DNA of 64,000 nt from a virus (taxonomy: Duplodnaviria > Caudoviricetes). Below the pieces are notes generated by a model that did not search any database, was not told the origin of the DNA, and worked only from the letters and a program-made list of their open reading frames with translations. Positions within the stretch are counted from its first letter, which is position 1, and every line of letters starts with the position of its first letter. The translations under genes were made by a program, and so were the position numbers. Of the stretch, positions 1-64,000 are shown one piece after another. Location: the IMG/VR virus record IMGVR_UViG_2934156241_000001, positions 1 to 64,000 of that record. One strand, 5' to 3'.

Positions 1-300
1 TCAGGTGTTGGTCGTTCCCCAGTCGTCCTCACCCCTCGAACCGCGCCCACGCATCGAACGCACCCGGTCCGCAACCGAGTCCGGCACCTTCTCGCCGACC
101 TTGTCGCCCACCGCGTGGTACGCCTTGCCGGCGAAATCTCGGCCGCTCTGGGCCGCCGACTCGCAGGTGTTGCGCACGGCCGGGTTCTGGGCGAACTGGC
201 GTGCGGACTTCTTCAGCTGCTCGTAACGCTCGCGCCCGGCCCGCGTGCCGAGCACGTAACCGAGGGCCATTCCGGCGATGAACGTGAGCCGGTACCGCAT
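1..300 (-). CDS. YtxH-like small membrane protein (host)
   Basis: MRYRLTFIAGMALGYVLGTRAGRERYEQ; N-terminal TM segment; AAGG RBS upstream of ATG at 300. Confidence 0.8.
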   Translation of the reverse strand: MRYRLTFIAGMALGYVLGTRAGRERYEQLKKSARQFAQNPAVRNTCESAAQSGRDFAGKAYHAVGDKVGEKVPDSVADRVRSMRGRGSRGEDDWGTTNT

Positions 301-480
301 GGCTGCCACCCTTCCTTCGCTCCGTGCGACGTGTGCTGCTCGCCTACCCGCAGGCACCGGAGATCACCCCGGCCGATACCGATTGGCAAAGCACCCCCCT
401 GCTTGCGCTAATGTATGTGTCGCAGCGAACGTCCGCCGCCCGGCAGCCGCCAGGCAGGTACGTTCGAGGCGACGCAGCAA

Positions 481-553
481 TCCCCTGTAGCTCAATTGGC
501 AGAGCAGCCGGCTGTTAACCGGCAGGTTACTGGTTCGAGTCCAGTCGGGGGAG
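481..553 (+). tRNA. tRNA-Asn (GTT)
   Basis: Cloverleaf TCCCCTG...; anticodon loop CTGTTAA; GGTTCGAGTCC T-arm. Confidence 0.97.
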
Positions 554-558
554 CGCGA

Positions 559-631
559 TCCCCTGTAGCTCAATTGGCAGAGCATTCGGCTGTTAACCGG
601 AGGGTTACTGGTTCGAGTCCAGTCGGGGGAG
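559..631 (+). tRNA. tRNA-Asn (GTT), second copy
   Basis: Near-identical tandem copy with a variant anticodon stem. Confidence 0.97.
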
Positions 632-639
632 CGGAACGG

Positions 640-664
640 AAGAGGGCCCCGAGGGGTCCTTTTT
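640..664 (+). terminator. Rho-independent terminator after tRNA-Asn pair
   Basis: AAGAGGGCCCC-GAG-GGGTCCT hairpin followed by T run. Confidence 0.75.
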
Positions 665-877
665 CGTGTGCCCGGAACCGGTCCACCTGAGGTCCGCCAC
701 CGTGGTGCACGCGGGGCGGGCGTGACTTCTTTCGCGCTAACTTCGCGTCGCCCGGAACCGGGCACGGAGCAGCGCAGTCTTCATGGTCACGAGTACCCGG
801 GCATCCGGAGCGAGAGATCGTATGACCGGCTATGCTGCGGCAGACGGGGCGCACACATGTACGCGCCACGCCGAAAA

Positions 878-951
878 GGGGCGGTAGCTCAGCCGGTTAG
901 AGCAGCGGACTCATAATCCGTCGGCCGAGGGTTCGAGTCCCTCCCGCCCCA
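878..951 (+). tRNA. tRNA with CAT anticodon (probably tRNA-Ile2); likely prophage attachment site
   Basis: GGGGCGG/CCGCCCC acceptor stem; CTCATAA loop; GGTTCGAGTCC; phage-type genes start directly downstream. Confidence 0.93.
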
Positions 952-996
952 CCGTCGAGCCGGAACGATTCACCCGTTTGACCTGCGCATACAGCT

Positions 997-1025
997 AGGC
1001 CCCCGCTATGGCGGGGGCCTTTTTG
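997..1025 (+). terminator. Terminator after tRNA(CAT)
   Basis: AGGCCCCCGC-TATG-GCGGGGGCCT plus T run. Confidence 0.85.
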
Positions 1026-1152
1026 TTGCCTTCAAGATCGTTGGCTCGGCCATGGCTCGGCCGAAGTGGTGGGGCGACCCGTGGGGCGTGGGCTGCTGGT
1101 GGCACGGCGGGGACGGGCCCGCTCGCACGGGCGTGCGCCACCCTAGGGGCTG

Positions 1153-1980
1153 CTAGCGGAGGCAGAGCTCCAGCACCGGGGGCAGCTTCGCGCCGAGGCC
1201 GTCACAGAGGTCCGGGGTCTTGGACGGCTGCGCCTGGCTGTCTTCTGTGGGCCAGGGGGTGGGGAGGTGGCCGGAGGGGGAAGGGGCGGGCGTGGTCGTC
1301 TCGCCGGGGGGCGCCGGGGGGGCGCCGATGCCCGTTTCCTCGTCCTGGCCTGACGGAGTCTCGGCGGAGGTGCCGGGTGTCGGCTCGGTGGCGGGTGAGG
1401 ATGCCTGCGGGCTGCTGGGGAGGGACAGTGCCGGACTGGTGTCCTCGGCGGTCGCGCTCTCGGCCTCGGTGATGGGGCGGAAGTTGGCGGCTTCCAACTC
1501 GGGTGTCTCGTCGTCGGTGTCTGCCGTGTCCAGGGGCTCGCTCGGGTGGCTCGGCTGGGTGGCTGAGGGCGTGACGGTCGTGGGCGTGGCGTCACTGGTG
1601 CCGGTGAAAACGAAGGCGCCGGCGACGGCGACGGATGCGGCCGCGGTCGTGACGGTCACGGTGGCGGCGCGGTGGTTCGTCCAGGCGTTGCTGGCCCGGC
1701 TGCCGAGGGACGCGAGGAAGGCAGCAAGGCCCCCACCGATGTGGAGGGCCAGGTGGCGCTTACGGCGGGCCGGTTCCGGTTCTTGTGCCGGTAGGGGTGT
1801 CGGCCCGCGCTGAGTAAGCGCGGCGATCTTCTGTGCTGCGAGTTCTGCGTTGAGCTGGGTGATGATTTGGCGGTTTCTCTTCTGCCCTTGATGGAGCAGG
1901 ACGACCGCAAGAACCACGGCACCCAGTACCCCGGCCTGTACTACAAGCGCTAGATCTGCCACATCAGCCCCTTTGTTCAC
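1153..1980 (-). CDS. Membrane protein with Pro/Thr-rich tail
   Basis: Two or three hydrophobic segments and a low-complexity C-terminus; downstream of the repressor. Confidence 0.7.
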   Translation of the reverse strand: MNKGADVADLALVVQAGVLGAVVLAVVLLHQGQKRNRQIITQLNAELAAQKIAALTQRGPTPLPAQEPEPARRKRHLALHIGGGLAAFLASLGSRASNAWTNHRAATVTVTTAAASVAVAGAFVFTGTSDATPTTVTPSATQPSHPSEPLDTADTDDETPELEAANFRPITEAESATAEDTSPALSLPSSPQASSPATEPTPGTSAETPSGQDEETGIGAPPAPPGETTTPAPSPSGHLPTPWPTEDSQAQPSKTPDLCDGLGAKLPPVLELCLR

Positions 1981-2064
1981 AGGATGTTTACTGATGTGGA
2001 TGATTGTTTGCCTGAGGAAACTTGTTCAGACTTGGGCCACTTCGTGACCTTTCCGTGACATGAG

Positions 2065-2523
2065 TTATCCGGCTCTTCGGCGCTGGTGTTCGGACCCTCC
2101 CTCTTGCGGGTGCTTCACGTCGAGGCCGAGGCGTCGGATCACCTCCGCCTGCTCCTCGACGGACAGGGCCGCCATGATCGCGGTGACCGCGTCCACGGGT
2201 GGCGCGTACTGGCCTGTCTGCCTGGGGGCGGCCGGCGGGGTGATCTGTTCCAGCTCCTCGGCCGCGCCGGGCCGTCCTGCTTCCCGAAGCTGATCCGGGG
2301 TGACGCCGACGACGCTCGCCATGCGCGCGAGCGTGCCGTCTGGCGCCTCCACGGGCAGGCGAGTGCCACTGACGACCTGGTACCCGTTGACGATCTGCCG
2401 CCACCGGGCATCGCTGATGCCTGCCTGTATGGCCGCTTTGCGGCCTGAGAGCCCGGATCTCTTCTGGGCTGCTGCGATGAGCGCGGCCTCGCTTGGGGGC
2501 TCTGGTCGCGACTGGTCTTCCAT
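2065..2523 (-). CDS. Prophage immunity repressor (XRE HTH)
   Basis: RSGLSGRKAAIQAGISDARWRQIVNG HTH; divergent from a Cro-like gene. Confidence 0.8.
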   Translation of the reverse strand: MEDQSRPEPPSEAALIAAAQKRSGLSGRKAAIQAGISDARWRQIVNGYQVVSGTRLPVEAPDGTLARMASVVGVTPDQLREAGRPGAAEELEQITPPAAPRQTGQYAPPVDAVTAIMAALSVEEQAEVIRRLGLDVKHPQEGGSEHQRRRAG

Positions 2524-2541
2524 GGCTGGCAGCTTCGCATA

Positions 2542-2672
2542 ACTACGCACTAGCGCGCTAGACGGCGCAGGTGCGTGGCGCATAAAGGGCGTGCAAATGC
2601 GTAACTGCGCGCCGCAGCGCCACTACTACGCACTTCCTTGCACTACGCGCTACTACGCGCTACTTTTCAATC
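2542..2672. promoter_or_regulatory. Switch region: ACTACGC repeats and rightward leaderless promoter
   Basis: ACTACGC at 2542, 2625, 2642, 2652; TTGCAC-17bp-TACTTT ending 6 nt before ATG 2673. Confidence 0.65.
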
Positions 2673-3032
2673 ATGAGCCACCCGCACAAACGGCGCCCCA
2701 GGGGTGCCCCTATGAACCATGCGCCGAAGGCCCTGACGTTCGCCCGCGAGAAGGCGGGACTGACGAAACGGGCCCTGGCCAAGCAGTGCGGAATCAGTGA
2801 GCAGCTGCTGTGCGACATCGAGGCCGGGAGGCGCAACGCGACCCCGGCGAACTTGATCAAGTTCGCATCCGCGCTCAACTGTCCGGTCGTCAGCTTGGAG
2901 GCGGCCCGCGACGGTGCCCCCTCCGGGGCGGACATCAGGCAGGGCTGGGAGGCCGAGGGCGCTGAGCGCCCCAACTCGCCTCCGCGAGTAGCGAGTTCTT
3001 ATCCCCCGACGGGGGCGCGTCCGGCCGCATGA
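2673..3032 (+). CDS. Cro-like HTH regulator
   Basis: REKAGLTKRALAKQCGISEQLLCDIEAGRRN, XRE signature. Confidence 0.85.
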   Translation: MSHPHKRRPRGAPMNHAPKALTFAREKAGLTKRALAKQCGISEQLLCDIEAGRRNATPANLIKFASALNCPVVSLEAARDGAPSGADIRQGWEAEGAERPNSPPRVASSYPPTGARPAA

Positions 3033-3117
3033 CGGCCGGACGGGACTGAACGGACCATGCCGGGTCCATGCAGCCCCGCCCATCCAGTCACCTCAACCAC
3101 CAGTGAATCGAGGGACC

Positions 3118-3432
3118 GTGAAAACACATGCTAGCCCGCAGGCCGGCGCGGCCACCGTGCTGAGCCAGCTCCTGACGGAACACCCGGAGGTCACCGGGCT
3201 GACCTGGACGGTCGACCTGTTGGGCGTCCTGCACGGGGAGGTGCACGAGGAGGCCGGAGACGGCCGGATCGTGGACGCCTGCGCGGAGATCCTGGGAGGG
3301 ACCGCCGCCCACACCATCCTCACCCGGGCCGGTGACCGCCTCGGCCTGGCCCAGCTCGCCACGACGTGGCGCGACGTCCCCGTGCACGTGTGGGCGAGCT
3401 ACCCGCAGGCACCGGCGGGAGGTCTCCGGTGA
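3118..3432 (+). CDS. Hypothetical protein
   Basis: GAGG RBS + GTG; coupled to the next gene. Confidence 0.7.
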   Translation: MKTHASPQAGAATVLSQLLTEHPEVTGLTWTVDLLGVLHGEVHEEAGDGRIVDACAEILGGTAAHTILTRAGDRLGLAQLATTWRDVPVHVWASYPQAPAGGLR

Positions 3433-3629
3433 GCGCCCTCGTCCTGACCGGCATGGTCGCCTGCTTCGTCCTGCTGGTGGTCTCCGTGGTCGCTTACCGG
3501 GCCAGCACCGTGTCCCCCGAGCCGGACCACAGCACGGACTGCCGCCACTGCGCGGCCCTGCGCCACCCCTCCCAACTCGCCGCCCTCGCCGCCCTGTCCA
3601 CCCTCCCGGCCCCGAGGGGGAAGCGCTGA
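3429..3629 (+). CDS. Small membrane protein
   Basis: GTGA overlap; N-terminal TM segment; CxxC. Confidence 0.6.
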   Translation: MSALVLTGMVACFVLLVVSVVAYRASTVSPEPDHSTDCRHCAALRHPSQLAALAALSTLPAPRGKR

Positions 3630-4423
3630 TGGCACTCGGATCGCCCTACCGGGCCCAGACGGATCACAAAGTGGCAGCCGCCTCGGCGCGCGAGCAGCCT
3701 GGGACGTGGGTCCTCGCCGGTCTCTACTCGACGACCGAGAACGCGCGGGCCATGGCCCGTGGGGTCCAGAGCGGCCACGCGAATGTGCCCTTCTACTCGC
3801 CCGCCGGATCGTTCGAGGCATACGCCGCCCCGGCCGGGGAGGAACGGGCCCTGTGGGTCCGGTACATGGGCGGGGACCGTCCGGTGCCGCCGTTCCCGGA
3901 CCGCATGACCGTGCGGGTCTGCGACCGGGGATCGGGCCGGGAGTACGTAGGGGTACGGGTCGTCACGTTGACGATCTCCACCCTGTGCCCCACGTGCGGT
4001 GGCCCTCGCGGCTGGGATGTCGTGAGGCACAACCGGTTCTGTGAGGACGGCGAGTGGTACAGCGTCGACCAGTGGGACAACCCATGCGGACACATGGACC
4101 TGTACGCCGCGATTCTGCGGGAGGCCCGCGAGACGCGGTTCCCCCCGGCTGCCGCCCCGGTCCCCCTCGTCCAGCCGGTCGACGCAACGGCTGGGCCAGT
4201 GACCCTCATCAGGGCCGCCGCCAAAGTCAGCCGACGGATGCACGCGAAGCAGTCCGCGCTGCTCCTGAGAGAGCACGGCTACGAGCACGCCGCCGAACTG
4301 GTCCTCACCGAACTCCATCAGCGCCGGGGCCGCATGTCCGCCCGGCAGGCAGCCGACTTCCTGACCGACCTGAACCAGCCCGCCGCCTCCGTCCGTACCT
4401 CGATCCCGAAGGACTACGCGTGA
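3629..4423 (+). CDS. Hypothetical protein with Zn-binding motif
   Basis: TGATG coupling; CPTCGGPRG...NPCGH. Confidence 0.7.
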   Translation: MALGSPYRAQTDHKVAAASAREQPGTWVLAGLYSTTENARAMARGVQSGHANVPFYSPAGSFEAYAAPAGEERALWVRYMGGDRPVPPFPDRMTVRVCDRGSGREYVGVRVVTLTISTLCPTCGGPRGWDVVRHNRFCEDGEWYSVDQWDNPCGHMDLYAAILREARETRFPPAAAPVPLVQPVDATAGPVTLIRAAAKVSRRMHAKQSALLLREHGYEHAAELVLTELHQRRGRMSARQAADFLTDLNQPAASVRTSIPKDYA

Positions 4424-5478
4424 CCATCACCATCACCGAGCGGTCCGGGGCCCCGGCTGCTGGTCGGCCGGACGCGCCGACCGCTCGCCTGCTGCTCCCC
4501 TCCGACGCCCCTGAGGAGCAGTGGCACGCCGTACGCCGGTCCGGGATCGGCGGCAGCGACGTCGCCGCGATCCTCGGCCTGGACAAATGGAGGGGCCCCC
4601 GGCACGTCTTCGAGGCCAAGCACGGCCGGGACGTCGAGGGCGACAACGAGGCGATGGAGTTCGGCCGGGAGCTGGAGGACGTCATCGCCCGCTCGTTCTC
4701 CCGCCGCTCCGGGGTCCCGATCATCACCCCGCCCGGCACCCTCGTCCACAACGAGAACGCGTGGATGCTCGCCAACGTCGACCGCTACGCCCTCGACGAT
4801 GCCGGCGTCGTGGTGGCCCCGGTCGAGTGCAAGAACCGGTCGGAGTACCAGGCCGATGAATGGGAGGACGGCGTCCCGGACACGCCGGCGATTCAGGCCC
4901 ATTGGTACATGGCCGTGGGCGGCTGGGACTACGCGTGGGTTACCGCCCTCATCGGCGGTAACCGGCTGAGGTTCCACCGGCTGGAGCGCGACGAGGAGCT
5001 GATCGGCTACCTCACCGAGCACTGCGGCACCTGGTATCAGAAACACGTCGTCGAGGGGTTTCCGCCGGGGCCCGATGGCTTGGAGGCCACGAAGGACCTC
5101 CTGGGCCGTCTGTGGACTGCGAAGCCCGAGGACATCGTGGACGTGGACCGCGACCGCGCCGTCGAACTGCGCGGCGACCGCGCCCGCTTGAAGGCGGAGA
5201 TCAAGGCCTTGGACAGCGCGCTGACCACGGTGGAGAACGAGATGCGGCTGATCAACGAGGCCGCCGAGGTCGCGAAGGTCGGCAACGGCGTGGCCTGGTC
5301 GTGGAAGCAGAACGGCAACTTCGCCGCGAAGCGATTCCGCGAGGCGCACCCGGAGTTGGCCGCCGAGCTGACCCGTGTGGTCGAGGAGCTGGACGTCGAC
5401 CGGCTCAAGGAAGAGCACCCCGACCTCTACACCGCGTTCCGGGCCCGCGTGCTGCGCGTCCCGGCGAAGGAGCTGTGA
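4420..5478 (+). CDS. YqaJ / lambda-exonuclease family protein
   Basis: WHAVRRSGIGGSDVAAILG, LANVD, ECKN, QAHWYM motifs; next to RecT. Confidence 0.92.
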   Translation: MTITITERSGAPAAGRPDAPTARLLLPSDAPEEQWHAVRRSGIGGSDVAAILGLDKWRGPRHVFEAKHGRDVEGDNEAMEFGRELEDVIARSFSRRSGVPIITPPGTLVHNENAWMLANVDRYALDDAGVVVAPVECKNRSEYQADEWEDGVPDTPAIQAHWYMAVGGWDYAWVTALIGGNRLRFHRLERDEELIGYLTEHCGTWYQKHVVEGFPPGPDGLEATKDLLGRLWTAKPEDIVDVDRDRAVELRGDRARLKAEIKALDSALTTVENEMRLINEAAEVAKVGNGVAWSWKQNGNFAAKRFREAHPELAAELTRVVEELDVDRLKEEHPDLYTAFRARVLRVPAKEL

Positions 5479-5479
5479 C

Positions 5480-6463
5480 ATGACGAGCCTCAAGGACCGC
5501 GTGAAGGCGGCCACCGACAAGCCCAGCGGGCGCGGCCCGGCCCTGGACGATGTCCAGCACGACCGGGCAGCGGACGACGGCGCGGAGCAGGGCCGGGGGC
5601 ACAAGCCGGACGAGGGGACGATGGAGTTCCTGCGCCGGTATGAGCAGCACTTCGCGGAGGCCCTGCCCTCCAACGTGGACACCACGGCGTTCTTTGCCGC
5701 CGTGCGTAGTGTCCTTCCGACGCTGACTCGCTGCACCCCGGCGAGTCAGCTCCAGGCCCTGCTGACCTGTGCCCGTATCGGTCTGGTGCCGGACGGCAAG
5801 CAGGCCGTCATCACGGCGTCCGGGAACGTGGCCACGTTCATCCCGACGTACCGGGGATTCATTGAGCTGATGTACCGGTCCGGCCGGGTCGACTCCGTGC
5901 ACGTCGGGATGGTCCACGAGAACGACGAGTGGGCATTCGAGCCCACTGCCCCGGCCCCGCTGGACTTCACCCACCGGCCGCGGCCGGACCTGCCGAAGGC
6001 TGCGCGTGGCCCGGCGATCCTGGCCTATGCGTTCTGCTGGCTCAAGGGCGGGGCCCGGTCCCAGGTGGTGGTCCTCAGCCGTGAGGACGCCGAGGAGATC
6101 CGCGACCAGTACAGCGATGCGTACCGGCGCGCGCAGGAGACGGGCAAGCTGGATTCGTTCTGGCACACCCACTTCCTGGACATGTGGATGAAGTCCGCGA
6201 TCCGGCGCTTGGAGAAGTACGTCCCGACGAGTGCGGAGCTGCGCGCGCTCGGGGCGATCGATGACGCCGGCGAGGCTGGTCAGTCCCAGATCCTCCTGGC
6301 CCCGGACCCGGAGGTCGGGCTCCTCGTCGCGGACGCGGAGCGGGCGCACCGGAGCGCGGAGTCGTCGCAGGACACCGCCCCCCGGATGCTCCTCGTGAAG
6401 GGCACCCGGCGGGGCAGGTCCAAGCCCAAGAAGAACCGGGGCGGACGGCGGCGCGCGGCATGA
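5480..6463 (+). CDS. recT: RecT family ssDNA annealing protein
   Basis: GLVPD, YRGFIELMYRSG, W..HFLDMWMKSAIRRL.K..P. Confidence 0.9.
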   Translation: MTSLKDRVKAATDKPSGRGPALDDVQHDRAADDGAEQGRGHKPDEGTMEFLRRYEQHFAEALPSNVDTTAFFAAVRSVLPTLTRCTPASQLQALLTCARIGLVPDGKQAVITASGNVATFIPTYRGFIELMYRSGRVDSVHVGMVHENDEWAFEPTAPAPLDFTHRPRPDLPKAARGPAILAYAFCWLKGGARSQVVVLSREDAEEIRDQYSDAYRRAQETGKLDSFWHTHFLDMWMKSAIRRLEKYVPTSAELRALGAIDDAGEAGQSQILLAPDPEVGLLVADAERAHRSAESSQDTAPRMLLVKGTRRGRSKPKKNRGGRRRAA

Positions 6464-7185
6464 CCTGGCACCGCAACCCCCTTGCCGGGTTCGACCTGGA
6501 AACCACTGGTGTGGATCCGGAGACCTCCCGCATCGTGACCGGCTCGGTCGTCCGCTACGGCGGCGGCCGGCCCACGGCGGCCCGGAACTGGCTGGCCGAC
6601 CCTGGTGTCGACATCCCGGCCGAGGCCACAGCAGTGCACGGATGGACAACCGAGGCGGCCCGTACTACGGGCCGCCCGGCCGCCGAGGTCGTCGAGGAGA
6701 TCACCGCCGCCCTGGCCGAGGAAGCCGGGCGGGGGCGGCCCATCGTGGCCATGAACGCCCAGTTCGACCTGACCCTGTTGGACCGGGAGGCCCGACGCCA
6801 CGGCGTCCGGCCCCTCTTCGACCGGGCGGTTCCGTACGTGATTGACCCTCGTGTCCTGGACAAGAAGGTCGACCGGTACCGCCGGGGCGGCCGGACCCTG
6901 TCCGACCTGTGCCGCCACTACGTGGTCCAACTCGATGCCGCGCACTGCTCGGACGCCGACGCGGTCGCCGCCTGTGCGGTCGCGTGGAAGGTCGCGAACC
7001 GGTACCGGTGGCTGACCCGGCTGGAGCTGCACGAGATCCACGGCGAACAGGTCAAGTGGGCCCGGGAACAGGCCGAGGGACTGCGCGACCACTTCGCCCG
7101 GACGGACGGCAAACAGGAGTTGGCCGCGTCGGTGCGCATGGAGTGGCCGCTCATCCCGTCCCGCGTCGTCGAGGGTGCGCGGTGA
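6460..7185 (+). CDS. DnaQ-like DEDDh 3'-5' exonuclease
   Basis: FDLETTG, NAQFDL, AHCSDADA. Confidence 0.92.
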   Translation: MTWHRNPLAGFDLETTGVDPETSRIVTGSVVRYGGGRPTAARNWLADPGVDIPAEATAVHGWTTEAARTTGRPAAEVVEEITAALAEEAGRGRPIVAMNAQFDLTLLDREARRHGVRPLFDRAVPYVIDPRVLDKKVDRYRRGGRTLSDLCRHYVVQLDAAHCSDADAVAACAVAWKVANRYRWLTRLELHEIHGEQVKWAREQAEGLRDHFARTDGKQELAASVRMEWPLIPSRVVEGAR

Positions 7186-7478
7186 GTGGCGGCCCGTACG
7201 TCATCGGTGTGGCCGTCCTGGTGTGCAGTGCCGGGCTGGTGTCCGCCGCGGCCTACCTGATGGGCCCTGCCGTCGAGGCCTGGCGCCGCGCACACCGCGC
7301 GGCGCCGGCTCCGGCCGCTTCCCCTGACGTCGTTGCCCTCATCGCCAACGGCCAGGCCGAGCGCCTGGACTTCTACCACTGCCCCGGCGAGCAGCGCCGC
7401 CGCCCCCACGCCGTGAGCGTGGACGGGTCGCGGACCTGCTGGCACTGCGGGCACCACTCCTCTGGAGACCAGACATGA
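7182..7478 (+). CDS. Hypothetical membrane / Zn-finger protein
   Basis: Coupled ORF; TM segment; CP...H...CWHC. Confidence 0.65.
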   Translation: MSGGPYVIGVAVLVCSAGLVSAAAYLMGPAVEAWRRAHRAAPAPAASPDVVALIANGQAERLDFYHCPGEQRRRPHAVSVDGSRTCWHCGHHSSGDQT

Positions 7479-8215
7479 CCGACCCGCTCGGACCGGAGCA
7501 CCTACGCCCGGCACAGAGGGATTGCCCCAACTGCCTTTGCTGCACCGCCAATCTGTGCGCGAAGGGTGCGCACACCATCTTGGAGTGCTTCGGCCTCACG
7601 AGCGAGGACACGAGGAACACGGTGCGCGGGTGCCCGTGCAGCTCGGAGGAGACACGCGGCACAGCGGCCTGGAGGGCCGGGATGCTGCGCGTCACGATGC
7701 ACGCCACGACGGACCGGCCCCTGTCCGGGGACGTCGAGGCGGCACTGCGTGCGGTCGCGGCCGGCGAGGACGTCTCTCGGTACGCGGAGCAGATCACCCC
7801 GCTCGGGCTGCGCCGCTATGTCGGATTCGAGGACTCCCGGCCGCTTATCACCGAGCTGGGCGCCCGGTACCTCGTGGCCCGCGACGAGCGCAGGTACCCG
7901 ACGCCGATCCAGGTGGAGACGGTCGACATCGCCACCCGGACGGCCCGGGTCATCGTCGTGGGCTGGTCCATCACGGACGGGGTGACCGTCCTCCTGGACC
8001 AGCTCACCAGCGCAACGTCGCTGGAGGCCGAGCAGCTGCCCGGCCGGTTCCTGGAGGCCGTCGCGAACTGCCAGGCGCTGGAGGCCGACGACCTGGTCCT
8101 CACCGACGTGACGATCGCGCCGCCGATCCCCGCCGAGTGGCTGGACGGTCAGCCGGCGGCCGCGACCAGTGGGACGGGGCGCGTGGACGGCGCCCCGTCT
8201 GGAGGTGAGGTGTGA
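7475..8215 (+). CDS. Hypothetical protein with Cys-rich N-terminus
   Basis: Coupled ORF; CPNCLCC...C...CPC. Confidence 0.7.
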   Translation: MTDPLGPEHLRPAQRDCPNCLCCTANLCAKGAHTILECFGLTSEDTRNTVRGCPCSSEETRGTAAWRAGMLRVTMHATTDRPLSGDVEAALRAVAAGEDVSRYAEQITPLGLRRYVGFEDSRPLITELGARYLVARDERRYPTPIQVETVDIATRTARVIVVGWSITDGVTVLLDQLTSATSLEAEQLPGRFLEAVANCQALEADDLVLTDVTIAPPIPAEWLDGQPAAATSGTGRVDGAPSGGEV

Positions 8216-8784
8216 TGGAGACCTTCCCCCTGTTCGACGTGGAGGCCGCCCCGATTTCGCCCCTGGTGGTCGAGGAGCCGGCGGCCGAGGCCCCGCAGCC
8301 GTTGTTCGAGGTTGCTGTGCGGGGCTTGCCCGGCCCGCAGGGCAGTAAGTCGCACGTAGGCGGCGGCCGGATGATCGAGTCCTCCGCGAAGGTCAAGCCG
8401 TGGCGTGAAGCGATCGTCTGGACGGCGGTTGCGGCCCGGCAGAAGATCCGGGGCTTCACCAAGCTGACGGGTCCGCTGCGCGCCGACATGGTGTTCTGTT
8501 TCGATCGGCCGAAGGGGCACATGGGCACCGGCCGGAACGCCGGACTCGTCCGCCCTTCCGCGCCGATCCGTCCGGACGTCACTCCGGACCTGTCCAAGCT
8601 CGCCCGGTCTACAGAGGACGCCCTGACGAATGCCGGGGTGTACCAGGATGACGCGCTGATCGTGGAGTACGGCGTCCTCGGGAAGTGGTACACCACCGAC
8701 CACGGTGTGGTCCCGGGCGTGCTCGACGGCCCCGGCTGCACCATCCGCCTGTGGCGGGTCAAGTGCCCGGGGGTGGACGGGTGA
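8212..8784 (+). CDS. rusA: RusA-like Holliday junction resolvase
   Basis: PGPQGSK, RPKGH, PDLSKLARSTEDAL, DDA.IV. Confidence 0.88.
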   Translation: MMETFPLFDVEAAPISPLVVEEPAAEAPQPLFEVAVRGLPGPQGSKSHVGGGRMIESSAKVKPWREAIVWTAVAARQKIRGFTKLTGPLRADMVFCFDRPKGHMGTGRNAGLVRPSAPIRPDVTPDLSKLARSTEDALTNAGVYQDDALIVEYGVLGKWYTTDHGVVPGVLDGPGCTIRLWRVKCPGVDG

Positions 8785-9440
8785 TCAGTACCGAGGAGAT
8801 CGCGGCCGCCCTGGACGACGCCGGCCTTTCGAACCTGGCGGTCGCCCGGACCCTGGGATGCGGTCCGGAGCGGGTGCGCCGTGTCCGGGTCACGGCAGGC
8901 GTAGCGCCGTTCCGGCGCGGCCGGCGACTGCGGTACGAGTCCTGGGATGAGGCGTTCGCGGGCCGGACGGTGGCCGTCGAGGGCGGCCACCTGGACTGGA
9001 CCGGGCCGGTGTCTGAGCACGGGACGCCGGTGCTGCGCTTCGGGACGGAGACCCAGACCGCCTACCGGTACGCGTTCCGTGTCCAGCACGGGCGGGAGGC
9101 TGAGGGCAAGGCCGGGCCGGTCTGTGGCCGGGGCCACTGCGTGGCAGGTGGCCATCTTGAGGACCGCGTGATGCGGGAGCACCGGGAGAGCCGGGGCTTG
9201 CTCGCTCCGCCGGACGGTGCCACGTGGTACCGGGGTGTGGACGTGCTGGCCGTGGGCCTGGTGGCCCGTGGGGTGTATCCGCTGCCGGAGCTGAGGACCG
9301 AGATCGAGCAGCGGTACGCCGTGGTGGTGATGACCCGGCGGGAGCTCAGCGCGGCAGTGATCGCCGGAAGGTTGGGAATCGCGGAGCGCACCGTCGTGCG
9401 GTGGCGGGATGAGGCAGGGCTGTCCGATGGACGGCGTTGA
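8781..9440 (+). CDS. HTH plus degenerate HNH-like protein
   Basis: HTH at both ends; GHLDWTG...CGRGHCV..HLED core. Confidence 0.7.
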   Translation: MISTEEIAAALDDAGLSNLAVARTLGCGPERVRRVRVTAGVAPFRRGRRLRYESWDEAFAGRTVAVEGGHLDWTGPVSEHGTPVLRFGTETQTAYRYAFRVQHGREAEGKAGPVCGRGHCVAGGHLEDRVMREHRESRGLLAPPDGATWYRGVDVLAVGLVARGVYPLPELRTEIEQRYAVVVMTRRELSAAVIAGRLGIAERTVVRWRDEAGLSDGRR

Positions 9441-9747
9441 CCTCCTGTGGGTGGTGGCCGTCTTCCTCGCGGTCGTGACCACCGCCCACATCTGGGGGCC
9501 GCTGGTGCTCGTGCTGGTGCTGGTGGCCGCCGGCTGGCTCCTGTACCCCACGGGCCGTCACCGCACCGTCCGGCTCCCACTGCGGACATCGGTCCGGACT
9601 CGTGTCCGGGTCGGTGTCCGCGACGGGGTGGACACCGACCCGGACACGGTCGTGATTCCCATCGTGACCTGCACGGACACGGGTCCGGACGTGTCCGCGA
9701 AGAGCCGTCCGGCAGTGTCCGGACACGAGGAAGAGGGAGAGCGCTAA
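9427..9747 (+). CDS. Small membrane protein; 3' half is CGGACA/TGTCCG repeats
   Basis: Two TM segments followed by a repeat-encoded tail. Confidence 0.55.
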   Translation: MDGVDLLWVVAVFLAVVTTAHIWGPLVLVLVLVAAGWLLYPTGRHRTVRLPLRTSVRTRVRVGVRDGVDTDPDTVVIPIVTCTDTGPDVSAKSRPAVSGHEEEGER

Positions 9748-10103
9748 TGCCTCGACCGACCCATTACGGCCCCCACCGGTCTCCGGACACCCTCGCGCGC
9801 AGGGCGCACTGGGACCAACGTGCGGCGTGCCGGTACGCGGACCCCGCCCTGTTCTTCCCGGAGGGCTTGGAGGCGGAGGTGGTCAGCAAGACCGCCCATG
9901 CAAAGGCAATTTGTCGTCGCTGTCCGGTTTCCGGGAACTGCCAGATCGAGGCCTTGGAGCGGCGCGAGCCGTTCGGAGTGTGGGGCGGTCTGGACTTGCA
10001 CGAGCGGAAGGCGATCCTTCGACGCGCCGCGCAGTTGGCAGCGGCCCGCGCGGCCGAGGCGAGGGAGGCCGCGGATGTCTGCGCGGAGGAATCCGCGGCC
10101 TGA
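9747..10103 (+). CDS. WhiB family Fe-S transcription factor
   Basis: AAC..DP.LFFP, CRRCPV..C, GVWGG. Confidence 0.95.
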   Translation: MPRPTHYGPHRSPDTLARRAHWDQRAACRYADPALFFPEGLEAEVVSKTAHAKAICRRCPVSGNCQIEALERREPFGVWGGLDLHERKAILRRAAQLAAARAAEAREAADVCAEESAA

Positions 10104-10305
10104 GCTGCCGCCGACCGGCCTCCTGGACTGGACGGACGGGCGGCACTGGTCCCAGCAGACCAGGCCCTGCCGGTACTGCGGGCAGCCGACCCACCTCCGG
10201 GACTCCCACCGCGCACCAGCACACAAAACGTGTGCCGAGACCGCCCTCGCCGAGCAGGTGGCCGACCAGGCCGCGGCCTACCACAACGAACGACTGAACC
10301 CCTGA
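10075..10305 (+). CDS. Small Zn-binding protein
   Basis: PCRYCGQPT.LRD...AHKTCAE. Confidence 0.7.
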   Translation: MSARRNPRPELPPTGLLDWTDGRHWSQQTRPCRYCGQPTHLRDSHRAPAHKTCAETALAEQVADQAAAYHNERLNP

Positions 10306-10319
10306 GAACGGAGCCACCT

Positions 10320-10619
10320 GTGGCGATCACCGAGAACGAGATCCGGATCCGCTTCGCGCCGCCGGCCACCGATGAGAACCGGACGGCAATAAAGGAACGT
10401 CTGGCAGCGGCGGCCCAGGAGTTCGCACTCCTCGTCCACGAACTGGTCCCCGGGAGCCGGGAGGAGTCGGAAGCGATTTTCGCTGTCGAGCAAGCCCTGT
10501 GGTGTGCCCAGGCCGGCGTGGACCGCCGCTACGTGCCCCGGGGCGAGAGAAAGCCGGTCCTTGCCGGCTCCAAACCTGCTCCGCTGCCCGTCCCCGCTGG
10601 TGCCGGGGAGGCGACGTGA
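10320..10619 (+). CDS. Acb2/Tad1-like helical hairpin protein (divergent)
   Basis: RF.PP...LVPGSREESEAIFAVEQALWCAQAGVDR resembles the P.SRE.SLA.T.LEEA.MWANA.IAR pattern. Confidence 0.55.
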   Translation: MAITENEIRIRFAPPATDENRTAIKERLAAAAQEFALLVHELVPGSREESEAIFAVEQALWCAQAGVDRRYVPRGERKPVLAGSKPAPLPVPAGAGEAT

Positions 10620-11062
10620 TCCGGCCGGGCCCGCTCGTGCCGCTGGTCGAGGCCGTCCAGCGGCATGTGTGCGCCGGCGACCTCGACCACGCGGCGGCTG
10701 TCCTGGACGAGGTGCAGAAACGCGGGGATGCCTCCGACGTCTACGGCCTGTGCTGCGTGGTCGCGGAATCGGGACTCCAGGCCCTGCGCGACCTGGTGAA
10801 CCAGCGCCCGGACCTGGACGACTCGTGGGCCCGGACGCTCGGCCTGGTCGACGTCGACGGCAGCGACCTGCACCGGCTGTTCGCTGCCCGGTTCCTCGTC
10901 GCGTACCTCAACGAGGACCGGCAGATGACGACCGCTCTGTTCTCCGTCGCCGGCCTCGCCGGCCCGCAGTCGCGTACCGAATCGGTGTGCGCGCTGCTGG
11001 CCCTGGTGTCCGGATTCCACCGCCACACCCGCCCCCACGTCCCTGGAAGGGAACTCGCCTGA
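10616..11062 (+). CDS. Hypothetical protein
   Basis: GTGA-coupled ORF with good GC3 bias. Confidence 0.7.
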   Translation: MIRPGPLVPLVEAVQRHVCAGDLDHAAAVLDEVQKRGDASDVYGLCCVVAESGLQALRDLVNQRPDLDDSWARTLGLVDVDGSDLHRLFAARFLVAYLNEDRQMTTALFSVAGLAGPQSRTESVCALLALVSGFHRHTRPHVPGRELA

Positions 11063-11283
11063 TGACCAGCAACATGGCCCGCTTGGCAACCAGTTACCGG
11101 CCCCGGCTGAGAGGCGACGGCCGCGCCACCATGGGGCGCTCCCTGGCCGAGAAGTACGTGGCCGGCGCCTCGATTCGGGCCGTGGCCGAAGGGGCGGACC
11201 TGTCCTACGGGACTGCGCGGACACTGCTCCTGGAGGCCAAGGTCGCGCTCCGCTCGCGCGGCGGAGCGCGACCCCGTGGCTGA
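11062..11283 (+). CDS. Small HTH DNA-binding protein
   Basis: KYVAGASIRAVAEGADLSYGTARTLLLEA.V.LRSRGG. Confidence 0.8.
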   Translation: MTSNMARLATSYRPRLRGDGRATMGRSLAEKYVAGASIRAVAEGADLSYGTARTLLLEAKVALRSRGGARPRG

Positions 11284-11506
11284 CCGGCCGTATGCCACCA
11301 CCCGTGACCTTGTGGTCGGCGCGGTCCGCATTTCGCCGGCCGAGGTCGACGTGGCGATGCGCCCGCGCGGTGACGCGCGGCGCCGGTACCTCTGACCTGC
11401 CCGGACACCCCGTCCGCCTGGCGTCCGGACACGGTCCGGGCACCCCCTCCCTAGTGTCCCGGGCGCGTCCTCGTGCCCGGGGCCGCTGCTGCCCCGGAGC
11501 GCGCTC

Positions 11507-11947
11507 ATGACCTCGTCCGTGCGGTTGTTCCACGGCGGTGTGCCCGGCCTCGTCGCCGGCGACCGCGTCGTCCCTGCCCCGCCCCATGTGGTCGACGGCT
11601 GCCCGATCTGCGCCGCGAAGGCTGCCGGCGTCCAGCCGGCTGTCCCCGGTCTGGGCAACGTGGACCCGATCACCGAACGGCCGGACCGGGTCTACGTCAC
11701 CAGCGACCGGGAGTACGGGCGTTTCTACGCCTCGAAACGGTGGCTCGGTGACCTCTACACCGTCGAGCCGGCCGGGGAGTTGGAGGTGTCCACGGAGGAC
11801 TTGTTCCCGACCTGGTGCGTGGAGGCGGCCGTCGTGACCGGGGTGGTGTCGCGGGCGGTGCGCCTGACGGACCGGCAGCGGCTCACGCTCACCCGCCGGT
11901 GGAAGGCCCTGGAGGACGCCCAGCGGTTCGCGCGGTACGGGCTGTGA
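11507..11947 (+). CDS. Arr-like ADP-ribosyltransferase-fold protein
   Basis: LFHGG..GL..GD...P, VYVT, LYTVEP.G.LE. Confidence 0.6.
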   Translation: MTSSVRLFHGGVPGLVAGDRVVPAPPHVVDGCPICAAKAAGVQPAVPGLGNVDPITERPDRVYVTSDREYGRFYASKRWLGDLYTVEPAGELEVSTEDLFPTWCVEAAVVTGVVSRAVRLTDRQRLTLTRRWKALEDAQRFARYGL

Positions 11948-12168
11948 CGGGCGTGGTGCCCTCCGTGGGGCGGTGTGGACTCTGCGGCCACCAGCGGGCG
12001 TTGAGCACCCACCGTTCTGTGCGGGACGGGCTGCTGCGGCGGCTGTGTACCCCGTGCTACTCGGACGCCTGCCTCATCGAAGAGGCAGGGCAGTTCTTGA
12101 CGTTCCGGCAGGCCTTCGACCAGGCGACAGACGGCCAGTTGGCCACATGGCTGGATGCAACCCAATAA
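11944..12168 (+). CDS. Small Zn-finger protein
   Basis: GTGA coupling; CGLC...CTPC. Confidence 0.5.
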   Translation: MTGVVPSVGRCGLCGHQRALSTHRSVRDGLLRRLCTPCYSDACLIEEAGQFLTFRQAFDQATDGQLATWLDATQ

Positions 12169-12180
12169 TCCAATTAGGTG

Positions 12181-12216
12181 TTGCAACTTGACCATGCAAC
12201 GCAGGAATGCAACATT
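12181..12216 (+). promoter_or_regulatory. TTGCAA-box promoter upstream of replication initiator
   Basis: TTGCAA-cTTGACc-ATGCAA-7bp-ATGCAACATT. Confidence 0.7.
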
Positions 12217-12300
12217 GGGCGTCTTGGCGATGACGTGCCTGACCAGGGCACCGGACCGCCTTGACCCTCCACTGACCGAGCACGATCGAGATGAGACCAC

Positions 12301-13917
12301 GTGAGGATTCGGCGCACCAGGCTCACCCGGGATTTCCTCCAGGTGCCTAACGCGACCGCCAGGGACGGCCGCCTGAGCCACATGGCTCGCGGCATCCTCC
12401 TTGAGCTCCTCAGCCGTCCCGATGGCTGGGAGGCCACCGCTGATGACATGTGGCGCGAGTCCCTGAGCAGGCACGGCAAGAGCAGCCCCGGCCGCCGCGC
12501 ATTCCGTTCGGCCTTCGCCGAGTTGAAGCGGCACGGCTACCTGGTCGCCGGCCTTGACTCCCTCGAAGGTGGCCGGCACGGCACCGTCCTGACGCTCACC
12601 GACATTCCCGCAGCTCACACCGAGGTGCCAGACGCTGGCACGCCGGACGTGGTCGACGCGCTGGATATCGAGGCGCTGGGGGACGGGCCGATCGACCGGT
12701 CCGACGTACCAGACGCCGGTACGTCGGTCCCACCTGCGGATATGGACGTTTCCGCAGGTCGCTCCGACGTACCGCTTTCCGACGTACCACACGCTGGTAC
12801 GTCTAATAGAAAACAGAGTAAGAAGACGGGGAAGGAGAAAACGGGTGGGGTTGCTGACGCCGTAGGCAAGGGTGCGGGTGGTTTCGCGCCTGCGGGCGAG
12901 AGCGACAGCGCGGGCGCCGAAAGCGACCAGCCCGAAGGCGGCTGCGCCGCGTCCCGCACAGCACCCCCGACCCAGCGCAAGAAGTCCCCCCGACCGGCGA
13001 CGACGAAGACCGTGCCGCGGCAGCAGTCGCCCGCCTTCGAGCTGGTGCGCGCCGCCATCCCCGCCGAGGTCGCCAAGCCCGGCACGACACTCTTCCCCGG
13101 ACTCCACCGGGCCATCAACGACCTGCTGACCGGCACCCCCACAGCAGGCATCCCGTCCCGGACGCCGGACCAGGTGATCGCCCGGCTCAACCGCCGCTGG
13201 TACGGCGAACAGGCAGACCGCCGGTCCGCTGCCGCCTACCGGGGGTGCGACCGGTGCACGGCCACCGGCTGCCACAACGTCCGCCGCTCACCCGATGACC
13301 CTGACGGCTGCGACCGGATCAAGAACCGCAACTCCTGGCTCGCCGCCGCGATCCTCGCCCAGGACTGCCCGAACCCCTCGTGCGAGGACGGGCAGCTCAT
13401 CGGCGCCGGAGCGTGCCGGGCCTGCCAGGAACAGCACGGGGAGCACCGCGCCGCCGAGCGCGCCGCTGCCGCTGCCGCCGCCCGGATCCAGGAACACCTG
13501 GACACCCACGCCGCCGCCGCTGCCGCCCTCGATGCCTGGACAACCGCCGAGACAGTCGAGGAGCACCGGCTCCGCGCCGCCCTCGGTGCCGCCGGGGTCT
13601 ACAGCGTGCGTCTCGACCACCAGGTCCACCAGCACATGACCGGCTGGAGAGACCGCAACCCGAAGCCCGCCCCCACCCGCGACGACCAGCAGCGGCACCG
13701 AGCCCCCCAGGCTCCCGTTCAGGGCGCGTTCCTGGTGCCCGTGCCCACCGGTTCCACCGAGGAGCCCGCAGCCCCGCACGCACCCGCTGAACGATCTTCA
13801 AGCCGACAGCACCCGCTGGAGAACTGCGACGGCTGCGACCGAGCACACCGCCCCACCACCCCCGGCCGCCCGTGCGCGACCTGCCGCACCGAGCAGCGGG
13901 CGGTGAACACCGCATGA
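12301..13917 (+). CDS. Phage replication initiator (N-terminal wHTH, C-terminal Cys motifs)
   Basis: FLQVPNATARDGRLSHMARGILLELLSRPDGW...AFAELK..GY; internal DNA repeats. Confidence 0.8.
   Translation: MRIRRTRLTRDFLQVPNATARDGRLSHMARGILLELLSRPDGWEATADDMWRESLSRHGKSSPGRRAFRSAFAELKRHGYLVAGLDSLEGGRHGTVLTLTDIPAAHTEVPDAGTPDVVDALDIEALGDGPIDRSDVPDAGTSVPPADMDVSAGRSDVPLSDVPHAGTSNRKQSKKTGKEKTGGVADAVGKGAGGFAPAGESDSAGAESDQPEGGCAASRTAPPTQRKKSPRPATTKTVPRQQSPAFELVRAAIPAEVAKPGTTLFPGLHRAINDLLTGTPTAGIPSRTPDQVIARLNRRWYGEQADRRSAAAYRGCDRCTATGCHNVRRSPDDPDGCDRIKNRNSWLAAAILAQDCPNPSCEDGQLIGAGACRACQEQHGEHRAAERAAAAAAARIQEHLDTHAAAAAALDAWTTAETVEEHRLRAALGAAGVYSVRLDHQVHQHMTGWRDRNPKPAPTRDDQQRHRAPQAPVQGAFLVPVPTGSTEEPAAPHAPAERSSSRQHPLENCDGCDRAHRPTTPGRPCATCRTEQRAVNTA
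12622..12825. repeat. Iteron-like palindromic repeats and A-rich tract (candidate origin)
   Basis: CCGACGTACC-n7-GGTACGTC at 12701 and 12779, degenerate copy at 12622, half-site at 12764; then TAATAGAAAACAGAGTAAGAAG. Confidence 0.7.
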
Positions 13918-14369
13918 ACCGAACCTCCCTGCCCGAACTCGCATGCGTGCTGCGGACCCTGGGCACCTACGGCCACCGGCTCGATCCGGCGACCGCTACC
14001 CCGGAACAACTGGCCATCATCACCCGCGCCGTGAACGAGGCCCGGCACCTGGTCGCCGCAGCACAGGGGCCGGCCCCGCTCACCGGATGCGGGGAACACC
14101 CGGCCGGTCCGGTCGACCCCACGGACGGCCGGTGCCTCCTGTGCCGCCCCCGCCGCCACCGCTCCCAGGCCGCGGCCGCCGCGCCCACCACCGACGTCCA
14201 GGTCGAGGACATCGTCCAGGCAGTCGCCGAGCTCGGGGAGCAGGAAGCCGTACGCCGCTACGGCGGCCGCGCAGTCACCCGGGCCACCGCAGCAGCCGGC
14301 CGAGGCACCCACCGCTACCCGCCCAACGAGCGCCCCACCAGGCGCAACCACGAAGAGAGCACTGCATGA
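13914..14369 (+). CDS. Hypothetical protein
   Basis: ATGA coupling; CGEHP...CLLC. Confidence 0.7.
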   Translation: MNRTSLPELACVLRTLGTYGHRLDPATATPEQLAIITRAVNEARHLVAAAQGPAPLTGCGEHPAGPVDPTDGRCLLCRPRRHRSQAAAAAPTTDVQVEDIVQAVAELGEQEAVRRYGGRAVTRATAAAGRGTHRYPPNERPTRRNHEESTA

Positions 14370-14626
14370 GGCGCCTGAACGACAAGAACCGTGACAGTTA
14401 CGCCGAAAACGCATCGCTGGAAAGCATCCAGGCCGCGCTTAAGGCTGAGCACGTCGAGCGTCGCCGGGTCGACCGGCGGATCACGTGGCTGGAGGACCTG
14501 CTGCTCCGCCGCGCCCAACAGGTTGCGGCCGGCGCCTGGCCCGGGACCCCCGCAGCCGAAGAGCCGACGGTTCCGGCGACCGAGATGCGCCCGCAGAGGC
14601 GCGACCACGAAGAGAGCACCGCATGA
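14366..14626 (+). CDS. Hypothetical protein
   Basis: ATGA coupling; bounded by 30-bp direct repeats. Confidence 0.65.
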   Translation: MRRLNDKNRDSYAENASLESIQAALKAEHVERRRVDRRITWLEDLLLRRAQQVAAGAWPGTPAAEEPTVPATEMRPQRRDHEESTA

Positions 14627-15039
14627 ACGCCCTGATCGCCCATGACCCGACTACGGGCCTGCGCCGGGGCCCGGTGCGCTGGCCGGACGGCACCCCGCCG
14701 CCCCCCTTCGGCTGCCGCCGCTGCGGCCACGACACCGCCGTCCACGGCGCAGGCGCCCACCAGTGGGAGCGCCCGACGAACCCGCAAATCCTTGCCCGGA
14801 TGCGGGCCCGCCGCCGCGCCCGCGCCGAGGAACGCCGCCTCACCAGGGTGTACGTGGCGTTCTGCCGGGCCGCGTTCGCCCGCGACGTCCAAGAGGCCAC
14901 CCGCTGCGACGAGATGGCGCACAACAGCGTCGGCGCTGAGACGTTCTGCACCCAGGACGACCCGGACCACGACGGCCTGTGCGACGACGGCGAAGGCTTC
15001 CTGTGGCTGGGCGTCCGCAACGAGGAGCGAGGCCAGTGA
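14623..15039 (+). CDS. Hypothetical Zn-binding protein
   Basis: PFGCRRCG...H...H.W..PT..QILARM.ARR. Confidence 0.7.
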   Translation: MNALIAHDPTTGLRRGPVRWPDGTPPPPFGCRRCGHDTAVHGAGAHQWERPTNPQILARMRARRRARAEERRLTRVYVAFCRAAFARDVQEATRCDEMAHNSVGAETFCTQDDPDHDGLCDDGEGFLWLGVRNEERGQ

Positions 15040-15239
15040 CCCGCGAACTCGACGCCACCCGCGTGGAGGAGATCCAGGCCCTCGTCCGGCAGCTCACCAC
15101 TGCCCCCGTCGGCGACCCGGCCCCGCTCCTCGACTACTGCCGAACCGCACTGACGGACCTCCTGGCCGACCGGGACGACCTGATCCGCTCCCACGCCGAG
15201 ACCGCCGAGGAACTGGCCCTGTGGACGGGCACCCTGTGA
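15036..15239 (+). CDS. Hypothetical protein
   Basis: GTGA coupling; GAGGAG RBS. Confidence 0.6.
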   Translation: MTRELDATRVEEIQALVRQLTTAPVGDPAPLLDYCRTALTDLLADRDDLIRSHAETAEELALWTGTL

Positions 15240-16135
15240 TGACCGACCAGCCCACCGCCGCCCCGGACAGGCAGCGCATCCACCCGCTGGACACGGAGAT
15301 CCGCGCACTCCTCGCCGAGGGCCTGCCCAATTCGGCGATCAGCCGACGCCTGTACGTCGGGACGAAGACCGTCGCGGAGACCCGGGCCGCGGCCGGTATC
15401 CCGCCGACCCCGCGCAGCGCCTGGACGAAACCGCTCCACCCGAAGGAGCGCACCATCCGCGTGCTGCTGGACGAGGGCTACAGCAACGCGGAGATCCGGC
15501 GCCGGACCGGCGCCGACGTCGCCACCGTCGCCCGGCGGCGGAAGGCCGAACACGTCGGCCCGCCGACCGTCCGCACCCAGGCCCCCTACGTCCACCCCCG
15601 GGACGCGGAGATCCGGGCCATGCTGCGCCACCACAGCAACGACGCCATCGCGGACCAACTCCACGTAGACCGGGCCGCCGTGCGCCGCATCCGCGACCTC
15701 GCCGGCGTCAGCTACCACCCGCAGGGCTTCGCGACCGCCGAGGAGAAGTGGAGCAGCTTCGTGCGGCCGGTCGACGACGGCCACCTGGAGTGGACGGGCG
15801 AGCGGGGCGGGCGCAGCGGCACCCCCGTCATGCGGTTCCGGGAGAAGTCCGTAAGCCCCTCCGGTATCGCTTTCCGTAAGCGCTCCGGCCGCAACCCGGT
15901 CGGGCAGGTCCGGCCGGAGTGCGGGGTCCGCCACTGCCAGGAGCCGGACCACGTGGAGGACGAACCAGGCCGCCAACAGCTCCGCGCCACCCTCCGCGCG
16001 ATCAGGGGCCTACCCGCGCCGTCCGGGCCCTGCCGCTACGGCCACGACCAGACCGAGCACGGACTCCTGGAGGAGGACGGCACCTCGTACTGCGGCCAGT
16101 GCAAACGCGAACAGAAACGCCCCAACACGGCCTGA
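15239..16135 (+). CDS. Triple-HTH plus degenerate HNH-like protein (paralogue of 8781-9440)
   Basis: Three HP....IR..L....N..I repeats; GHLEWTG...CGVRHC..PDHVED; C..GH...CGQC. Confidence 0.75.
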   Translation: MTDQPTAAPDRQRIHPLDTEIRALLAEGLPNSAISRRLYVGTKTVAETRAAAGIPPTPRSAWTKPLHPKERTIRVLLDEGYSNAEIRRRTGADVATVARRRKAEHVGPPTVRTQAPYVHPRDAEIRAMLRHHSNDAIADQLHVDRAAVRRIRDLAGVSYHPQGFATAEEKWSSFVRPVDDGHLEWTGERGGRSGTPVMRFREKSVSPSGIAFRKRSGRNPVGQVRPECGVRHCQEPDHVEDEPGRQQLRATLRAIRGLPAPSGPCRYGHDQTEHGLLEEDGTSYCGQCKREQKRPNTA

Positions 16136-16204
16136 CCACACCCACCTTGTGGCAGCCCTACCACCGGGGCGGCCCACCCACCCCTTAAGAGAACGGAACG
16201 CACG

Positions 16205-16657
16205 ATGACGCACACCCAACCCGACCCGGTCCTCATCGCCCTCGCACAGGCCGAGCCGCCGACCGCCAACGGCCCGGCGGCCCACACACGGGAACTCGCA
16301 ACCATGCTCCGCGTGATCAACGGCACCCACCGGGACGGCTGGTACGACCACGAGACCGGCCCCGGCATGGACCGGGCCGCCGCGCTGCTCGACGCCTCCG
16401 CGGACCTAGTCGACGCCGCTACGGCAGGGAAGCCGCGCCTCCTCGACGCCTACGGCCGCACCATCCACGAGGGCGACATCGTCGGCGGCACCACATCCGG
16501 CCGCTACCAGGCCACGATCAGCGGCCCGATCCTCCAACTCGGCACGGGACGGGTCAAGATCCGCGTCACCAGCCCCGGCCAGGGCTGTGACCGGCCCAAG
16601 ACCGGAGACGGCAAATGGATCTCCGTTGACCGGGTCTTCCTCATCTCCCGAGCCTGA
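16205..16657 (+). CDS. Hypothetical protein (SH3/KOW-like C-terminus)
   Basis: ORF with RBS; DAYGRTIHEGDIVG. Confidence 0.65.
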   Translation: MTHTQPDPVLIALAQAEPPTANGPAAHTRELATMLRVINGTHRDGWYDHETGPGMDRAAALLDASADLVDAATAGKPRLLDAYGRTIHEGDIVGGTTSGRYQATISGPILQLGTGRVKIRVTSPGQGCDRPKTGDGKWISVDRVFLISRA

Positions 16658-16726
16658 CACCCCGACGGCCGCCCCCCCCCCACACGGGGGCGGCCCACCC
16701 CCAACCAACCACCACCGGAGACACCC

Positions 16727-17551
16727 ATGCCCACCCGAGACTTCACCCGCACCGAACTCGCCAACCTCGGCGTACCGCCGGACAGCCCGGAGGACGTCGA
16801 GTGGTCAGACACCGTGCTGGCCGACACGCACGTGACCGTCCTGAAGTACAGCCAGCAACGCCGCTGCGTGTTCCTCACCGAGGGCGAGACGTACGCCGTC
16901 GAGTACGAGGCCCCGATCGACCTCGGGGACCTCGAAGTCGACGGAGGCCCGCCGGAGAACCACGGCTGGTACGGCGACACCGTCACCGCCACCCGCGTCA
17001 TCCAGCGCCCCACGGTCGTGGACACGTGGCAGACGTACGTGCCGGCGGTCCACGACGGGCCGGACCGGACCGCGCTGCAGCAGCTCACCGAAATCTACGA
17101 GGACGGCGGCATCCACACCAGGGACGCCCGGCAGCACGCGGCCGAGCTGCTCGCCGTACACGACGCCGAGCAGGCCGACCAGTCCCGCGCTCGGCACTTC
17201 GTCCAGGCCGCGGCCGCGATCGTGGAACTTCAGGACCAGATGGACGCGGAGATCCGCACGGAGTACGGCGGGGAGCTGGACCGGGACACCGAGGTTGAGA
17301 GCGCGGCCACGCGCCGCATGGCCGCCATGCTCCAGGAACGCGCCGAGGAGCCCACGACCGGTGACGCCCCGGCACTCGCCGGCCTGGTCGACGCCGTCGC
17401 CGACGTCATCCGTGACTTCGACAACGACGCCTGGAACTCCACCAAGGATCAAGTCAACGATCTGCGTTACGCGTTGGGCGCCTACCGCGAGCGGACGGCC
17501 GCTGTAGCACGCCCCGCTGACCGGGCGGTCGGCAGGTGCGACGCCGTTTAG
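16727..17551 (+). CDS. Hypothetical protein
   Basis: GGAG RBS; strong codon bias. Confidence 0.75.
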   Translation: MPTRDFTRTELANLGVPPDSPEDVEWSDTVLADTHVTVLKYSQQRRCVFLTEGETYAVEYEAPIDLGDLEVDGGPPENHGWYGDTVTATRVIQRPTVVDTWQTYVPAVHDGPDRTALQQLTEIYEDGGIHTRDARQHAAELLAVHDAEQADQSRARHFVQAAAAIVELQDQMDAEIRTEYGGELDRDTEVESAATRRMAAMLQERAEEPTTGDAPALAGLVDAVADVIRDFDNDAWNSTKDQVNDLRYALGAYRERTAAVARPADRAVGRCDAV

Positions 17552-17714
17552 ATCGACGACTAGGGCGCCCTGTGGGGCGAGTGCCAGACCAGCCCGCCGG
17601 CCGACGGCGACGCAATCCTCCCGCTGGTTTGGGCGAACGACCGCCCGGAGGCCGCCCCCGCCCGACACGGGGGCGGCCCCGGCCCACCAGCAAACCACCA
17701 GGAGAACCAGCCCC

Positions 17715-18209
17715 ATGCAGCACACCGCCCCCGTCCTCGGCACCCCGCCCCGCCCGGTGCTCACCCCGACCGGCGACCCGGGCCCCGTGGAACTCGCCGT
17801 GCTCGACTCGATCGCGGCCGGCCACGACCCGGAGACGTTCCTCTGGATCGTCATCCACCGCCCCGACGGCGGAGCCGGCATCCGGTACGCCTGGACCGCC
17901 GGGGGAACCACCCTGGGCGACCGCGTCGATGACCACGCCATGACCGCCGGCCTGGACTTCGCGGACTGGTTGGAGATCACCGACCGCAACAGCCAGCACT
18001 CCACTCGTGGCCGGATCAACATCCAGGCCTGTGCCCTGCGCCCGATCCTCGCCGACGTCACCAACGGCTACCGCGCACCGGAGGACCGCCGCGAAGGCCT
18101 CCGCCGGGTGATCCGCTGCGCCGCCGAGACCACCGGCCAGACCCCGCACCCGGGGTTCCCCCGCTGGTTCGGCGTCGGCCCCGCCCTCCTGAACCGACCG
18201 ACCCGCTAA
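17715..18209 (+). CDS. Hypothetical protein
   Basis: AGGAG RBS; strong codon bias. Confidence 0.75.
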   Translation: MQHTAPVLGTPPRPVLTPTGDPGPVELAVLDSIAAGHDPETFLWIVIHRPDGGAGIRYAWTAGGTTLGDRVDDHAMTAGLDFADWLEITDRNSQHSTRGRINIQACALRPILADVTNGYRAPEDRREGLRRVIRCAAETTGQTPHPGFPRWFGVGPALLNRPTR

Positions 18210-18259
18210 CCGCACCCAGGCCGCCCCCGCCCCAGGGGGCGGCCCCGGAGGAGACCCCA

Positions 18260-18631
18260 GTGGACCACCTCACCACCGCCGACGAGATCCGGGAGTTCCT
18301 GGCCCTGTGCCTGAACCCCGGGTACGGCATCAAGCGGGCCCCCGCCAAGCTCGCCAAGGTCATGCCCGTAGCGCTCCGCGACCGGCTGGAGACCTACGTC
18401 CCGCAGCTCGCCGACCTCCGCGAGAAAGCCGAACGCCTGGAGGCCGCGGCCGACCAGGCACGCAAGGCACACGCGGACGCCCTCGAACAGTGGGTTAAGG
18501 CCCCGCCGCACACCAGGCCGGCTGAACCGTGGCGTACCTGCTGCGACCTCGGATTCCAGACCAGAGGCCGCGACCACACCGACGACCGCCCCACGCCCAC
18601 CAGCACCGAGCAGGAGCACACCCACTCATGA
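18260..18631 (+). CDS. Hypothetical coiled-coil protein
   Basis: GGAGGAG RBS + GTG. Confidence 0.7.
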   Translation: MDHLTTADEIREFLALCLNPGYGIKRAPAKLAKVMPVALRDRLETYVPQLADLREKAERLEAAADQARKAHADALEQWVKAPPHTRPAEPWRTCCDLGFQTRGRDHTDDRPTPTSTEQEHTHS

Positions 18632-18864
18632 CCGAGCAGACACCCGGCGAAACGAAGCTCGCGATGATCGACGGCCGGGACGCCCTGGCCTACGTCATCA
18701 TCCGGCCCGGCACCACGGAGGGCAGCGTCCTCCTGGAGGCCGCGGCCTCCGGCCTGGACAAGGCAGCCGGCGCCTACATCCTCCGCAACATCGCGGACCT
18801 GTGGGACGAGGAGACCGCCATGGAGGCCGGCGCCCCCGACACGACCGGGCCGAGCGCCACGTGA
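18628..18864 (+). CDS. Hypothetical protein
   Basis: AGGAG RBS; ATGA coupling. Confidence 0.7.
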   Translation: MTEQTPGETKLAMIDGRDALAYVIIRPGTTEGSVLLEAAASGLDKAAGAYILRNIADLWDEETAMEAGAPDTTGPSAT

Positions 18865-19211
18865 CCCGCCTCGGCCGGACGCTGCTGGCCCTGCACCTGG
18901 CCGGGTTCTGCTGGCTCGCCTACGTCGCGGCCGTCTGCGTCCAACACCGGAGCTGGCCGGAGGCCACCGCGTTCTACGCCACGGCGGTCGTCCTCGCTCT
19001 CTCGGCCGGACGAGAAATCCGGCACGAGGCAGACGCCCAGGCCGACGCCATCCGCGCCGGTCGGCCCCGGCCCGGCACAACCCGCAGCGACGCCAAAGCC
19101 ATCGTCCGCGCCGAACTCGCCGGGACCTGCCAGTGCGAGCGCTGGTGGACGACGATCGGCACCGACCACGACCCCCACTGTCCGCAGCAAACCCGCACGA
19201 ACGGAACCTGA
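18861..19211 (+). CDS. Two-TM protein with C-terminal Cys/His motif
   Basis: GTGA coupling; CQCERWWT..GTDHD..C. Confidence 0.7.
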   Translation: MTRLGRTLLALHLAGFCWLAYVAAVCVQHRSWPEATAFYATAVVLALSAGREIRHEADAQADAIRAGRPRPGTTRSDAKAIVRAELAGTCQCERWWTTIGTDHDPHCPQQTRTNGT

Positions 19212-19214
19212 CAC

Positions 19215-19589
19215 ATGAACCTGACCTCCGCCCGCCGCGCCGCGCGCACGGTGACGATCGCCGCCGTTGCCACCCTCCTGCTCACCGGCTGCGTCAAGTC
19301 CTCCCCGTCGACCAGCTCCAAGAGCACCCCCACCTGCCCGACCGCCACCCGGACCGCTACCGGCGACCTCGTGCCGCGCGGCCCCCGCCCGTGCCTGCTC
19401 ACCACCTCCCACGGCGACGACCAAGCACCGGCGGCGCAGGACACGGCGCCGGCGACCCGGCAGCCGGCCACGCCCGACTTCAAGGCGTCGGCGAAGGAGT
19501 CGGCCCCGGACAAGCAGGTCAAGCAGCCCGCCGCGCCGGACAGGCTGGCGAAGCAGCCGGCCCCCGCCCCGGCGAAGAAGTCCCGGTGA
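19215..19589 (+). CDS. Putative lipoprotein
   Basis: Signal peptide with LLTGC lipobox. Confidence 0.7.
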   Translation: MNLTSARRAARTVTIAAVATLLLTGCVKSSPSTSSKSTPTCPTATRTATGDLVPRGPRPCLLTTSHGDDQAPAAQDTAPATRQPATPDFKASAKESAPDKQVKQPAAPDRLAKQPAPAPAKKSR

Positions 19590-19891
19590 CACTTCTCCTT
19601 GTCGCCCTGGCCGCGGCCTCCGTCGTGGGGTACTCGGCCGGGCGCGCCCGCCCCGGCCAGTGGCTGCTGGACTGGGCCCGGGACGAGACCGCGATCCGGC
19701 ACAGCAGCTCACCCGTGTTCTGGGCCGCGGCCCTGGTCGTCCTCGTCGCGCTCACCAGCCGCTGGATCATCCACCCGCGCGACTCGGCCGCGAACGTCCG
19801 TTCCTGGAGGGCCAACACCCCTGGCCCTGCACCCCGCTATGACCCCGACTGGGCCGCCCCGCCCCCCACCACCGAAGGGCCGCCCCAGTGA
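19586..19891 (+). CDS. Small membrane protein
   Basis: Two hydrophobic segments; coupled ORF. Confidence 0.6.
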   Translation: MTLLLVALAAASVVGYSAGRARPGQWLLDWARDETAIRHSSSPVFWAAALVVLVALTSRWIIHPRDSAANVRSWRANTPGPAPRYDPDWAAPPPTTEGPPQ

Positions 19892-20049
19892 CCGTTCACA
19901 GGGAACTCCCCGACGACTGCCCGTGTCCACACATCCGGCACCCGGACGGCAGCCCGTGGGTGCACCGGCCAGATCCCGCGTGCCAACATCACGGCCGAAT
20001 CTTCCGACCCCTCCCGCCCACCACCGTCACGCCGATCCGAAGGAACCCG

Positions 20050-20640
20050 ATGCGCAAGATCCCGACCCTCTTCAACCGCGAACTGCCCGACCTCCGCCAC
20101 GTCCTGCCTACGGTGCACCCTGACTGCGCATGGGTCCTTGCCGGGGAAGGCACGGCCACCCGGAAATGGGACGGCATCTGCGTGAGCCTCGACGGCGCAG
20201 GAGCGTGGTGGGCCAGGCGCGAGGTGAAGCCCGGCAAGACCCCGCCCTCCGGCTACCAACTCGTGGCGGAAGACCCCATCACTGGCAAGTGCGTCGGCTG
20301 GGAGCCGATCGAGCAAAGCGGCTTCGCCAGCTTCCACGCCCAAGCACTGGCCAACACCCCTGAGCCCCGGGCCGGTACCTACGAACTCCTCGGCCCCAAG
20401 ATCAACCGCAACCCGGACGGCTTCGACGAGCACGTTCTGATGGCCCACGGCTGGTCCCCATTCTCAGTCCGCCAGGACTACGCCACGGCGCCCCGCGACT
20501 ACGACGGCCTGCGGCCGTGGCTCCAGGCACGCCCCTACGAGGGGATCGTCTGGCACCACCCCGACGGACGCATGGCCAAGCTCAAGGTCCGCGACTTCCC
20601 GGCCGCGGCCGACACCGACCAGGCCGAGAGTGCGATGTGA
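20050..20640 (+). CDS. RNA ligase-like nucleotidyltransferase (DUF5565-type)
   Basis: MRKIPTLF, ATRKWDG (motif I), YELLGPKIN.NP, EGIVW (IV), MAKLK..DF (V). Confidence 0.75.
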   Translation: MRKIPTLFNRELPDLRHVLPTVHPDCAWVLAGEGTATRKWDGICVSLDGAGAWWARREVKPGKTPPSGYQLVAEDPITGKCVGWEPIEQSGFASFHAQALANTPEPRAGTYELLGPKINRNPDGFDEHVLMAHGWSPFSVRQDYATAPRDYDGLRPWLQARPYEGIVWHHPDGRMAKLKVRDFPAAADTDQAESAM

Positions 20641-21197
20641 CGCGCACCCCGCTGGAGAACCTGACGGCCGAGGGCCTGGACCAGCTCTACGCGCGGCTTG
20701 AGGCCGCGGAGTCCGTCACCCGCCGGATCCCGCACGCCGCCCACCGCATCCGGGAAGCTCTGGAACAGCTCCCCGAACAGTGCCGCTACCACCGCGACCG
20801 CCTCGACCCCGATCACCTGTCCAGGGGGAGGGAAGCGTGCTGCGACACCGGCGTCCCCTCCCGGCGCCGCCGCGTCGCCCTGGACGCCCTGGACGGGCTC
20901 ACCGCCCCACCCCCGGACACGTGTCCGGACACCGGTCCGGACACGGTGTCCGCCCGGGGCGGCGCCCTGCGGACAGGTGTCCTCGTCGGGGAGTCCCCAG
21001 ACTGCGGACCTCTCCCCACCAGCACGGACACCGCCCGGACACCCCCGGACACGGACACCGGACAGGGTGTCCGCGTCGAGTACCGGGCCACCGTGCCCCG
21101 CTACCTCCTCGGCGCCGCGCTCGCCGAAGCACTCGGCGCGATCGACGACGCCACCCGCACCCCGCCCCCCGGCGACGCGCCACCTGATCACGCGTAA
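20637..21197 (+). CDS. Hypothetical protein containing a CGGACA repeat cluster
   Basis: GTGA coupling; PDTCPDTGPDTVS low-complexity block. Confidence 0.6.
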   Translation: MTRTPLENLTAEGLDQLYARLEAAESVTRRIPHAAHRIREALEQLPEQCRYHRDRLDPDHLSRGREACCDTGVPSRRRRVALDALDGLTAPPPDTCPDTGPDTVSARGGALRTGVLVGESPDCGPLPTSTDTARTPPDTDTGQGVRVEYRATVPRYLLGAALAEALGAIDDATRTPPPGDAPPDHA

Positions 21198-21232
21198 CGG
21201 CTACGCTCCCGCCCGTGGGACAGCGCCCCAGT

Positions 21233-21802
21233 GCCCCCGCCCGTCTCCGTCGGGCGGGGGCACGCCCATGCCGCCCCCGCCACAACGGACGAGGACGGCA
21301 CCCTGAGGGGTCAGCGCTTCGAGCCGGCTGACCGCGAGTTGATACGGGCGATCTCCACCCGAGCCCGCGCGAGCACCGCCACCACCGCGACCGAGCACGC
21401 ACCCAGCACCGCTACGACGAGGCCTGTCGTCCCTGCCATCCCAACCTCCTCTATCTGTCACGGCAGGTAACGGCGCAGAGCCCCGAAACATGCCGCGACC
21501 AGGGGAAAGGGATCACGCGCCCGGGAGCGTCCACACGTCCGGCCCGCCGCCACGCCACTCGATCAGCTCAGACCCCTCGACCACCGCATCGTCCACGTCC
21601 TCCAGACCAGCCCGACGCAGGAACTCCACGACATCACCCACCCCGTACGCGAGTCCCAAGATCGTCCCGTCCACACGCACACGACGACCACCGATCGAGC
21701 TCGGCGGGTCAACGACGACAGGCACACCTCCACCCTCCGCCGACCCATGCCCGGACGCACCCGGAACAGCAGAGCCCCCGCCCGACGGAGACGGGCGGGG
21801 GC
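21233..21802. repeat. Pair of identical 29-bp hairpins in inverted orientation (21233-21261, 21774-21802)
   Basis: GCCCCCGCCCGTCTCCGTCGGGCGGGGGC and its exact reverse complement. Confidence 0.85.
21513..21725 (-). CDS. Small Streptomyces-type hypothetical protein
   Basis: PVVVDPPS..GGRRVRV.G.ILGLA....V.EFLRRAGL...EWRGGG..W. Confidence 0.7.
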   Translation of the reverse strand: MPVVVDPPSSIGGRRVRVDGTILGLAYGVGDVVEFLRRAGLEDVDDAVVEGSELIEWRGGGPDVWTLPGA

Positions 21803-21822
21803 TCAGCAACTACTGGCTCGGG

Positions 21823-22269
21823 TCAGGTCCGGTCGACCGCCGACACTCGCACACTCGCGATATCGGCGATCTTCCCGTTCGTGATCTCCGCCTTCAACGG
21901 AGCGGTATCCGCCTTGGACGTCTTGCCCGCCCCCAACTTGTCCACCGTGACGCCTGTCTGGCCCAGGTGATCCCCGTCTTTGTCCAGGAACTCCAGCTCG
22001 GCGTAGTAGTCGGCAGCCTCGCTCCCGTGGTTCGTCACCTCGTACCGGACGACGTACGCGCCCTTCCCCCAGGTCTCGTGATCCTCGACCCCCGACCTCA
22101 CGACCTTGACGTCCTTGGACGCCGCCGCCTCCGCCGGGGCCTTCACAGCCGGCGCACCGGCCGCGGCCGACGCAGCCGACACGCCCCGCTCGGTACCGCC
22201 ATCACTGCACGCTGAAAGCGCCCCGACCGCGAGCACCCCAGCCCCTACCGAAAGCCAAACCCTGCGCAT
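21823..22269 (-). CDS. Lipoprotein with FxLYD-like Ig domain
   Basis: LSAC lipobox; VTN.G....Y...EFLDKDG..LG. Confidence 0.8.
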   Translation of the reverse strand: MRRVWLSVGAGVLAVGALSACSDGGTERGVSAASAAAGAPAVKAPAEAAASKDVKVVRSGVEDHETWGKGAYVVRYEVTNHGSEAADYYAELEFLDKDGDHLGQTGVTVDKLGAGKTSKADTAPLKAEITNGKIADIASVRVSAVDRT

Positions 22270-22374
22270 GACGCCCCTTCGATTCGTGAACCGCCGACCG
22301 TAGCCAGCCGCACCACCCGGGACCGGGCGAACCGACAGGAACGGGCCAGATGGGGGACATCTCGATCGCCTGCC

Positions 22375-22599
22375 CTACCCGCACCACCCGACATCCCGCA
22401 CCTCAAGCTCCCCCCGGTACGCAACCACCGTCACCCAGCACCGCGCCCCGAAGACATCGGCCGACTCCTCGCCACCAGGTACGGGCCACTCCTCCGGCCG
22501 CCGCAGCACGCCTTCGAGGAGGAGCCGGACCTCCTCCCGCCCCGCAGACGGCAGCCCGGCAACGACCTCAGCAGCCAGCCACTCCAACCCCACACGCAC
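22375..22599 (-). CDS. Small hypothetical protein
   Basis: GAGGAGG RBS + GTG. Confidence 0.6.
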   Translation of the reverse strand: MRVGLEWLAAEVVAGLPSAGREEVRLLLEGVLRRPEEWPVPGGEESADVFGARCWVTVVAYRGELEVRDVGWCG

Positions 22600-22684
22600 A
22601 GGCGCCTCCTCGACCTCGACAGGTGAGCACCGTACGGCCGACAGCAAGAACGCCGCGCGCCCTGTGGATAACCACCTGCCGGAG

Positions 22685-22906
22685 TCAGCCCTTCAACGCA
22701 TGAAACACAGACAGCACCACCCCGAACAGCACAAATCCCCCCGCCACGAGTGCATACCCCTGCCAGTCAACGTTCTGACCGAAGCGGATTGGCTCCCCGC
22801 CACCCAACATCAACCCGCACCGCCGACAAAAATGCAGCCCCGGGCCGTACACCTTCCACTCGGCCGCACACCGATCACACTGCACCGACCGCCCCTGATC
22901 CACCAT
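22685..22906 (-). CDS. Small Zn-ribbon plus TM protein
   Basis: CDRC...CRRC; C-terminal TM; TAGGCT 7 nt before ATG (leaderless-like). Confidence 0.55.
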   Translation of the reverse strand: MVDQGRSVQCDRCAAEWKVYGPGLHFCRRCGLMLGGGEPIRFGQNVDWQGYALVAGGFVLFGVVLSVFHALKG

Positions 22907-23088
22907 GACGCGGAGCCTACGGAGCCGCGCGCCGCCTCACAGGCAAACCAGCCAACCCGCTACGGCGCCCCGGCCCACACGCCACAGCAGCCCCCCACCA
23001 TCCCAACCGGTAGGGGACTGCTGCCTGCTCTGCTCTCTGCCGATCCCGCGCGAGGGATCAGACCGGACGGACGTCCACACCGCCCGGC

Positions 23089-23421
23089 CTACTGCTCGCC
23101 GGGGTCGTCGTCATCTGTCTTCTTCCTGCTCATCTTCGGCCGGTCGCGCCCCGACCCCGAGTAGCCGCGCTCGATGTCCTGGACAGTGCCGGCTGACACG
23201 CCGAGCTGCGTCGCGATCGTGCGATACGGAACCTTCGCCGCCCGCTGGTCCAGCACGTAGTTCCGGCGAATCGCCTTGAGTTGCTGATTTCGCTTCGGCT
23301 GCTCCTTGAGCACTCGGCTGATCGCGCGTGCCTGGGCCGCCGGATCATCCATCGCCGCAAGGCCATCCAGTGCGTCGAACACGCGCTGTGCCTCCTCCTC
23401 GAATGCCACTTCCTCGGCCAT
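23089..23421 (-). CDS. HTH transcriptional regulator
   Basis: VPYRTIATQLGVSAGTVQDIERG. Confidence 0.85.
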   Translation of the reverse strand: MAEEVAFEEEAQRVFDALDGLAAMDDPAAQARAISRVLKEQPKRNQQLKAIRRNYVLDQRAAKVPYRTIATQLGVSAGTVQDIERGYSGSGRDRPKMSRKKTDDDDPGEQ

Positions 23422-23452
23422 CCCGGTCCTTTTCTGCGGGTCGGCGCTTGCC

Positions 23453-23477
23453 CAATGTAAGGGAGTCCCTTACATTG
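23453..23477. promoter_or_regulatory. Perfect 25-bp palindrome, candidate operator
   Basis: CAATGTAAGGGA-G-TCCCTTACATTG between divergent genes. Confidence 0.8.
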
Positions 23478-23658
23478 AGCAAGGCAACGCGACGTTGCTC
23501 AGCACAAAGCCCCGGCCTGCGTGGTCGGACACGGAGGTCGGGGCTGCTGAAACGGCAATGCCCGGAGGTCGGACTCCGGGCACCGCCTTCAACCCCGGCC
23601 GTGGTCGAACACGGGCCGGGAGCACGACAGACACCTGCCTCTAACAGGAGCTGACGCA

Positions 23659-24093
23659 GTGACCAACTGTACTGATCAGAAGTTCGCGGGTTCGGCGGTA
23701 TCCCCGTTCGCCGGCCTCGTCGTCACCGCCTCCACCCTCGTCGTTGACCGTGCCCCCCGGGCGTGGACCGACGATGAGGACCCCAACGCGCCGTGGCTGC
23801 CCCGTATCCCCGGCCCGCGTACCGCGCCGGTCCCGGCCCCGCTTCGAATCCCGGCGAAAGCCCCCACGCAGCCCGTCCGGCAGTCCGCCGGATACACGTG
23901 CTGTGGGCGTCCGATGACGCAGGACGGCCAGCAGCTGGTGTGCGGGAAGTGCGGTGCCTGGTTCGAGGGAGGCGCCCTGTGGCCGTGTTCACCCGCCTCG
24001 TCCTCATCGTCCTCGGCCAGTGACTGGCAGTGCGCCCGCTGTGGCGTCTGGTTCAGCTCGGACACCCCGTCTCAGGCCTGCGGCGGCTGCTGA
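23659..24093 (+). CDS. Zn-ribbon protein
   Basis: AGGAG RBS; CCGRPM...CGKCG and CARCG...CGGC. Confidence 0.6.
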   Translation: MTNCTDQKFAGSAVSPFAGLVVTASTLVVDRAPRAWTDDEDPNAPWLPRIPGPRTAPVPAPLRIPAKAPTQPVRQSAGYTCCGRPMTQDGQQLVCGKCGAWFEGGALWPCSPASSSSSSASDWQCARCGVWFSSDTPSQACGGC

Positions 24094-24256
24094 CCCACCC
24101 CAGTAGCCCGGACCGTCGAACCCCCATTCGTACCGCAGTAGCCGGCCACCGGCAGCGGACGTTGCCCCACCCCATGACCGCCGTGGGCGGTGCGCACCCC
24201 CTTCTTCGCGCTGCCCACGGCGCTTTCCTCCATCCCGAAATCCGCAGGAGAACTCC

Positions 24257-24700
24257 ATGAACATCAAGCGCATCAGCACGAACACCGCGCTCGTCTCAGT
24301 CCCGGCCGTGATCGCGCTCGCCGCGTCCCTGCTGATCCCGACCCCGGCCATGGCCCACTCGGTCGCGGCGCCGACGGGGGGTTGCCCCGGGGCGAGGGTC
24401 GGCACGTACCGGCTGAACGGCACCTCGCACATCGAGGTGTACTACTCGCCCGCTCACGGCGGCACGAACTGCGTGAAGACCGTGTCCGAGAAGACACAGC
24501 GGCGCTACCTCCAGGTGTGGGCCACGGTCGTCGGCACCAGCAAAGTCAACGTGGACGAGGGCCTGTACCGGTCGTACGCCGGGCCGCTCGTCTTCACCGG
24601 CGTCGGCGGACGGTGCATCTCCGTCGTGGCCAAGGCCAGCCCCGGTACCAACCCCGACGAGGTCACGAAGCGGTCCCTGGACGCCAGGCACTGCGGATGA
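24257..24700 (+). CDS. Secreted SapA-like (spore-associated) protein
   Basis: AMA signal peptide; C.G...YYS...G.NCV...Y.SYAGP...G.C. Confidence 0.65.
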   Translation: MNIKRISTNTALVSVPAVIALAASLLIPTPAMAHSVAAPTGGCPGARVGTYRLNGTSHIEVYYSPAHGGTNCVKTVSEKTQRRYLQVWATVVGTSKVNVDEGLYRSYAGPLVFTGVGGRCISVVAKASPGTNPDEVTKRSLDARHCG

Positions 24701-24755
24701 TCCGGCCCGCGCACCGCGCCAGCCCCGCGACGTACATCTCCGAGGGGCGGCGGTA

Positions 24756-24956
24756 ATGGCTTTCGAATGGCTCAGGGGTGGCAACGACCACCAGCTCGCT
24801 CGCACCACCTACGCGGGCCGGCCGTCCGCGACCGAGACGGCCAACGCGAAGGACCGGGCCAAGACCCGGGCCAGGCGCGAGAAGAGCGCGCAGAAGTCCC
24901 GCCGCGCTGGCCAGGCGTGGGAGGACGCAGACCGCGCCCGCTTTAGCGGGCGGTAA
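24756..24956 (+). CDS. Small basic protein
   Basis: GAGG RBS; TYAGRPSAT...GQAWEDADR. Confidence 0.65.
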   Translation: MAFEWLRGGNDHQLARTTYAGRPSATETANAKDRAKTRARREKSAQKSRRAGQAWEDADRARFSGR

Positions 24957-25042
24957 CCCCACTCCGGAACGGACCGGGCCGCTCCTCCCAGCGGGGAGCG
25001 GCTCGGTCCTCTCTCCGTATCCCCAGCGCGAAAGGCGCCACG

Positions 25043-26215
25043 ATGACCATCCCCATTGAGCCTGAGCAGCAGCCGCGTGTGCCCGGTGTCCGGTACCAGC
25101 AGGTCACGCGGTACCGCACCGAGACGACGACGATCAACGGTGAGTCGGAGTCCCGCGAGGTGCCGTACGTGGCCTGGGAGCCGGTCCCTCCGCGCGACTT
25201 GGACGGGCTGATCATCCGTGGCGTGACCGGCGTCGCGATCGGCGTCACCGCCCTGGCCGTCACGAGCACGGCCGCGAGCATCGGCGGCCTGCTGGACAAA
25301 ATGGTCTGGGCCCCGATCGCGTACGGCGTCGCCTGCATCTTCAGCCTGGCATGGCTCGCCTGCCAGGGACTGGAGTACGTCTCGCGGCTGGAGCCGAAAC
25401 GCGCTCAGAAAGCGCGGGTCGCCGGATGGCTCGCACTCCTGGTCTCCATGAGCGCGGTTGCCTCGTTCGGTGTCGACAAGGGCGAGCCGGTCGCTGGAGC
25501 GGTCGGCGCAGCCGTCGACCTCATCGCCAAGAGCCTGTGGGTCCTGGTCCTGGAGCATCACGCCGTGCCGCTGTCCCAGGGCGTGGCGCACTGGCTCCGG
25601 CGCCGCAAGGAGCGGGCCACCGCCACGGCGGCGGTCGCCGGTCACATCCGGCGCCTGGACCAGGTCGAGGCCTACAACCGGGCTGTGTACGGGCCGACAG
25701 CTGCGACCGCCGAGGCCGTCACGACGGATGTCGAGCCGATCGCGCTGCAGGGCGGTCCGGCCGTGTCCGGACAGGTTCCGCTGGTGTCCGGCCAGACCAT
25801 GCCGCCCGCCGGGCCGGCCCCGGTCTCTGCCGCCCCGGCGCCTGCCGCACCCCCTGTACCGGCGCCTGCTGTCCCCGCACCGGCACCCGAGCCCGTGCCG
25901 GTCGCCCCTGCACCGCCCGTCGCCTCGACCCCGCCCGTCGGGCCGGCCCAGCTCGTCGACCCGGCCGCAGCTGTCCAGCCGTTGGCTACCACGGCACCTC
26001 CGGCGAATCCGGCTCCCCAACTCCACGCCGTGGGAGGGCCTTTTAAGTCCGACACCATCCGGGCCGAGATCACAGCGAATCCCGCGATCACCACCGAAGA
26101 GCTGATTGCCCGCGTGACCGAGGTCCACGGCGACGAGGACGGCAAGAACGCCGCATCCGTGCCCAGGACCCGCCGCCGCATCGAGCAAAAGGCCAAGAAG
26201 AAGAGGGCATCGTGA
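25043..26215 (+). CDS. Four-TM SpdB-like membrane protein with Pro-rich linker and C-terminal helical domain
   Basis: Four hydrophobic helices, coiled segment, PAP repeats, basic C-terminus. Confidence 0.7.
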   Translation: MTIPIEPEQQPRVPGVRYQQVTRYRTETTTINGESESREVPYVAWEPVPPRDLDGLIIRGVTGVAIGVTALAVTSTAASIGGLLDKMVWAPIAYGVACIFSLAWLACQGLEYVSRLEPKRAQKARVAGWLALLVSMSAVASFGVDKGEPVAGAVGAAVDLIAKSLWVLVLEHHAVPLSQGVAHWLRRRKERATATAAVAGHIRRLDQVEAYNRAVYGPTAATAEAVTTDVEPIALQGGPAVSGQVPLVSGQTMPPAGPAPVSAAPAPAAPPVPAPAVPAPAPEPVPVAPAPPVASTPPVGPAQLVDPAAAVQPLATTAPPANPAPQLHAVGGPFKSDTIRAEITANPAITTEELIARVTEVHGDEDGKNAASVPRTRRRIEQKAKKKRAS

Positions 26216-26352
26216 TCCACCTCATCCTCATCAGCGGGCTTCTCGGCCTGGCTACCGCCCTGTACGGGCGCACCATCGACCTCCGGTTCATCGGCGGCCT
26301 GGCAGCCATGGCCGCCCTCGCCGTCGCCCTTCTCTTTCCCGAGGCGTGGTGA
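26212..26352 (+). CDS. 46-aa two-TM peptide
   Basis: GTGA coupling; translated by hand: MIHLILISGLLGLATALYG...LLFPEAW. Confidence 0.6.
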   Translation: MIHLILISGLLGLATALYGRTIDLRFIGGLAAMAALAVALLFPEAW

Positions 26353-26636
26353 CCGCCGCCCCCGGAGCCGACGAGCTCCGTATCCGCCGCTACCTCCTGG
26401 ACCTCGGCCTGGGCATCCGCAGCGGAGAGCCGGAGCGCGCGGACCGGCCGGCCGATCACTCCGCACCCGTCACAGCCGACGACCACCGGCTCCTGACCGG
26501 CATCATCCAGCCCCGGCAGTTACGCCGTGAGGGGCGCCCGACCGACTCGGGCCCGGGGCACTCCCACACCACCACGGAAGGACTCGGCTCCGATGACGGA
26601 CATCGACCGCCGTATGACCGAGGCCGCGAGCGCTGA
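26349..26636 (+). CDS. Hypothetical protein
   Basis: GTGA coupling; PGADELRIRRYL; 3' end uncertain. Confidence 0.45.
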   Translation: MTAAPGADELRIRRYLLDLGLGIRSGEPERADRPADHSAPVTADDHRLLTGIIQPRQLRREGRPTDSGPGHSHTTTEGLGSDDGHRPPYDRGRER

Positions 26637-26787
26637 GAGCCGCGGCCAGTACCGCGAGGCTGCCGGCCTCTACCAGCAGCTCGGCAAGGACATGCAAGCC
26701 CAGCACGGTCGGTTCGACCCGCGCGCGCTCGACGCCTACGAAAAGGCGGCTCGTGCGGTCCGCAAGGACTCGGAGGCATCACCGTGA
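26593..26787 (+). CDS. Small TPR-like helical protein
   Basis: AAGGA RBS; GQYREAAGLYQQL. Confidence 0.6.
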   Translation: MTDIDRRMTEAASAESRGQYREAAGLYQQLGKDMQAQHGRFDPRALDAYEKAARAVRKDSEASP

Positions 26788-27767
26788 GCTCGGGGACGCC
26801 CGTGCGGGACCTAGACGACTTCCTCGCCGACCTCGACGATGTGCTCGCGACCACGTCCAGCGCCAGCGAGGTCGGCGAGCAGCCCGAGACTCCGGCGCCT
26901 GCTGACCCCAAGCCGGAGGCGACGCCCGACGTCGAGCCCCCGCGCACCGTCGAAGAGCCTGAGCCTGGTTCCTGGGAGCAGGTGACCGCCGGCAGCCGCC
27001 GGGTGGAGCCGGCCCGGAGCCGGGAGCGGCGAATCTCCGCGAACGGGTGGCGGCCGTACGGGCCGAGCGCGGATCTCGACGCGAAGGTCGACGAGGATGC
27101 TGCGCCTCCGGTACACGGCGAGACCGCCGACGAGCCGCAGCGGGCCGCCCCGGTACGCCCCGCCACCCCGCCGATCTCAGGCCTCACGAAGGCCACGGCA
27201 GTGGCTGACGGCGATCAGGCCGACGAGCGCCAGGCCGAGGAGAGCGACGGCGACAGCCAGGACAAGCCGGAGGAGGACCGGCCGCCGCCTACTCGCGGAC
27301 AACTGGTCATGACGGCTGTGCAGCAGTGGCGCCCACCCATCGGCCCGAGAGGGCAAGGCTGGGTGCGCGCCATGGCGTACACCGGCAGCGGCATCGTTGC
27401 CGGGCTACTCACCGGCTTCACCTCGGCGTTCTACGAGGTCCTGGTCACGATGCCGTTCGACCCTGACGCCGTCGGCGGCATCAGCCTCAGCGCCGCAATG
27501 GCTCTCCTGATGATCAACCGCTCGAAGAAGACGTTCATCATCCTCGGCGCCGCCCTGGCCCTGGTTCTGGTCGTCGCGTTCCTGACCCTCCCGGTCGCCG
27601 CCGGCGGCTTGGCCACGCTCATCGTCTGGGGCCTGGACCAGCGAGCCCGCACCATGCGCCAGCCCGTGGCCTGGATCGTCCGGGCCGTGTTCGCAGCAAT
27701 CTCCCTCGCCACGTTCGCCCTCGTGTGGACGACAGTCGTCCACTTCCTCACCGGAGCAGCCCAGTGA
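26784..27767 (+). CDS. Multi-TM membrane protein with acidic N-terminus
   Basis: Coupled ORF; four or five TM segments in the C-terminal half. Confidence 0.75.
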   Translation: MSSGTPVRDLDDFLADLDDVLATTSSASEVGEQPETPAPADPKPEATPDVEPPRTVEEPEPGSWEQVTAGSRRVEPARSRERRISANGWRPYGPSADLDAKVDEDAAPPVHGETADEPQRAAPVRPATPPISGLTKATAVADGDQADERQAEESDGDSQDKPEEDRPPPTRGQLVMTAVQQWRPPIGPRGQGWVRAMAYTGSGIVAGLLTGFTSAFYEVLVTMPFDPDAVGGISLSAAMALLMINRSKKTFIILGAALALVLVVAFLTLPVAAGGLATLIVWGLDQRARTMRQPVAWIVRAVFAAISLATFALVWTTVVHFLTGAAQ

Positions 27768-28267
27768 CTCCCGCATCGGCCATCAACGTAGGCACCCTCG
27801 CGATCATCGCCATCCTGATCGCCCTCCACGTCCGGACGTTCATCAAGGGCGGCAAAGACCCGAAAATCCTTATGTCCGGGCTCGGCGGCATGGTCGGCGG
27901 ATCATCCGTGGCCATGTGCCTCGGCGGTGCCCTCGGCTCCCTCGCCATGTACGTCGTCGGAGCGGGCAACGGCCTGAGTGGCATCGCCCCGTGGGCCACC
28001 GGTACCAGTGACGGCACGGTCGCCGGCCGCACCGTCGGCGGACTCACCATGGAGGGCGGCCTCGTCGTCATCGTGATCACCGTCATCCTGTGGGTGGCCA
28101 TCCGCGAGGCCGCCAAAGCCCAGCGGCTGCGCCTGCTGGGCGGCGTCTTCTGCGGCATCTGCCTGACCTACACCGGCGGGTACGGCGGTCTCGTCAGCGC
28201 CTCTCTCGTCCCGTTCTACAACGGACTTGGCGCCCAGGGCCTGGCCCTCGTCGAGGGGCGGTTCTGA
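27764..28267 (+). CDS. Gly-rich four-TM membrane protein
   Basis: Coupled ORF; hydrophobic Gly-rich helices. Confidence 0.75.
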   Translation: MTPASAINVGTLAIIAILIALHVRTFIKGGKDPKILMSGLGGMVGGSSVAMCLGGALGSLAMYVVGAGNGLSGIAPWATGTSDGTVAGRTVGGLTMEGGLVVIVITVILWVAIREAAKAQRLRLLGGVFCGICLTYTGGYGGLVSASLVPFYNGLGAQGLALVEGRF

Positions 28268-28268
28268 C

Positions 28269-29531
28269 GTGGCCGACCTGACCGCGCGAATCGTCGCACG
28301 GGTTCACCAGGGCCTGGGCGACGCCGCGCACCGGCTGACTGCGGGCCAGACCGTCATGGTCGAGGCCGCGGCCGGAGCCGTCTGGCCGAGGCGTGTCCAC
28401 CAGCCCGCCCCCGAGGCACCCGCCGAGAAATCGGCCGAGCCGACGGACGCCGCCCCGGCCAAGGCGACCGAGGCCAAGGCGACCGAGGCCAAGGCCGCCC
28501 CGCAGAAGACAGGGAAGGCCAAGGGGAAAGGGAAGGCGCCGGCTGACCCAACCGACCAGCCGAAGGCCCCACCACCCCACACCACCTACCGGCCCGGCCC
28601 CCGCCGGGCGCTCGCTGCCGCCTGGCACTGGACCAGCAGCGGGGAAGGCGCCGGCGACGTCATGCTCCGGGCCGGGCTCCTGGCCCTTGCCCTGGGCATC
28701 GTCGGATACTTCGCGCGCTCCTACCTCGAGGAAATCCAACCGGCAGTCCTCGCGGCAGCGGCCGTGATCGTCGTCGTCTACGAGATCGCCCCGAGGCTGT
28801 CCCTCCTCCTCGCTCTCGGCCTTGCCGCCGTCCTCATCCACCCCGCGTGGCTGGGCCTGGCCGCCGTGGTCCTCCTGGCCGCCGAGCTGGCCCCGACCAT
28901 CGCGGCCCTCCTCGGCGTGGCCCTGGTCGTCGGCCTTATCCATCCCGCGTTGATGTGGCCGGTGGTCCTCGCCTGGGGTATGGCCGCGTGGCAGGTCGGG
29001 GCCCCCAACGACCAGCCCGCCCCCGAGACCGAAACGCCCCCCGCCGCGGAGCCCCCCGCCGCGGAGCCCCCCGCCGAGGCCCCCCGGACTCACCTCCTGC
29101 GATGGCTCGACCACCTCACCCAGGACGCCTCTGGTATCCACCTCGACCAGCTGCACGCCGCCCTCACCGCGCACCCCGATCTGGCCGGCCTCACCAGGGC
29201 CCAGATGAGGGTCTGGCTCAACCGCCATGAGATCCCCGTGGAGCGCACCCTCCGTGTGGGACTGATTCCGGGCCGCTCGGGCATCGCCCGGACCACCGTC
29301 ACCGCGCTCCTCCAAGCCCCTTCCCAGACGCTCCCCTCGCCTGTGGAGAGCGCTGTGGAGAGTGCCCCGCTCCACGTCTCTGACCTGCAAGAATCTCCGC
29401 ACTCTCCAGGTGTGGAGAGTGGAGTGGAGAGTGGAGTGGAGCGCCACCCTGCCCACGTCGCCGAGCTCGCCGGCACCGCCCCCGAATTGCTGGAAACGGC
29501 CCCTGCGCCCGCCCACGCCCTGTACACGTAA
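28269..29531 (+). CDS. Membrane protein with C-terminal wHTH-like domain
   Basis: TM block, PAAEP linker, GIHLDQL...RAQMR.WL....IPVERTLRVG....SGI. Confidence 0.7.
   Translation: MADLTARIVARVHQGLGDAAHRLTAGQTVMVEAAAGAVWPRRVHQPAPEAPAEKSAEPTDAAPAKATEAKATEAKAAPQKTGKAKGKGKAPADPTDQPKAPPPHTTYRPGPRRALAAAWHWTSSGEGAGDVMLRAGLLALALGIVGYFARSYLEEIQPAVLAAAAVIVVVYEIAPRLSLLLALGLAAVLIHPAWLGLAAVVLLAAELAPTIAALLGVALVVGLIHPALMWPVVLAWGMAAWQVGAPNDQPAPETETPPAAEPPAAEPPAEAPRTHLLRWLDHLTQDASGIHLDQLHAALTAHPDLAGLTRAQMRVWLNRHEIPVERTLRVGLIPGRSGIARTTVTALLQAPSQTLPSPVESAVESAPLHVSDLQESPHSPGVESGVESGVERHPAHVAELAGTAPELLETAPAPAHALYT
29343..29441 (+). repeat. GTGGAG(AG) repeat cluster with 12-bp period
   Basis: GTGGAGAG at 29343, 29355, 29412, 29424; GTGGAG at 29436; inverted copies between. 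Confidence 0.8.
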
Positions 29532-29567
29532 TGGGGCAGAGTGTGACCACCGAGGAAGGGGCCGTCC

Positions 29568-29813
29568 GTGCCGAGCTTCGCCTATCGCTGCCAGCAGTGC
29601 CGCACCACGTGGCCCCGTGTACTCACCCACGAGGAGGCCGTGGGGGCGAGGGATTCCCATCGCGATCATGTCCACGGTGGAGGTGTCCCGGACGGTGACG
29701 GCATCACCGTCCACCGCACCGAACGGTGGGCCGAGGCGGACGACCTCGAACGCTGGATCACCGTGGTGCTCGTGGCCGTGGTCCTCCTCGTTCTGGCCTA
29801 CAAGACGCTCTGA
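29568..29813 (+). CDS. Small Zn-finger plus TM protein
   Basis: YRCQQC...H...H; C-terminal TM. Confidence 0.7.
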   Translation: MPSFAYRCQQCRTTWPRVLTHEEAVGARDSHRDHVHGGGVPDGDGITVHRTERWAEADDLERWITVVLVAVVLLVLAYKTL

Positions 29814-29843
29814 GCCAACCGTCGGCGATGATCCGGGCATGAC

Positions 29844-29879
29844 GAAGGGGCCGCACACCGTGAGGTGCGTGGCCCCTTC
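29844..29879. terminator. Bidirectional terminator
   Basis: GAAGGGGCC...GGCCCCTTC between convergent genes. Confidence 0.7.
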
Positions 29880-29911
29880 CTCATGTCCGGGGTGCGCCGG
29901 CGACCGCTGCG

Positions 29912-30403
29912 TCAACCCCGGATGAGCGGAGCCCCGGCAGTCTTAATGATCTTCCCGACGTAGTTCCGGTCGTACGGGGTGTGGTCCGCGAGGACCCCAG
30001 GGGTCACGGTCCGCTCCGTGTAGTGCCGGACGATCGCGGCATGGAGGGGCTTGCGCGCCTCCTCGACCGCAGCGCCGGCTGCCTCCCATGCGGCCGTCAG
30101 CTTGTCCAGCTCCCGGACCGCCTTGGCCTCCGTCTTCGCGTCGTAGTCCGGAGCGGGCGCAGCGTTCGGCCCGCGCAGCGGCGGCACCCCTGCCGCCTTA
30201 CCGATCCTGCCGACGTGGTTGCGGTCGTACGGGGTGTGCTCCGCGATCTTGCCGGGCGGGGCGCTGCGCTGCGTGAGGTGCTTGATGATCGCGGCATGGA
30301 GCGGCTTGCGCGCCGCCTCCAGAGCTGTGTCCGCTCTCGTGTACGCGTCGGTCAGCGCGTCGAGCTCTGCCAGAGCCTTCTTCGTGGGGTCGTGGGTCGC
30401 CAT
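29912..30403 (-). CDS. Tandem-duplicated HTH regulator
   Basis: Two repeats ELD.LT.A...ARKPLHAAI..H...HTPYDRN.VG.I.K.AG.P..RG; CACACT 6 nt before ATG. Confidence 0.85.
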   Translation of the reverse strand: MATHDPTKKALAELDALTDAYTRADTALEAARKPLHAAIIKHLTQRSAPPGKIAEHTPYDRNHVGRIGKAAGVPPLRGPNAAPAPDYDAKTEAKAVRELDKLTAAWEAAGAAVEEARKPLHAAIVRHYTERTVTPGVLADHTPYDRNYVGKIIKTAGAPLIRG

Positions 30404-30469
30404 GCCGCCAGTGTGCCATATCAGGTTGCAACGTCATAGCGCTTCGAGGTGTCTGTCACCTCTTACGCG

Positions 30470-30505
30470 TTGCAACTTGACATTGCAATGCGAAGTTGCA
30501 ACGCT
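30470..30505 (+). promoter_or_regulatory. TTGCAA-box promoter 1
   Basis: TTGCAA-cTTGACa-TTGCAA-7bp-TTGCAACGCT. Confidence 0.85.
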
Positions 30506-30556
30506 GTGCGTATTGGGAACGGCACGCAGCCGGACCCGCCACCACCGGAGGCACCC

Positions 30557-32980
30557 ATGCCCGAGATCACCGCCCAGACGCAGGCAGCCGTCAACGTCGC
30601 CCCCGCCCGCTGCGGGAAGGGCAAGGCCATCCACTACGCGACCGTCGGCCGCCACGAGGTGGCCCTCCTGTGCGGATACCGGAGCTTCGGAGACGCCCGG
30701 CTCCTCACCGATGCCGACCTGCCGAAGATGGGCGACGAGTGCACCCGCTGCGTCAAGGGGGTCCAGCGGATGCTGGAGCGGGTAACCCCCACCGAGGCGC
30801 CGGCCCCCGCCGCCCCGGCCGTCCACCGCTTCGAGGACACCCGGCAGGCCTACGACGCCTCCCAGGGCGACGGAATGCGCGACGGGGACGTCCTGGTCAT
30901 CGAGTCGGAGGGGGTCGTCGGATTCCTCACCGGAGCCTGGCCCGTCGCGATCACCGCCGAACACGGCGAGCTGCACGCCCTGACCATCTCCGCCCGCGAG
31001 GTCGAGGACGGCCGCTACGCCACCAGCACCACCACCGCCGAGCGCATCGCCCGCGAAATCGGCGCCGCCCTGCCCGCCACCGCCCCGGCCCCCCTGGACG
31101 AGGCACTGGCCCCGGCCGCCCCGGCTGGGGTCAAGTCACTGGACCAGGACGTGACGACCCCGGCAACGATGTTCGACCCGGAACTGACCTACTACGCCGA
31201 CGGAACCCCGGTCGTCATGCGCTGGGAGGGCGGCGAGGAGACCGGCGCCACCGTCGGTATGACCACGTACCGGAACCCGTACGCGTACCAGGCCGTCCAG
31301 TTCGAGGACGGCACCATCAAGAAGGTGGCCCCCCACGTCCTCCATCGCGTCGAGCAAGCCCCGGCCGAGGCGCAGCCCGTACGCCACCTCGCGGACTACG
31401 ACCTCGCCCGCACCGACGACGGGGTCACCGTCCACCGCATCACCGTCACCCACGACGGCGACACCGTGTTCACCACGGACCTGCCCTACACCGAGGCGCG
31501 CAACGCGGCCCGCACCCTGGAGGGCCTGGGCTGGGCGATCACCGGCATGGAGACCTATGGCGGACCCCACCTGTTCCGGGCCTGGGTCGAGCCCACCGCC
31601 ATCACGGAGGACCCGCCCGCCCTCCCGTTCCACGGCCCCGACAACTGGGTCGGCCTGCACGCCCTGTGCGGCTACGACAACCACACCGCCCCCCTGGACT
31701 CCCCGGGCCTGGCCGCCGTCCATGAGCGTCGTCGTGGGGTGATGGGCAGCTGCCCCGGCAGCCTGCGCCCGGTCCGCACCACCAGGGACCAGCTGACCAG
31801 CCGGCACACCGCCGCCCTGTCCTACACCGGCCCCAAGCCCTCCGCCCTGGCCTACTGGTCGAAGCCCGGCGACGTCCTCCACGTGGACGGCCAGGACCTC
31901 ACCGTCAAGGACTGCCACCCCGACGAGCGCCACCCCTCCCGCGTGCGTGTCCTCGTGACCGGAGGCACCGACCCGCTGACCTACACCGTCGAGGACACCG
32001 CCACGTTCCGGCGCCGCGTCCGCCGCCACAACGTGGAGTGCCAGGCGTGCGGGGTGTACGCACCCGTGGAGACCGACGAGGCAGTCGACGGCACCCCCAC
32101 CGTGCGCCTGTGCGGCATGTGCGACCGCGAAGTCCTCGAGGCGCCGCCCGCCCCGATGCTGATGCCCGACCAGGCCCGGGGCATCGCCACCCGGTCCCAC
32201 CCCGGCGCCCACGACTTCCGCCACAGCCACGACGCCGCCCTCCGGTTCCTCGGCTACACCTTCCAGATCAGCGAAGACGCCCCGGCCCGCTACGGATGGA
32301 TCACCCCCGCCGGTACGTGCTCCAGGGTCGGCGAGACCGCCCGGTCCAGCGCGCACCAGCTCCTGCCCGTCATGGTGCTGGAGGACCAGCGGGCAGCCAC
32401 CCGCGCCGCCGCCCGCGCAGAGCGGCCCGCCCCCTACGTCGCCGGAGACCGCATCGTGTGCGCCGACGGGGTCACCCGCACCTTCCAGGCCATGGCCCCC
32501 CGGTTCGGCGGCGAACCGGCCCGTGTGATCGTGGAGGGCGGCGCGCAGTGGCTCGCCACCGAGTGCCGTCCGGCCACCCCGGACGAGGAGCAGCAGCCGA
32601 CCCGCCGCGTCGTGGAGGGCGTGGTCGTCCAGCCCGCCACGGCGGGCAGTGCACCGAAGCACGTCGACCACCCGGACATCACCGCCGCCCGCGCCGCGCT
32701 GCGCACCCTCCTGGCAGCCCGGCTCGGCGAGCGCACCGAGCTGGACGGCTCCGACCCGGACGTGCGCGGGTACGTGATCGAGCCGCGCGGCCAGGGTCGG
32801 GTGGCCGTGTACTGGGCCGAGGCCGGGCGCCTCGTGCGCCACGACGACGCCGAGTTCGGGGTGTCCCTGGACTGCTTGGAGTGGACGCTCCAGCGGGCCG
32901 GGTGGGAGACGGAGCGCATGACCCGCAGCGGCCTGTGCCTGTTCGCACACAACCCGGCCGCCCGCCCGACCGGCAACTGA
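30557..32980 (+). CDS. Large multidomain (polyvalent-type) protein
   Basis: GGAGG RBS; small domains joined by Pro/Ala linkers; shares domains with the next two genes. Confidence 0.85.
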   Translation: MPEITAQTQAAVNVAPARCGKGKAIHYATVGRHEVALLCGYRSFGDARLLTDADLPKMGDECTRCVKGVQRMLERVTPTEAPAPAAPAVHRFEDTRQAYDASQGDGMRDGDVLVIESEGVVGFLTGAWPVAITAEHGELHALTISAREVEDGRYATSTTTAERIAREIGAALPATAPAPLDEALAPAAPAGVKSLDQDVTTPATMFDPELTYYADGTPVVMRWEGGEETGATVGMTTYRNPYAYQAVQFEDGTIKKVAPHVLHRVEQAPAEAQPVRHLADYDLARTDDGVTVHRITVTHDGDTVFTTDLPYTEARNAARTLEGLGWAITGMETYGGPHLFRAWVEPTAITEDPPALPFHGPDNWVGLHALCGYDNHTAPLDSPGLAAVHERRRGVMGSCPGSLRPVRTTRDQLTSRHTAALSYTGPKPSALAYWSKPGDVLHVDGQDLTVKDCHPDERHPSRVRVLVTGGTDPLTYTVEDTATFRRRVRRHNVECQACGVYAPVETDEAVDGTPTVRLCGMCDREVLEAPPAPMLMPDQARGIATRSHPGAHDFRHSHDAALRFLGYTFQISEDAPARYGWITPAGTCSRVGETARSSAHQLLPVMVLEDQRAATRAAARAERPAPYVAGDRIVCADGVTRTFQAMAPRFGGEPARVIVEGGAQWLATECRPATPDEEQQPTRRVVEGVVVQPATAGSAPKHVDHPDITAARAALRTLLAARLGERTELDGSDPDVRGYVIEPRGQGRVAVYWAEAGRLVRHDDAEFGVSLDCLEWTLQRAGWETERMTRSGLCLFAHNPAARPTGN

Positions 32981-33045
32981 TCCCGGCCCACCTGGTCGCC
33001 CCGCGCCTCACGGTGAGGGCGGGGCGGCCGCGGACATCATGCCGC

Positions 33046-33074
33046 TTGACATTGCAACGTGATGTTGCAACACT
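33046..33074 (+). promoter_or_regulatory. TTGCAA-box promoter 2
   Basis: TTGACA-TTGCAA-7bp-TTGCAACACT. Confidence 0.85.
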
Positions 33075-33125
33075 ATGCGTATTGGGACGGACGCACCGAC
33101 CGCCCCCGAACCGCTGGAGGACACC

Positions 33126-34220
33126 ATGGAGATCGCCACCGAGGCGCTGGCCATCACCACCCTGGTAGCCGGTGAGATGACCGCCCAGCAGGCCCGAGCC
33201 GCCGTCGCCGGTATGTACCCCCAGGCCTGCGCCTTCGACGCACAGCACGCACAGGACGGCACCGGCACCCTCCTGGGGTACACCTTCCAGGAGCGCCCCC
33301 ACCCCACGGCCCGCGCCGGTTGGATCACCGCAGCCGGCACCGTGTCCAAGGGCCTGGAGGCCTACCACTCGGACGCCCGCGTGATCCTGTGCCTGGCCTT
33401 CGAAGAGGACCGCGCCACCACCCCGGCCCCGGCCGTCGAGGCCCTGGCCACGCCCGCCGACGTCACCCGCACCGACGACGTGAAGATCCGCCCGGACGGG
33501 CGCGGCAAGTGGAGCGTCGAGCGCGGCACGGACACCCTGGGGGTCATCTGGGACGAAGGCGCGATGGCCCGGGGCCGCTTCGCGACCTGGTCCCCCTTTG
33601 CTCAGACCCCCGGCAGCCTCGCCGGATTCTTCGACGACCCGGCCACGGCTGTCGACGCGATCGTGGACATGTGGCCCACCAGCCCGGAGGACATCGCCCG
33701 GGAGACCGGCGCCGACCTGGCCGAGGTCATCGAGCACGCGGACGCCCTGGTCGAGGAGTGGGTGGCCGAGGGGCGCCGCGTCTACCGTACGGCCGTCCGG
33801 GGCGCAGCGGCCAAGCTCACCAGCGAGGCGGCGGCGACCGTGCGAGTGCACATGGGCCTCCCGTCCGCCCGGTATGCCGTGCCCATCGGCGCCGACGAGC
33901 GGACATGGCCCCGGTTCCACCGCCACGACGCCGCCCTCCGGCACGCGGCCAGCTACGGCCTGACCGCCGGCGCCGTCCTGGACACAGCCCCGCAGTGGCG
34001 CACGCTCCAGGGGGTGGCCGCCCCGTTTCAGCTCTGGGGGCACGAGGACGCCAATGGAAAGTTCCACCCGTCCGACGACCTGACGGCGTGCGCCGGCCGA
34101 CCGGTGGCTATCACCCTCACCTGGAACGGCAGCCGCTGGGGCCAGGACAGTGCCGGCCGGGAGATCCACCTCGGAGGCCCGGCCGTGAAGTACTGGGTCG
34201 CCCCCGGCCCGGTCGCCTGA
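33126..34220 (+). CDS. Multidomain protein
   Basis: GGAGG RBS; LLGYTF..GWIT domain; C-terminal WRTL.GV.APF domain. Confidence 0.85.
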   Translation: MEIATEALAITTLVAGEMTAQQARAAVAGMYPQACAFDAQHAQDGTGTLLGYTFQERPHPTARAGWITAAGTVSKGLEAYHSDARVILCLAFEEDRATTPAPAVEALATPADVTRTDDVKIRPDGRGKWSVERGTDTLGVIWDEGAMARGRFATWSPFAQTPGSLAGFFDDPATAVDAIVDMWPTSPEDIARETGADLAEVIEHADALVEEWVAEGRRVYRTAVRGAAAKLTSEAAATVRVHMGLPSARYAVPIGADERTWPRFHRHDAALRHAASYGLTAGAVLDTAPQWRTLQGVAAPFQLWGHEDANGKFHPSDDLTACAGRPVAITLTWNGSRWGQDSAGREIHLGGPAVKYWVAPGPVA

Positions 34221-34327
34221 CCTGCCCGCCCCAGACGCCCCGGCCCTCACGGGAGGCCCGGGGCGTCCCGCTGTCGCCGCGCGGTCCCCGGATGACCCGA
34301 CCGGGTGAAGGTGGACCGCACCCCTCA

Positions 34328-34363
34328 TTGCAACTTGACATTGCAAACTCATGTTGCAACTAT
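34328..34363 (+). promoter_or_regulatory. TTGCAA-box promoter 3
   Basis: Three boxes; TTGACA-17bp-AACTAT. Confidence 0.85.
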
Positions 34364-34412
34364 GGAGACATCAAGAGGGGCACGGAGCCCCCTGGACCGC
34401 ACGGAGGAAGCC

Positions 34413-35801
34413 ATGAACAACACCACCGCCCAGACCGCCACCGTCGCCCTGGCCCAGGTCGGCGCCGGCCGCACCGTCCACTTCACCACCGACGCCACCG
34501 CCACCCTGTGCGAGCGCCCCGTGAGCCGCGTACTGGACGAGGACCAGGCCGCGAAGAAGAACAAGCCGTGCAAGCAGTGCGCCGTCGCCCTGGAGGCCGC
34601 CGCCACCGAGGAGACGCCGGCCGTCGAGGTCGAGGAGGACCAGGCCGAGAAGGAGGCGCGGCGCACAGTATCCGGGACGTACCTCCACGCCCAGGACTTC
34701 GAGCCGCAGCGCGACGAGGAAGGGCAGCTCCTCGGATACACGTTCGCCGTCCACTCCTCCACCTCGACCAACTACGGATGGGTGACCACCGCCGGCCACT
34801 TCGGTCAGGTACTGGAGCCCTACCGGTCCACCGTCGAGGAATTCCTGCCCGTCGTCGCCTGGCAGGACGAGCAGGTGGCACGCCGCGCCCCGAAGCTGGC
34901 GGAGGCCGCCATCGAGGAGGCGCCGGCCGTCGAGGTCGAGGAAGCCGCGGCCGCCGAAGAGGCCCCGGTCGAGGAGGCACCGACCGGCGCTGCAGAGGCC
35001 CCGGTCGCCGGACGGGTCGAGGTGACCGCGTACACCGCCGCCGTCGATCAGCTCTACCTCAACGGCCGGGACAACGAGGACCGCGCCCTGTACGTGGACG
35101 GCACCGACGTCCTGGAGACCCTCCCGACCCTGCGCCGGATGCCCCGCTGGAACGCGGCCGAGGAGCGGTTCACCGTCAATAAGGTGGCCCTGATCCTCGT
35201 CCGGGACGCCCAGGGTGACCGCGTGTGGGTGCGCGGTGAGGCCGACCCGATCCGCGTGGACGCCGCAGGTGCGCAGGTGGACGTGGACGCCCCCGCCGAG
35301 CCCGGACCGGTGGACATGACCGCCGTCCTGGCCGCGACCAAGCAGCTCCGCCGCCGCCGCGAGGTCCAGCGGGTCATCGACAACCGCGAGGCCGCCCGCG
35401 CCGCGAGTACCCCGACCCCGGTTGTCGAGGAGGCCCCGACCCCGGTGGTCGAGGAGGCCCCGACCCCGGTGGTCGAGGAGGCCCCGACCCCGGTGGTCGA
35501 GGAAGCCCCGGCCCCCGTGGTCGAGGAAGCCCCGGCCCCGGTGGTCGAGGCCCCCGAAGCCCCGGCCGCTGGTCCGGAGTGGCGCACGCTCAAGGGTGTG
35601 GAGGCGCCGTTCCTCCTGTACGGCGAGGACGCCGGAGATGCCTTTCACCCCGCCAACGACCGCAAGCGCTGCACCGGGGAGCCTCTGACGATCACCCGCG
35701 TATGGATGAGCGCCGGCACCCGGTACGCGCAGGACGCGACCGGCCGGAAGACCCACCTGTGGGGAGCCGCTACCCGCTACTGGGTGAGCCCCGCAGCCTG
35801 A
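34413..35801 (+). CDS. Multidomain protein with PVVEEAPT repeats
   Basis: GGAGG RBS; shares three domains with neighbouring genes. Confidence 0.85.
   Translation: MNNTTAQTATVALAQVGAGRTVHFTTDATATLCERPVSRVLDEDQAAKKNKPCKQCAVALEAAATEETPAVEVEEDQAEKEARRTVSGTYLHAQDFEPQRDEEGQLLGYTFAVHSSTSTNYGWVTTAGHFGQVLEPYRSTVEEFLPVVAWQDEQVARRAPKLAEAAIEEAPAVEVEEAAAAEEAPVEEAPTGAAEAPVAGRVEVTAYTAAVDQLYLNGRDNEDRALYVDGTDVLETLPTLRRMPRWNAAEERFTVNKVALILVRDAQGDRVWVRGEADPIRVDAAGAQVDVDAPAEPGPVDMTAVLAATKQLRRRREVQRVIDNREAARAASTPTPVVEEAPTPVVEEAPTPVVEEAPTPVVEEAPAPVVEEAPAPVVEAPEAPAAGPEWRTLKGVEAPFLLYGEDAGDAFHPANDRKRCTGEPLTITRVWMSAGTRYAQDATGRKTHLWGAATRYWVSPAA
35410..35552 (+). repeat. 24-bp coding tandem repeat, about 6 copies
   Basis: CCCGACCCCGGTGGTCGAGGAGGC-like units encoding PTPVVEEA. 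Confidence 0.9.
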
Positions 35802-35927
35802 CCGAAGCAGCCGCAGCGGCCCCGACCGCGAGCGATGCGCCGACCCGCACGGGCCGGCGCATCGCTGCGTTCCGGGGCCCTCGTCCGCTGCATGACCCGC
35901 CCGGGTGAAGATTCCCCCGCCCTCGCA

Positions 35928-35963
35928 TTGCAACTAGACAATGCAATGCGATGTTGCAACACT
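35928..35963 (+). promoter_or_regulatory. TTGCAA-box promoter 4
   Basis: Three boxes; TAGACA-17bp-AACACT. Confidence 0.8.
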
Positions 35964-36012
35964 ATGCATATCGGGAAGGGCGAGGGGCCTGGACCAGACG
36001 GAGGGACACACC

Positions 36013-36756
36013 ATGGACGCCACCACCAAGACCGCGCAGCTGATGGCCCGCCTCGTCGAGGCCGAGACCACCCTCCGGAACACCCGACGCGAGGAGGCCC
36101 GCACCGAGCGCGCCGCCACCCGCGCCACCGCCCGCCTCCTGACCGCCCGCACCGACCTGGCCGCCGCCCGCCGGAACCTGCGCACCGCCGAGCGCACCGG
36201 CAAGAGCCTGGCCGTGGCAACCCGCCGCCTGGCCACCCGCACCGCCCGCGTCGAGAACCTGACCACCGCCGCCCGCGAGGCCAAGGCCACCGCGACCGCC
36301 GCGCGCCGCGCCGCCCGCGCCGCCGCCCGCCGACTGGACACCCTCGGCCGCCGCGCCGCCCAGGCAGCCACCCGCACCGTCGCCACCATCGCCCACCGCC
36401 TCGGGGAGACCAGCCTCACCCCGGCCCCCGCCGCCGACCGCACCCTGGACGCCACCGAGCTCCCGGCCGTCGAGGAGATCGAAGCCCACGCCGAGCGCTT
36501 CACCGACCTGGACGCCGAGGCCAAGACCCTGGCCAAGTCGGCCGACGCCGAGAAGAAGTGGCTGCGAACCCTGCCCGTGGGGATCTACGGACGGGTCGTC
36601 ATCACCCGCACCCCCGGCGGCAGCGTCCTGGACAGCGACCAGGTCGCCCTGGACTACGCCGCCATGGGTGGCCTGGTGCCCCCGCGCAAGGCCCGCCGCG
36701 ACACCTTCAAGGTCGCCCTCCAGCCCGAGCTGGCCGCCCTCCCCGCCGCTGCCTGA
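36013..36756 (+). CDS. Basic coiled-coil protein
   Basis: GGAGG RBS; Ala/Arg/Thr-rich helix followed by a globular C-terminus. Confidence 0.8.
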   Translation: MDATTKTAQLMARLVEAETTLRNTRREEARTERAATRATARLLTARTDLAAARRNLRTAERTGKSLAVATRRLATRTARVENLTTAAREAKATATAARRAARAAARRLDTLGRRAAQAATRTVATIAHRLGETSLTPAPAADRTLDATELPAVEEIEAHAERFTDLDAEAKTLAKSADAEKKWLRTLPVGIYGRVVITRTPGGSVLDSDQVALDYAAMGGLVPPRKARRDTFKVALQPELAALPAAA

Positions 36757-36824
36757 CCCACACCCGCCCGGCCGGGCAGCGGCGTACGCTGCCCGGCCCC
36801 TCGCCCCCGAAACGGACGCACGCC

Positions 36825-37375
36825 ATGTCGCTCCTTCCCCGCAGCATCCCGGTACCGGCCGCCGAGCAGATGGCCGCCACCCTCGCCGCCGTCGGCACCA
36901 TGCTTGGCCCCTTCAAGGGGAGCAGCAGCATTACCCGCACCGTCGCCCACCAGGGAGCCGACTGGGAGCTGACCTACCTCGGCCCCATCGGGTGGCGCCT
37001 GACCGGCCCAGGCGTGGAGCACGGCATCGGTGTGGACGCCGAGGAGGCCGCCGCGCACATCACCACCCCGCCCGCCGGCCCGGCGCCCGCTCGCCGCGTC
37101 CACGTGCGCATCGGCACCCACCGCCGGGCCTACCACCCGGACAGCGCCTGCCCCGCACTCAACGGCAAGCCGGAGACGTACCGGGGCCAGGAGGTCATGG
37201 ACGAGAGCGAAGCCCTGGAATGCGGGCTCGCCCTGTGTGCCCAGTGCGACGCCGCCCTGACCGCCGCCCCCAGCGGTACGCGGGGGCGCCCGTACCGGCG
37301 CTCGTGCGCGCCGCCTGGACGACGCCCCTCGCGGACGGGTGGCGCCTGGGCGTACGCAGCGCCCTCGCCCTCTGA
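36825..37375 (+). CDS. Hypothetical Zn-binding protein, probable frameshift near 37270
   Basis: YH..S.CP.L...LCAQC; plausible tail RYAGAPVPALV...WRLGVRSAL lies in another frame after a C run. Confidence 0.55.
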
Positions 37376-37430
37376 CCCACCATCCACGGCCGGCGCACCC
37401 GCGACCGGCCGGACCCGAAAGGACACCCCC

Positions 37431-37604
37431 ATGGTTCCCGCCCTGTACGGCATCGTCGCCCGCCACGTCGCCACCGGTGAGCTGCTGCGCTGCGCCTCCG
37501 TGTTCGACCTTGAGGACCTGCCGGTGCTGTTGGAGGAGTTCGCCGACGCGTACCGCGACAGCCCGGACGTGCTGATCGACCTGGACACCACCCCCACCTC
37601 CTGA
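37431..37604 (+). CDS. Small acidic protein
   Basis: AAAGGA RBS + ATG. Confidence 0.65.
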   Translation: MVPALYGIVARHVATGELLRCASVFDLEDLPVLLEEFADAYRDSPDVLIDLDTTPTS

Positions 37605-37649
37605 CTGCTGCCCGACCGGGTCGCCCCCCACCCAATCCGACGCACCACA

Positions 37650-37685
37650 TTGCAACTTGACATTGCAATGTGACGTTGTAGCTAT
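37650..37685 (+). promoter_or_regulatory. TTGCAA-box promoter 5
   Basis: TTGCAA-cTTGACa-TTGCAA-7bp-TTGTAGCTAT. Confidence 0.8.
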
Positions 37686-37740
37686 GGGGGTGTCGGTGAA
37701 GCACTGAAACCCCGCCTGACCAGCACCGAAGGAGCCCAAC

Positions 37741-39987
37741 GTGGCAACCGTCGAACCGCCTCGGACCCCCGCCGTCGCCATCGCCCGCGAGCTGCGCAGC
37801 CTCGGCCTTGGCCAGGGCGCCGGGAAGGACTTCCGGATCGAGGGCCACTACGTCAACGGCGAGCGCCGCTACACCCACGCGCTGCTGCTCAGCCGCCGCG
37901 CCCACGAGGTCATCGCCGCGAACGCCGACCTGATCGAGCAGCGCACCGAAGCAGGCCCGTTCCCCTTCCTCGTATCGCTCCGCGACCTCGACGGCCGCAT
38001 GGTTGCCTCAGTCGCCAACGGTGGCCCCCGCTACCGCGATGCCCTGCCCGCCCCCGCCGCCGAAGAGGCCGCACCGATCGAGCCCCCCGCCGAGGAGGCC
38101 GAGCTGTGGGACGGAGTGGAGGGCATCGTCGCCGGCCCCGGCATCGTCCGCCCCGGCGTGCACGTCGAGTGCCTGCCCCAGCACCGGCCCGGCCCGCGCA
38201 CCCGCTACGCCCACGGCGGCGTGATCCAGTCGGTCGGCCCGGTCAACGTCCGGTGGCGCCCGTACGGATACGACCGGGACATCTCCACCCCGCTGGAGCA
38301 CATGCGCGTGGACGCCTGCGCACACCTCAACATGCGAAAAGACGTGAACCGGGCAGTCGTCGCCCTGAACGCGGGGCGACTGCCCAGGGACCCCGAGTGG
38401 GTCTACTGGAACCTCGCCCAGCACATCACCCATGCCGCGGCCCCGGCCGTCGAGGAGGCCGAGGAGGCCCCGGTCACGGCGCAGGCCCCGGCGCCCGCCG
38501 GCCCCGTGGTCGTCATCCCCTGCGGCGCGGCCAAGCTGCCCCACAACGCCCCCGCCCGCGAGCTCTACACCGGCAGCTATCACCGGGCCTGCGCCCGCGC
38601 CGCTGCCACCCTCGCCGGAGGCAGCGGGACGGTCCTGATCCTGTCCGCGCTGTACGGACTCACCCCTCTGGACCGGGTGATCGCCCCGTACGACCTCCGG
38701 ATGGGACAGGCCGGGAGCGTCACCGGCGACCAGCTCCGCGACCAGGCCCGCGCCCTCGGCGTGGACCGGGCCGAGGACGTCGTCATCCTGGCCGGTGCCA
38801 CCTACACCGCCGCCGCCCGCGAGGTCTGGCCGGAGGCATCCACCCCGCTGGCCGGGCTGGGAGGCATGGGCTACCAGCTCCAGTGGCTGGCCACCCTCGC
38901 CGCCGGCGAAACCGCCACGCTCCCGCCTGCCGCCCCCGAGGGGACTGGAGGGACTGATGACTCCCACGACAGGGGCCCTGTCCGGCAGGTCCCCGCCGAG
39001 CCGGTCGAGGACCACCGCGAGACCTACCGGCAGGAGCGGCAGGCCAGCGCGCTGCACTGGTCCACCCGCCACGCGGACGTCGTCACCCGGGCCGCAGCCG
39101 GACAGCTCGTCCGCGACGAGGACGGCACCGCCCGCCTCACCGGCGCCCACGGACGTCCCGGCCGCCGAGTCGCCGCCGCACTCCTGCCCCCGCTGGAGGA
39201 CGCCGGGTTCCTCGCTGCAGTCCCGGCAGGGGACGGCACCGCCCGGATCGAGCTGACCGGCGACGGCCGCCGCGCCCTCCTCGTGTGGCAGCGCCACCAG
39301 CCGGAGCCCGTCGAGCGCCCGCGCAAGAGGGAGGGCCTGCCCCTGTCCCCGCTGCTCGGCGGGGATGAGGCCCGCCGCCGCGCTGAGGCATTCCACGCCG
39401 CCGAGCGGCAGCGCCGCGCCGACTGGCAGCTCTGGTACGCGGAGTTCGAGGAGCGCCGCGCGGACGAGGAGTGGCGGGACCGTCTGTGGGCCGCGTACGC
39501 CAGGGTCCGGGACATCCGTTACCGGCTCGGCCGCAAGGTGCCCGCCGGGTGGGCGCCGACCGACGAGGAGGTATCCCGCCACCGGCTGGACCCGGAGGTC
39601 GTGGCAGCGCTGCGCGCCCAGCAGGGCCCGGCCGATGAGGGGTCGCCGGCTGTTGAGCCGCACCCCGCCGACGCTGACCGCCCCCACTCTCATCCTGACA
39701 CCACATATTGCAACTTGACATTGCAATATGGCGATGCAAGTATCGAGGTGTCAGGAAGGGCGACCGGCCCGACCAGGAAGGGGTTTGACCATGAGCCGCA
39801 CCATCCGCATTCGCAACACCGAGGACGCCGTGGTGGAGATCGCCGCCATGACGACGCGCGTCATCGCGGAGGCCGGGCACAAGGGTCACGACCTGGAGAC
39901 GGTCGGCCGGATCATCACCTCGGACACCGTCCTGGACACCATCCGCACCGCATACAACCGGCGCACCGCCGAGGGGGCCACCCCTAA
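37741..39987 (+). CDS. Multidomain protein with DUF6884-like domain; true 3' end probably near 39700
   Basis: VIPCGAAK...APARELYTGSY...ILSALYGL...IAPYDLRM; ORF as read runs through the next promoter and gene. Confidence 0.75.
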   Translation: MATVEPPRTPAVAIARELRSLGLGQGAGKDFRIEGHYVNGERRYTHALLLSRRAHEVIAANADLIEQRTEAGPFPFLVSLRDLDGRMVASVANGGPRYRDALPAPAAEEAAPIEPPAEEAELWDGVEGIVAGPGIVRPGVHVECLPQHRPGPRTRYAHGGVIQSVGPVNVRWRPYGYDRDISTPLEHMRVDACAHLNMRKDVNRAVVALNAGRLPRDPEWVYWNLAQHITHAAAPAVEEAEEAPVTAQAPAPAGPVVVIPCGAAKLPHNAPARELYTGSYHRACARAAATLAGGSGTVLILSALYGLTPLDRVIAPYDLRMGQAGSVTGDQLRDQARALGVDRAEDVVILAGATYTAAAREVWPEASTPLAGLGGMGYQLQWLATLAAGETATLPPAAPEGTGGTDDSHDRGPVRQVPAEPVEDHRETYRQERQASALHWSTRHADVVTRAAAGQLVRDEDGTARLTGAHGRPGRRVAAALLPPLEDAGFLAAVPAGDGTARIELTGDGRRALLVWQRHQPEPVERPRKREGLPLSPLLGGDEARRRAEAFHAAERQRRADWQLWYAEFEERRADEEWRDRLWAAYARVRDIRYRLGRKVPAGWAPTDEEVSRHRLDPEVVAALRAQQGPADEGSPAVEPHPADADRPHSHPDTTYCNLTLQYGDASIEVSGRATGPTRKGFDHEPHHPHSQHRGRRGGDRRHDDARHRGGRAQGSRPGDGRPDHHLGHRPGHHPHRIQPAHRRGGHP
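39708..39743 (+). promoter_or_regulatory. TTGCAA-box promoter 6
   Basis: Three boxes; TTGACA-17bp-AAGTAT. Confidence 0.85.
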
Positions 39988-40309
39988 GGACGCCGTGATC
40001 GCCGTCGGCACCCAGCTCATCGCCCACTACTGCAACTCCGCCGGCATCGAGCCCGCCGCCGAGGCCGAGCCCGCCGCCCCGGAGACGACCACCGCCGACC
40101 CGGCAGGCGTCCCGCACCGCACGCACGGCACGTGCGGCGCCACCTGGAAGCGGGTGCCCGTGAACCGCAACCGCCCGGACCTCGGCGACACCACCGAGTA
40201 CGGCCACCCGAAGTGCGGCCAGCCCGCCACGGTGGACCGCTTTGTCAAGGCGGCCCAGGCCGACTACTTCCGCCCCGTCTACGCCTGCCCGGCCCACACC
40301 CGCAACTGA
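39791..40309 (+). CDS. Hypothetical protein with C-terminal Zn finger
   Basis: RBS; CGA...KCGQPA...YACPAH. Confidence 0.75.
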   Translation: MSRTIRIRNTEDAVVEIAAMTTRVIAEAGHKGHDLETVGRIITSDTVLDTIRTAYNRRTAEGATPKDAVIAVGTQLIAHYCNSAGIEPAAEAEPAAPETTTADPAGVPHRTHGTCGATWKRVPVNRNRPDLGDTTEYGHPKCGQPATVDRFVKAAQADYFRPVYACPAHTRN

Positions 40310-40382
40310 CCAGCCGAAACCCCCTGACCAGCCCCGGCCGGGCGCACCAGCGCCCGGCCCCCGACGACCGGGAGACCCTCCG

Positions 40383-40793
40383 ATGCCGAGCAAGCCGAAG
40401 ATGGACCACACCGAGCGCGCCGCCCGCGACCTCATCAACCTCAAGGTCCGCGAAGGCATCATCGACCGCCGCAACGGCAACGAGATCATCCGGACCGGCC
40501 TGCCGTTCATCACGGTCATGCTCGCCCGCTGGAGGCGCGAAGGCACCTCCCCCCAGTGGATCACCGAGAAGTTCCAGACCAAGCTCGCGGAGGCCAAGCA
40601 GCAGGCCGCCGACGCCCCCGACAGCGCGTTCGCCCAGCAGCGCGCACGCCTGTCCGTAGTCGCCGCAGAGATGTACCTCGCGGCCTGGGCCGGAATGCAG
40701 GCCGACCTGGGCCAGTACCTCGCCGACCTCAAGACCGCCGACCAGGCCGCGGCAGTGGACGCCGCGCCCCCGGCCATCGAGCCCGCCCCCTGA
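40383..40793 (+). CDS. Hypothetical protein
   Basis: GGAG RBS; codon bias. Confidence 0.75.
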   Translation: MPSKPKMDHTERAARDLINLKVREGIIDRRNGNEIIRTGLPFITVMLARWRREGTSPQWITEKFQTKLAEAKQQAADAPDSAFAQQRARLSVVAAEMYLAAWAGMQADLGQYLADLKTADQAAAVDAAPPAIEPAP

Positions 40794-40825
40794 TGCCACC
40801 TCACCCCACCCAGGAGGACCCACCC

Positions 40826-41518
40826 GTGTTCCGCGAGACGATTACCCACGCCGGAGGCACCACCGAAGGCACCGCCAGTGAAACCCACGCCGTGACGCTC
40901 CTCGTCCGCGCCGCCCGCCGGCAGTACGCCATGGAGGCCACCCCCGCCGGAGGTGCGCTCATCACCTGGACCCGCCACGTCTTCGGCCCCGGCGGAAACA
41001 GCCTCGTGCTCGTCGACCGCTCCATCCGGCTCGACCCCATGACGCCGGTCGGCAACCTCACCGACACCGTGCGGGAAGACCTGTCCCTGGTCGACGGCGA
41101 CCCGCGCGCCCGGTATGACCTCGTCAAGGGGCGCCGCGTCATCACCGGCACCCTGTGGCAGGTCCCGCCGTTCCCCACGGCAGGCCTCCGCGCCCGGCGC
41201 CTGGTGGTCGAGGACCGGGGACGAGTCCGCCTCACGCTGACGGCCCGCCTGGGGCTCCTGGCCCACGCGCACCGCACGACCACCACGGCGCCCCGGGGCT
41301 GGTACCACCCCTCCGCGTACGAGAGCGCCGGACTCAACCGCCCCGGCCGCCGGGCCGGACTCCTGCGCGACAGCACGAGCGCTGCCGTGTGCAGCTGCCT
41401 GGAGCTGTCCGCCGTGGGAGGCGACCGCGAGCACGCCCGGCGCCTGGCTCTGGATCACCGGCGTGCGGTGACCGCCGAGTTCGTCGCCGACCGGCTCGCC
41501 GTGCCGGTGAACGCCTGA
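40826..41518 (+). CDS. Hypothetical protein
   Basis: AGGAGG RBS + GTG; C-terminal CSC...H. Confidence 0.75.
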   Translation: MFRETITHAGGTTEGTASETHAVTLLVRAARRQYAMEATPAGGALITWTRHVFGPGGNSLVLVDRSIRLDPMTPVGNLTDTVREDLSLVDGDPRARYDLVKGRRVITGTLWQVPPFPTAGLRARRLVVEDRGRVRLTLTARLGLLAHAHRTTTTAPRGWYHPSAYESAGLNRPGRRAGLLRDSTSAAVCSCLELSAVGGDREHARRLALDHRRAVTAEFVADRLAVPVNA

Positions 41519-41574
41519 CCGGTAGGCGTCGCACCTGGTCACCGCCCCTCCCCACCGCCCACGCATACCCCATG

Positions 41575-41610
41575 TTGCAACTTGACGTTGCAACATGGGA
41601 ATGCAATTAT
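41575..41610 (+). promoter_or_regulatory. TTGCAA-box promoter 7
   Basis: Three boxes; TTGACG-17bp-AATTAT. Confidence 0.85.
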
Positions 41611-41653
41611 GTGTGTGAGGGAGGGCGCCAAGCCAGCCCCGGAAGGGAACGCC

Positions 41654-42154
41654 ATGACGAAGACCGCCGCCCGCGCCGCCGCCGCCCGCACCCGGGACCT
41701 GGCCGACATCATCAGCAGCCGCACCGCACTCCACCCCGCACGGGACGTACGCCTGCGGATGATCGACTACCTGACCGCCGCGGCCGCCGCCTTCGAGGAG
41801 AGCGACGGCGCAGTCACCCCGTTCGGCGCCGCCGCCGCACTCCTCCAGTGCCAGGCGCTCGCCGACAACCACCCGGCCGCCGGGGTCGCGGAAGACGTCT
41901 TCTACTACGTCGCCGCCCCCGTGAGCCGCTGCAACCCCGAGGTGCCCGACCTCGCCCCCGTGAGCTCGGTCCTCGCCGGACAGGAGAGCCGCCTCCGCTC
42001 CCAGATCAGCCTGGCCGCCCACGACCTCGACCGAGAGGGCGACGCCACCAACCGCTACGCAATCCTCGCCACCCTCGCGGACCTTCACTACCGCTTTGAC
42101 CGCCTCGCGGAGACCGTGCAGGCCGACAACCTCCGCCCCACCCCAACCCGCTGA
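41654..42154 (+). CDS. Hypothetical helical protein
   Basis: RBS; codon bias. Confidence 0.75.
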   Translation: MTKTAARAAAARTRDLADIISSRTALHPARDVRLRMIDYLTAAAAAFEESDGAVTPFGAAAALLQCQALADNHPAAGVAEDVFYYVAAPVSRCNPEVPDLAPVSSVLAGQESRLRSQISLAAHDLDREGDATNRYAILATLADLHYRFDRLAETVQADNLRPTPTR

Positions 42155-42223
42155 CGCACCCCCGGGCCGCCCCCACCGGGGCGGCCCCCACTCCACCTCA
42201 CCAGCGCCACGACCGGCGCGGAG

Positions 42224-42577
42224 ATGACCGTGGGGCGCGGCTGCTGCAAGCGCGTCACCGGCTGGCCCCTGAGCGCCGCCGAGGCCCGCCGCCTCCTCGA
42301 CCAGGCCCAGCGCGAGGCCCGCGCTCTGGAGGCCTGGGGTGACAGGTGCCGCACGGCCCTGGCCGTGGGTCGGTTCCCCCGCGACCGCGCGCAGACCATC
42401 GGGAGCGCCCTCGTGTCGGACATGCTCGACGGCGCCCCGCAGCACCGCGTCGAGCGACGCGCCGCCGAGCTGCCCGCCCTGGTTGGCGCCCTCGGCTGCG
42501 CCGGTGCCCCACTGGCCGACCTGGTGGCCGTCGGCGAAGTCCACCGGCGCCGCCGCCTCGGCATTCCCTGGGTCTGA
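42224..42577 (+). CDS. Hypothetical protein
   Basis: ORF fills the gap; start uncertain. Confidence 0.4.
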   Translation: MTVGRGCCKRVTGWPLSAAEARRLLDQAQREARALEAWGDRCRTALAVGRFPRDRAQTIGSALVSDMLDGAPQHRVERRAAELPALVGALGCAGAPLADLVAVGEVHRRRRLGIPWV

Positions 42578-42613
42578 CCTGCCCGGCCGCCACCCAGCGC
42601 GACACGCCCATAG

Positions 42614-42662
42614 TTGCAACTCCACATTGCTACTTGACATTGCAATGTCGAGTTGCAACTAT
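42614..42662 (+). promoter_or_regulatory. TTGCAA-box promoter 8 (four boxes)
   Basis: Boxes at 42614, 42627, 42640, 42653; TTGACA-17bp-AACTAT. Confidence 0.85.
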
Positions 42663-42714
42663 GGGTTTCGGGAGGGGGTGCCAAAGCCCCCACCGCACGA
42701 GAACGGAGCAGCCC

Positions 42715-43449
42715 ATGCGCACCCACGCCACCGCCCAGCTCACCGGGGGACGGGACAACCAGTGCGACGCCACCGCCGTCTACACCACCCCCAACGGCAC
42801 CCGCGCATACGTGCTGCTGGACGGAATCGGCGACACCGAGCACGTCCGGGAGTGGACCCGGGCCGCGGCCCGCCGCCTCGCCCGCACCGCCGCCCGCCAC
42901 GGGGACGCGGACAGCGGCCTCCGCGCCGTATACGCCGCCTACCAGGCCGAAGACCTGCGACAGGACGTCTACGCCCGGGACTACGCCCCGATGGCCGCCG
43001 CCGTGGTGGTCGTCACCGCCCCCGGTAAGCCGCTGTCCGTGGCCTGGGCCGGCGACTCCCGCGCGTACCTCCTCGTGGACGCCAAACTCCAGCGCCTCAC
43101 CAACGACCACAACCTCCGCCGCGTCTACCCGCCGTGCGCGACGTACCCGGAAGGCGGCAACCGACACCGCATCACCGCATGCCTCGGGTCCTGGCAGACC
43201 GACGAGGACGCCATGGACTACGCGGGCCACCCCGCGATGGAGTCCACGACCGTCCCGGCCCGGAAGTGCCGGCTGCTGCTCGCCTCCGATGGCGCCTACG
43301 AGCCGATCCAGGACAACGGCGCCGACCTGCGGACCTACCTCCACGGCACCCCGGCCAACGTCGCCCGGGACCTGGTGGAGACCGCCATCGCCTGGGCCGG
43401 GACCCGCCCGGACAACGCCACGGTGCTCATCGCCGACCTGACCGCCTGA
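42715..43449 (+). CDS. PP2C/PPM-family protein phosphatase
   Basis: R..QCD, LLDGIG, AWAGDSRAY, LTNDHN, LLLASDG, DNATV. Confidence 0.9.
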   Translation: MRTHATAQLTGGRDNQCDATAVYTTPNGTRAYVLLDGIGDTEHVREWTRAAARRLARTAARHGDADSGLRAVYAAYQAEDLRQDVYARDYAPMAAAVVVVTAPGKPLSVAWAGDSRAYLLVDAKLQRLTNDHNLRRVYPPCATYPEGGNRHRITACLGSWQTDEDAMDYAGHPAMESTTVPARKCRLLLASDGAYEPIQDNGADLRTYLHGTPANVARDLVETAIAWAGTRPDNATVLIADLTA

Positions 43450-43506
43450 TCCACCCGACACGGGCCGCCCCACCCCGGGGCGGCCCCGGCCCCCAGGAGC
43501 ACCGTC

Positions 43507-44007
43507 ATGACGCACTTCGCCGCCCCCGCCCTGCCCGAAGGCACCGTCCCCGTGGGCGCCCTGGTCACCTACCACGGCAGCTTGGCCGAGCTCCACGGAC
43601 AGCGCTTCAAGGTCATCCCCTGCGGCTGGCACTGCGACCGCGACACCGACGACATGGACGGCGCCTCGGACCCTTGCCGCCTCGACGCCCCGGAGCCCCG
43701 GTTCGGCCTGTACGACCCGACCACGGGCCAGCCCGTCATCGAACACGTCCGCGCCACGAGCATCACCCCGGTGACCACGACGTGGCCCTCCGACGCCGTC
43801 CCGTTCCGCATCGCCTCGTACTGGTACATGGCCAGCCACACCACCCGCGGCGGCAGCAGCCATGCCCGGGTCGTGCACTTCTACCGCGACGGCGACACCC
43901 GGGGCATCCCCAACGCGGAGACCTGGTGCCGCCTGCGCACCGGCCCCGTCAGCGACCTCATCCGCCACCTCGACGGCCAAGCCCGCGACCGCACGCGGAC
44001 GCTCTGA
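43507..44007 (+). CDS. Hypothetical protein
   Basis: AGGAG RBS; VGALVTYHGSL. Confidence 0.75.
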   Translation: MTHFAAPALPEGTVPVGALVTYHGSLAELHGQRFKVIPCGWHCDRDTDDMDGASDPCRLDAPEPRFGLYDPTTGQPVIEHVRATSITPVTTTWPSDAVPFRIASYWYMASHTTRGGSSHARVVHFYRDGDTRGIPNAETWCRLRTGPVSDLIRHLDGQARDRTRTL

Positions 44008-44108
44008 CCCCTTGTCCGGACAGTGTCCGGGCCTGTCCGCCCCTCCTCGACGGACACGCCCGGTCGCCTGCCCAGGCACCACCCACACCACGACGAAAGG
44101 CGCCACCC

Positions 44109-45041
44109 ATGGCACACATCGACATCACCCACTCCGCCCAGGAAGGCACCCTCGCGGACGGCGGCGAGAAGGGCGACGGCACCGGCGGCATCCTGTACGC
44201 CCACGGCTTCCGCTGGTTCCGGTCCCTGCGCCAGTACGGCATCCGTAGCTCCCGAGACCGGGCCCCGCGACTGATCCTCATGCACACCGTCGCCGAGCAG
44301 CTCCGCGCCAACGGGCACACCGCGACCGTCACCGTGGACGGCGAGGTCCGCGACAACGCCACGGTGCGCGCCGACCAGCACGAGCGCCTGGAGGACCGGC
44401 GCACTGCGCTGGAGGCCGAGGGCCAGAAGCTCGCCAAGGAGGCCGAGGTCCTGCGCCGCCGCTCCGACGAGATGGTCGAGCACCTCCCCCTCGGACAGCC
44501 GGTCATGCCCGGCCGACGCGGCCAGTCACACCGCAACCTCCTGAACCGCAGCATCGACACCTCAATCCGCTCGGCCCTCACCGCCCAGGAAGCCGACCGG
44601 ATGCCCGACCGCATCGCAGGGTCCCGGCGGCAGGAGGCCCACCGCGAGCGGCTGGACGTCACCGCGCGCCGAGTCGACCGCCTGAACACTGAGCTGCGTT
44701 CCCTGGACCGCCGCATGGCCCGGCTGTCCCTGTACCCGGAGACCGGCTCAAGCCTCCTGCGCCAGCAGTACGAGGGGGAACGCGCCGTGCTCGTCGAGCG
44801 GATCGCCGGCGACCAGGCAGTCCTGGACCGGGCCGTGGAGGAGGGCCGGTTCGGCCGCTACTCCAAGGGCAACGTCCATAAGGGCGACCTGGTCAAGGTC
44901 CGGGGCCAGTGGCGCACCGTCGCCCGAGCCAACGCCAAGACCGTGTCCGTGACGACCGGCTACTCCTGGACCGACAAATACGGCTGGGAGGAAGTCGCCG
45001 AACTGCGCTGCTCCCACGTCGAGGACGACGACCAGAGCTGA
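44109..45041 (+). CDS. DUF3560-like protein
   Basis: ITHS..EGTL..G..KGDG, GFRW, PLGQP, C-terminal KGDLV..RG.W..V.RAN.KTVSV. Confidence 0.75.
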   Translation: MAHIDITHSAQEGTLADGGEKGDGTGGILYAHGFRWFRSLRQYGIRSSRDRAPRLILMHTVAEQLRANGHTATVTVDGEVRDNATVRADQHERLEDRRTALEAEGQKLAKEAEVLRRRSDEMVEHLPLGQPVMPGRRGQSHRNLLNRSIDTSIRSALTAQEADRMPDRIAGSRRQEAHRERLDVTARRVDRLNTELRSLDRRMARLSLYPETGSSLLRQQYEGERAVLVERIAGDQAVLDRAVEEGRFGRYSKGNVHKGDLVKVRGQWRTVARANAKTVSVTTGYSWTDKYGWEEVAELRCSHVEDDDQS

Positions 45042-45054
45042 CCGTCAGCTCGGG

Positions 45055-45243
45055 ACGGACGGTGTCCGGACACCACGCGGACACTGTCCGCCCCGGTGTC
45101 CGGACTCCCTCTCTCCCGAGCCCGGACCAGCCCGCCCGGACACCCCCTGTCCGGAGAGTGTCCGCCCTGTCCCACCTGCACCGATGCCCACCCCCGGACA
45201 CCCAGGCTCACGCCTGTCCGGACACCCCCGGACACCCTGTCCG
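45055..45243. repeat. Dense intergenic CGGACA/TGTCCG motif cluster
   Basis: More than ten motif copies in both orientations, including TGTCCGGACA palindromes. Confidence 0.8.
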
Positions 45244-45264
45244 CCACACACCGGAAGGCCCCTC

Positions 45265-45960
45265 GTGATCACCACCCTCCTACTCCTCGCCGCCGCGTTC
45301 GCCGTCCACTGGTGGTGGACGAGGAAGCCGAGCACCCGCCACGGTGCCGGCGCCTCGGCCGCCGCCCGAGCCCGCCAACTCCGTACGCCCCTCGTCCGCC
45401 TGGCCACCGCCCTGGGCATCGCCACCGACGCGGAGCGAGAGGCGCACAACTGGGAGATCGGCGCCCGGGGCGAGCGCCGTGCCGCCGCGCGCCTCCAGCC
45501 CCTGACCGATGACGGCTGGTGGATCCGCTACGACCTCGCCCTCCCTCCCGGGGAAGGGTCGGCGAACGTGGACGGCCTGGCCATCAGCCCTGCCGGGCGG
45601 CCGTTCGTCCTCGACCCGAAAGTCATGGACGGCCGCTTCCCCGTCACCGTCCGCGCGGGCCGCGTCCGGCACGGCGACCTGGACGTCACCCGGCGCATCC
45701 GCAGTGCGGGCAAGCAGGCCGCGGCTGTGTCCCGGGCCCTCGGCGTGCCGGTCGTCGCCATCGTCGCCATCGAGGGGGCCCAGCTCCTCGGCCCTCACGG
45801 GCGACCGGCCACCGAACTGGCCCTCGGCTCCATCCGCATCGTGCCGGCGCACCGCCTGCCCACCGTCCTGCGGGCCACCGCGCACATCCCCGGGCAACGC
45901 CGAGCCGCCGCCCTGGTGGCCACCGCAGAGCGGGTCCTGCCCCCGTACCGGGGACGCTGA
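45265..45960 (+). CDS. NERD-domain nuclease with N-terminal TM anchor
   Basis: GARGE....L...GW....DL.LP...ANVD.L.ISP.G...LD.K. Confidence 0.85.
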   Translation: MITTLLLLAAAFAVHWWWTRKPSTRHGAGASAAARARQLRTPLVRLATALGIATDAEREAHNWEIGARGERRAAARLQPLTDDGWWIRYDLALPPGEGSANVDGLAISPAGRPFVLDPKVMDGRFPVTVRAGRVRHGDLDVTRRIRSAGKQAAAVSRALGVPVVAIVAIEGAQLLGPHGRPATELALGSIRIVPAHRLPTVLRATAHIPGQRRAAALVATAERVLPPYRGR

Positions 45961-45971
45961 CACGCCCCATG

Positions 45972-45994
45972 TTGCAACATGAGTATGCAAGTAT
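45972..45994 (+). promoter_or_regulatory. TTGCAA-box promoter 9 (partial)
   Basis: TTGCAA-7bp-ATGCAAGTAT; no canonical -35. Confidence 0.6.
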
Positions 45995-46037
45995 GTGGGT
46001 GTTGGGACAGGGACACCACACCGGCAGGAGCAGCACC

Positions 46038-46610
46038 ATGGCGCACCGCGAGACCACCGTCACCGTGTACGGCACCACCCGCACCATCCGTACCGAGCAG
46101 ACCGGCACCGTGCGCCAGATGGAGACCGCCCACACCAAGGCGGTGAAGGCAGCACTCCAGGAGCTGCACACCACCGGCAAGGACGCCGCGCTGTCCGCCG
46201 CGAAGAAGGCCGCCGCTGCCGCTGACCGCGCCTGCCGCGACCGCCTCACCCCCGCGACCGCAGTCGCCGCCGAGAACGCTCGGAGCCGCATCAAGCGCAT
46301 CAACAAGCGCCAGTGGACCGGCTACTCCTTCCCCAACCTCGACGCCATGCGTCGCCCCCACGCGCCCGTAAAGTTCGACCTGGACCCCGCCGACACCCTC
46401 TTCGCCGACTGCCACGAGTTCATCGACCCCGACGCCCCCACCGAGCAGCCCCCGGTCGTCGAAGAGCCCCGCCCCCTGATGGGCGCGAAGGCGTTCCTGG
46501 ACACTCTCCTGGCCGCCCACCAGCCGCCGGCCCCGACAGGCCAGGAGCCGACCGAGGACACGGACCTGGAGGAGTTCCTGAACGGCTTCTTCGCCCCTGT
46601 CGCCGGCTGA
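46038..46610 (+). CDS. Hypothetical protein
   Basis: AGGAG RBS; codon bias. Confidence 0.75.
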   Translation: MAHRETTVTVYGTTRTIRTEQTGTVRQMETAHTKAVKAALQELHTTGKDAALSAAKKAAAAADRACRDRLTPATAVAAENARSRIKRINKRQWTGYSFPNLDAMRRPHAPVKFDLDPADTLFADCHEFIDPDAPTEQPPVVEEPRPLMGAKAFLDTLLAAHQPPAPTGQEPTEDTDLEEFLNGFFAPVAG

Positions 46611-46706
46611 CCGCACCTGCCCCCCAGGGGACGGCCCACCAGCCGTCCCCACCCCGGAGCCACACCCGACCGCCTGACCCGACACGGCCGACGCCCCCCT
46701 CCCAGT

Positions 46707-46750
46707 GAAGGGCCCGCACCACCGCCTCGGCGGACCGGTGCGGGCCCCTC
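46707..46750. terminator. Terminator hairpin
   Basis: GAAGGGCCCGCACC...GGTGCGGGCCCCTC between convergent genes. Confidence 0.65.
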
Positions 46751-46820
46751 ACATATCCCCTGGACCCAGCACCCGCGAGAGGCTGCCAGCCCAGCCACGG
46801 GGAGCCTGCCCCCGCAGGCC

Positions 46821-47216
46821 TTAAAGCCGATAGGCGATCTGTTCGTCTCGCAATGACTTCAGCATGTCCCTCAGCTCATTTTTTCGTTCGAGCGAGGTGT
46901 CTGGGTCGGCGATCTCGCCGCGAATCGTGGCAACCGCTTTTGCGTTCTTGCTGCGAATTTCGCGCTCCTCAAGTTTCGCGAACGTCCAGCTCGTGAGGAT
47001 CGTGAAGGCGATGGCTGCCACAGGGGCCAGGTAGAGAAAGCAGTCCTGCCAGAGGCTTGCGTCGTCTATGTGGTCGGCGATCGCAACGAGGCCGATGCCG
47101 CCCCCGGCGCCCCCGAAGGAAGCGCTCATCTGATCGTGATTGAAGACCTGTCGGTGTTGAGCAGACAGCGCATTTCCTGTGGTCGAGTGCCCGATTCCCG
47201 TGGCTTGATTTGGCAC
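46821..47216 (-). CDS. Two-TM protein with helical C-terminus (lower GC)
   Basis: Two hydrophobic segments; atypical codon usage. Confidence 0.6.
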   Translation of the reverse strand: MPNQATGIGHSTTGNALSAQHRQVFNHDQMSASFGGAGGGIGLVAIADHIDDASLWQDCFLYLAPVAAIAFTILTSWTFAKLEEREIRSKNAKAVATIRGEIADPDTSLERKNELRDMLKSLRDEQIAYRL

Positions 47217-47220
47217 CGGG

Positions 47221-47559
47221 TCACCTGTTCTTTTCGCCGTGCGAATTGCTCATCAAGTAGCGCTCGGCTTCACTCGGCTTTGATAGATCGAGCTTGAGTC
47301 GCCTATCTCCGATGGTCACCGTTGCCTGGCTCGGATGACGAGACCGGAGCCAGGCCACGATGACGCGAAACGCTGCTTGGGCGGCCGCTACGCCGCCGAA
47401 TGCGACTAGAAGGTCAAGGGCGTCCATTTCCCCCCCTGGTTGATCGATGCTGATCGTTCCGTGAGAGCCCACAGCGTGGTTGGGCCACGGCAACCCGCGC
47501 TCATCCTCCCGCACCGAATGTCTCGCCGTTCGGCGAACTCCAACAGTGGACCCGGCCAC
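47221..47559 (-). CDS. EACC1-like small protein (start uncertain)
   Basis: PGGEMDALDLLVAFGG...VAWLRSR....TVTIG. Confidence 0.55.
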   Translation of the reverse strand: MAGSTVGVRRTARHSVREDERGLPWPNHAVGSHGTISIDQPGGEMDALDLLVAFGGVAAAQAAFRVIVAWLRSRHPSQATVTIGDRRLKLDLSKPSEAERYLMSNSHGEKNR

Positions 47560-47606
47560 CTGCGTCTATCCTTCTGCGCCCTCTCCGTCGACCAGGGGAA
47601 ACAGAC

Positions 47607-48452
47607 ATGACTCAGGCCGCCTACCTGCGCACCGAGACGATCCCGCTCGCCCAACTCGCCCCGTTCCCCGGCAACGCCAAGAGGGGCGACGTCGGAACGA
47701 TCCTCACGAGCCTCTGCCACAACGGCCAATACCGCTCCCTCGTCGTCCGGGAGGTCGAGCCCGGCCGGTACGTCACCCTGACCGGGAACCACACCACCCA
47801 GGCCATCGCCGCCCACGGCCCCGGCGACTGTGGCATGACCGTCAAGACCGGGGACGAGGAACGCCCCTGCGGGATCTGCGGCAACCAGCCCTGGGAGCCC
47901 GTCGCCCGGTGCGAGGTCGTCGACTGCGACGAGGAAGCCGCCCGCCGCATCAACCTCGTGGACAACCGCAGCGCGGACCTCGGGACGTACGACGAACAGG
48001 CACTCGCGGAACTGATCGGCGGCCTCGACGACGTCGCCGGCACCGGCTGGAGCGACACGGACCTTGCGGACCTGCTGACCGCCATCGAGGAGGCCGCCGA
48101 CGAGGAGGTGTTCGCCGAGGAGGAGGAGCGGGCCCCGTCCACTGCTCCGGCCGCCACCCCCGGCGCCCCGGACACCGCCACCGGCGGGGCGACTGCGGCC
48201 GGCGACCACACCCCCACACCGCCCCCGCCCCCGGGCCGCGTACAGATGACACTGACCTACCCACCAGCTGACCGCGACGAGGCCGCGCGTCTCGTGTCCG
48301 CCGCCCGGGAGGTGTTCCCCGCCGACGGGGCACCGGAGATCATCCTCCGCGCGCTGCGCGCCCTCGCAGCCGTCCTGGACTCCCGGCACGCCCACGACGG
48401 CGTCGTCACCGTGTCCGCGCTGCTCAAGGCCGCCGGGGTCGAGCAGTCGTGA
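47607..48452 (+). CDS. ParB/Srx-like protein 1
   Basis: L.PFPGNAKRGDV..I..SL...GQYR.LVV...GNHT.QA...A.RINLVDNR. Confidence 0.85.
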   Translation: MTQAAYLRTETIPLAQLAPFPGNAKRGDVGTILTSLCHNGQYRSLVVREVEPGRYVTLTGNHTTQAIAAHGPGDCGMTVKTGDEERPCGICGNQPWEPVARCEVVDCDEEAARRINLVDNRSADLGTYDEQALAELIGGLDDVAGTGWSDTDLADLLTAIEEAADEEVFAEEEERAPSTAPAATPGAPDTATGGATAAGDHTPTPPPPPGRVQMTLTYPPADRDEAARLVSAAREVFPADGAPEIILRALRALAAVLDSRHAHDGVVTVSALLKAAGVEQS

Positions 48453-48834
48453 GCACCGTCCTGCTGGAGGCCCCCCAGGTCCGGCCCCGCCGACTGCGCC
48501 GCCCGGAACGCCTCCTCACCCAGAACAGCGAAGGCCGGGTTCCGGCGCCTGGTCGAGCCGGCGCCCCCCCAGGAACCTCCGGTGGGTGTTCTCGTACGGC
48601 GGGACGGAGGACCACCTCATCCGCCCCGGCGACCGCGTCGCCGACGTCTTCCCGGACGACGCCGCGATCCGGTCAGCGGGCTATCACTCCCAGGACGCGA
48701 GCGACCTCCTGGCCGTCCTCGGCCCGGCCCCTGTCGGCATCCCCGCGAACAGCATCCCGCAGTTCCGGCGCCGCATGGCCGGACGATCCTTCAGGGAGTG
48801 GCAGGCCGAGAGGGACGCAAGGCGGCGCCGGTAG
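48449..48834 (+). pseudogene. GP88-like gene remnant (internal deletion plus frameshift)
   Basis: LLTQNSE abuts FRRLVEP / RNLRWVFSYGG...DRVADVFP...VGIPAN in other frames. Confidence 0.6.
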
Positions 48835-49185
48835 ATCCGACGACGCGAGGTCGGAACACCGGAGCCCGAACCGCTTTCGATTCGAAAGTGACGCAGGTCA
48901 CAGGAGTCAATTTCGGGACGCGATCACTAGCCGGTACGCACCAACTCACAGGCAGGAATCCCTGTCGCGAACGACATTGGGAACCCTCGCCTGCGTTCAG
49001 CCTTCGATTCTCCGGGTGGGACATAGGGTTTGCAGCCCTGTAGTACAGGTGCGTGCCCTCAACTCCTGGCAATGCAAGGTAGCTTGAACGACGGAGAGCC
49101 ACCGCCGAACCTCCACCGGCTGGAGACCTTGAAGGTTGGGCGATGACTCCCGACAACTCGTCATTCCCTCAGGAGAAGGAGCAAC

Positions 49186-49341
49186 ATGCCCGAGACTACC
49201 GCGTCCCGATTCGGCGGCCCCGGCCCCGGCTGGCGCAGGGCGAAGAGACTCACGTGGCGCGCCGCTCTGGGCGCTTCGTATGCGGCCGGGGCGGGCATCG
49301 TGACGCTCGCGGTGAAGTGGGCGACCACCAGCCTCCTCTGA
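49186..49341 (+). CDS. 51-aa single-TM peptide (moron-like)
   Basis: AGGAGAAGGAG RBS; MPETTASRF...AALGASYAAGAGIVTLAVKWATTSLL; own terminator. Confidence 0.65.
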   Translation: MPETTASRFGGPGPGWRRAKRLTWRAALGASYAAGAGIVTLAVKWATTSLL

Positions 49342-49357
49342 CCGCCCAGCACCCAAT

Positions 49358-49383
49358 AGGGCCCCGCCTCGGCGGGGCCCTTT
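49358..49383 (+). terminator. Terminator
   Basis: AGGGCCCCGCC-TC-GGCGGGGCCCTTT. Confidence 0.8.
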
Positions 49384-49504
49384 CGCGTTCCGGTGAGACG
49401 ACTCCAGCGCCCCCGCTGTTCAAGAGTGAGGTTCGCCGCCGAATCGGATTCCCTGCTTCCGCTTATCCTCTTCCGCCGCCATCACGCGACGAGGGGATCA
49501 GGAC

Positions 49505-50245
49505 ATGCCACAGGCCACGTACGAGGGCACTGTCACCGTGCCGCTCGCCGACCTCCAGCCGTTCCCCGGCAACGCCAAACGGGGCGACGTCGGGACGCTC
49601 CTCGCGAGCCTGCGCCGCCACGGCCAATACCGCTCCCTCGTCGTCCAGCACGTCCACCCCCCGGCCCCGGAAATCAGCACGGACAGCGCCACCCACGTGG
49701 ACGCCCCACGCCGCCGGCTCGTCGTCCTCGCGGGCAACCACACCGCCCAGGCCCTGAACCTCCACGGCGCCGGCGACTGCGGCCAGCCCGTCCAGGACGA
49801 CACCGGCACCCGCCCCTGCGGGGTATGCGGCAACAACCCCGCATGGGAGCTGACCGCCCGGTGCGAGCTGGTCATCTGCGACGAGGACACCGCCCGCCGC
49901 ATCAACCTCGTGGACAACCGGTCCTCCGACCTGGGCTCATACGACGCGGACGCCCTGGCCGAGCTCCTGTCCTTCCTGGACAACGACTACGCCGGCAGCG
50001 GCTACCAAGAGGCCGACGTCACGCGCCTACTGGCCCCGCCCCCCTCCATGGAGGAGCTGGTCGACAGCTACCGCGACCCGGAGGACGAGGACATGTGGCC
50101 CGTCCTCCGCTTCACCGTGCCCCCCGAAGTCCGTGACCACTTCTACGACCTCACCGCCGACTGCCTGACCCCCGGCGACGACACCGCCCGCTTCCAGCAC
50201 CTCCTGGACCGCGTGGCCCCCACACCCCTCGGTGACGCCGTCTAG
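49505..50245 (+). CDS. ParB/Srx-like protein 2
   Basis: Same motifs as 47607-48452. Confidence 0.85.
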   Translation: MPQATYEGTVTVPLADLQPFPGNAKRGDVGTLLASLRRHGQYRSLVVQHVHPPAPEISTDSATHVDAPRRRLVVLAGNHTAQALNLHGAGDCGQPVQDDTGTRPCGVCGNNPAWELTARCELVICDEDTARRINLVDNRSSDLGSYDADALAELLSFLDNDYAGSGYQEADVTRLLAPPPSMEELVDSYRDPEDEDMWPVLRFTVPPEVRDHFYDLTADCLTPGDDTARFQHLLDRVAPTPLGDAV

Positions 50246-50291
50246 CGCCGCGTCCTCGAGTCCACCCACCACCAGCACGGGAGTGCCCCAC

Positions 50292-50984
50292 ATGACCGAC
50301 CAGGCCACCTACGTCCGTACCGTTGGTGTCGCCCTCGATGAGCTGACCCCGTTCCCCGGAAACGCAAAGCGCGGCAACGTCGACACAATCCTCAACAGCC
50401 TCCGACGCAGCGGCCAATACCGGGGCCTCGTCGTGAGGGAGATCCCGGACGGACCGCTGATCGTCCTCGCCGGTAACCACACGATGCAGGCCATCGCAGC
50501 CCACGGCCCCGGCAACTGCGGCCAGACCGTCAAGACAGGCCGCAAGACCCGACCGTGCGGCCTGTGCCAGAACGACCCGTCATGGGAGACCGGCGCCCGC
50601 TGCGAGATCGTCCGGTGCGACGAAGACACCGCCCGCCGCATCAACATCGTGGACAACCGAGCATCCGACCTCGGCACGTACGACTACGAGGCACTGTCCG
50701 AACTCCTCGCGGGCCTGGACGACCTCGACGGCACCGGCTACACCCCGCGCGACGTCGAAGACATCACCGCGCTGCTCACCGCCCCGCCGGACGAGGTGCA
50801 GGAGCTCGCCGACCACCACGGCGAACCCAACGAAGACATCTTCCGCCCCAAGATCAGCATGAGTGTGGACGCCGAGACGTTCGACCGGTGGCGCATCGCG
50901 CTGGACGCACACCCCGGCAATGACGATGAAGCCAAGCTGTCCGGCCTGCTGGACGAGGTCGAGCGCACCCGGGCCGCGGCATGA
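50292..50984 (+). CDS. ParB/Srx-like protein 3
   Basis: Same motifs; coupled to the DpdA-like gene. Confidence 0.85.
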   Translation: MTDQATYVRTVGVALDELTPFPGNAKRGNVDTILNSLRRSGQYRGLVVREIPDGPLIVLAGNHTMQAIAAHGPGNCGQTVKTGRKTRPCGLCQNDPSWETGARCEIVRCDEDTARRINIVDNRASDLGTYDYEALSELLAGLDDLDGTGYTPRDVEDITALLTAPPDEVQELADHHGEPNEDIFRPKISMSVDAETFDRWRIALDAHPGNDDEAKLSGLLDEVERTRAAA

Positions 50985-51919
50985 CCGGCGCCCGCTTCAC
51001 CGGCCTGGAACAGGACTTCAAGGCCCTGACCTCGTTCGCATTCTGGCGTCCCAAGCACATGGCCGACTTCGAGGCCAAGCTAGCCACACCAGTCAACATG
51101 ATCTTCGGGGACTCCGGCGCCCACACCGCCCGCACCATGGGCCTCCACCTGACCCTGGAGGACTACGCCGCGTGGTGCCAGAAGTGGGACCGTCAACTCA
51201 CCCTGTACGCGAACCTGGACGTCATCGGCGGCCCCGAGGCCACGTGGCGCAACCAGAAGGAACTGGAACTCGTCCACGGCCTGGAGCCGATCCCCGTGTT
51301 CCACACCGGAGACCCGTGGGAGTGGCTGGAGCGCTACCTGGACGAGGGCTATACGTACATCGCTCTCGGCAAGCTCCTCGGTAACCCGGTCAGCGAGGTG
51401 CTGCCGTGGATCGCGAAGGCCTTCCGCGTCGCCGGCGACCGCGCGGTCTTCCACGGCTTCGGCATGACCGTATGGCGCGCCCTGCGGGAGTTCCCGTTCT
51501 ACAGCGTGGACTCCTCGACATGGGGGTCCGGCTTCCGCTTCGGCGTCGTCAAGCTCTTCGACTCGGACCGGGCCACCTTCGTCAACCTGATGATGCGTGA
51601 CCGGCCAGCGCTGCTCCGGCACCGGGAGCTGGTCCGCGCCCACCACATCAACCCCATGAGCCTGGCGACCCGGGCCACCTACAACCGGACCGACGCCACC
51701 GTGCTCGCCGCCGTCGCGTGGCGCCGCGCCGAGGAATACCTCCGCGCCCGCCACGGCCCCATCACCATCCCCCCGGGCCCCCACAACCCCGTCACCCGGG
51801 GCGGACCCCGCACAGCCACCCCCGGCCTCCACCTGTACCTCGCGGAGGCCACCACCACCAACCTCTACCGAGCCGCGGCCGGCGTCCAGTCCGCCCGGCA
51901 GGAAGCGAGCACCACATGA
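50981..51919 (+). CDS. dpdA: TGT-fold DpdA-like deazaguanine transglycosylase
   Basis: DSGA, NLDVI, PVFH, HGFG, SVDSSTW; adjacent to que genes. Confidence 0.8.
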   Translation: MTGARFTGLEQDFKALTSFAFWRPKHMADFEAKLATPVNMIFGDSGAHTARTMGLHLTLEDYAAWCQKWDRQLTLYANLDVIGGPEATWRNQKELELVHGLEPIPVFHTGDPWEWLERYLDEGYTYIALGKLLGNPVSEVLPWIAKAFRVAGDRAVFHGFGMTVWRALREFPFYSVDSSTWGSGFRFGVVKLFDSDRATFVNLMMRDRPALLRHRELVRAHHINPMSLATRATYNRTDATVLAAVAWRRAEEYLRARHGPITIPPGPHNPVTRGGPRTATPGLHLYLAEATTTNLYRAAAGVQSARQEASTT

Positions 51920-52335
51920 CCACCAGCCCAGCGCCGGCCCTCCTGCGCACCGTCGAGGTCGGCCCCATCCCGATCTTCTTCACCAACGTCAACCGGCCCA
52001 TGGGACTACGCGCCCACTCCCACACCGGGGCCGTCACCGTCGTCTACGACACGACCGGCCGCCATGGCTACCCCTCGTTCGCCGTCACCAACGCCGCCCT
52101 GGAACGGCACATCCATGAGCTGACCCGCACTGTGTTCAAGGACGCCACCAACGAGGACATCGCGGATCGCCTGTTCGCCCACCTCGACGGCTACGTGGCC
52201 CGGGAGTGGGAGGAGTGGGGCGGGGACTACCGGCTCCACGCCATCCACCTGGACGTCATCGGCGTCCACGACGCGATCGGCCACGACAACTCCACCACCC
52301 GCTACACCGTCGCCCGCTCGCAGGGAGCCCACTGA
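51916..52335 (+). CDS. Divergent QueD-like T-fold protein
   Basis: GLRAHSHTG (HxH) and TNEDIA..LF, paralleling QueD LHGH and PTVENVA. Confidence 0.55.
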   Translation: MTTSPAPALLRTVEVGPIPIFFTNVNRPMGLRAHSHTGAVTVVYDTTGRHGYPSFAVTNAALERHIHELTRTVFKDATNEDIADRLFAHLDGYVAREWEEWGGDYRLHAIHLDVIGVHDAIGHDNSTTRYTVARSQGAH

Positions 52336-52760
52336 TGCCGCACTCCGTCAGCGTGAAGCACAACTTTGAGACGGGGCACCGGCTCCCACACCTCCCCGGG
52401 AAGTGCCAGTCCCTCCACGGCCACTCATGGTGGATGGAGGCCACCGTCGAGGCCCCGGCCCTCGACAACGGGCTCGTCGTGGAGTTCGGCCCCTTCAAGA
52501 AGCAGCTCCGCCGCTGGATCGACGAGCACCTGGACCACGGGCTCATGCTCGGCCCGGACGACGAGCTGCTGCCGCTGCTCTCCACGTACGGCAAGGTCCA
52601 CCAGGTGCCGGGCTGGCCCACCGTCGAGAACGTCGCCGCCCTCATCGCCCGCGTCGCCCAGGACGCGCTGCAGGACCTTGTGCGCGCGCCCGGCGCCCGG
52701 GTCACTCAGGTCCACGTGTCCGAGACCCATGTCAACGCCGCCACCTGGACCGCCGCATGA
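52335..52760 (+). CDS. queD: 6-carboxytetrahydropterin synthase
   Basis: FETGHRL...KCQSLHGHSW, LDH, PTVEN. Confidence 0.93.
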   Translation: MPHSVSVKHNFETGHRLPHLPGKCQSLHGHSWWMEATVEAPALDNGLVVEFGPFKKQLRRWIDEHLDHGLMLGPDDELLPLLSTYGKVHQVPGWPTVENVAALIARVAQDALQDLVRAPGARVTQVHVSETHVNAATWTAA

Positions 52761-53482
52761 CCGACACCCAGGCCGCGGCCACCCCCTGGCTCCTCGTCGC
52801 GGAGTGCTTCGGACCAACGATTCAAGGCGAGGGCCCGTCCACCGGGCGCCGGGCCAGCTTCCTGCGCCTCGGCGCGTGCAACCTGTCGTGCAACTGGTGC
52901 GACTCCGGCGAGACATGGGACGCCTCCCGCTTCAACCTCCGCGAGACGCTGACCCGCCGCCCCGTAACGGAGCTGGTCGACCGCCTCCTCGAGGCGGCAC
53001 CCGGCATCGTCGTCATCACGGGCGGGGAGCCGCTGCTCCACCAGAAACGCCCCGGCTGGATCACCCTCCTGGCCCGGCTGGAGGCCGCCGGGGTCGACAT
53101 CGAGGTCGAGACGAACGGCACCCTGGCACCCACCCCGCACACCGCCGCGCACGTCACCCGCTTCAACGTGTCCCCGAAGCTCGCCCACGCCGGCGACCCG
53201 GAGGACAAGCGGATCCGCCCCCAGGCCCTGGCCACCCTCGTCGCGACAGGCCGGGCCGCGTTCAAGTTCGTCTGCCGCACGGAGGCCGACGTCGACCAGG
53301 TCGCAGCCCACGCCCACACCCACAACCTTCCCCCGGACACGGTGTGGGTCATGCCCGAAGGCACCAACACCACGGAGCTGGACACCCGGCTCCGCGTCAT
53401 CGCAGACCCCGCCATCGCAGCGGGCTTCAACATCACAGGACGCCTCCACGTGAACGCGTGGGGCAACGAGAAGGGCCGATGA
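52757..53482 (+). CDS. queE: 7-carboxy-7-deazaguanine synthase (radical SAM)
   Basis: TIQGEG, CNLSCNWCD, TGGEPL, ETNGT, VSPK. Confidence 0.95.
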   Translation: MTDTQAAATPWLLVAECFGPTIQGEGPSTGRRASFLRLGACNLSCNWCDSGETWDASRFNLRETLTRRPVTELVDRLLEAAPGIVVITGGEPLLHQKRPGWITLLARLEAAGVDIEVETNGTLAPTPHTAAHVTRFNVSPKLAHAGDPEDKRIRPQALATLVATGRAAFKFVCRTEADVDQVAAHAHTHNLPPDTVWVMPEGTNTTELDTRLRVIADPAIAAGFNITGRLHVNAWGNEKGR

Positions 53483-54096
53483 CCATGACAACCGCCATGA
53501 CCCCCGTACGCAACGCCCCGGCCGCCCGCCGCAAGACGGTCACCGCCTACCGCAACGGCGTACGCGCCTGGCTCACCGGCCGCGGCCTCGACCCCGACAG
53601 CCCCGCCCTCATCGACACCCCGGACCGCGTACTCCGCGCCCTGGAGGAAATGACCGCCGGCTACACCGAGGACCCCGCCGAACACCTCGCCCGCACCTTC
53701 CCCGTCGACCACGACGGCGGCCCCATCATGGTCACCGGCGTCCCCTTCACGTCCCTGTGCGAACACCACATGCTCCCCTTCACCGGACACGCAGACATCG
53801 CCTACCAGCCCCACCCCGGCGACCCCGTAGCCGGCCTGTCCAAGCTCCCGCGCGTCCTGGACGTCTACGCCCGACGCCTCCAGACACAGGAACAGCTCAC
53901 CCAGCAGGTCACCGCCGCCCTCGACACCCACCTCCACCCCGTGGGCTCGGCCTGCGTCATCCGCTCCGAACACGGCTGCCTGGCACACCGAGGCGCCCGC
54001 AAGCCCGGCTCCGTCATGGTCACCGCCTCCTACACCGGTGCCTTCCTCGACGACCGGGAAGCCCGCGCCGAGCTCCACCGCCTGATGACCGGCTGA
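53479..54096 (+). CDS. folE: GTP cyclohydrolase I
   Basis: DTPDRV, SLCEHHMLPF, GLSKLPR, RLQTQE, HGC...RG. Confidence 0.95.
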   Translation: MTMTTAMTPVRNAPAARRKTVTAYRNGVRAWLTGRGLDPDSPALIDTPDRVLRALEEMTAGYTEDPAEHLARTFPVDHDGGPIMVTGVPFTSLCEHHMLPFTGHADIAYQPHPGDPVAGLSKLPRVLDVYARRLQTQEQLTQQVTAALDTHLHPVGSACVIRSEHGCLAHRGARKPGSVMVTASYTGAFLDDREARAELHRLMTG

Positions 54097-54179
54097 CGTG
54101 TCCCCGTGGGGCGAACGCGTCCCCATAAGCAACCTGTCCCCGAACCGCTGAAAACGTGCCCCCCGACAGGAGGCCACAC

Positions 54180-54599
54180 ATGCCCGCTTCCAAAGCCCAG
54201 CAGGCCGCCACCGCCGAGCGCCGCGCCAAGGCGATCACCATGCGTACGGCAGGGCTCGACTGGCAGACCATCACCGAGCAACTCGGCTACCGCGACCGCA
54301 ACACGGCGTGCAAGGACGTACGCCGCGCGCTGGAGGCCCGGCGAAAGGAGGAGGCCAAGGAGGCCGACGAGCTCAAGCAGATGACCGTGATCCGCTACGA
54401 CCGCCTACAGACCGCCTTCTGGGCCAAAGCGGTCAAGGGCGATACCAAGGCTGCCGAGGTCGTGCTGAAGTGCCTGTCCGGCCGAGCCCGGATCGAGGGC
54501 ACCGAGGCACCGGTCCGCGTGAACGTGGACGCGCAGCGACTGGGCGACGAGATCATGGCGCTCCTGGACGGCGCAGCCGACGACCCCGCAGCCTCGTGA
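54180..54599 (+). CDS. Putative terminase small subunit (HTH)
   Basis: ERRAKAITMR.AG..W..I..QLGY; upstream of terL. Confidence 0.7.
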   Translation: MPASKAQQAATAERRAKAITMRTAGLDWQTITEQLGYRDRNTACKDVRRALEARRKEEAKEADELKQMTVIRYDRLQTAFWAKAVKGDTKAAEVVLKCLSGRARIEGTEAPVRVNVDAQRLGDEIMALLDGAADDPAAS

Positions 54600-54736
54600 C
54601 CTGCCGTAACGACCGTGTACCAGAGGACCAGGGGCGAGATCCTGCCCCCTGGGGCGTCGATAACATTTCGGTCAAAGCCCCCGCGACGGGTGCCACCGTC
54701 GCGGGGTGCCAGACCCGGAGAGACGCGAGGTCCGAC

Positions 54737-55522
54737 ATGCCTGACCGTAGTTGCTCCACCTCACGTTGCGGCAAGCCCAACGCCCCACACCGCGCCCGGC
54801 TCGGCTCCGGGTACTGGTGCATGTCCTGCCTCGACCACTGGCGACGCCACGACGAGGACCCCGCACACCGGCAGGCCCTGCGCCCGGTCCTGGAGGCGTG
54901 CCCCGTGGTCGAGGACGGCGCCCCGTGTGGTCGCCCGGTCGTCGTGAAGCGCACCGGCTGGTGTGAGTCCCACCGCAAGGTCGCCTTGCGCAATGGCTCC
55001 CCGACCAGCCGCAAGAGGGCAGGCCGCGTTCGTCTGCTTGACCTCGTGCTCGGTGCCGCCCGGGCGGCGGACGAGGAGTGCATCATCCCGGCCGGGTGGG
55101 AGCAGCGCCCCATCGTCCGGCTCGAAGGCCAGCAGATGACTGCCGCCCGCGCCGTATGGACTCTCGCCCACGGCGACCCGGGCCAGGCGCACGTCCTGCA
55201 TACGTGCAACGAGGGGGACGGCTCCCACGGGTGCATCAGCATCCGACACCCGTACCTCGGCGACAACGACCAGAACACCCGCGACCGCATGGACGCGGAG
55301 CGGCAGGCGCGCGGCGAGGGGCACGGCAGACACATCCTGACCGTTGCCCAGGTGCAGGACATCCGAAGGCGGCACGTGCCCGGCACGGGCCCCTACAACC
55401 GGGGGAACACCCGGGACCTCGCCGGGGAATTCACGGTCGCCGAGTCCACCATTCGGGCCGCCGTCCGTGGCGACAACTGGGGATGGCTCCAGGGAGGAGC
55501 ACCGGGTGGCGACGACAGATGA
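54737..55522 (+). CDS. HNH endonuclease with N-terminal Zn fingers
   Basis: VLHTC...C....H...GDNDQN..DRM...R...GE.H...LT. Confidence 0.8.
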   Translation: MPDRSCSTSRCGKPNAPHRARLGSGYWCMSCLDHWRRHDEDPAHRQALRPVLEACPVVEDGAPCGRPVVVKRTGWCESHRKVALRNGSPTSRKRAGRVRLLDLVLGAARAADEECIIPAGWEQRPIVRLEGQQMTAARAVWTLAHGDPGQAHVLHTCNEGDGSHGCISIRHPYLGDNDQNTRDRMDAERQARGEGHGRHILTVAQVQDIRRRHVPGTGPYNRGNTRDLAGEFTVAESTIRAAVRGDNWGWLQGGAPGGDDR

Positions 55523-57140
55523 GATTGAGCGGCAGGTCCAGGCGCTGGTACGGGCGGGGGATGTCGCAGCCCTCCGCGCGCTGCGCGACCGGGTCAAGGC
55601 GCAGCGCTCCCGCGAGACCTCACGGCGTGCCTTGCGGTACATGCGGGACCCGGTGGGGTGGGCTCGTGACTGCCTCGACTGGAGCGACGGCCAGGGCCTG
55701 ACCGCCTACCAGGACGACGTCCTGTCTTCCCTGCCAACCCGTAAGCGGGTAGCCGTACGCGGCCCCCACGGGCTCGGCAAGACAGGCATGGCCGCGATCA
55801 CTGTCCTGTGGTTCGCCACTACCCGCGAGGCCGCCGGCATCGACTGGAAGGTCATCACCACGGCGTCCGCGTGGCGTCACCTCGCAGTGTTCCTCTTCCC
55901 CGAGATCCACAAGTGGGCCCGCCGGATCCGCTGGGACGTCCTCGGCCGAGACCCGTTCTCTGAGCGTACCGAGCTGCTCACTTTGAACCTCAAGCTCCAC
56001 CACGGCGCGGCCTCCGCTGTTGCCTCGAACAAGGCCGAGTTGATCGAGGGCGCACACGCGGACAGCCTGTTGTACCTGATCGATGAGGCCAAGATCGTCC
56101 CGGACGCCACGTGGGACGCCATCGAGGGCGCGTTCTCCGGCGGTCGCATGGATGGCCTGCCGGAGGCTTTCGCGCTGGCCATTTCCACACCGGGGCCGAC
56201 GACCGGCCGGTTCTACGACATCCACCGCCGCGCCCCAGGGCTGGAGGACTGGTACACCCGCCACGTCACCCTCCAGGAAGCCATTGACGCCGGCCGTATC
56301 AGCGAGGACTGGGCGCAGCAGCGCGCCCGGCAGTGGGGCAAGGACTCAGCCCTCTACGCGAACCGTGTGCTGGGGGAGTTCCGGGCCGCCGACGAGGACA
56401 GCGTCATCCCGCTCGCCTGGGTGGAGGCAGCCGTGGAACGGTGGCTTGCCTGGGACGCCGCTGGACGCCCCCCGGTGGAAGGGCGCCGCGTGCTGGGCGT
56501 GGACGTGGCACGGTCCGGCTCGGACTCCACCGTCCTGACCCACCGCACCGGCCTGTGCATCGCGGAGCTCGTCGCCCACGACCGGGAAGACACCATGCAG
56601 ACCACGGCCCGCGTCCAGGCCGCCGTGGGCGAGGACGGGGCTACCGGCATCGTGCCCGTGGTCGACAGCATCGGTGTCGGCGGCGGCGTCGTGGACCGCC
56701 TCCGCGAACTCCGCGTGCCCGTCCTGGCCTACACCGGGGCCGCGAAGACCAAGCGGAGGACTCGCGACCAGGAATGGGGCTTCACCAACGTGCGGTCGGC
56801 CGCGTACTGGAACGTGCGGGAACTTCTCGACCCCGCGTTCGCCCCGGAGCTGATGCTGCCGCCGGACGACCTGCTGCTCTCCGACCTGACGACACCAACG
56901 TGGGACGTGACCACCGGGGTACCGCCGAAGATCCAGGTGGAGCGGAAGGAGGACGTCGTCGCCCGCCTCGGCCGCTCCCCGGACCGGGGCGACTCCGTCG
57001 TCATGTCCCTGTGGGCCGAACACCTCGCCGCGTCCACGGTCCGCTCGCCGGCCTCCCGTACGGCAGGGGCCACAAGCGCGTCCGCAGCGCGGTACGGGCG
57101 CAGCATGGGCGCGAGTGCAGGGGGCGGTCGCACCCGGTGA
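55506..57140 (+). CDS. terL: Terminase large subunit
   Basis: GPHGLGKT Walker A; LIDEA Walker B; ISTP; GVDVARSGSD; SPDRGD. Confidence 0.95.
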   Translation: MATTDEIERQVQALVRAGDVAALRALRDRVKAQRSRETSRRALRYMRDPVGWARDCLDWSDGQGLTAYQDDVLSSLPTRKRVAVRGPHGLGKTGMAAITVLWFATTREAAGIDWKVITTASAWRHLAVFLFPEIHKWARRIRWDVLGRDPFSERTELLTLNLKLHHGAASAVASNKAELIEGAHADSLLYLIDEAKIVPDATWDAIEGAFSGGRMDGLPEAFALAISTPGPTTGRFYDIHRRAPGLEDWYTRHVTLQEAIDAGRISEDWAQQRARQWGKDSALYANRVLGEFRAADEDSVIPLAWVEAAVERWLAWDAAGRPPVEGRRVLGVDVARSGSDSTVLTHRTGLCIAELVAHDREDTMQTTARVQAAVGEDGATGIVPVVDSIGVGGGVVDRLRELRVPVLAYTGAAKTKRRTRDQEWGFTNVRSAAYWNVRELLDPAFAPELMLPPDDLLLSDLTTPTWDVTTGVPPKIQVERKEDVVARLGRSPDRGDSVVMSLWAEHLAASTVRSPASRTAGATSASAARYGRSMGASAGGGRTR

Positions 57141-57141
57141 T

Positions 57142-57185
57142 CACGAAACCCCCGCCGGACAGCTACGGACGGCGGGGGTTCGTGC
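57142..57185. terminator. Hairpin after terL
   Basis: CACGAAACCCCCGCCG...CGGCGGGGGTTCGTG. Confidence 0.65.
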
Positions 57186-57450
57186 AGGCAATTGCCTGGC
57201 CCACCATGAAGCTAGCAGCAGGATGGGGGGGCGCACGCAAACCGTGGCGCGCGCCTGGGAGGGGCCACCAGCGCCTCCGCAGCCCGGTACGGACGTAGCT
57301 TCGGTGGCGCCTCGACGTCCCGGCTGTGAGGCGGCGGGAGAGGGTATAGCCGCAGCTCAGAGGCCCTACGGAGCTAGAATGGATCTTGTTAAGGCCCCGG
57401 AGGTGCTCGAACACCCCCGGGGCGTGGCCGACGCTTGTAGGAGCGCCGAC

Positions 57451-58097
57451 ATGACCGACCGTATCTGTTCACTGCCCGACTGCGGGAAGCGGCACGTGGC
57501 TCGTGGCTACTGCCGTGGTCACTACGAGAATTCGCGGAGGACAGGGAACCCCATCGCCGTGCGGGTCTACGTCAAGGGGGGCGCACGTGCTCGTTCCCTG
57601 ACTGTGGCAGGCCGCACGACTGCCGCGACCTGTGCCGGGGGCACAACGCACAGAGGGACGCGGGCAAGGTGCTCGCCCCGCTCGCCGCCTACTGGAAGGC
57701 CAGCGACCGCGACGACCAGGGCCGCAAGCGATGCCGTACGTGCGCGACCTGGCAGACCGTGGACCAGTTCAACCGGAGGTCCACGACCTCTGACGGTCTG
57801 GACACCATCTGTCTCCGCTGCTGCCGCGACAACAAGATGCGGGTCAACTACGGGATCACGCTGGAGGCGTACCTCCGGATGCTGGAGGACCAGGGAGACG
57901 GCTGCGCGATCTGCGGCGGCACGAACCCGGGAGGCAAGGAGTTGGCGGTCGACCACGACCACCGGTGCTGTCCTGGCCGTAAGTCCTGCGGCGCCTGCGT
58001 CCGGGGCCTGTTGTGCTCGTCGTGCAACCTCGCCATCGGGATGCTCGGAGAGGACCCCGTGCGCCTCGACGCTGCGGCGTCCTACCTGCGCCGCTAG
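57451..58097 (+). pseudogene. Endonuclease VII-family gene, frameshifted in a G6 run (~57576-57581)
   Basis: CSLPDC...C..H repeat continues in another frame; YGIT...Q...CAIC, VDHDH, VRGLLC..CN..IG. Confidence 0.75.
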
Positions 58098-58246
58098 GAC
58101 TCCTCGGCCAGCAGCTCCGCCGGCACGAACGTCACACCCACGACGGGGAAGGCGGGGCCGGGGCCGTAGATCACGCCCTCCCGGCCCTCGTCGGTATCCA
58201 GCTCCACCAGCCGCAACACCTCGGCCGGGTCCTCGTGATCAGCCAT
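58094..58246 (-). CDS. 50-aa acidic protein (paralogue of 58290-58472)
   Basis: Translated by hand: MADHEDPAEVLRLVELDTDEGREGVIYGPGPAFPVVGVTFVPAELLAEES; TACCGT 6 nt before ATG. Confidence 0.65.
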   Translation of the reverse strand: MADHEDPAEVLRLVELDTDEGREGVIYGPGPAFPVVGVTFVPAELLAEES

Positions 58247-58289
58247 GCATCCACGGTAGGGGCCGGCCCACCACCGTGCCCGGGGGTGC

Positions 58290-58472
58290 CTACGGGTGGG
58301 GGAAGTCGAGCCCCGCCGGGATGAGCATGACGCCCTCGGAGGCGAACCCGGGGCCGTCGCCGTAGAACAGCATCTCGGCCCCGCCCTCGGCGGTCTCCAA
58401 CGTGACGTGCGCCGGCGTCGGACCGGGGCGCAGCGCGGCCAGCAACTCGGCGGCGATCTCTTCGCGGTTCAT
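58290..58472 (-). CDS. 60-aa acidic protein
   Basis: VTLETAEG...FYGDGPGF...GV..IPA; TACCCT 6 nt before ATG. Confidence 0.65.
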   Translation of the reverse strand: MNREEIAAELLAALRPGPTPAHVTLETAEGGAEMLFYGDGPGFASEGVMLIPAGLDFPHP

Positions 58473-58693
58473 CCCACGAGGGTAGGGCGCCGGTGGTCAC
58501 AGGTTGTGTGACCCTGCGCCGTCCGGACACTGCATCGGCATCACCACCGGCACCCAGACCCCGGACCCTACCCCCGGCCCATGATCTGAATTGCCCTGCT
58601 GACCTGGGCATTTGCCGTCCGGCGAGCACTCCCAGAGGTGGCCTATGATGCTCCGCCGAAACCGGAGGATGACATTCCGCACCTGGGGGCGCC

Positions 58694-59032
58694 TTGATCC
58701 AGCTCACCGAACTCGCACTGCTCGGCCTCGCCGGCTACCGGGCAACCCAGCTCGCAGTCCACGACACGATCCTCGACCCCGCCCGCGACCGCCTCCACGA
58801 ATGGCACGAGGCCCGACCAACCTCCCGCAGCCGGGAGTTCGTCATCACGCTCATCTCGTGCGTGTACTGCATGGGGTGGTGGATCAGCGGGGCCATCCTC
58901 GCCACGTACCTGCTGGCCACCGACCAGTTCGACGGGACACCGCTCCTCGTCCACGGCATCGAGTGGCTGGCCGTCGCCGGGGCCGCCGTCTTCACCAACC
59001 GCGTCGATGACACCCTCGGGCGCCTCGCGTGA
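58694..59032 (+). CDS. DUF1360-family membrane protein
   Basis: LAGYRATQLAVHDTI..P.R...LISCVYCMGWW. Confidence 0.85.
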   Translation: MIQLTELALLGLAGYRATQLAVHDTILDPARDRLHEWHEARPTSRSREFVITLISCVYCMGWWISGAILATYLLATDQFDGTPLLVHGIEWLAVAGAAVFTNRVDDTLGRLA

Positions 59033-60726
59033 CACGCAAGGAGCTCGTGGCCGCGGCAACGCGGTACTCCGTGAGCACGACCAAGGGCGCCACCCAATCC
59101 GGGAGCCAGGGCGACCAGGCACGCGCCTGGAGCTTCTACCGCACCCCGGAGGTTCGTTCCTTCGCGAACTGGATCGGGAACGCGATGAGCGGCGCCCTGC
59201 TCTACGCCGGCCGGGCCACGGGCGGTACCGAGATCGAACGCGTCCCGGACGACCACCCAGCAGCGCAGATCGTCGCGGAGATCGCGGGAGGCCCCCAGGG
59301 ACAGGCGCAGCTCCTGCGCGAGTACGGGCGGCACCTCGCCGTCGCGGGGGAGGGCTGGACCGTCATCCAGCCCTCCGAGAACCGGGCCCCGGACTGGCAC
59401 GTCGTGTCCGTACTGGAGATGAACCGCAAGGGCACCAACATGGTGGCCACGATCAACGGGGAGCCGGTCCCCATCCCGGCCACGGAACCCGGCGAGAGCA
59501 CACCGGAGCTGGCCCCGATCGCGATCCGGGTATGGGACCCCAGCCCCGAGATCTACATGAACGCGGACTCCCCAGTCCTCGGGGCCCTCACCGAGCTGGA
59601 AGAACTGCGCCTGCTCAGCGCCGCTGTCCGGGCCGTCACCCTGTCCCGCCTCACCGGGCGGGGCGTCCTCGTCGTCCCCAAGGGAACCCGGTTCCCCACC
59701 ACCGGCGTCCAGGGCGATGCCGAGGACGACTTGATCGACGTGTTCCTCCAGGTCGCGGAGACCGCGATCCGCGAGCCGGACAGCGCCGCGGCCACCGTCC
59801 CGATCATCCTGGAGGTGCCGGCCGAGATGGTCGGCTCCATCCAGCGCCTGACCTTTGAGTCTGACTTCGACGAGCTCGCGATCAAGCTGCGCGAGGAGAA
59901 CATCCGCCGCTTCGCGACCGCCGCAGACATCCCCGCCGAATTCCTCCTCGGCCTCGGCGACGTCAACCACTGGGGCGTGTGGGGTCTAACTCAGGAGGCC
60001 GTGCGCCTCGGGATCGAACCCCGCCTCCAGATCGTCGCCCACGCCTACAGCCGCTACTGGCTCCAGCCCCTCCTGGAAAGCCAGGGAGTAGCCGACGCAG
60101 CCGAGTTCGTCGTGGGAGCTGACACCTCTCCGCTGCGCGTTCGTACGAACCGATCCCAGACCGCGCTGGAGGTGTTCGACCGAGGCGCGATCAGCGGCCG
60201 GGCCCTGCGACGCGAAACCGGATTCGACGAGAGCGATGCCCCCACCCCCGAAGAGACCGCCAAGCGCGGACGCGAAGAGACGCCGAGCGGCGGAACGGAG
60301 ACACTGCCCGTGGACGAGACGACCACCGACCCCGACACCCTCCCGGCCTCTGCAACCCCACCCCCGCCGAGCGCCGGCCTGGTCGCCGCCGCCGACGGCC
60401 TGATCTGGGCCGCCCTCTCCGCCGCCGGGGAGAAGCTGCGCCGCACCCCGGCCTGCCCCCGCTCCCAACGCGCCCAGGCCCGCGAGGTCCAGTCCGCCGA
60501 ACTCCACACCCTCCTCCGGGTCGAGGCCGTCCAGGTCGAGCAGTGGCGCCTCCTGGACGGCGCCTGGTCCCGTATCCCCGAGGTCGCCGGCCGCTACGGC
60601 ATGGACCCGGAATGCCTGACAACCAGCCTGGACACCTACTGCCGGGAACTGATCGCCGCCGGCGTCGTCCACAGCTACGACGTCGTACCGGCCGCGATCA
60701 GCACCTGCACCGGGGTCGCGGCATGA
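59029..60726 (+). CDS. Portal protein
   Basis: Size and position after terL; AW.FY..PEV, RVWDP.P...ADSP, DIP.E.LLG.G..NHW. Confidence 0.85.
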   Translation: MTRKELVAAATRYSVSTTKGATQSGSQGDQARAWSFYRTPEVRSFANWIGNAMSGALLYAGRATGGTEIERVPDDHPAAQIVAEIAGGPQGQAQLLREYGRHLAVAGEGWTVIQPSENRAPDWHVVSVLEMNRKGTNMVATINGEPVPIPATEPGESTPELAPIAIRVWDPSPEIYMNADSPVLGALTELEELRLLSAAVRAVTLSRLTGRGVLVVPKGTRFPTTGVQGDAEDDLIDVFLQVAETAIREPDSAAATVPIILEVPAEMVGSIQRLTFESDFDELAIKLREENIRRFATAADIPAEFLLGLGDVNHWGVWGLTQEAVRLGIEPRLQIVAHAYSRYWLQPLLESQGVADAAEFVVGADTSPLRVRTNRSQTALEVFDRGAISGRALRRETGFDESDAPTPEETAKRGREETPSGGTETLPVDETTTDPDTLPASATPPPPSAGLVAAADGLIWAALSAAGEKLRRTPACPRSQRAQAREVQSAELHTLLRVEAVQVEQWRLLDGAWSRIPEVAGRYGMDPECLTTSLDTYCRELIAAGVVHSYDVVPAAISTCTGVAA

Positions 60727-60962
60727 CCGGCGAGGAGCAGCCACAGACCACCGCCCCACCGGCCCGCAGCCTGCCCCTGCCCGTCCCCCTGGTCCCCGGG
60801 GCGGACTGGCGCGTCGAGTGGTGCACGGCGTGCAAAGCCTGGTCCCGGCTCACCGGCAGCATCGTGCTCCTCACCCCCGACGGGGTGTCCACCGTCGGCA
60901 CCTGGGCCTGGTGCGAGATCTGCGACGACCCCACCGACCAGCCGGAGGCCCGCCGTGGGTAA
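60723..60962 (+). CDS. Small Zn-ribbon protein
   Basis: ATGA coupling; CTAC...CEIC. Confidence 0.65.
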   Translation: MTGEEQPQTTAPPARSLPLPVPLVPGADWRVEWCTACKAWSRLTGSIVLLTPDGVSTVGTWAWCEICDDPTDQPEARRG

Positions 60963-61314
60963 ACCCCTCGACCCGCGCATCGCGCCCATCGGACACAGCG
61001 TCTCCGCTCACCGGGCACACGGCTGGTGCTCCCACTGCCCAGACCACACTCCTGTCGGCGAGGTGATCGCCTGGCGGACCCGCGAGGCCAACCAGCAGGC
61101 CGCGAGACACGAGGCAGCGGTACACACGAGCCCCTGGGGTCTGGAGGCCAGCAGCGTGTCCGGCCTGCGCTGCCCGGCGTGCGGCCTCGACGACCTGACC
61201 GTCGTGACCGTCCACGTCGTCACCGACAACGGCCAGGAGGAGGCCGGCGGGTGGGCCGTCTGCGGGACCTGCCTGACCACCCCCTACCCACGATGGGAGG
61301 GCCCCCGTGGCTGA
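60955..61314 (+). CDS. Small Zn-binding protein
   Basis: GGAGG RBS; CSHC, CPAC, CGTC. Confidence 0.65.
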   Translation: MGKPLDPRIAPIGHSVSAHRAHGWCSHCPDHTPVGEVIAWRTREANQQAARHEAAVHTSPWGLEASSVSGLRCPACGLDDLTVVTVHVVTDNGQEEAGGWAVCGTCLTTPYPRWEGPRG

Positions 61315-64000
61315 CGGACAGGACATCCTTGCCGTAGCCGAGGAAGACGTCGCCGCGGAGGTCGCAGGCATCCTCACCGAGGTGGCCACGGAGTACGCGG
61401 ACTCCTTGGAGACGGCCACCGACCTGGTCGCGGCCCGGTTCTCCGTGGCCCGTATCGCGTCCATGTGGAGCGCCCTCGTGCCGCGCCTGGTGCGCCGCCT
61501 CCTGGGCGTGGGAGAGACCGCTGCCACCACGGCGGCCGACGACGTCGACCTGGAGCTGCCGGACGGCTGGAACGGCCTCCCCGACCGCTATGACGACGGC
61601 ACGATCCCTCCGCAGCTCCGTGGCTACGTCCGGGACACCGAGCGCCTGCTCCACAGCGTCGGCGACCGCCTCGCCGCCGTGGCCATCCGTGAACTCGGGG
61701 CCGGTGTGGACGCGGGGGAAACCATCGACCAGCTGCGGGCCCGGCTCCTCGCCGTGTTCGCGCGCGAGGGGGCGCAGCTCGGGCAGGGCCGGCAGGAGCG
61801 CATCGCCCGCACGGAAGCCGTCCGCGCGTGGAACGCCGCCACCCTGGCCGCCGGCCAGGCCCTCACCGGCCCAGACCGCCCCCTGGTCAAACAGTGGCTC
61901 ACCAGCCGGGACAGATTCGTACGGGACGCCCACGCGAAGGTTGACGGCCAGCTGCGCCTGCTCGACGAGCCGTTCACCGTCGCCGGGGTGTCCATGACCG
62001 CCCCCGGCGATCCGACAGCCCCGCCCGAACTGGTCATTCAGTGCCGCTGCACCCTGGCGCTTGCCCACGCGGAGCGGGCCGCAGCCTTCGAATCTCAGAC
62101 GCCCGTCGGGCGGCAACTTAACGATCCAAGGAAGGAGCCGGGTATGGCTGACCTCGTGACGGCCGCCGCTGACAGCACCCAGCACACCGGCGCGATGATC
62201 GCGCTCGTCCCGACCGAGCAGGACGCCGAGCGCCTGGCCATCGAGGGCGGCGAGACCGCCGGCGAACTGCACCTGACCCTCTTCTACCTCGGAGAGGGCG
62301 CCGACTGGTCCGAGGAGCAGCGCAACGACCTGATCAGCAGAGTCCAGGCACGCGCCGCCGACCTGCGCCCCTTCACCACCCAGGCATTCGGCGCCTCCCA
62401 CTGGAACGCCGGCAGCGACAGCCCCTCATGGGTGTGGTCCGTCGGAGACGACCGAGACCGCGACACGGACGCAACCACGCTGTCCGTCGCCCACTGGGAA
62501 GCCACCTACGCCCTGGAAGACGGCCACAACGACCCGGACCTCCCCACCCAACACACCCCCTGGGTGGCCCACGTATGTGCCGCGTACTCCGACGACCCTG
62601 CCCTTCTGCCGGAGCTGGAGGCGCGGCTCGGCCCCATCACCTTCGACCGGGTCCGCCTGGCGTTCGCCGGCGAGCACACGGACATCCCCCTCGGCCCCCA
62701 GGAGGAGCCCATGGAACCCGACGAGACCACCGCCGACGGCATGCCGACCCGCGCCTGGTCCACCCCCGACGACACCGCCCTCGCGTTCGAGAACGAAGAG
62801 ACCGGCGACGGCAGGATCTTCGCGTCCGGCTCCCTGTACTGGGACAACGACCCGGCCCCGCTCCAGTACGCCGACGAAATGCTCATGGGCCACGAGGGCG
62901 CGGAACTCGCCGGCAGCATCGACGGGTTCGCCCGGGACGGCGACCGCATCACCGGTAAGGGCGTGCTCTACACCAGCCGCCCCGCCGGAGCCGACGCCGC
63001 GACGCTCCTCGAGGAAGGCGCACCCCTCGGCGTGTCCGTCGACCTGGACGACGTCGACGTCGAATTCGTCGACCGCACCATCGGCGAGGACCAGGACGGG
63101 CCCGTGGTCCTGTCCGCGTCCCTGCCATCCGCGAGCGTCATGCGCCTGGCGGACGGGGCATGGATGATCAACGCCAGTGCCGTCGCGGAGTGGACGGCAT
63201 CCGGCAGCGCCCTGTCCCGGACACGGCACTCCATGCAGCTCATCACCAGCCCCACCGGACACGTGCCCGCCCAGGCCGTGCGCGCGGCGCTCGACAGCAC
63301 CGGGCTGCTCACCGCAGCAGCCGGAGACCCGGACAACGTCGAGGGCGGCGTCGTCGTCCACTCCGAGAAGACCGGCGACTTCCTGCTCCGGATCACCAGG
63401 GGGCGGGTGCGCGGAGCGACGCTCGTCGCGATGCCGGCGTACAGCCGTGCCCGCATCGTCCTGGACCCCACCGACGAGGGGGTAGAGGAACGCGCCGCGG
63501 CCATGACCACGGTGGCCGCCCTGATCGCCGCGTCCCCAGGTGATGACCACTGGCGCGTCGTCAACTACGTGACCGCGTCCCCTGTCGCGGTCGGCGCCCG
63601 GGACGTGGCCGCCGCCCTGAAGATCTCGATGCAGGCAGCGCGCGGCCACCTGACCCGGGCAGCAGAGGCCGGCCCTCTCGTGCACCTCGGCCGCGGCCTG
63701 CACGTCGGCTCGACCCCCCGCCCGGAAGGGGACGAGGTGACAGCTGCAGCCCTCCCGGCGGACGACGAGGACCCGGCGCTCCAGGACCTCGTCGCGTCGG
63801 CCTGGACGGCGATGCAGGACCTGCCGCCAATGCCCGCCGGCTGGTTCAAGGAGCCCACCGACGAGGAACTGCCCCCCGGCTCCGGCGGCGTGCACTACTC
63901 CAAGGGCCGCGTCTACGGGTGGGTCGTCCCGTCCGGAGAACCTCACGCCGGGATGCCTGGGAGGAACCTGACGATCGAGTCGCTGGGAGACGTCGACTTC
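61307..64000 (+). CDS. Head polyprotein: MuF + 2H phosphoesterase + maturation protease-like domain (truncated by window end)
   Basis: Read by hand: IARTE, KQW...D..VRDAH..VDGQ, PGDP..IQCRC; ELHLTL..LG and WVAHVC; TGDGR, GHEG, GVSVD. Confidence 0.85.
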   Translation, partial: MADGQDILAVAEEDVAAEVAGILTEVATEYADSLETATDLVAARFSVARIASMWSALVPRLVRRLLGVGETAATTAADDVDLELPDGWNGLPDRYDDGTIPPQLRGYVRDTERLLHSVGDRLAAVAIRELGAGVDAGETIDQLRARLLAVFAREGAQLGQGRQERIARTEAVRAWNAATLAAGQALTGPDRPLVKQWLTSRDRFVRDAHAKVDGQLRLLDEPFTVAGVSMTAPGDPTAPPELVIQCRCTLALAHAERAAAFESQTPVGRQLNDPRKEPGMADLVTAAADSTQHTGAMIALVPTEQDAERLAIEGGETAGELHLTLFYLGEGADWSEEQRNDLISRVQARAADLRPFTTQAFGASHWNAGSDSPSWVWSVGDDRDRDTDATTLSVAHWEATYALEDGHNDPDLPTQHTPWVAHVCAAYSDDPALLPELEARLGPITFDRVRLAFAGEHTDIPLGPQEEPMEPDETTADGMPTRAWSTPDDTALAFENEETGDGRIFASGSLYWDNDPAPLQYADEMLMGHEGAELAGSIDGFARDGDRITGKGVLYTSRPAGADAATLLEEGAPLGVSVDLDDVDVEFVDRTIGEDQDGPVVLSASLPSASVMRLADGAWMINASAVAEWTASGSALSRTRHSMQLITSPTGHVPAQAVRAALDSTGLLTAAAGDPDNVEGGVVVHSEKTGDFLLRITRGRVRGATLVAMPAYSRARIVLDPTDEGVEERAAAMTTVAALIAASPGDDHWRVVNYVTASPVAVGARDVAAALKISMQAARGHLTRAAEAGPLVHLGRGLHVGSTPRPEGDEVTAAALPADDEDPALQDLVASAWTAMQDLPPMPAGWFKEPTDEELPPGSGGVHYSKGRVYGWVVPSGEPHAGMPGRNLTIESLGDVDF

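Follow-up and report, generated by a model that had tools for sequence, protein, structure and literature searches.

Ten promoters in a temperate Streptomyces prophage, a relative of the Streptomyces phage TurkishDelight, appear to form an autoregulated operator regulon, which would be repressed by a 163-aa protein encoded beside it and would gate an array of accessory or early genes, a reading to which we assign a probability of about 0.6. The promoters lie in a window of 64,000 nucleotides, the whole stretch of DNA that was analysed, and share a box motif with fixed phasing and placement, which is conserved in relatives, restricted to the prophage, and co-occurs with the protein family in both directions. 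We infer that the small phage protein most likely binds these boxes and turns the gene groups off together; DNA binding, repression over activation, and timing are all part of this inference. The temperate nature of the element, proposed in a first-pass annotation, is supported by the integrase, immunity repressor, and Cro of TurkishDelight and by a relative on a complete chromosome that has a tyrosine integrase where its right end is expected.

Box phasing and cassette layout

The exact hexamer TTGCAA occurs 22 times in the 64-kb window, 21 of these within 30424-46610, compared with an expectation of 2.02 (sd 1.33, largest 7) and with none of 100 shuffles reaching 22, while [AT]TGCAA occurs 32 times, with 25 in the same range. 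Adjacent boxes are spaced at exactly 13 bp in 16 pairs and at 26 bp in two, and 200 first-order Markov simulations gave a mean of 6.1 boxes (max 14) and 0.005 13-bp pairs (max 1), so that the 13-bp phasing originally claimed is borne out. Among the 35 AT-rich islands that the 95.5-kb record contains, exactly ten have at least two boxes, and these are the ten cassettes (Table 1). The annotation confined the regulon to 30424-46610; nine elements indeed lie there, but the regulon extends further, to 12155-13917, where the tenth cassette precedes a gene with an N-terminal HTH/replication-initiator-like match (phrog_1456, phrog_4707). In TurkishDelight, a cassette is also found upstream of gp71, the counterpart of this gene.

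The nine previously named elements all align to wTGCAAC-TTGACA-TTGCAAy-N6-kTGCAAn, with a TG-preceded -10 of the form nAnnnT 17 bp after the -35, which confirms the single layout described for them, including the degenerate -10 at 37650. The -35 hexamer is TTGACA in six of them, TTGACG and TAGACA in one each, and missing at 45972. As also annotated, each element stands upstream of an RBS and one to four genes; the RBS is of the GGAGG type, and the genes are on the plus strand and were called with a purpose-written GC3/RBS script. The first three array proteins have domains in common, and the ORF of unit 5 has no stop ahead of the next promoter.

Table 1. Features of the box-bearing regulon and its surroundings (window positions).
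Feature	Position	Strand	Boxes	-35	-10	Genes or remarks
CI-like gene	2065-2583					HTH_31
Cassette 10	12155-12216	+	12155, 12181, 12194, 12207	TTGACC 12188-12193	AACATT 12211-12216	12295-13917
GC-rich hairpin	29845-29875					between upstream plus-strand genes and regulator gene 3' end; read from sequence
Candidate box-binding regulator	29912-30403	-				163 aa; divergent from array
Regulator promoter	30404-30432	-	TTGCAAC 30425-30431		CACACT 30410-30415	9 nt between box and -10; 6 nt from -10 to ATG
Cassette 1	30470-30505	+	30470, 30483, 30496	30477-30482	AACGCT 30500-30505	30557-32980 (807 aa)
Terminator-like GC hairpin after unit 1	32981-33038	+				RNAfold on intergenic stretch
Cassette 2	33046-33074	+	33052, 33065 (without box 1)	33046-33051	AACACT	33126-34220
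Cassette 3	34328-34363	+	34328, 34341, 34354	34335-34340	AACTAT	34413-35801
Cassette 4	35928-35963	+	35928, 35941 (ATGCAA), 35954	TAGACA	AACACT	36013-36756, 36753-37604
Cassette 5	37650-37685	+	37650, 37663; third degenerate (TTGTAGC)		AGCTAT (degenerate)	37741-39987 (DUF6884)
Cassette 6	39708-39743	+	39708, 39721, 39734	39715-39720	AAGTAT	39791-40309, 40383-40793, 40826-41518
Cassette 7	41575-41610	+	41575, 41588, 41601	TTGACG	AATTAT	41654-42154, 42230-42577
Cassette 8	42614-42662	+	42614, 42627 (TTGCTA), 42640, 42653	42634-42639	AACTAT	42715-43449 (PP2C), 43552-44007, 44109-45041 (DUF3560), 45265-45960 (NERD)
Cassette 9 (partial)	45972-45994	+	45972, 45985	no hexamer	TG + AAGTAT 45989-45994	46038-46610

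An alignment of 45 promoters with three boxes, drawn from the window and eight related prophages and anchored on the -35 and box 2, showed that among the non-anchored positions T20 and G21 (the extended -10 TG) and T28 are present in 100% and A24 in 93%, with A24 and T28 being the second and sixth positions of the -10; the G, C, and C of box 1 are each at 100%, and the N6 spacer is variable. The view of these promoters as one coordinated set of the sigma-70/HrdB type is supported. It has to be noted that a strict E. coli-consensus scan of the plus strand called only one of the nine elements, at 41582, and that the -10 hexamers are a poor match to TATAAT, so that the strength proposed for these promoters is presumptive.

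Two features count against an operator role. With a register of 13 bp, adjacent sites are rotated by ~85 degrees relative to one another on the helix, an arrangement uncommon among cooperative binders, and the conservation of box 3, which shares its bases with the TG of the extended -10 and with the first two positions of the -10, could reflect promoter function alone. The latter is consistent with a different model, in which the boxes themselves set promoter strength or recognition in a class of promoters specific to the phage, with host RNA polymerase reading them unaided or together with a further factor, and the 163-aa gene is a mere neighbour or first member; TTGCAA is also one transposition away from TTGACA. 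This model appears decidedly unlikely. In the subtype found in TurkishDelight, L006, L013, and L015, the sequence centred on box 2 is a 16-bp palindrome, TGACTTTGCAAAGTCA, which overlaps the -35 and extends into parts of the spacer that are not read by sigma factors; the right half of the palindrome has no role in the promoter. Further evidence against the model comes from the regulator gene and its homologues, as described below.

The candidate regulator

The regulator gene stands alone on the minus strand between 24 and 64 kb, behind a hairpin, as is typical for genes whose expression does not depend on the lytic operons. Its product is made up of a tandemly duplicated module, in which a ~40-residue helix is followed by an HTH-like 'HTPYDRNHVGRI' segment in the translation, and the AF2 model (pLDDT 90) shows two long helices with two short helices after each. 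The protein matches phrog_34713 (function not known) and is 49% identical to TurkishDelight gp102, annotated as an HTH DNA-binding protein. Foldseek and VIA-align searches with the whole model returned only coiled-coil or helical-hairpin matches and did not recover the HTH fold, a model of the isolated repeat, of middling quality (pLDDT 78), had no matches, and profile searches of Pfam, NCBIfam, PADLOC, and PDB yielded no family. This failure to recover a known DNA-binding fold favours the promoter-element model. A domain scan of 73 of the 140 family representatives revealed the repeat fused behind a GIY-YIG/T5orf172 nuclease-type domain in nine of the 73, and likewise in P0086, while in P0225 the short helices of the repeat overlap HTH Pfam models below their cut-offs; because of these fusions and this sub-threshold overlap, the module is regarded as putatively DNA-binding.

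The promoter of the regulator gene is of a leaderless-type layout, and the arrangement TTGCAAC-N9-CAyAsT-N6/7-ATG is kept in the window and in L007-L012, L014, and L016, with TTGCAAA or GTGCAAA replacing TTGCAAC in TurkishDelight, L006, and L013. The box in this promoter has no adjoining -35, which speaks against the promoter-element model.

Co-occurrence of boxes and protein

In 11 related prophages or phages, cassettes are again found beside a homologue of the 163-aa protein. Proceeding from protein to box, TTGCAA was found at most 230 bp upstream of the homologue gene in 21 of 22 loci. These loci include nine with single-repeat homologues from conjugative elements and unrelated contexts, every one of which has TTGCAA ahead of the homologue gene, against a background there of 3 sites in 164,673 bp (0.004 per 230 bp); one of the nine, a Jiangella element, carries three boxes at 13 bp in front of a regulator-TraG operon. 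That array-less homologues are still accompanied by boxes, once at the exact spacing, further argues against the promoter-element model. In the opposite direction, a scan of IMG/VR with the promoter pattern gave 79 stretches, with eight matches in ~70% GC sequence on five contigs; all five of these high-GC viral contigs, found by the pattern alone, encode a homologue, which in three adjoins the match on the opposite strand. The proposed tie between gene and boxes is thus supported in both directions.

Regulators with a DRNH-VGR- helix go with TTGCAAC triple boxes, and those with a DRNW-IGE- helix with TTGCAAA plus the palindrome, in the array and in their own promoter alike. This covariation speaks for the regulator reading but is a single phylogenetic split, and a core TTGCAA that stays unchanged while regulator identity falls to 39-41% counts against that reading.

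The 12-mer TTGACNTTGCAA occurs eight times in a 10.1-Mb host genome; because seven of these copies sit with the prophage, within 11.3 kb and all on one strand, the boxes are not a host regulon. The box search of the window found none near the CI-like gene, which supports the earlier statement that the box set is separate from the CI/Cro switch.

Proposed model of regulation

In the model that we favour, the regulon is built from one repeated control cassette of ~90 bp, which comprises a near-consensus HrdB/sigma-70-type promoter (TTGACA and a TG-extended nAnnnT -10 with 17 bp between them), TTGCAA(C) boxes flanking the -35 and overlapping the -10 in the fixed 13-bp register, and then a short leader, a small GC hairpin, and an RBS. 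The boxes would most likely be operators for the divergently encoded protein, a single-chain tandem of 'long helix + HTH-like' modules whose single-repeat relatives are presumably dimers. Since boxes lie to either side of the -35 as well as on the -10, their occupancy should exclude RNA polymerase, and the single box in the regulator's leaderless-type promoter would allow negative autoregulation. In the lysogen, the protein would silence the nine array promoters and that of the replication-initiator-like gene, independently of the CI-like repressor, while in a cell without the protein, upon infection or repressor loss, all ten would fire at once from host polymerase.

An alternative, which we consider unlikely, is that the protein binds the boxes but times lytic growth, either by shutting off immediate-early promoters in the manner of Cro or Arc or as an activator or co-factor, with the prophage array under other control or even expressed. 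This would suit a regulator gene that has its own box-bearing promoter and whose expression in the lysogen is only presumed, a phage in which a CI-like gene is present anyway (a repressor/Cro pair is annotated in TurkishDelight), and array genes resembling prophage-expressed functions (the NERD domain; gene 37741-39987 with its PADLOC candidate match PDC-M57A). However, the -35 flanks and the -10 are not activator positions, the consensus -35 and TG-extended -10 already present should make an activator unneeded, and the lone minus-strand location of the gene is that of an independently expressed one.

Relation to known systems

Silencing of extra promoters in a lysogen by a repressor other than or beyond CI/Cro is known from P22 immI (Mnt/Arc-ant) and from the P1 C1 operators, which the prophage array would resemble in this respect; these involve different protein folds and one promoter (P22) or single 17-bp operators (P1). 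Small repressors acting on runs of short repeats that overlap promoters are exemplified by omega of pSM19035 and by MetJ on its metboxes, both of which are ribbon-helix-helix proteins with contiguous 7-8-bp repeats. In pSAM2, korSA, encoding a GntR protein, precedes the Nudix gene pif, an order similar to that in L017 and L020, where a single-repeat homologue is directly upstream of a NUDIX gene. To our knowledge, none of omega, MetJ, and KorSA is sequence-related to the 163-aa family.

The statement in the first-pass annotation that no equivalent had been described is overstated, as the CUP/ArdK regulon, named there itself, the PeSL cassettes of T4-type phages, and repressor-stoperator systems are close functional parallels, and the present system may work like them. 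According to PMC6289460, copies of the CUP (conserved upstream) promoter element precede several accessory/establishment genes of IncN pKM101/R46, and the element-encoded ArdK represses them and binds its own promoter (citing Delver & Belogurov 1997). The likeness thus lies in a repeated upstream promoter element with an element-encoded repressor, its own promoter included; CUP differs in that it is found in the leading region of a conjugative plasmid of Gram-negative bacteria and not in a prophage, and ArdK in recognizing a single 13-nt consensus site instead of phased hexamer boxes. No sequence relation to ArdK is claimed, only functional analogy. In mycobacteriophages of Cluster A and R4-type Streptomyces phages, one repressor similarly acts at many dispersed prophage sites (PMC9283540, PMC6550527, and PMC10276819). 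Stoperators are single asymmetric sites at which the main immunity repressor blocks elongation genome-wide, whereas here two to four phased boxes are confined to ten promoters and that of the regulator, and the protein is not the CI-like gene product.

Unit boundaries and possible module shuffling

For PeSLs (promoter-early stem-loops), PMC2839356 describes strong sigma-70-like early promoters with stem-loops between non-essential genes in hyperplastic regions of T4-type phages, with recombination between PeSLs shuffling modules. The hairpin at 29845-29875, with no T-run after it, probably shields the array from transcription arriving from upstream, as judged from its sequence. RNAfold on the intergenic stretches predicted hairpins similar to that after unit 1 after unit 2 (34221-34327), unit 3 (35802-35927), and the last gene (46611-46819), and none ahead of 37650, 39708, 41575, 42614, or 45972; a terminator scan requiring a T-run called none of these hairpins. 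Their presence at only four unit boundaries counts against the model that we favour. The resemblance to PeSLs consists of GC hairpins preceding three cassettes and two rearrangements with junctions at promoters. PeSLs belong to lytic phages and are not known to have operator boxes or a dedicated regulator, in contrast to the protein-linked box array and the hairpins at some unit boundaries only seen here.

It is very improbable that the cassettes are mainly PeSL-like recombination substrates or DNA/RNA hairpins that shuffle accessory genes, with regulation being secondary. Shuffling accounts for repeats kept as boundaries but not for their exact -35/-10 register, and it leaves the regulator-promoter box and the boxes beside single-repeat homologues unexplained; a shuffling role is compatible with, and not exclusive of, the regulatory role that we favour. 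Evidence for shuffling is provided by mosaic gene content among relatives and by L011, which lacks unit 5 (37741-39700), carries its versions of units 2 and 3 the other way round, and has a single promoter that aligns to both 37650 and 39708. The flanks of boxes 1 and 2 are also more complementary within a promoter than between promoters (2.93 vs 2.25 of 6 positions), a value reached in 0 of 2000 partner shuffles, in a test weakened by the related promoters not being independent.

Architecture of the Cassette Promoters

The hexamer TTGCAA occurs 22 times in the window against an expectation of 2.02, with 21 of the copies lying within 30424–46610; the wider form [AT]TGCAA occurs 32 times, and neighboring boxes are spaced at exactly 13 bp in 16 pairs, compared with 0.005 in Markov simulations. 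The nine upstream elements for which the first-pass annotation had claimed one shared layout of boxes, −35, and −10 are borne out as such by this spacing and by their gapless alignment to wTGCAAC-TTGACA-TTGCAAy-N6-kTGCAAn, and in all nine a GGAGG-type ribosome-binding site and a start codon follow 50–60 nt past the box-bearing promoter, here called a cassette. The extent given in that annotation, 30424–46610, does hold these nine elements, but the regulon is wider, with a tenth cassette at 12155–12216, preceding the gene at 12295–13917, and a lone box (30425–30431) in front of the divergent gene 29912–30403 (−), whose product of 163 residues is the candidate regulator. The whole record has 35 AT-rich islands, exactly ten of which carry two or more boxes, and these are the ten cassettes; the boxes are confined to them and to the promoter of the regulator, with the structural and lysis region (46–95 kb) holding none beyond four isolated hexamers. 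An iteron or origin at the 12155 cassette is not favored, given that its layout is the same as that of the other promoters.

A −35 close to TTGACA is found in nine of the ten cassettes (TTGACA in six, and TTGACG, TTGACC, and TAGACA), that at 45972 being without one, and the −10 of the cassette at 37650 is degenerate. For a broader comparison, 63 cassette-like promoters were collected from the window, the Streptomyces phage TurkishDelight, one IMG/VR contig, and ten Streptomyces genome loci, and were anchored on the −35 and box 2, twelve positions that are therefore fixed by construction. At the free positions of the 45 three-box promoters, a TG (100%) stands directly upstream of a hexamer with A at its second position (A24, 93%) and T at its sixth (T28, 100%), placed 17 bp after the −35, which is the signature of an extended −10 of the sigma-70 type and implies a partial promoter role for box 3. 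The −35 lies between boxes 1 and 2; the six nucleotides that separate boxes 2 and 3 vary freely. The assignment to a housekeeping, sigma-70/HrdB-type class holds on the −35, on the 17-bp spacer, and on the A2 and T6 frequencies (n = 45). A strict scan based on the E. coli consensus (TATAAT) calls only one of the nine promoters, so that we infer their strength. A sigma-54 promoter, suggested by the likeness of TTGCA to its −12 element, was rejected because the GG −24 element is absent and because actinobacteria are not known to have sigma-54.

In the TurkishDelight subtype, a 16-bp palindrome, TGACTTTGCAAAGTCA, is centered on box 2, and its right half falls in sequence that sigma factors do not read, a classical feature of an operator. 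The promoter of the regulator itself is conserved as TTGCAAC-N9-CAyAsT-N6/7-ATG, with one box and a leaderless-type layout.

Association of the Boxes with the 163-Residue Protein Family

Comparative evidence running in both directions strongly suggests that the boxes and the 163-residue protein belong together. From protein to box, TTGCAA is found at most 230 bp upstream of the homologue gene in 21 of 22 loci. Among these are all nine loci of single-repeat homologues of ~90 residues, which occur without an array and where the background is three sites in 164,673 bp. In a Jiangella locus (L018, 2620–4729), three TTGCAAC boxes at exact 13-bp spacing precede a regulator-TraG/VirD4 operon, while in two others (L017 and L020) a single-repeat regulator lies directly upstream of NUDIX genes and in a further one (L022) an FtsK/SpoIIIE gene is nearby; neighbors of these types place the single-repeat homologues in conjugative elements.

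From box to protein, a scan of IMG/VR with the cassette pattern returned 79 stretches, of which 71 were taken for chance (70 at a GC fraction of ~0.3–0.5 and one, unlike the cassette, at 0.59). The remaining eight, of ~70% GC, fall in five contigs, all of which encode a homologue, adjoining the pattern match on the opposite strand in three. Within a host genome of 10.1 Mb, seven of the eight copies of TTGACNTTGCAA fall within 11.3 kb of the prophage, all on one strand, and the boxes are restricted to the prophage. Protein and box also vary together, in that regulators with a DRNH..R helix pair with TTGCAAC triple boxes and those with a DRNW..E helix pair with TTGCAAA plus the palindrome, both in the array and in their own promoter, a covariation that amounts to a single phylogenetic split.

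Structure of the Candidate Regulator Family

The translated protein consists of two copies of one module, and its AlphaFold model (pLDDT 90) has two helices of 40 residues, each followed by two short ones. Sequence-family and structure searches returned no match identifying its family or fold. Foldseek against the PDB gave nothing at E ≤ 0.001, VIA-align wide peaked at Z 8.1, with helical hairpins (tubulin cofactor A and ROP variants among them), a value within the noise for long helices, and the fold searches yielded coiled-coil matches only. A profile search of PDB sequences produced only chance, TNFAIP8-like hits (E 0.003–0.05), and the isolated repeat (57 residues) lost its middle helix in a model of pLDDT 78 and had no structural match. 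As regards DNA binding, the ESM Atlas offers helix–turn–helix (HTH) leads at 0.77–0.81 only, all below 0.85; the TurkishDelight homologue gp102 was labeled HTH by its depositors; and in a distant member (P0225) the repeat overlaps HTH_29, HTH_17, and HTH_23, all below the cut-offs. An XRE-type HTH is absent from the 163-residue protein (Pfam scan without a match above an E-value of 0.33), HTH_31 being carried by the separate gene 2065–2583.

The family comprises 140 cluster representatives among 1.84 billion proteins, and, as an uncharacterized family of putative regulators, is the most interesting part of the finding. In nine of the 73 representatives that were scanned, and likewise in P0086, the repeat lies behind a GIY-YIG or T5orf172 nuclease-type domain, a predicted layout that resembles a homing endonuclease; a separate search for homologues with longer fusions found none, which is weak evidence.

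Coordinates and members of features discussed in the text
Feature	Position	Members
Cassettes 1–9 of the array	30470, 33046, 34328, 35928, 37650, 39708, 41575, 42614, 45972	
Leader hairpin, example	34376–34393	
Leader hairpin, example	39757–39772	
Leader hairpin, example	42673–42691	
ParB-like nuclease-domain gene	47607	
ParB-like nuclease-domain gene	49505	
ParB-like nuclease-domain gene	50292	
DpdA-like transglycosylase	51296–51919	
QueD	52335–52760	
GTP cyclohydrolase I	53479–54096	
N-terminal GIY-YIG or T5orf172/MUG113 domain with one repeat		P0086, P0126, P0159, P0167, P0178, P0185, P0209, P0218, P0238, P0248

Proposed Mechanism and Comparison with Known Systems

In the proposed mechanism, the 163-residue protein would act as a repressor that shuts RNA polymerase out of the cassettes, since boxes lie on both sides of the −35 and over the −10 and since the promoters need no activator. 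It would restrain its own synthesis through the single box in its promoter and act cooperatively on the two to four boxes of the others; likewise predicted are the sign of the regulation, a regulator that is expressed in lysogens, and a burst on entry into a cell free of the protein. A GC hairpin and the convergent regulator gene stand ahead of the array. No TTGCAA box is found near the CI-like gene 2065–2583, which makes the box circuit separate from the CI switch; this agrees with the separateness from CI/Cro that had been proposed. With the putative replication-initiator-like gene at 12295 included, the circuit is more than a switch for accessory genes.

A joint reading, to which we give a probability of about 0.4, takes the 163-residue protein and its ~90-residue relatives (~140 cluster representatives, all without a Pfam family) as an undescribed family of mobile-element regulators, in which two HTH modules would be joined by an antiparallel coiled coil, either through dimerization or, in the present protein, within one duplicated chain, and which would coat the promoter by reading TTGCAAC boxes at a constant 13-bp spacing. 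In TurkishDelight-like prophages this would constitute a second, CI-independent immunity circuit, gating a shuffling arsenal of entry genes (possibly for anti-defence or takeover) along with the replication-initiator-like gene, and the single-repeat form would take a Kor-like role toward the transfer genes of conjugative elements in actinomycetes. If this is right, a group of Streptomyces temperate phages gains a regulon of ten promoters with its operator defined and a candidate regulator, the DNA-binding regulators known from mobile elements of actinobacteria include one more, unannotated protein family, and a prophage is seen to silence many strong, independent host-type promoters without its CI repressor. 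As TurkishDelight is an isolated phage, all these predictions can be tested at the bench; the cassettes could serve as compact, repressible strong promoters in Streptomyces engineering, and the genes under their control make good candidates for functions in early host takeover or anti-defence.

The interpretation in the first-pass annotation, a coordinated regulon apart from CI, appears to be largely right, but its remark that no described equivalent is known is too strong, as three systems work in a similar way. These are the CUP/ArdK regulon of IncN plasmids (PMC6289460), the PeSL cassettes of T4-type phages (PMC2839356), and the repressor–stoperator systems, which occur also in Streptomyces R4-type phages (PMC9283540, PMC6550527, PMC10276819). 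Module shuffling by recombination between cassettes, as in PeSL, is matched by two apparent events in a related prophage (L011); the hallmark of PeSL is a strong early promoter with a stem-loop terminator beside nonessential genes, and here predicted hairpins accompany some of the cassettes. Stoperators are single asymmetric sites, dispersed over operons of both the early and the late phase, to which the main immunity repressor binds, whereas the sites here have several boxes and are limited to the ten cassettes and the promoter of the regulator. The cassette system is a member of none of the three: its 163-residue protein is unrelated to theirs, its phased multibox sites lie inside promoters, and its regulator is distinct from the CI-like gene. 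Further parallels are offered by P22 immI, the P1 C1 regulon, omega, MetJ, and korSA-pif. No description of the cassettes was found in the literature on TurkishDelight, on the conserved inverted repeats of phiC31, and on Streptomyces phage promoters or intergenic repeats, as covered outside subscription journals.

Genes Driven by the Cassettes and Their Rearrangement

The cassette products are mostly unknown, the recognizable ones being a DUF6884 protein, a PP2C phosphatase, DUF3560, and NERD; domains are common to the first three array proteins, and the gene content of the array is mosaic among relatives. The DUF6884 protein (37741–39987) matches the PADLOC candidate PDC-M57A and, weakly, DpdC. 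Its reading frame has no stop before the next promoter and runs through the cassette at 39708 and, in a different frame, over ~200 nt of the gene that follows, the GC3 signal ending near 39650; either a stop was lost or the tail genuinely overlaps.

Units 2 and 3 (a unit being a cassette with its genes) have their L011 counterparts in swapped order, and unit 5 is missing from L011, with one L011 promoter aligning to both window promoters that flank unit 5. These two events, from one comparison, form the pattern that would be expected from recombination between cassettes.

GC hairpins precede cassettes 2, 3, and 4 and follow the last gene, with none before five other cassettes, and would insulate only some units. 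A smaller leader hairpin, GGGC-N5-GCCC, often with outer GG/CC, is common to the cassettes ~12–35 nt after the proposed −10. When drawn by hand with six pairs, it is paired at 79.7% over 51 leaders, compared with 31–55% when slid, with only ten compensatory cells, which is modest support; RNAalifold on the 51 leaders returned no consensus structure. The leader hairpin could be a 5′ stabilizer or a regulatory site.

Prophage Context

The record, of 95,558 bp, is classed by IMG/VR as a provirus and estimated complete, the window (71% G+C) being its first 64 kb. By a GC3/RBS gene-calling script and PHROG and Pfam scans, its left part holds the CI-like HTH_31 gene (−), RecE/RecT/RusA, and the HTH/replication-initiator-like gene, and then the array, which is followed by three ParB-like genes, a 7-deazaguanine pathway (DpdA-like, QueD, and FolE), and terminase, portal, capsid, tail, and lysis genes. 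The stretch 47607–54096 is likely a 7-deazaguanine DNA-modification module.

TurkishDelight (93.6 kb), the only related phage record, encodes a tyrosine integrase, an annotated immunity repressor, and Cro. A search of the 95.5-kb record found no integrase; a complete Streptomyces chromosome contains a relative for which a tyrosine integrase is found ~65 kb rightward of where the array starts, at the expected prophage end, and the contig of the regulator gene measures 547 kb. These observations identify the element as a temperate prophage, as had been claimed and as the provirus label has it. With megablast, a 16.9-kb stretch matched among phage records only a 413-bp phosphatase segment of TurkishDelight, and the immunity repressor and Cro of that phage show no similarity to the window ORFs 2667–3083 and 3118–3432. 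Among the sequencing runs listed for 29500–39400 there is a single DNA run, possibly from the source sample, and no RNA run.

Several minor features were also observed. The direct repeat CTACGCGCTA, unrelated to the TTGCAA boxes, occurs twice at 2632–2684, upstream of the CI-like gene, where it may serve the CI-type switch as an operator. At the left record end, 481–953 holds three tRNA genes (Asn, Asn, Met) that lie immediately ahead of the CI-like region and may either come from the host, marking the attachment side, or belong to the phage; ARAGORN reports a further tRNA-Arg at 17623–17697 (−) and a doubtful one at 52420–52504 in the QueD-like ORF. An RNA ligase-like protein, an RNase E-like PHROG match, and a head-region fusion like MuF/2′-5′ RNA ligase are encoded at 20050–20640, 54180–54599, and 61307–64000. 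Beyond the window, among the head and tail genes of the record (70241–78253; L026:6241–14253), an ORF of 2670 residues encodes a very large, repetitive protein of the virion region, eight stretches of which match phrog_18824 (unknown function).
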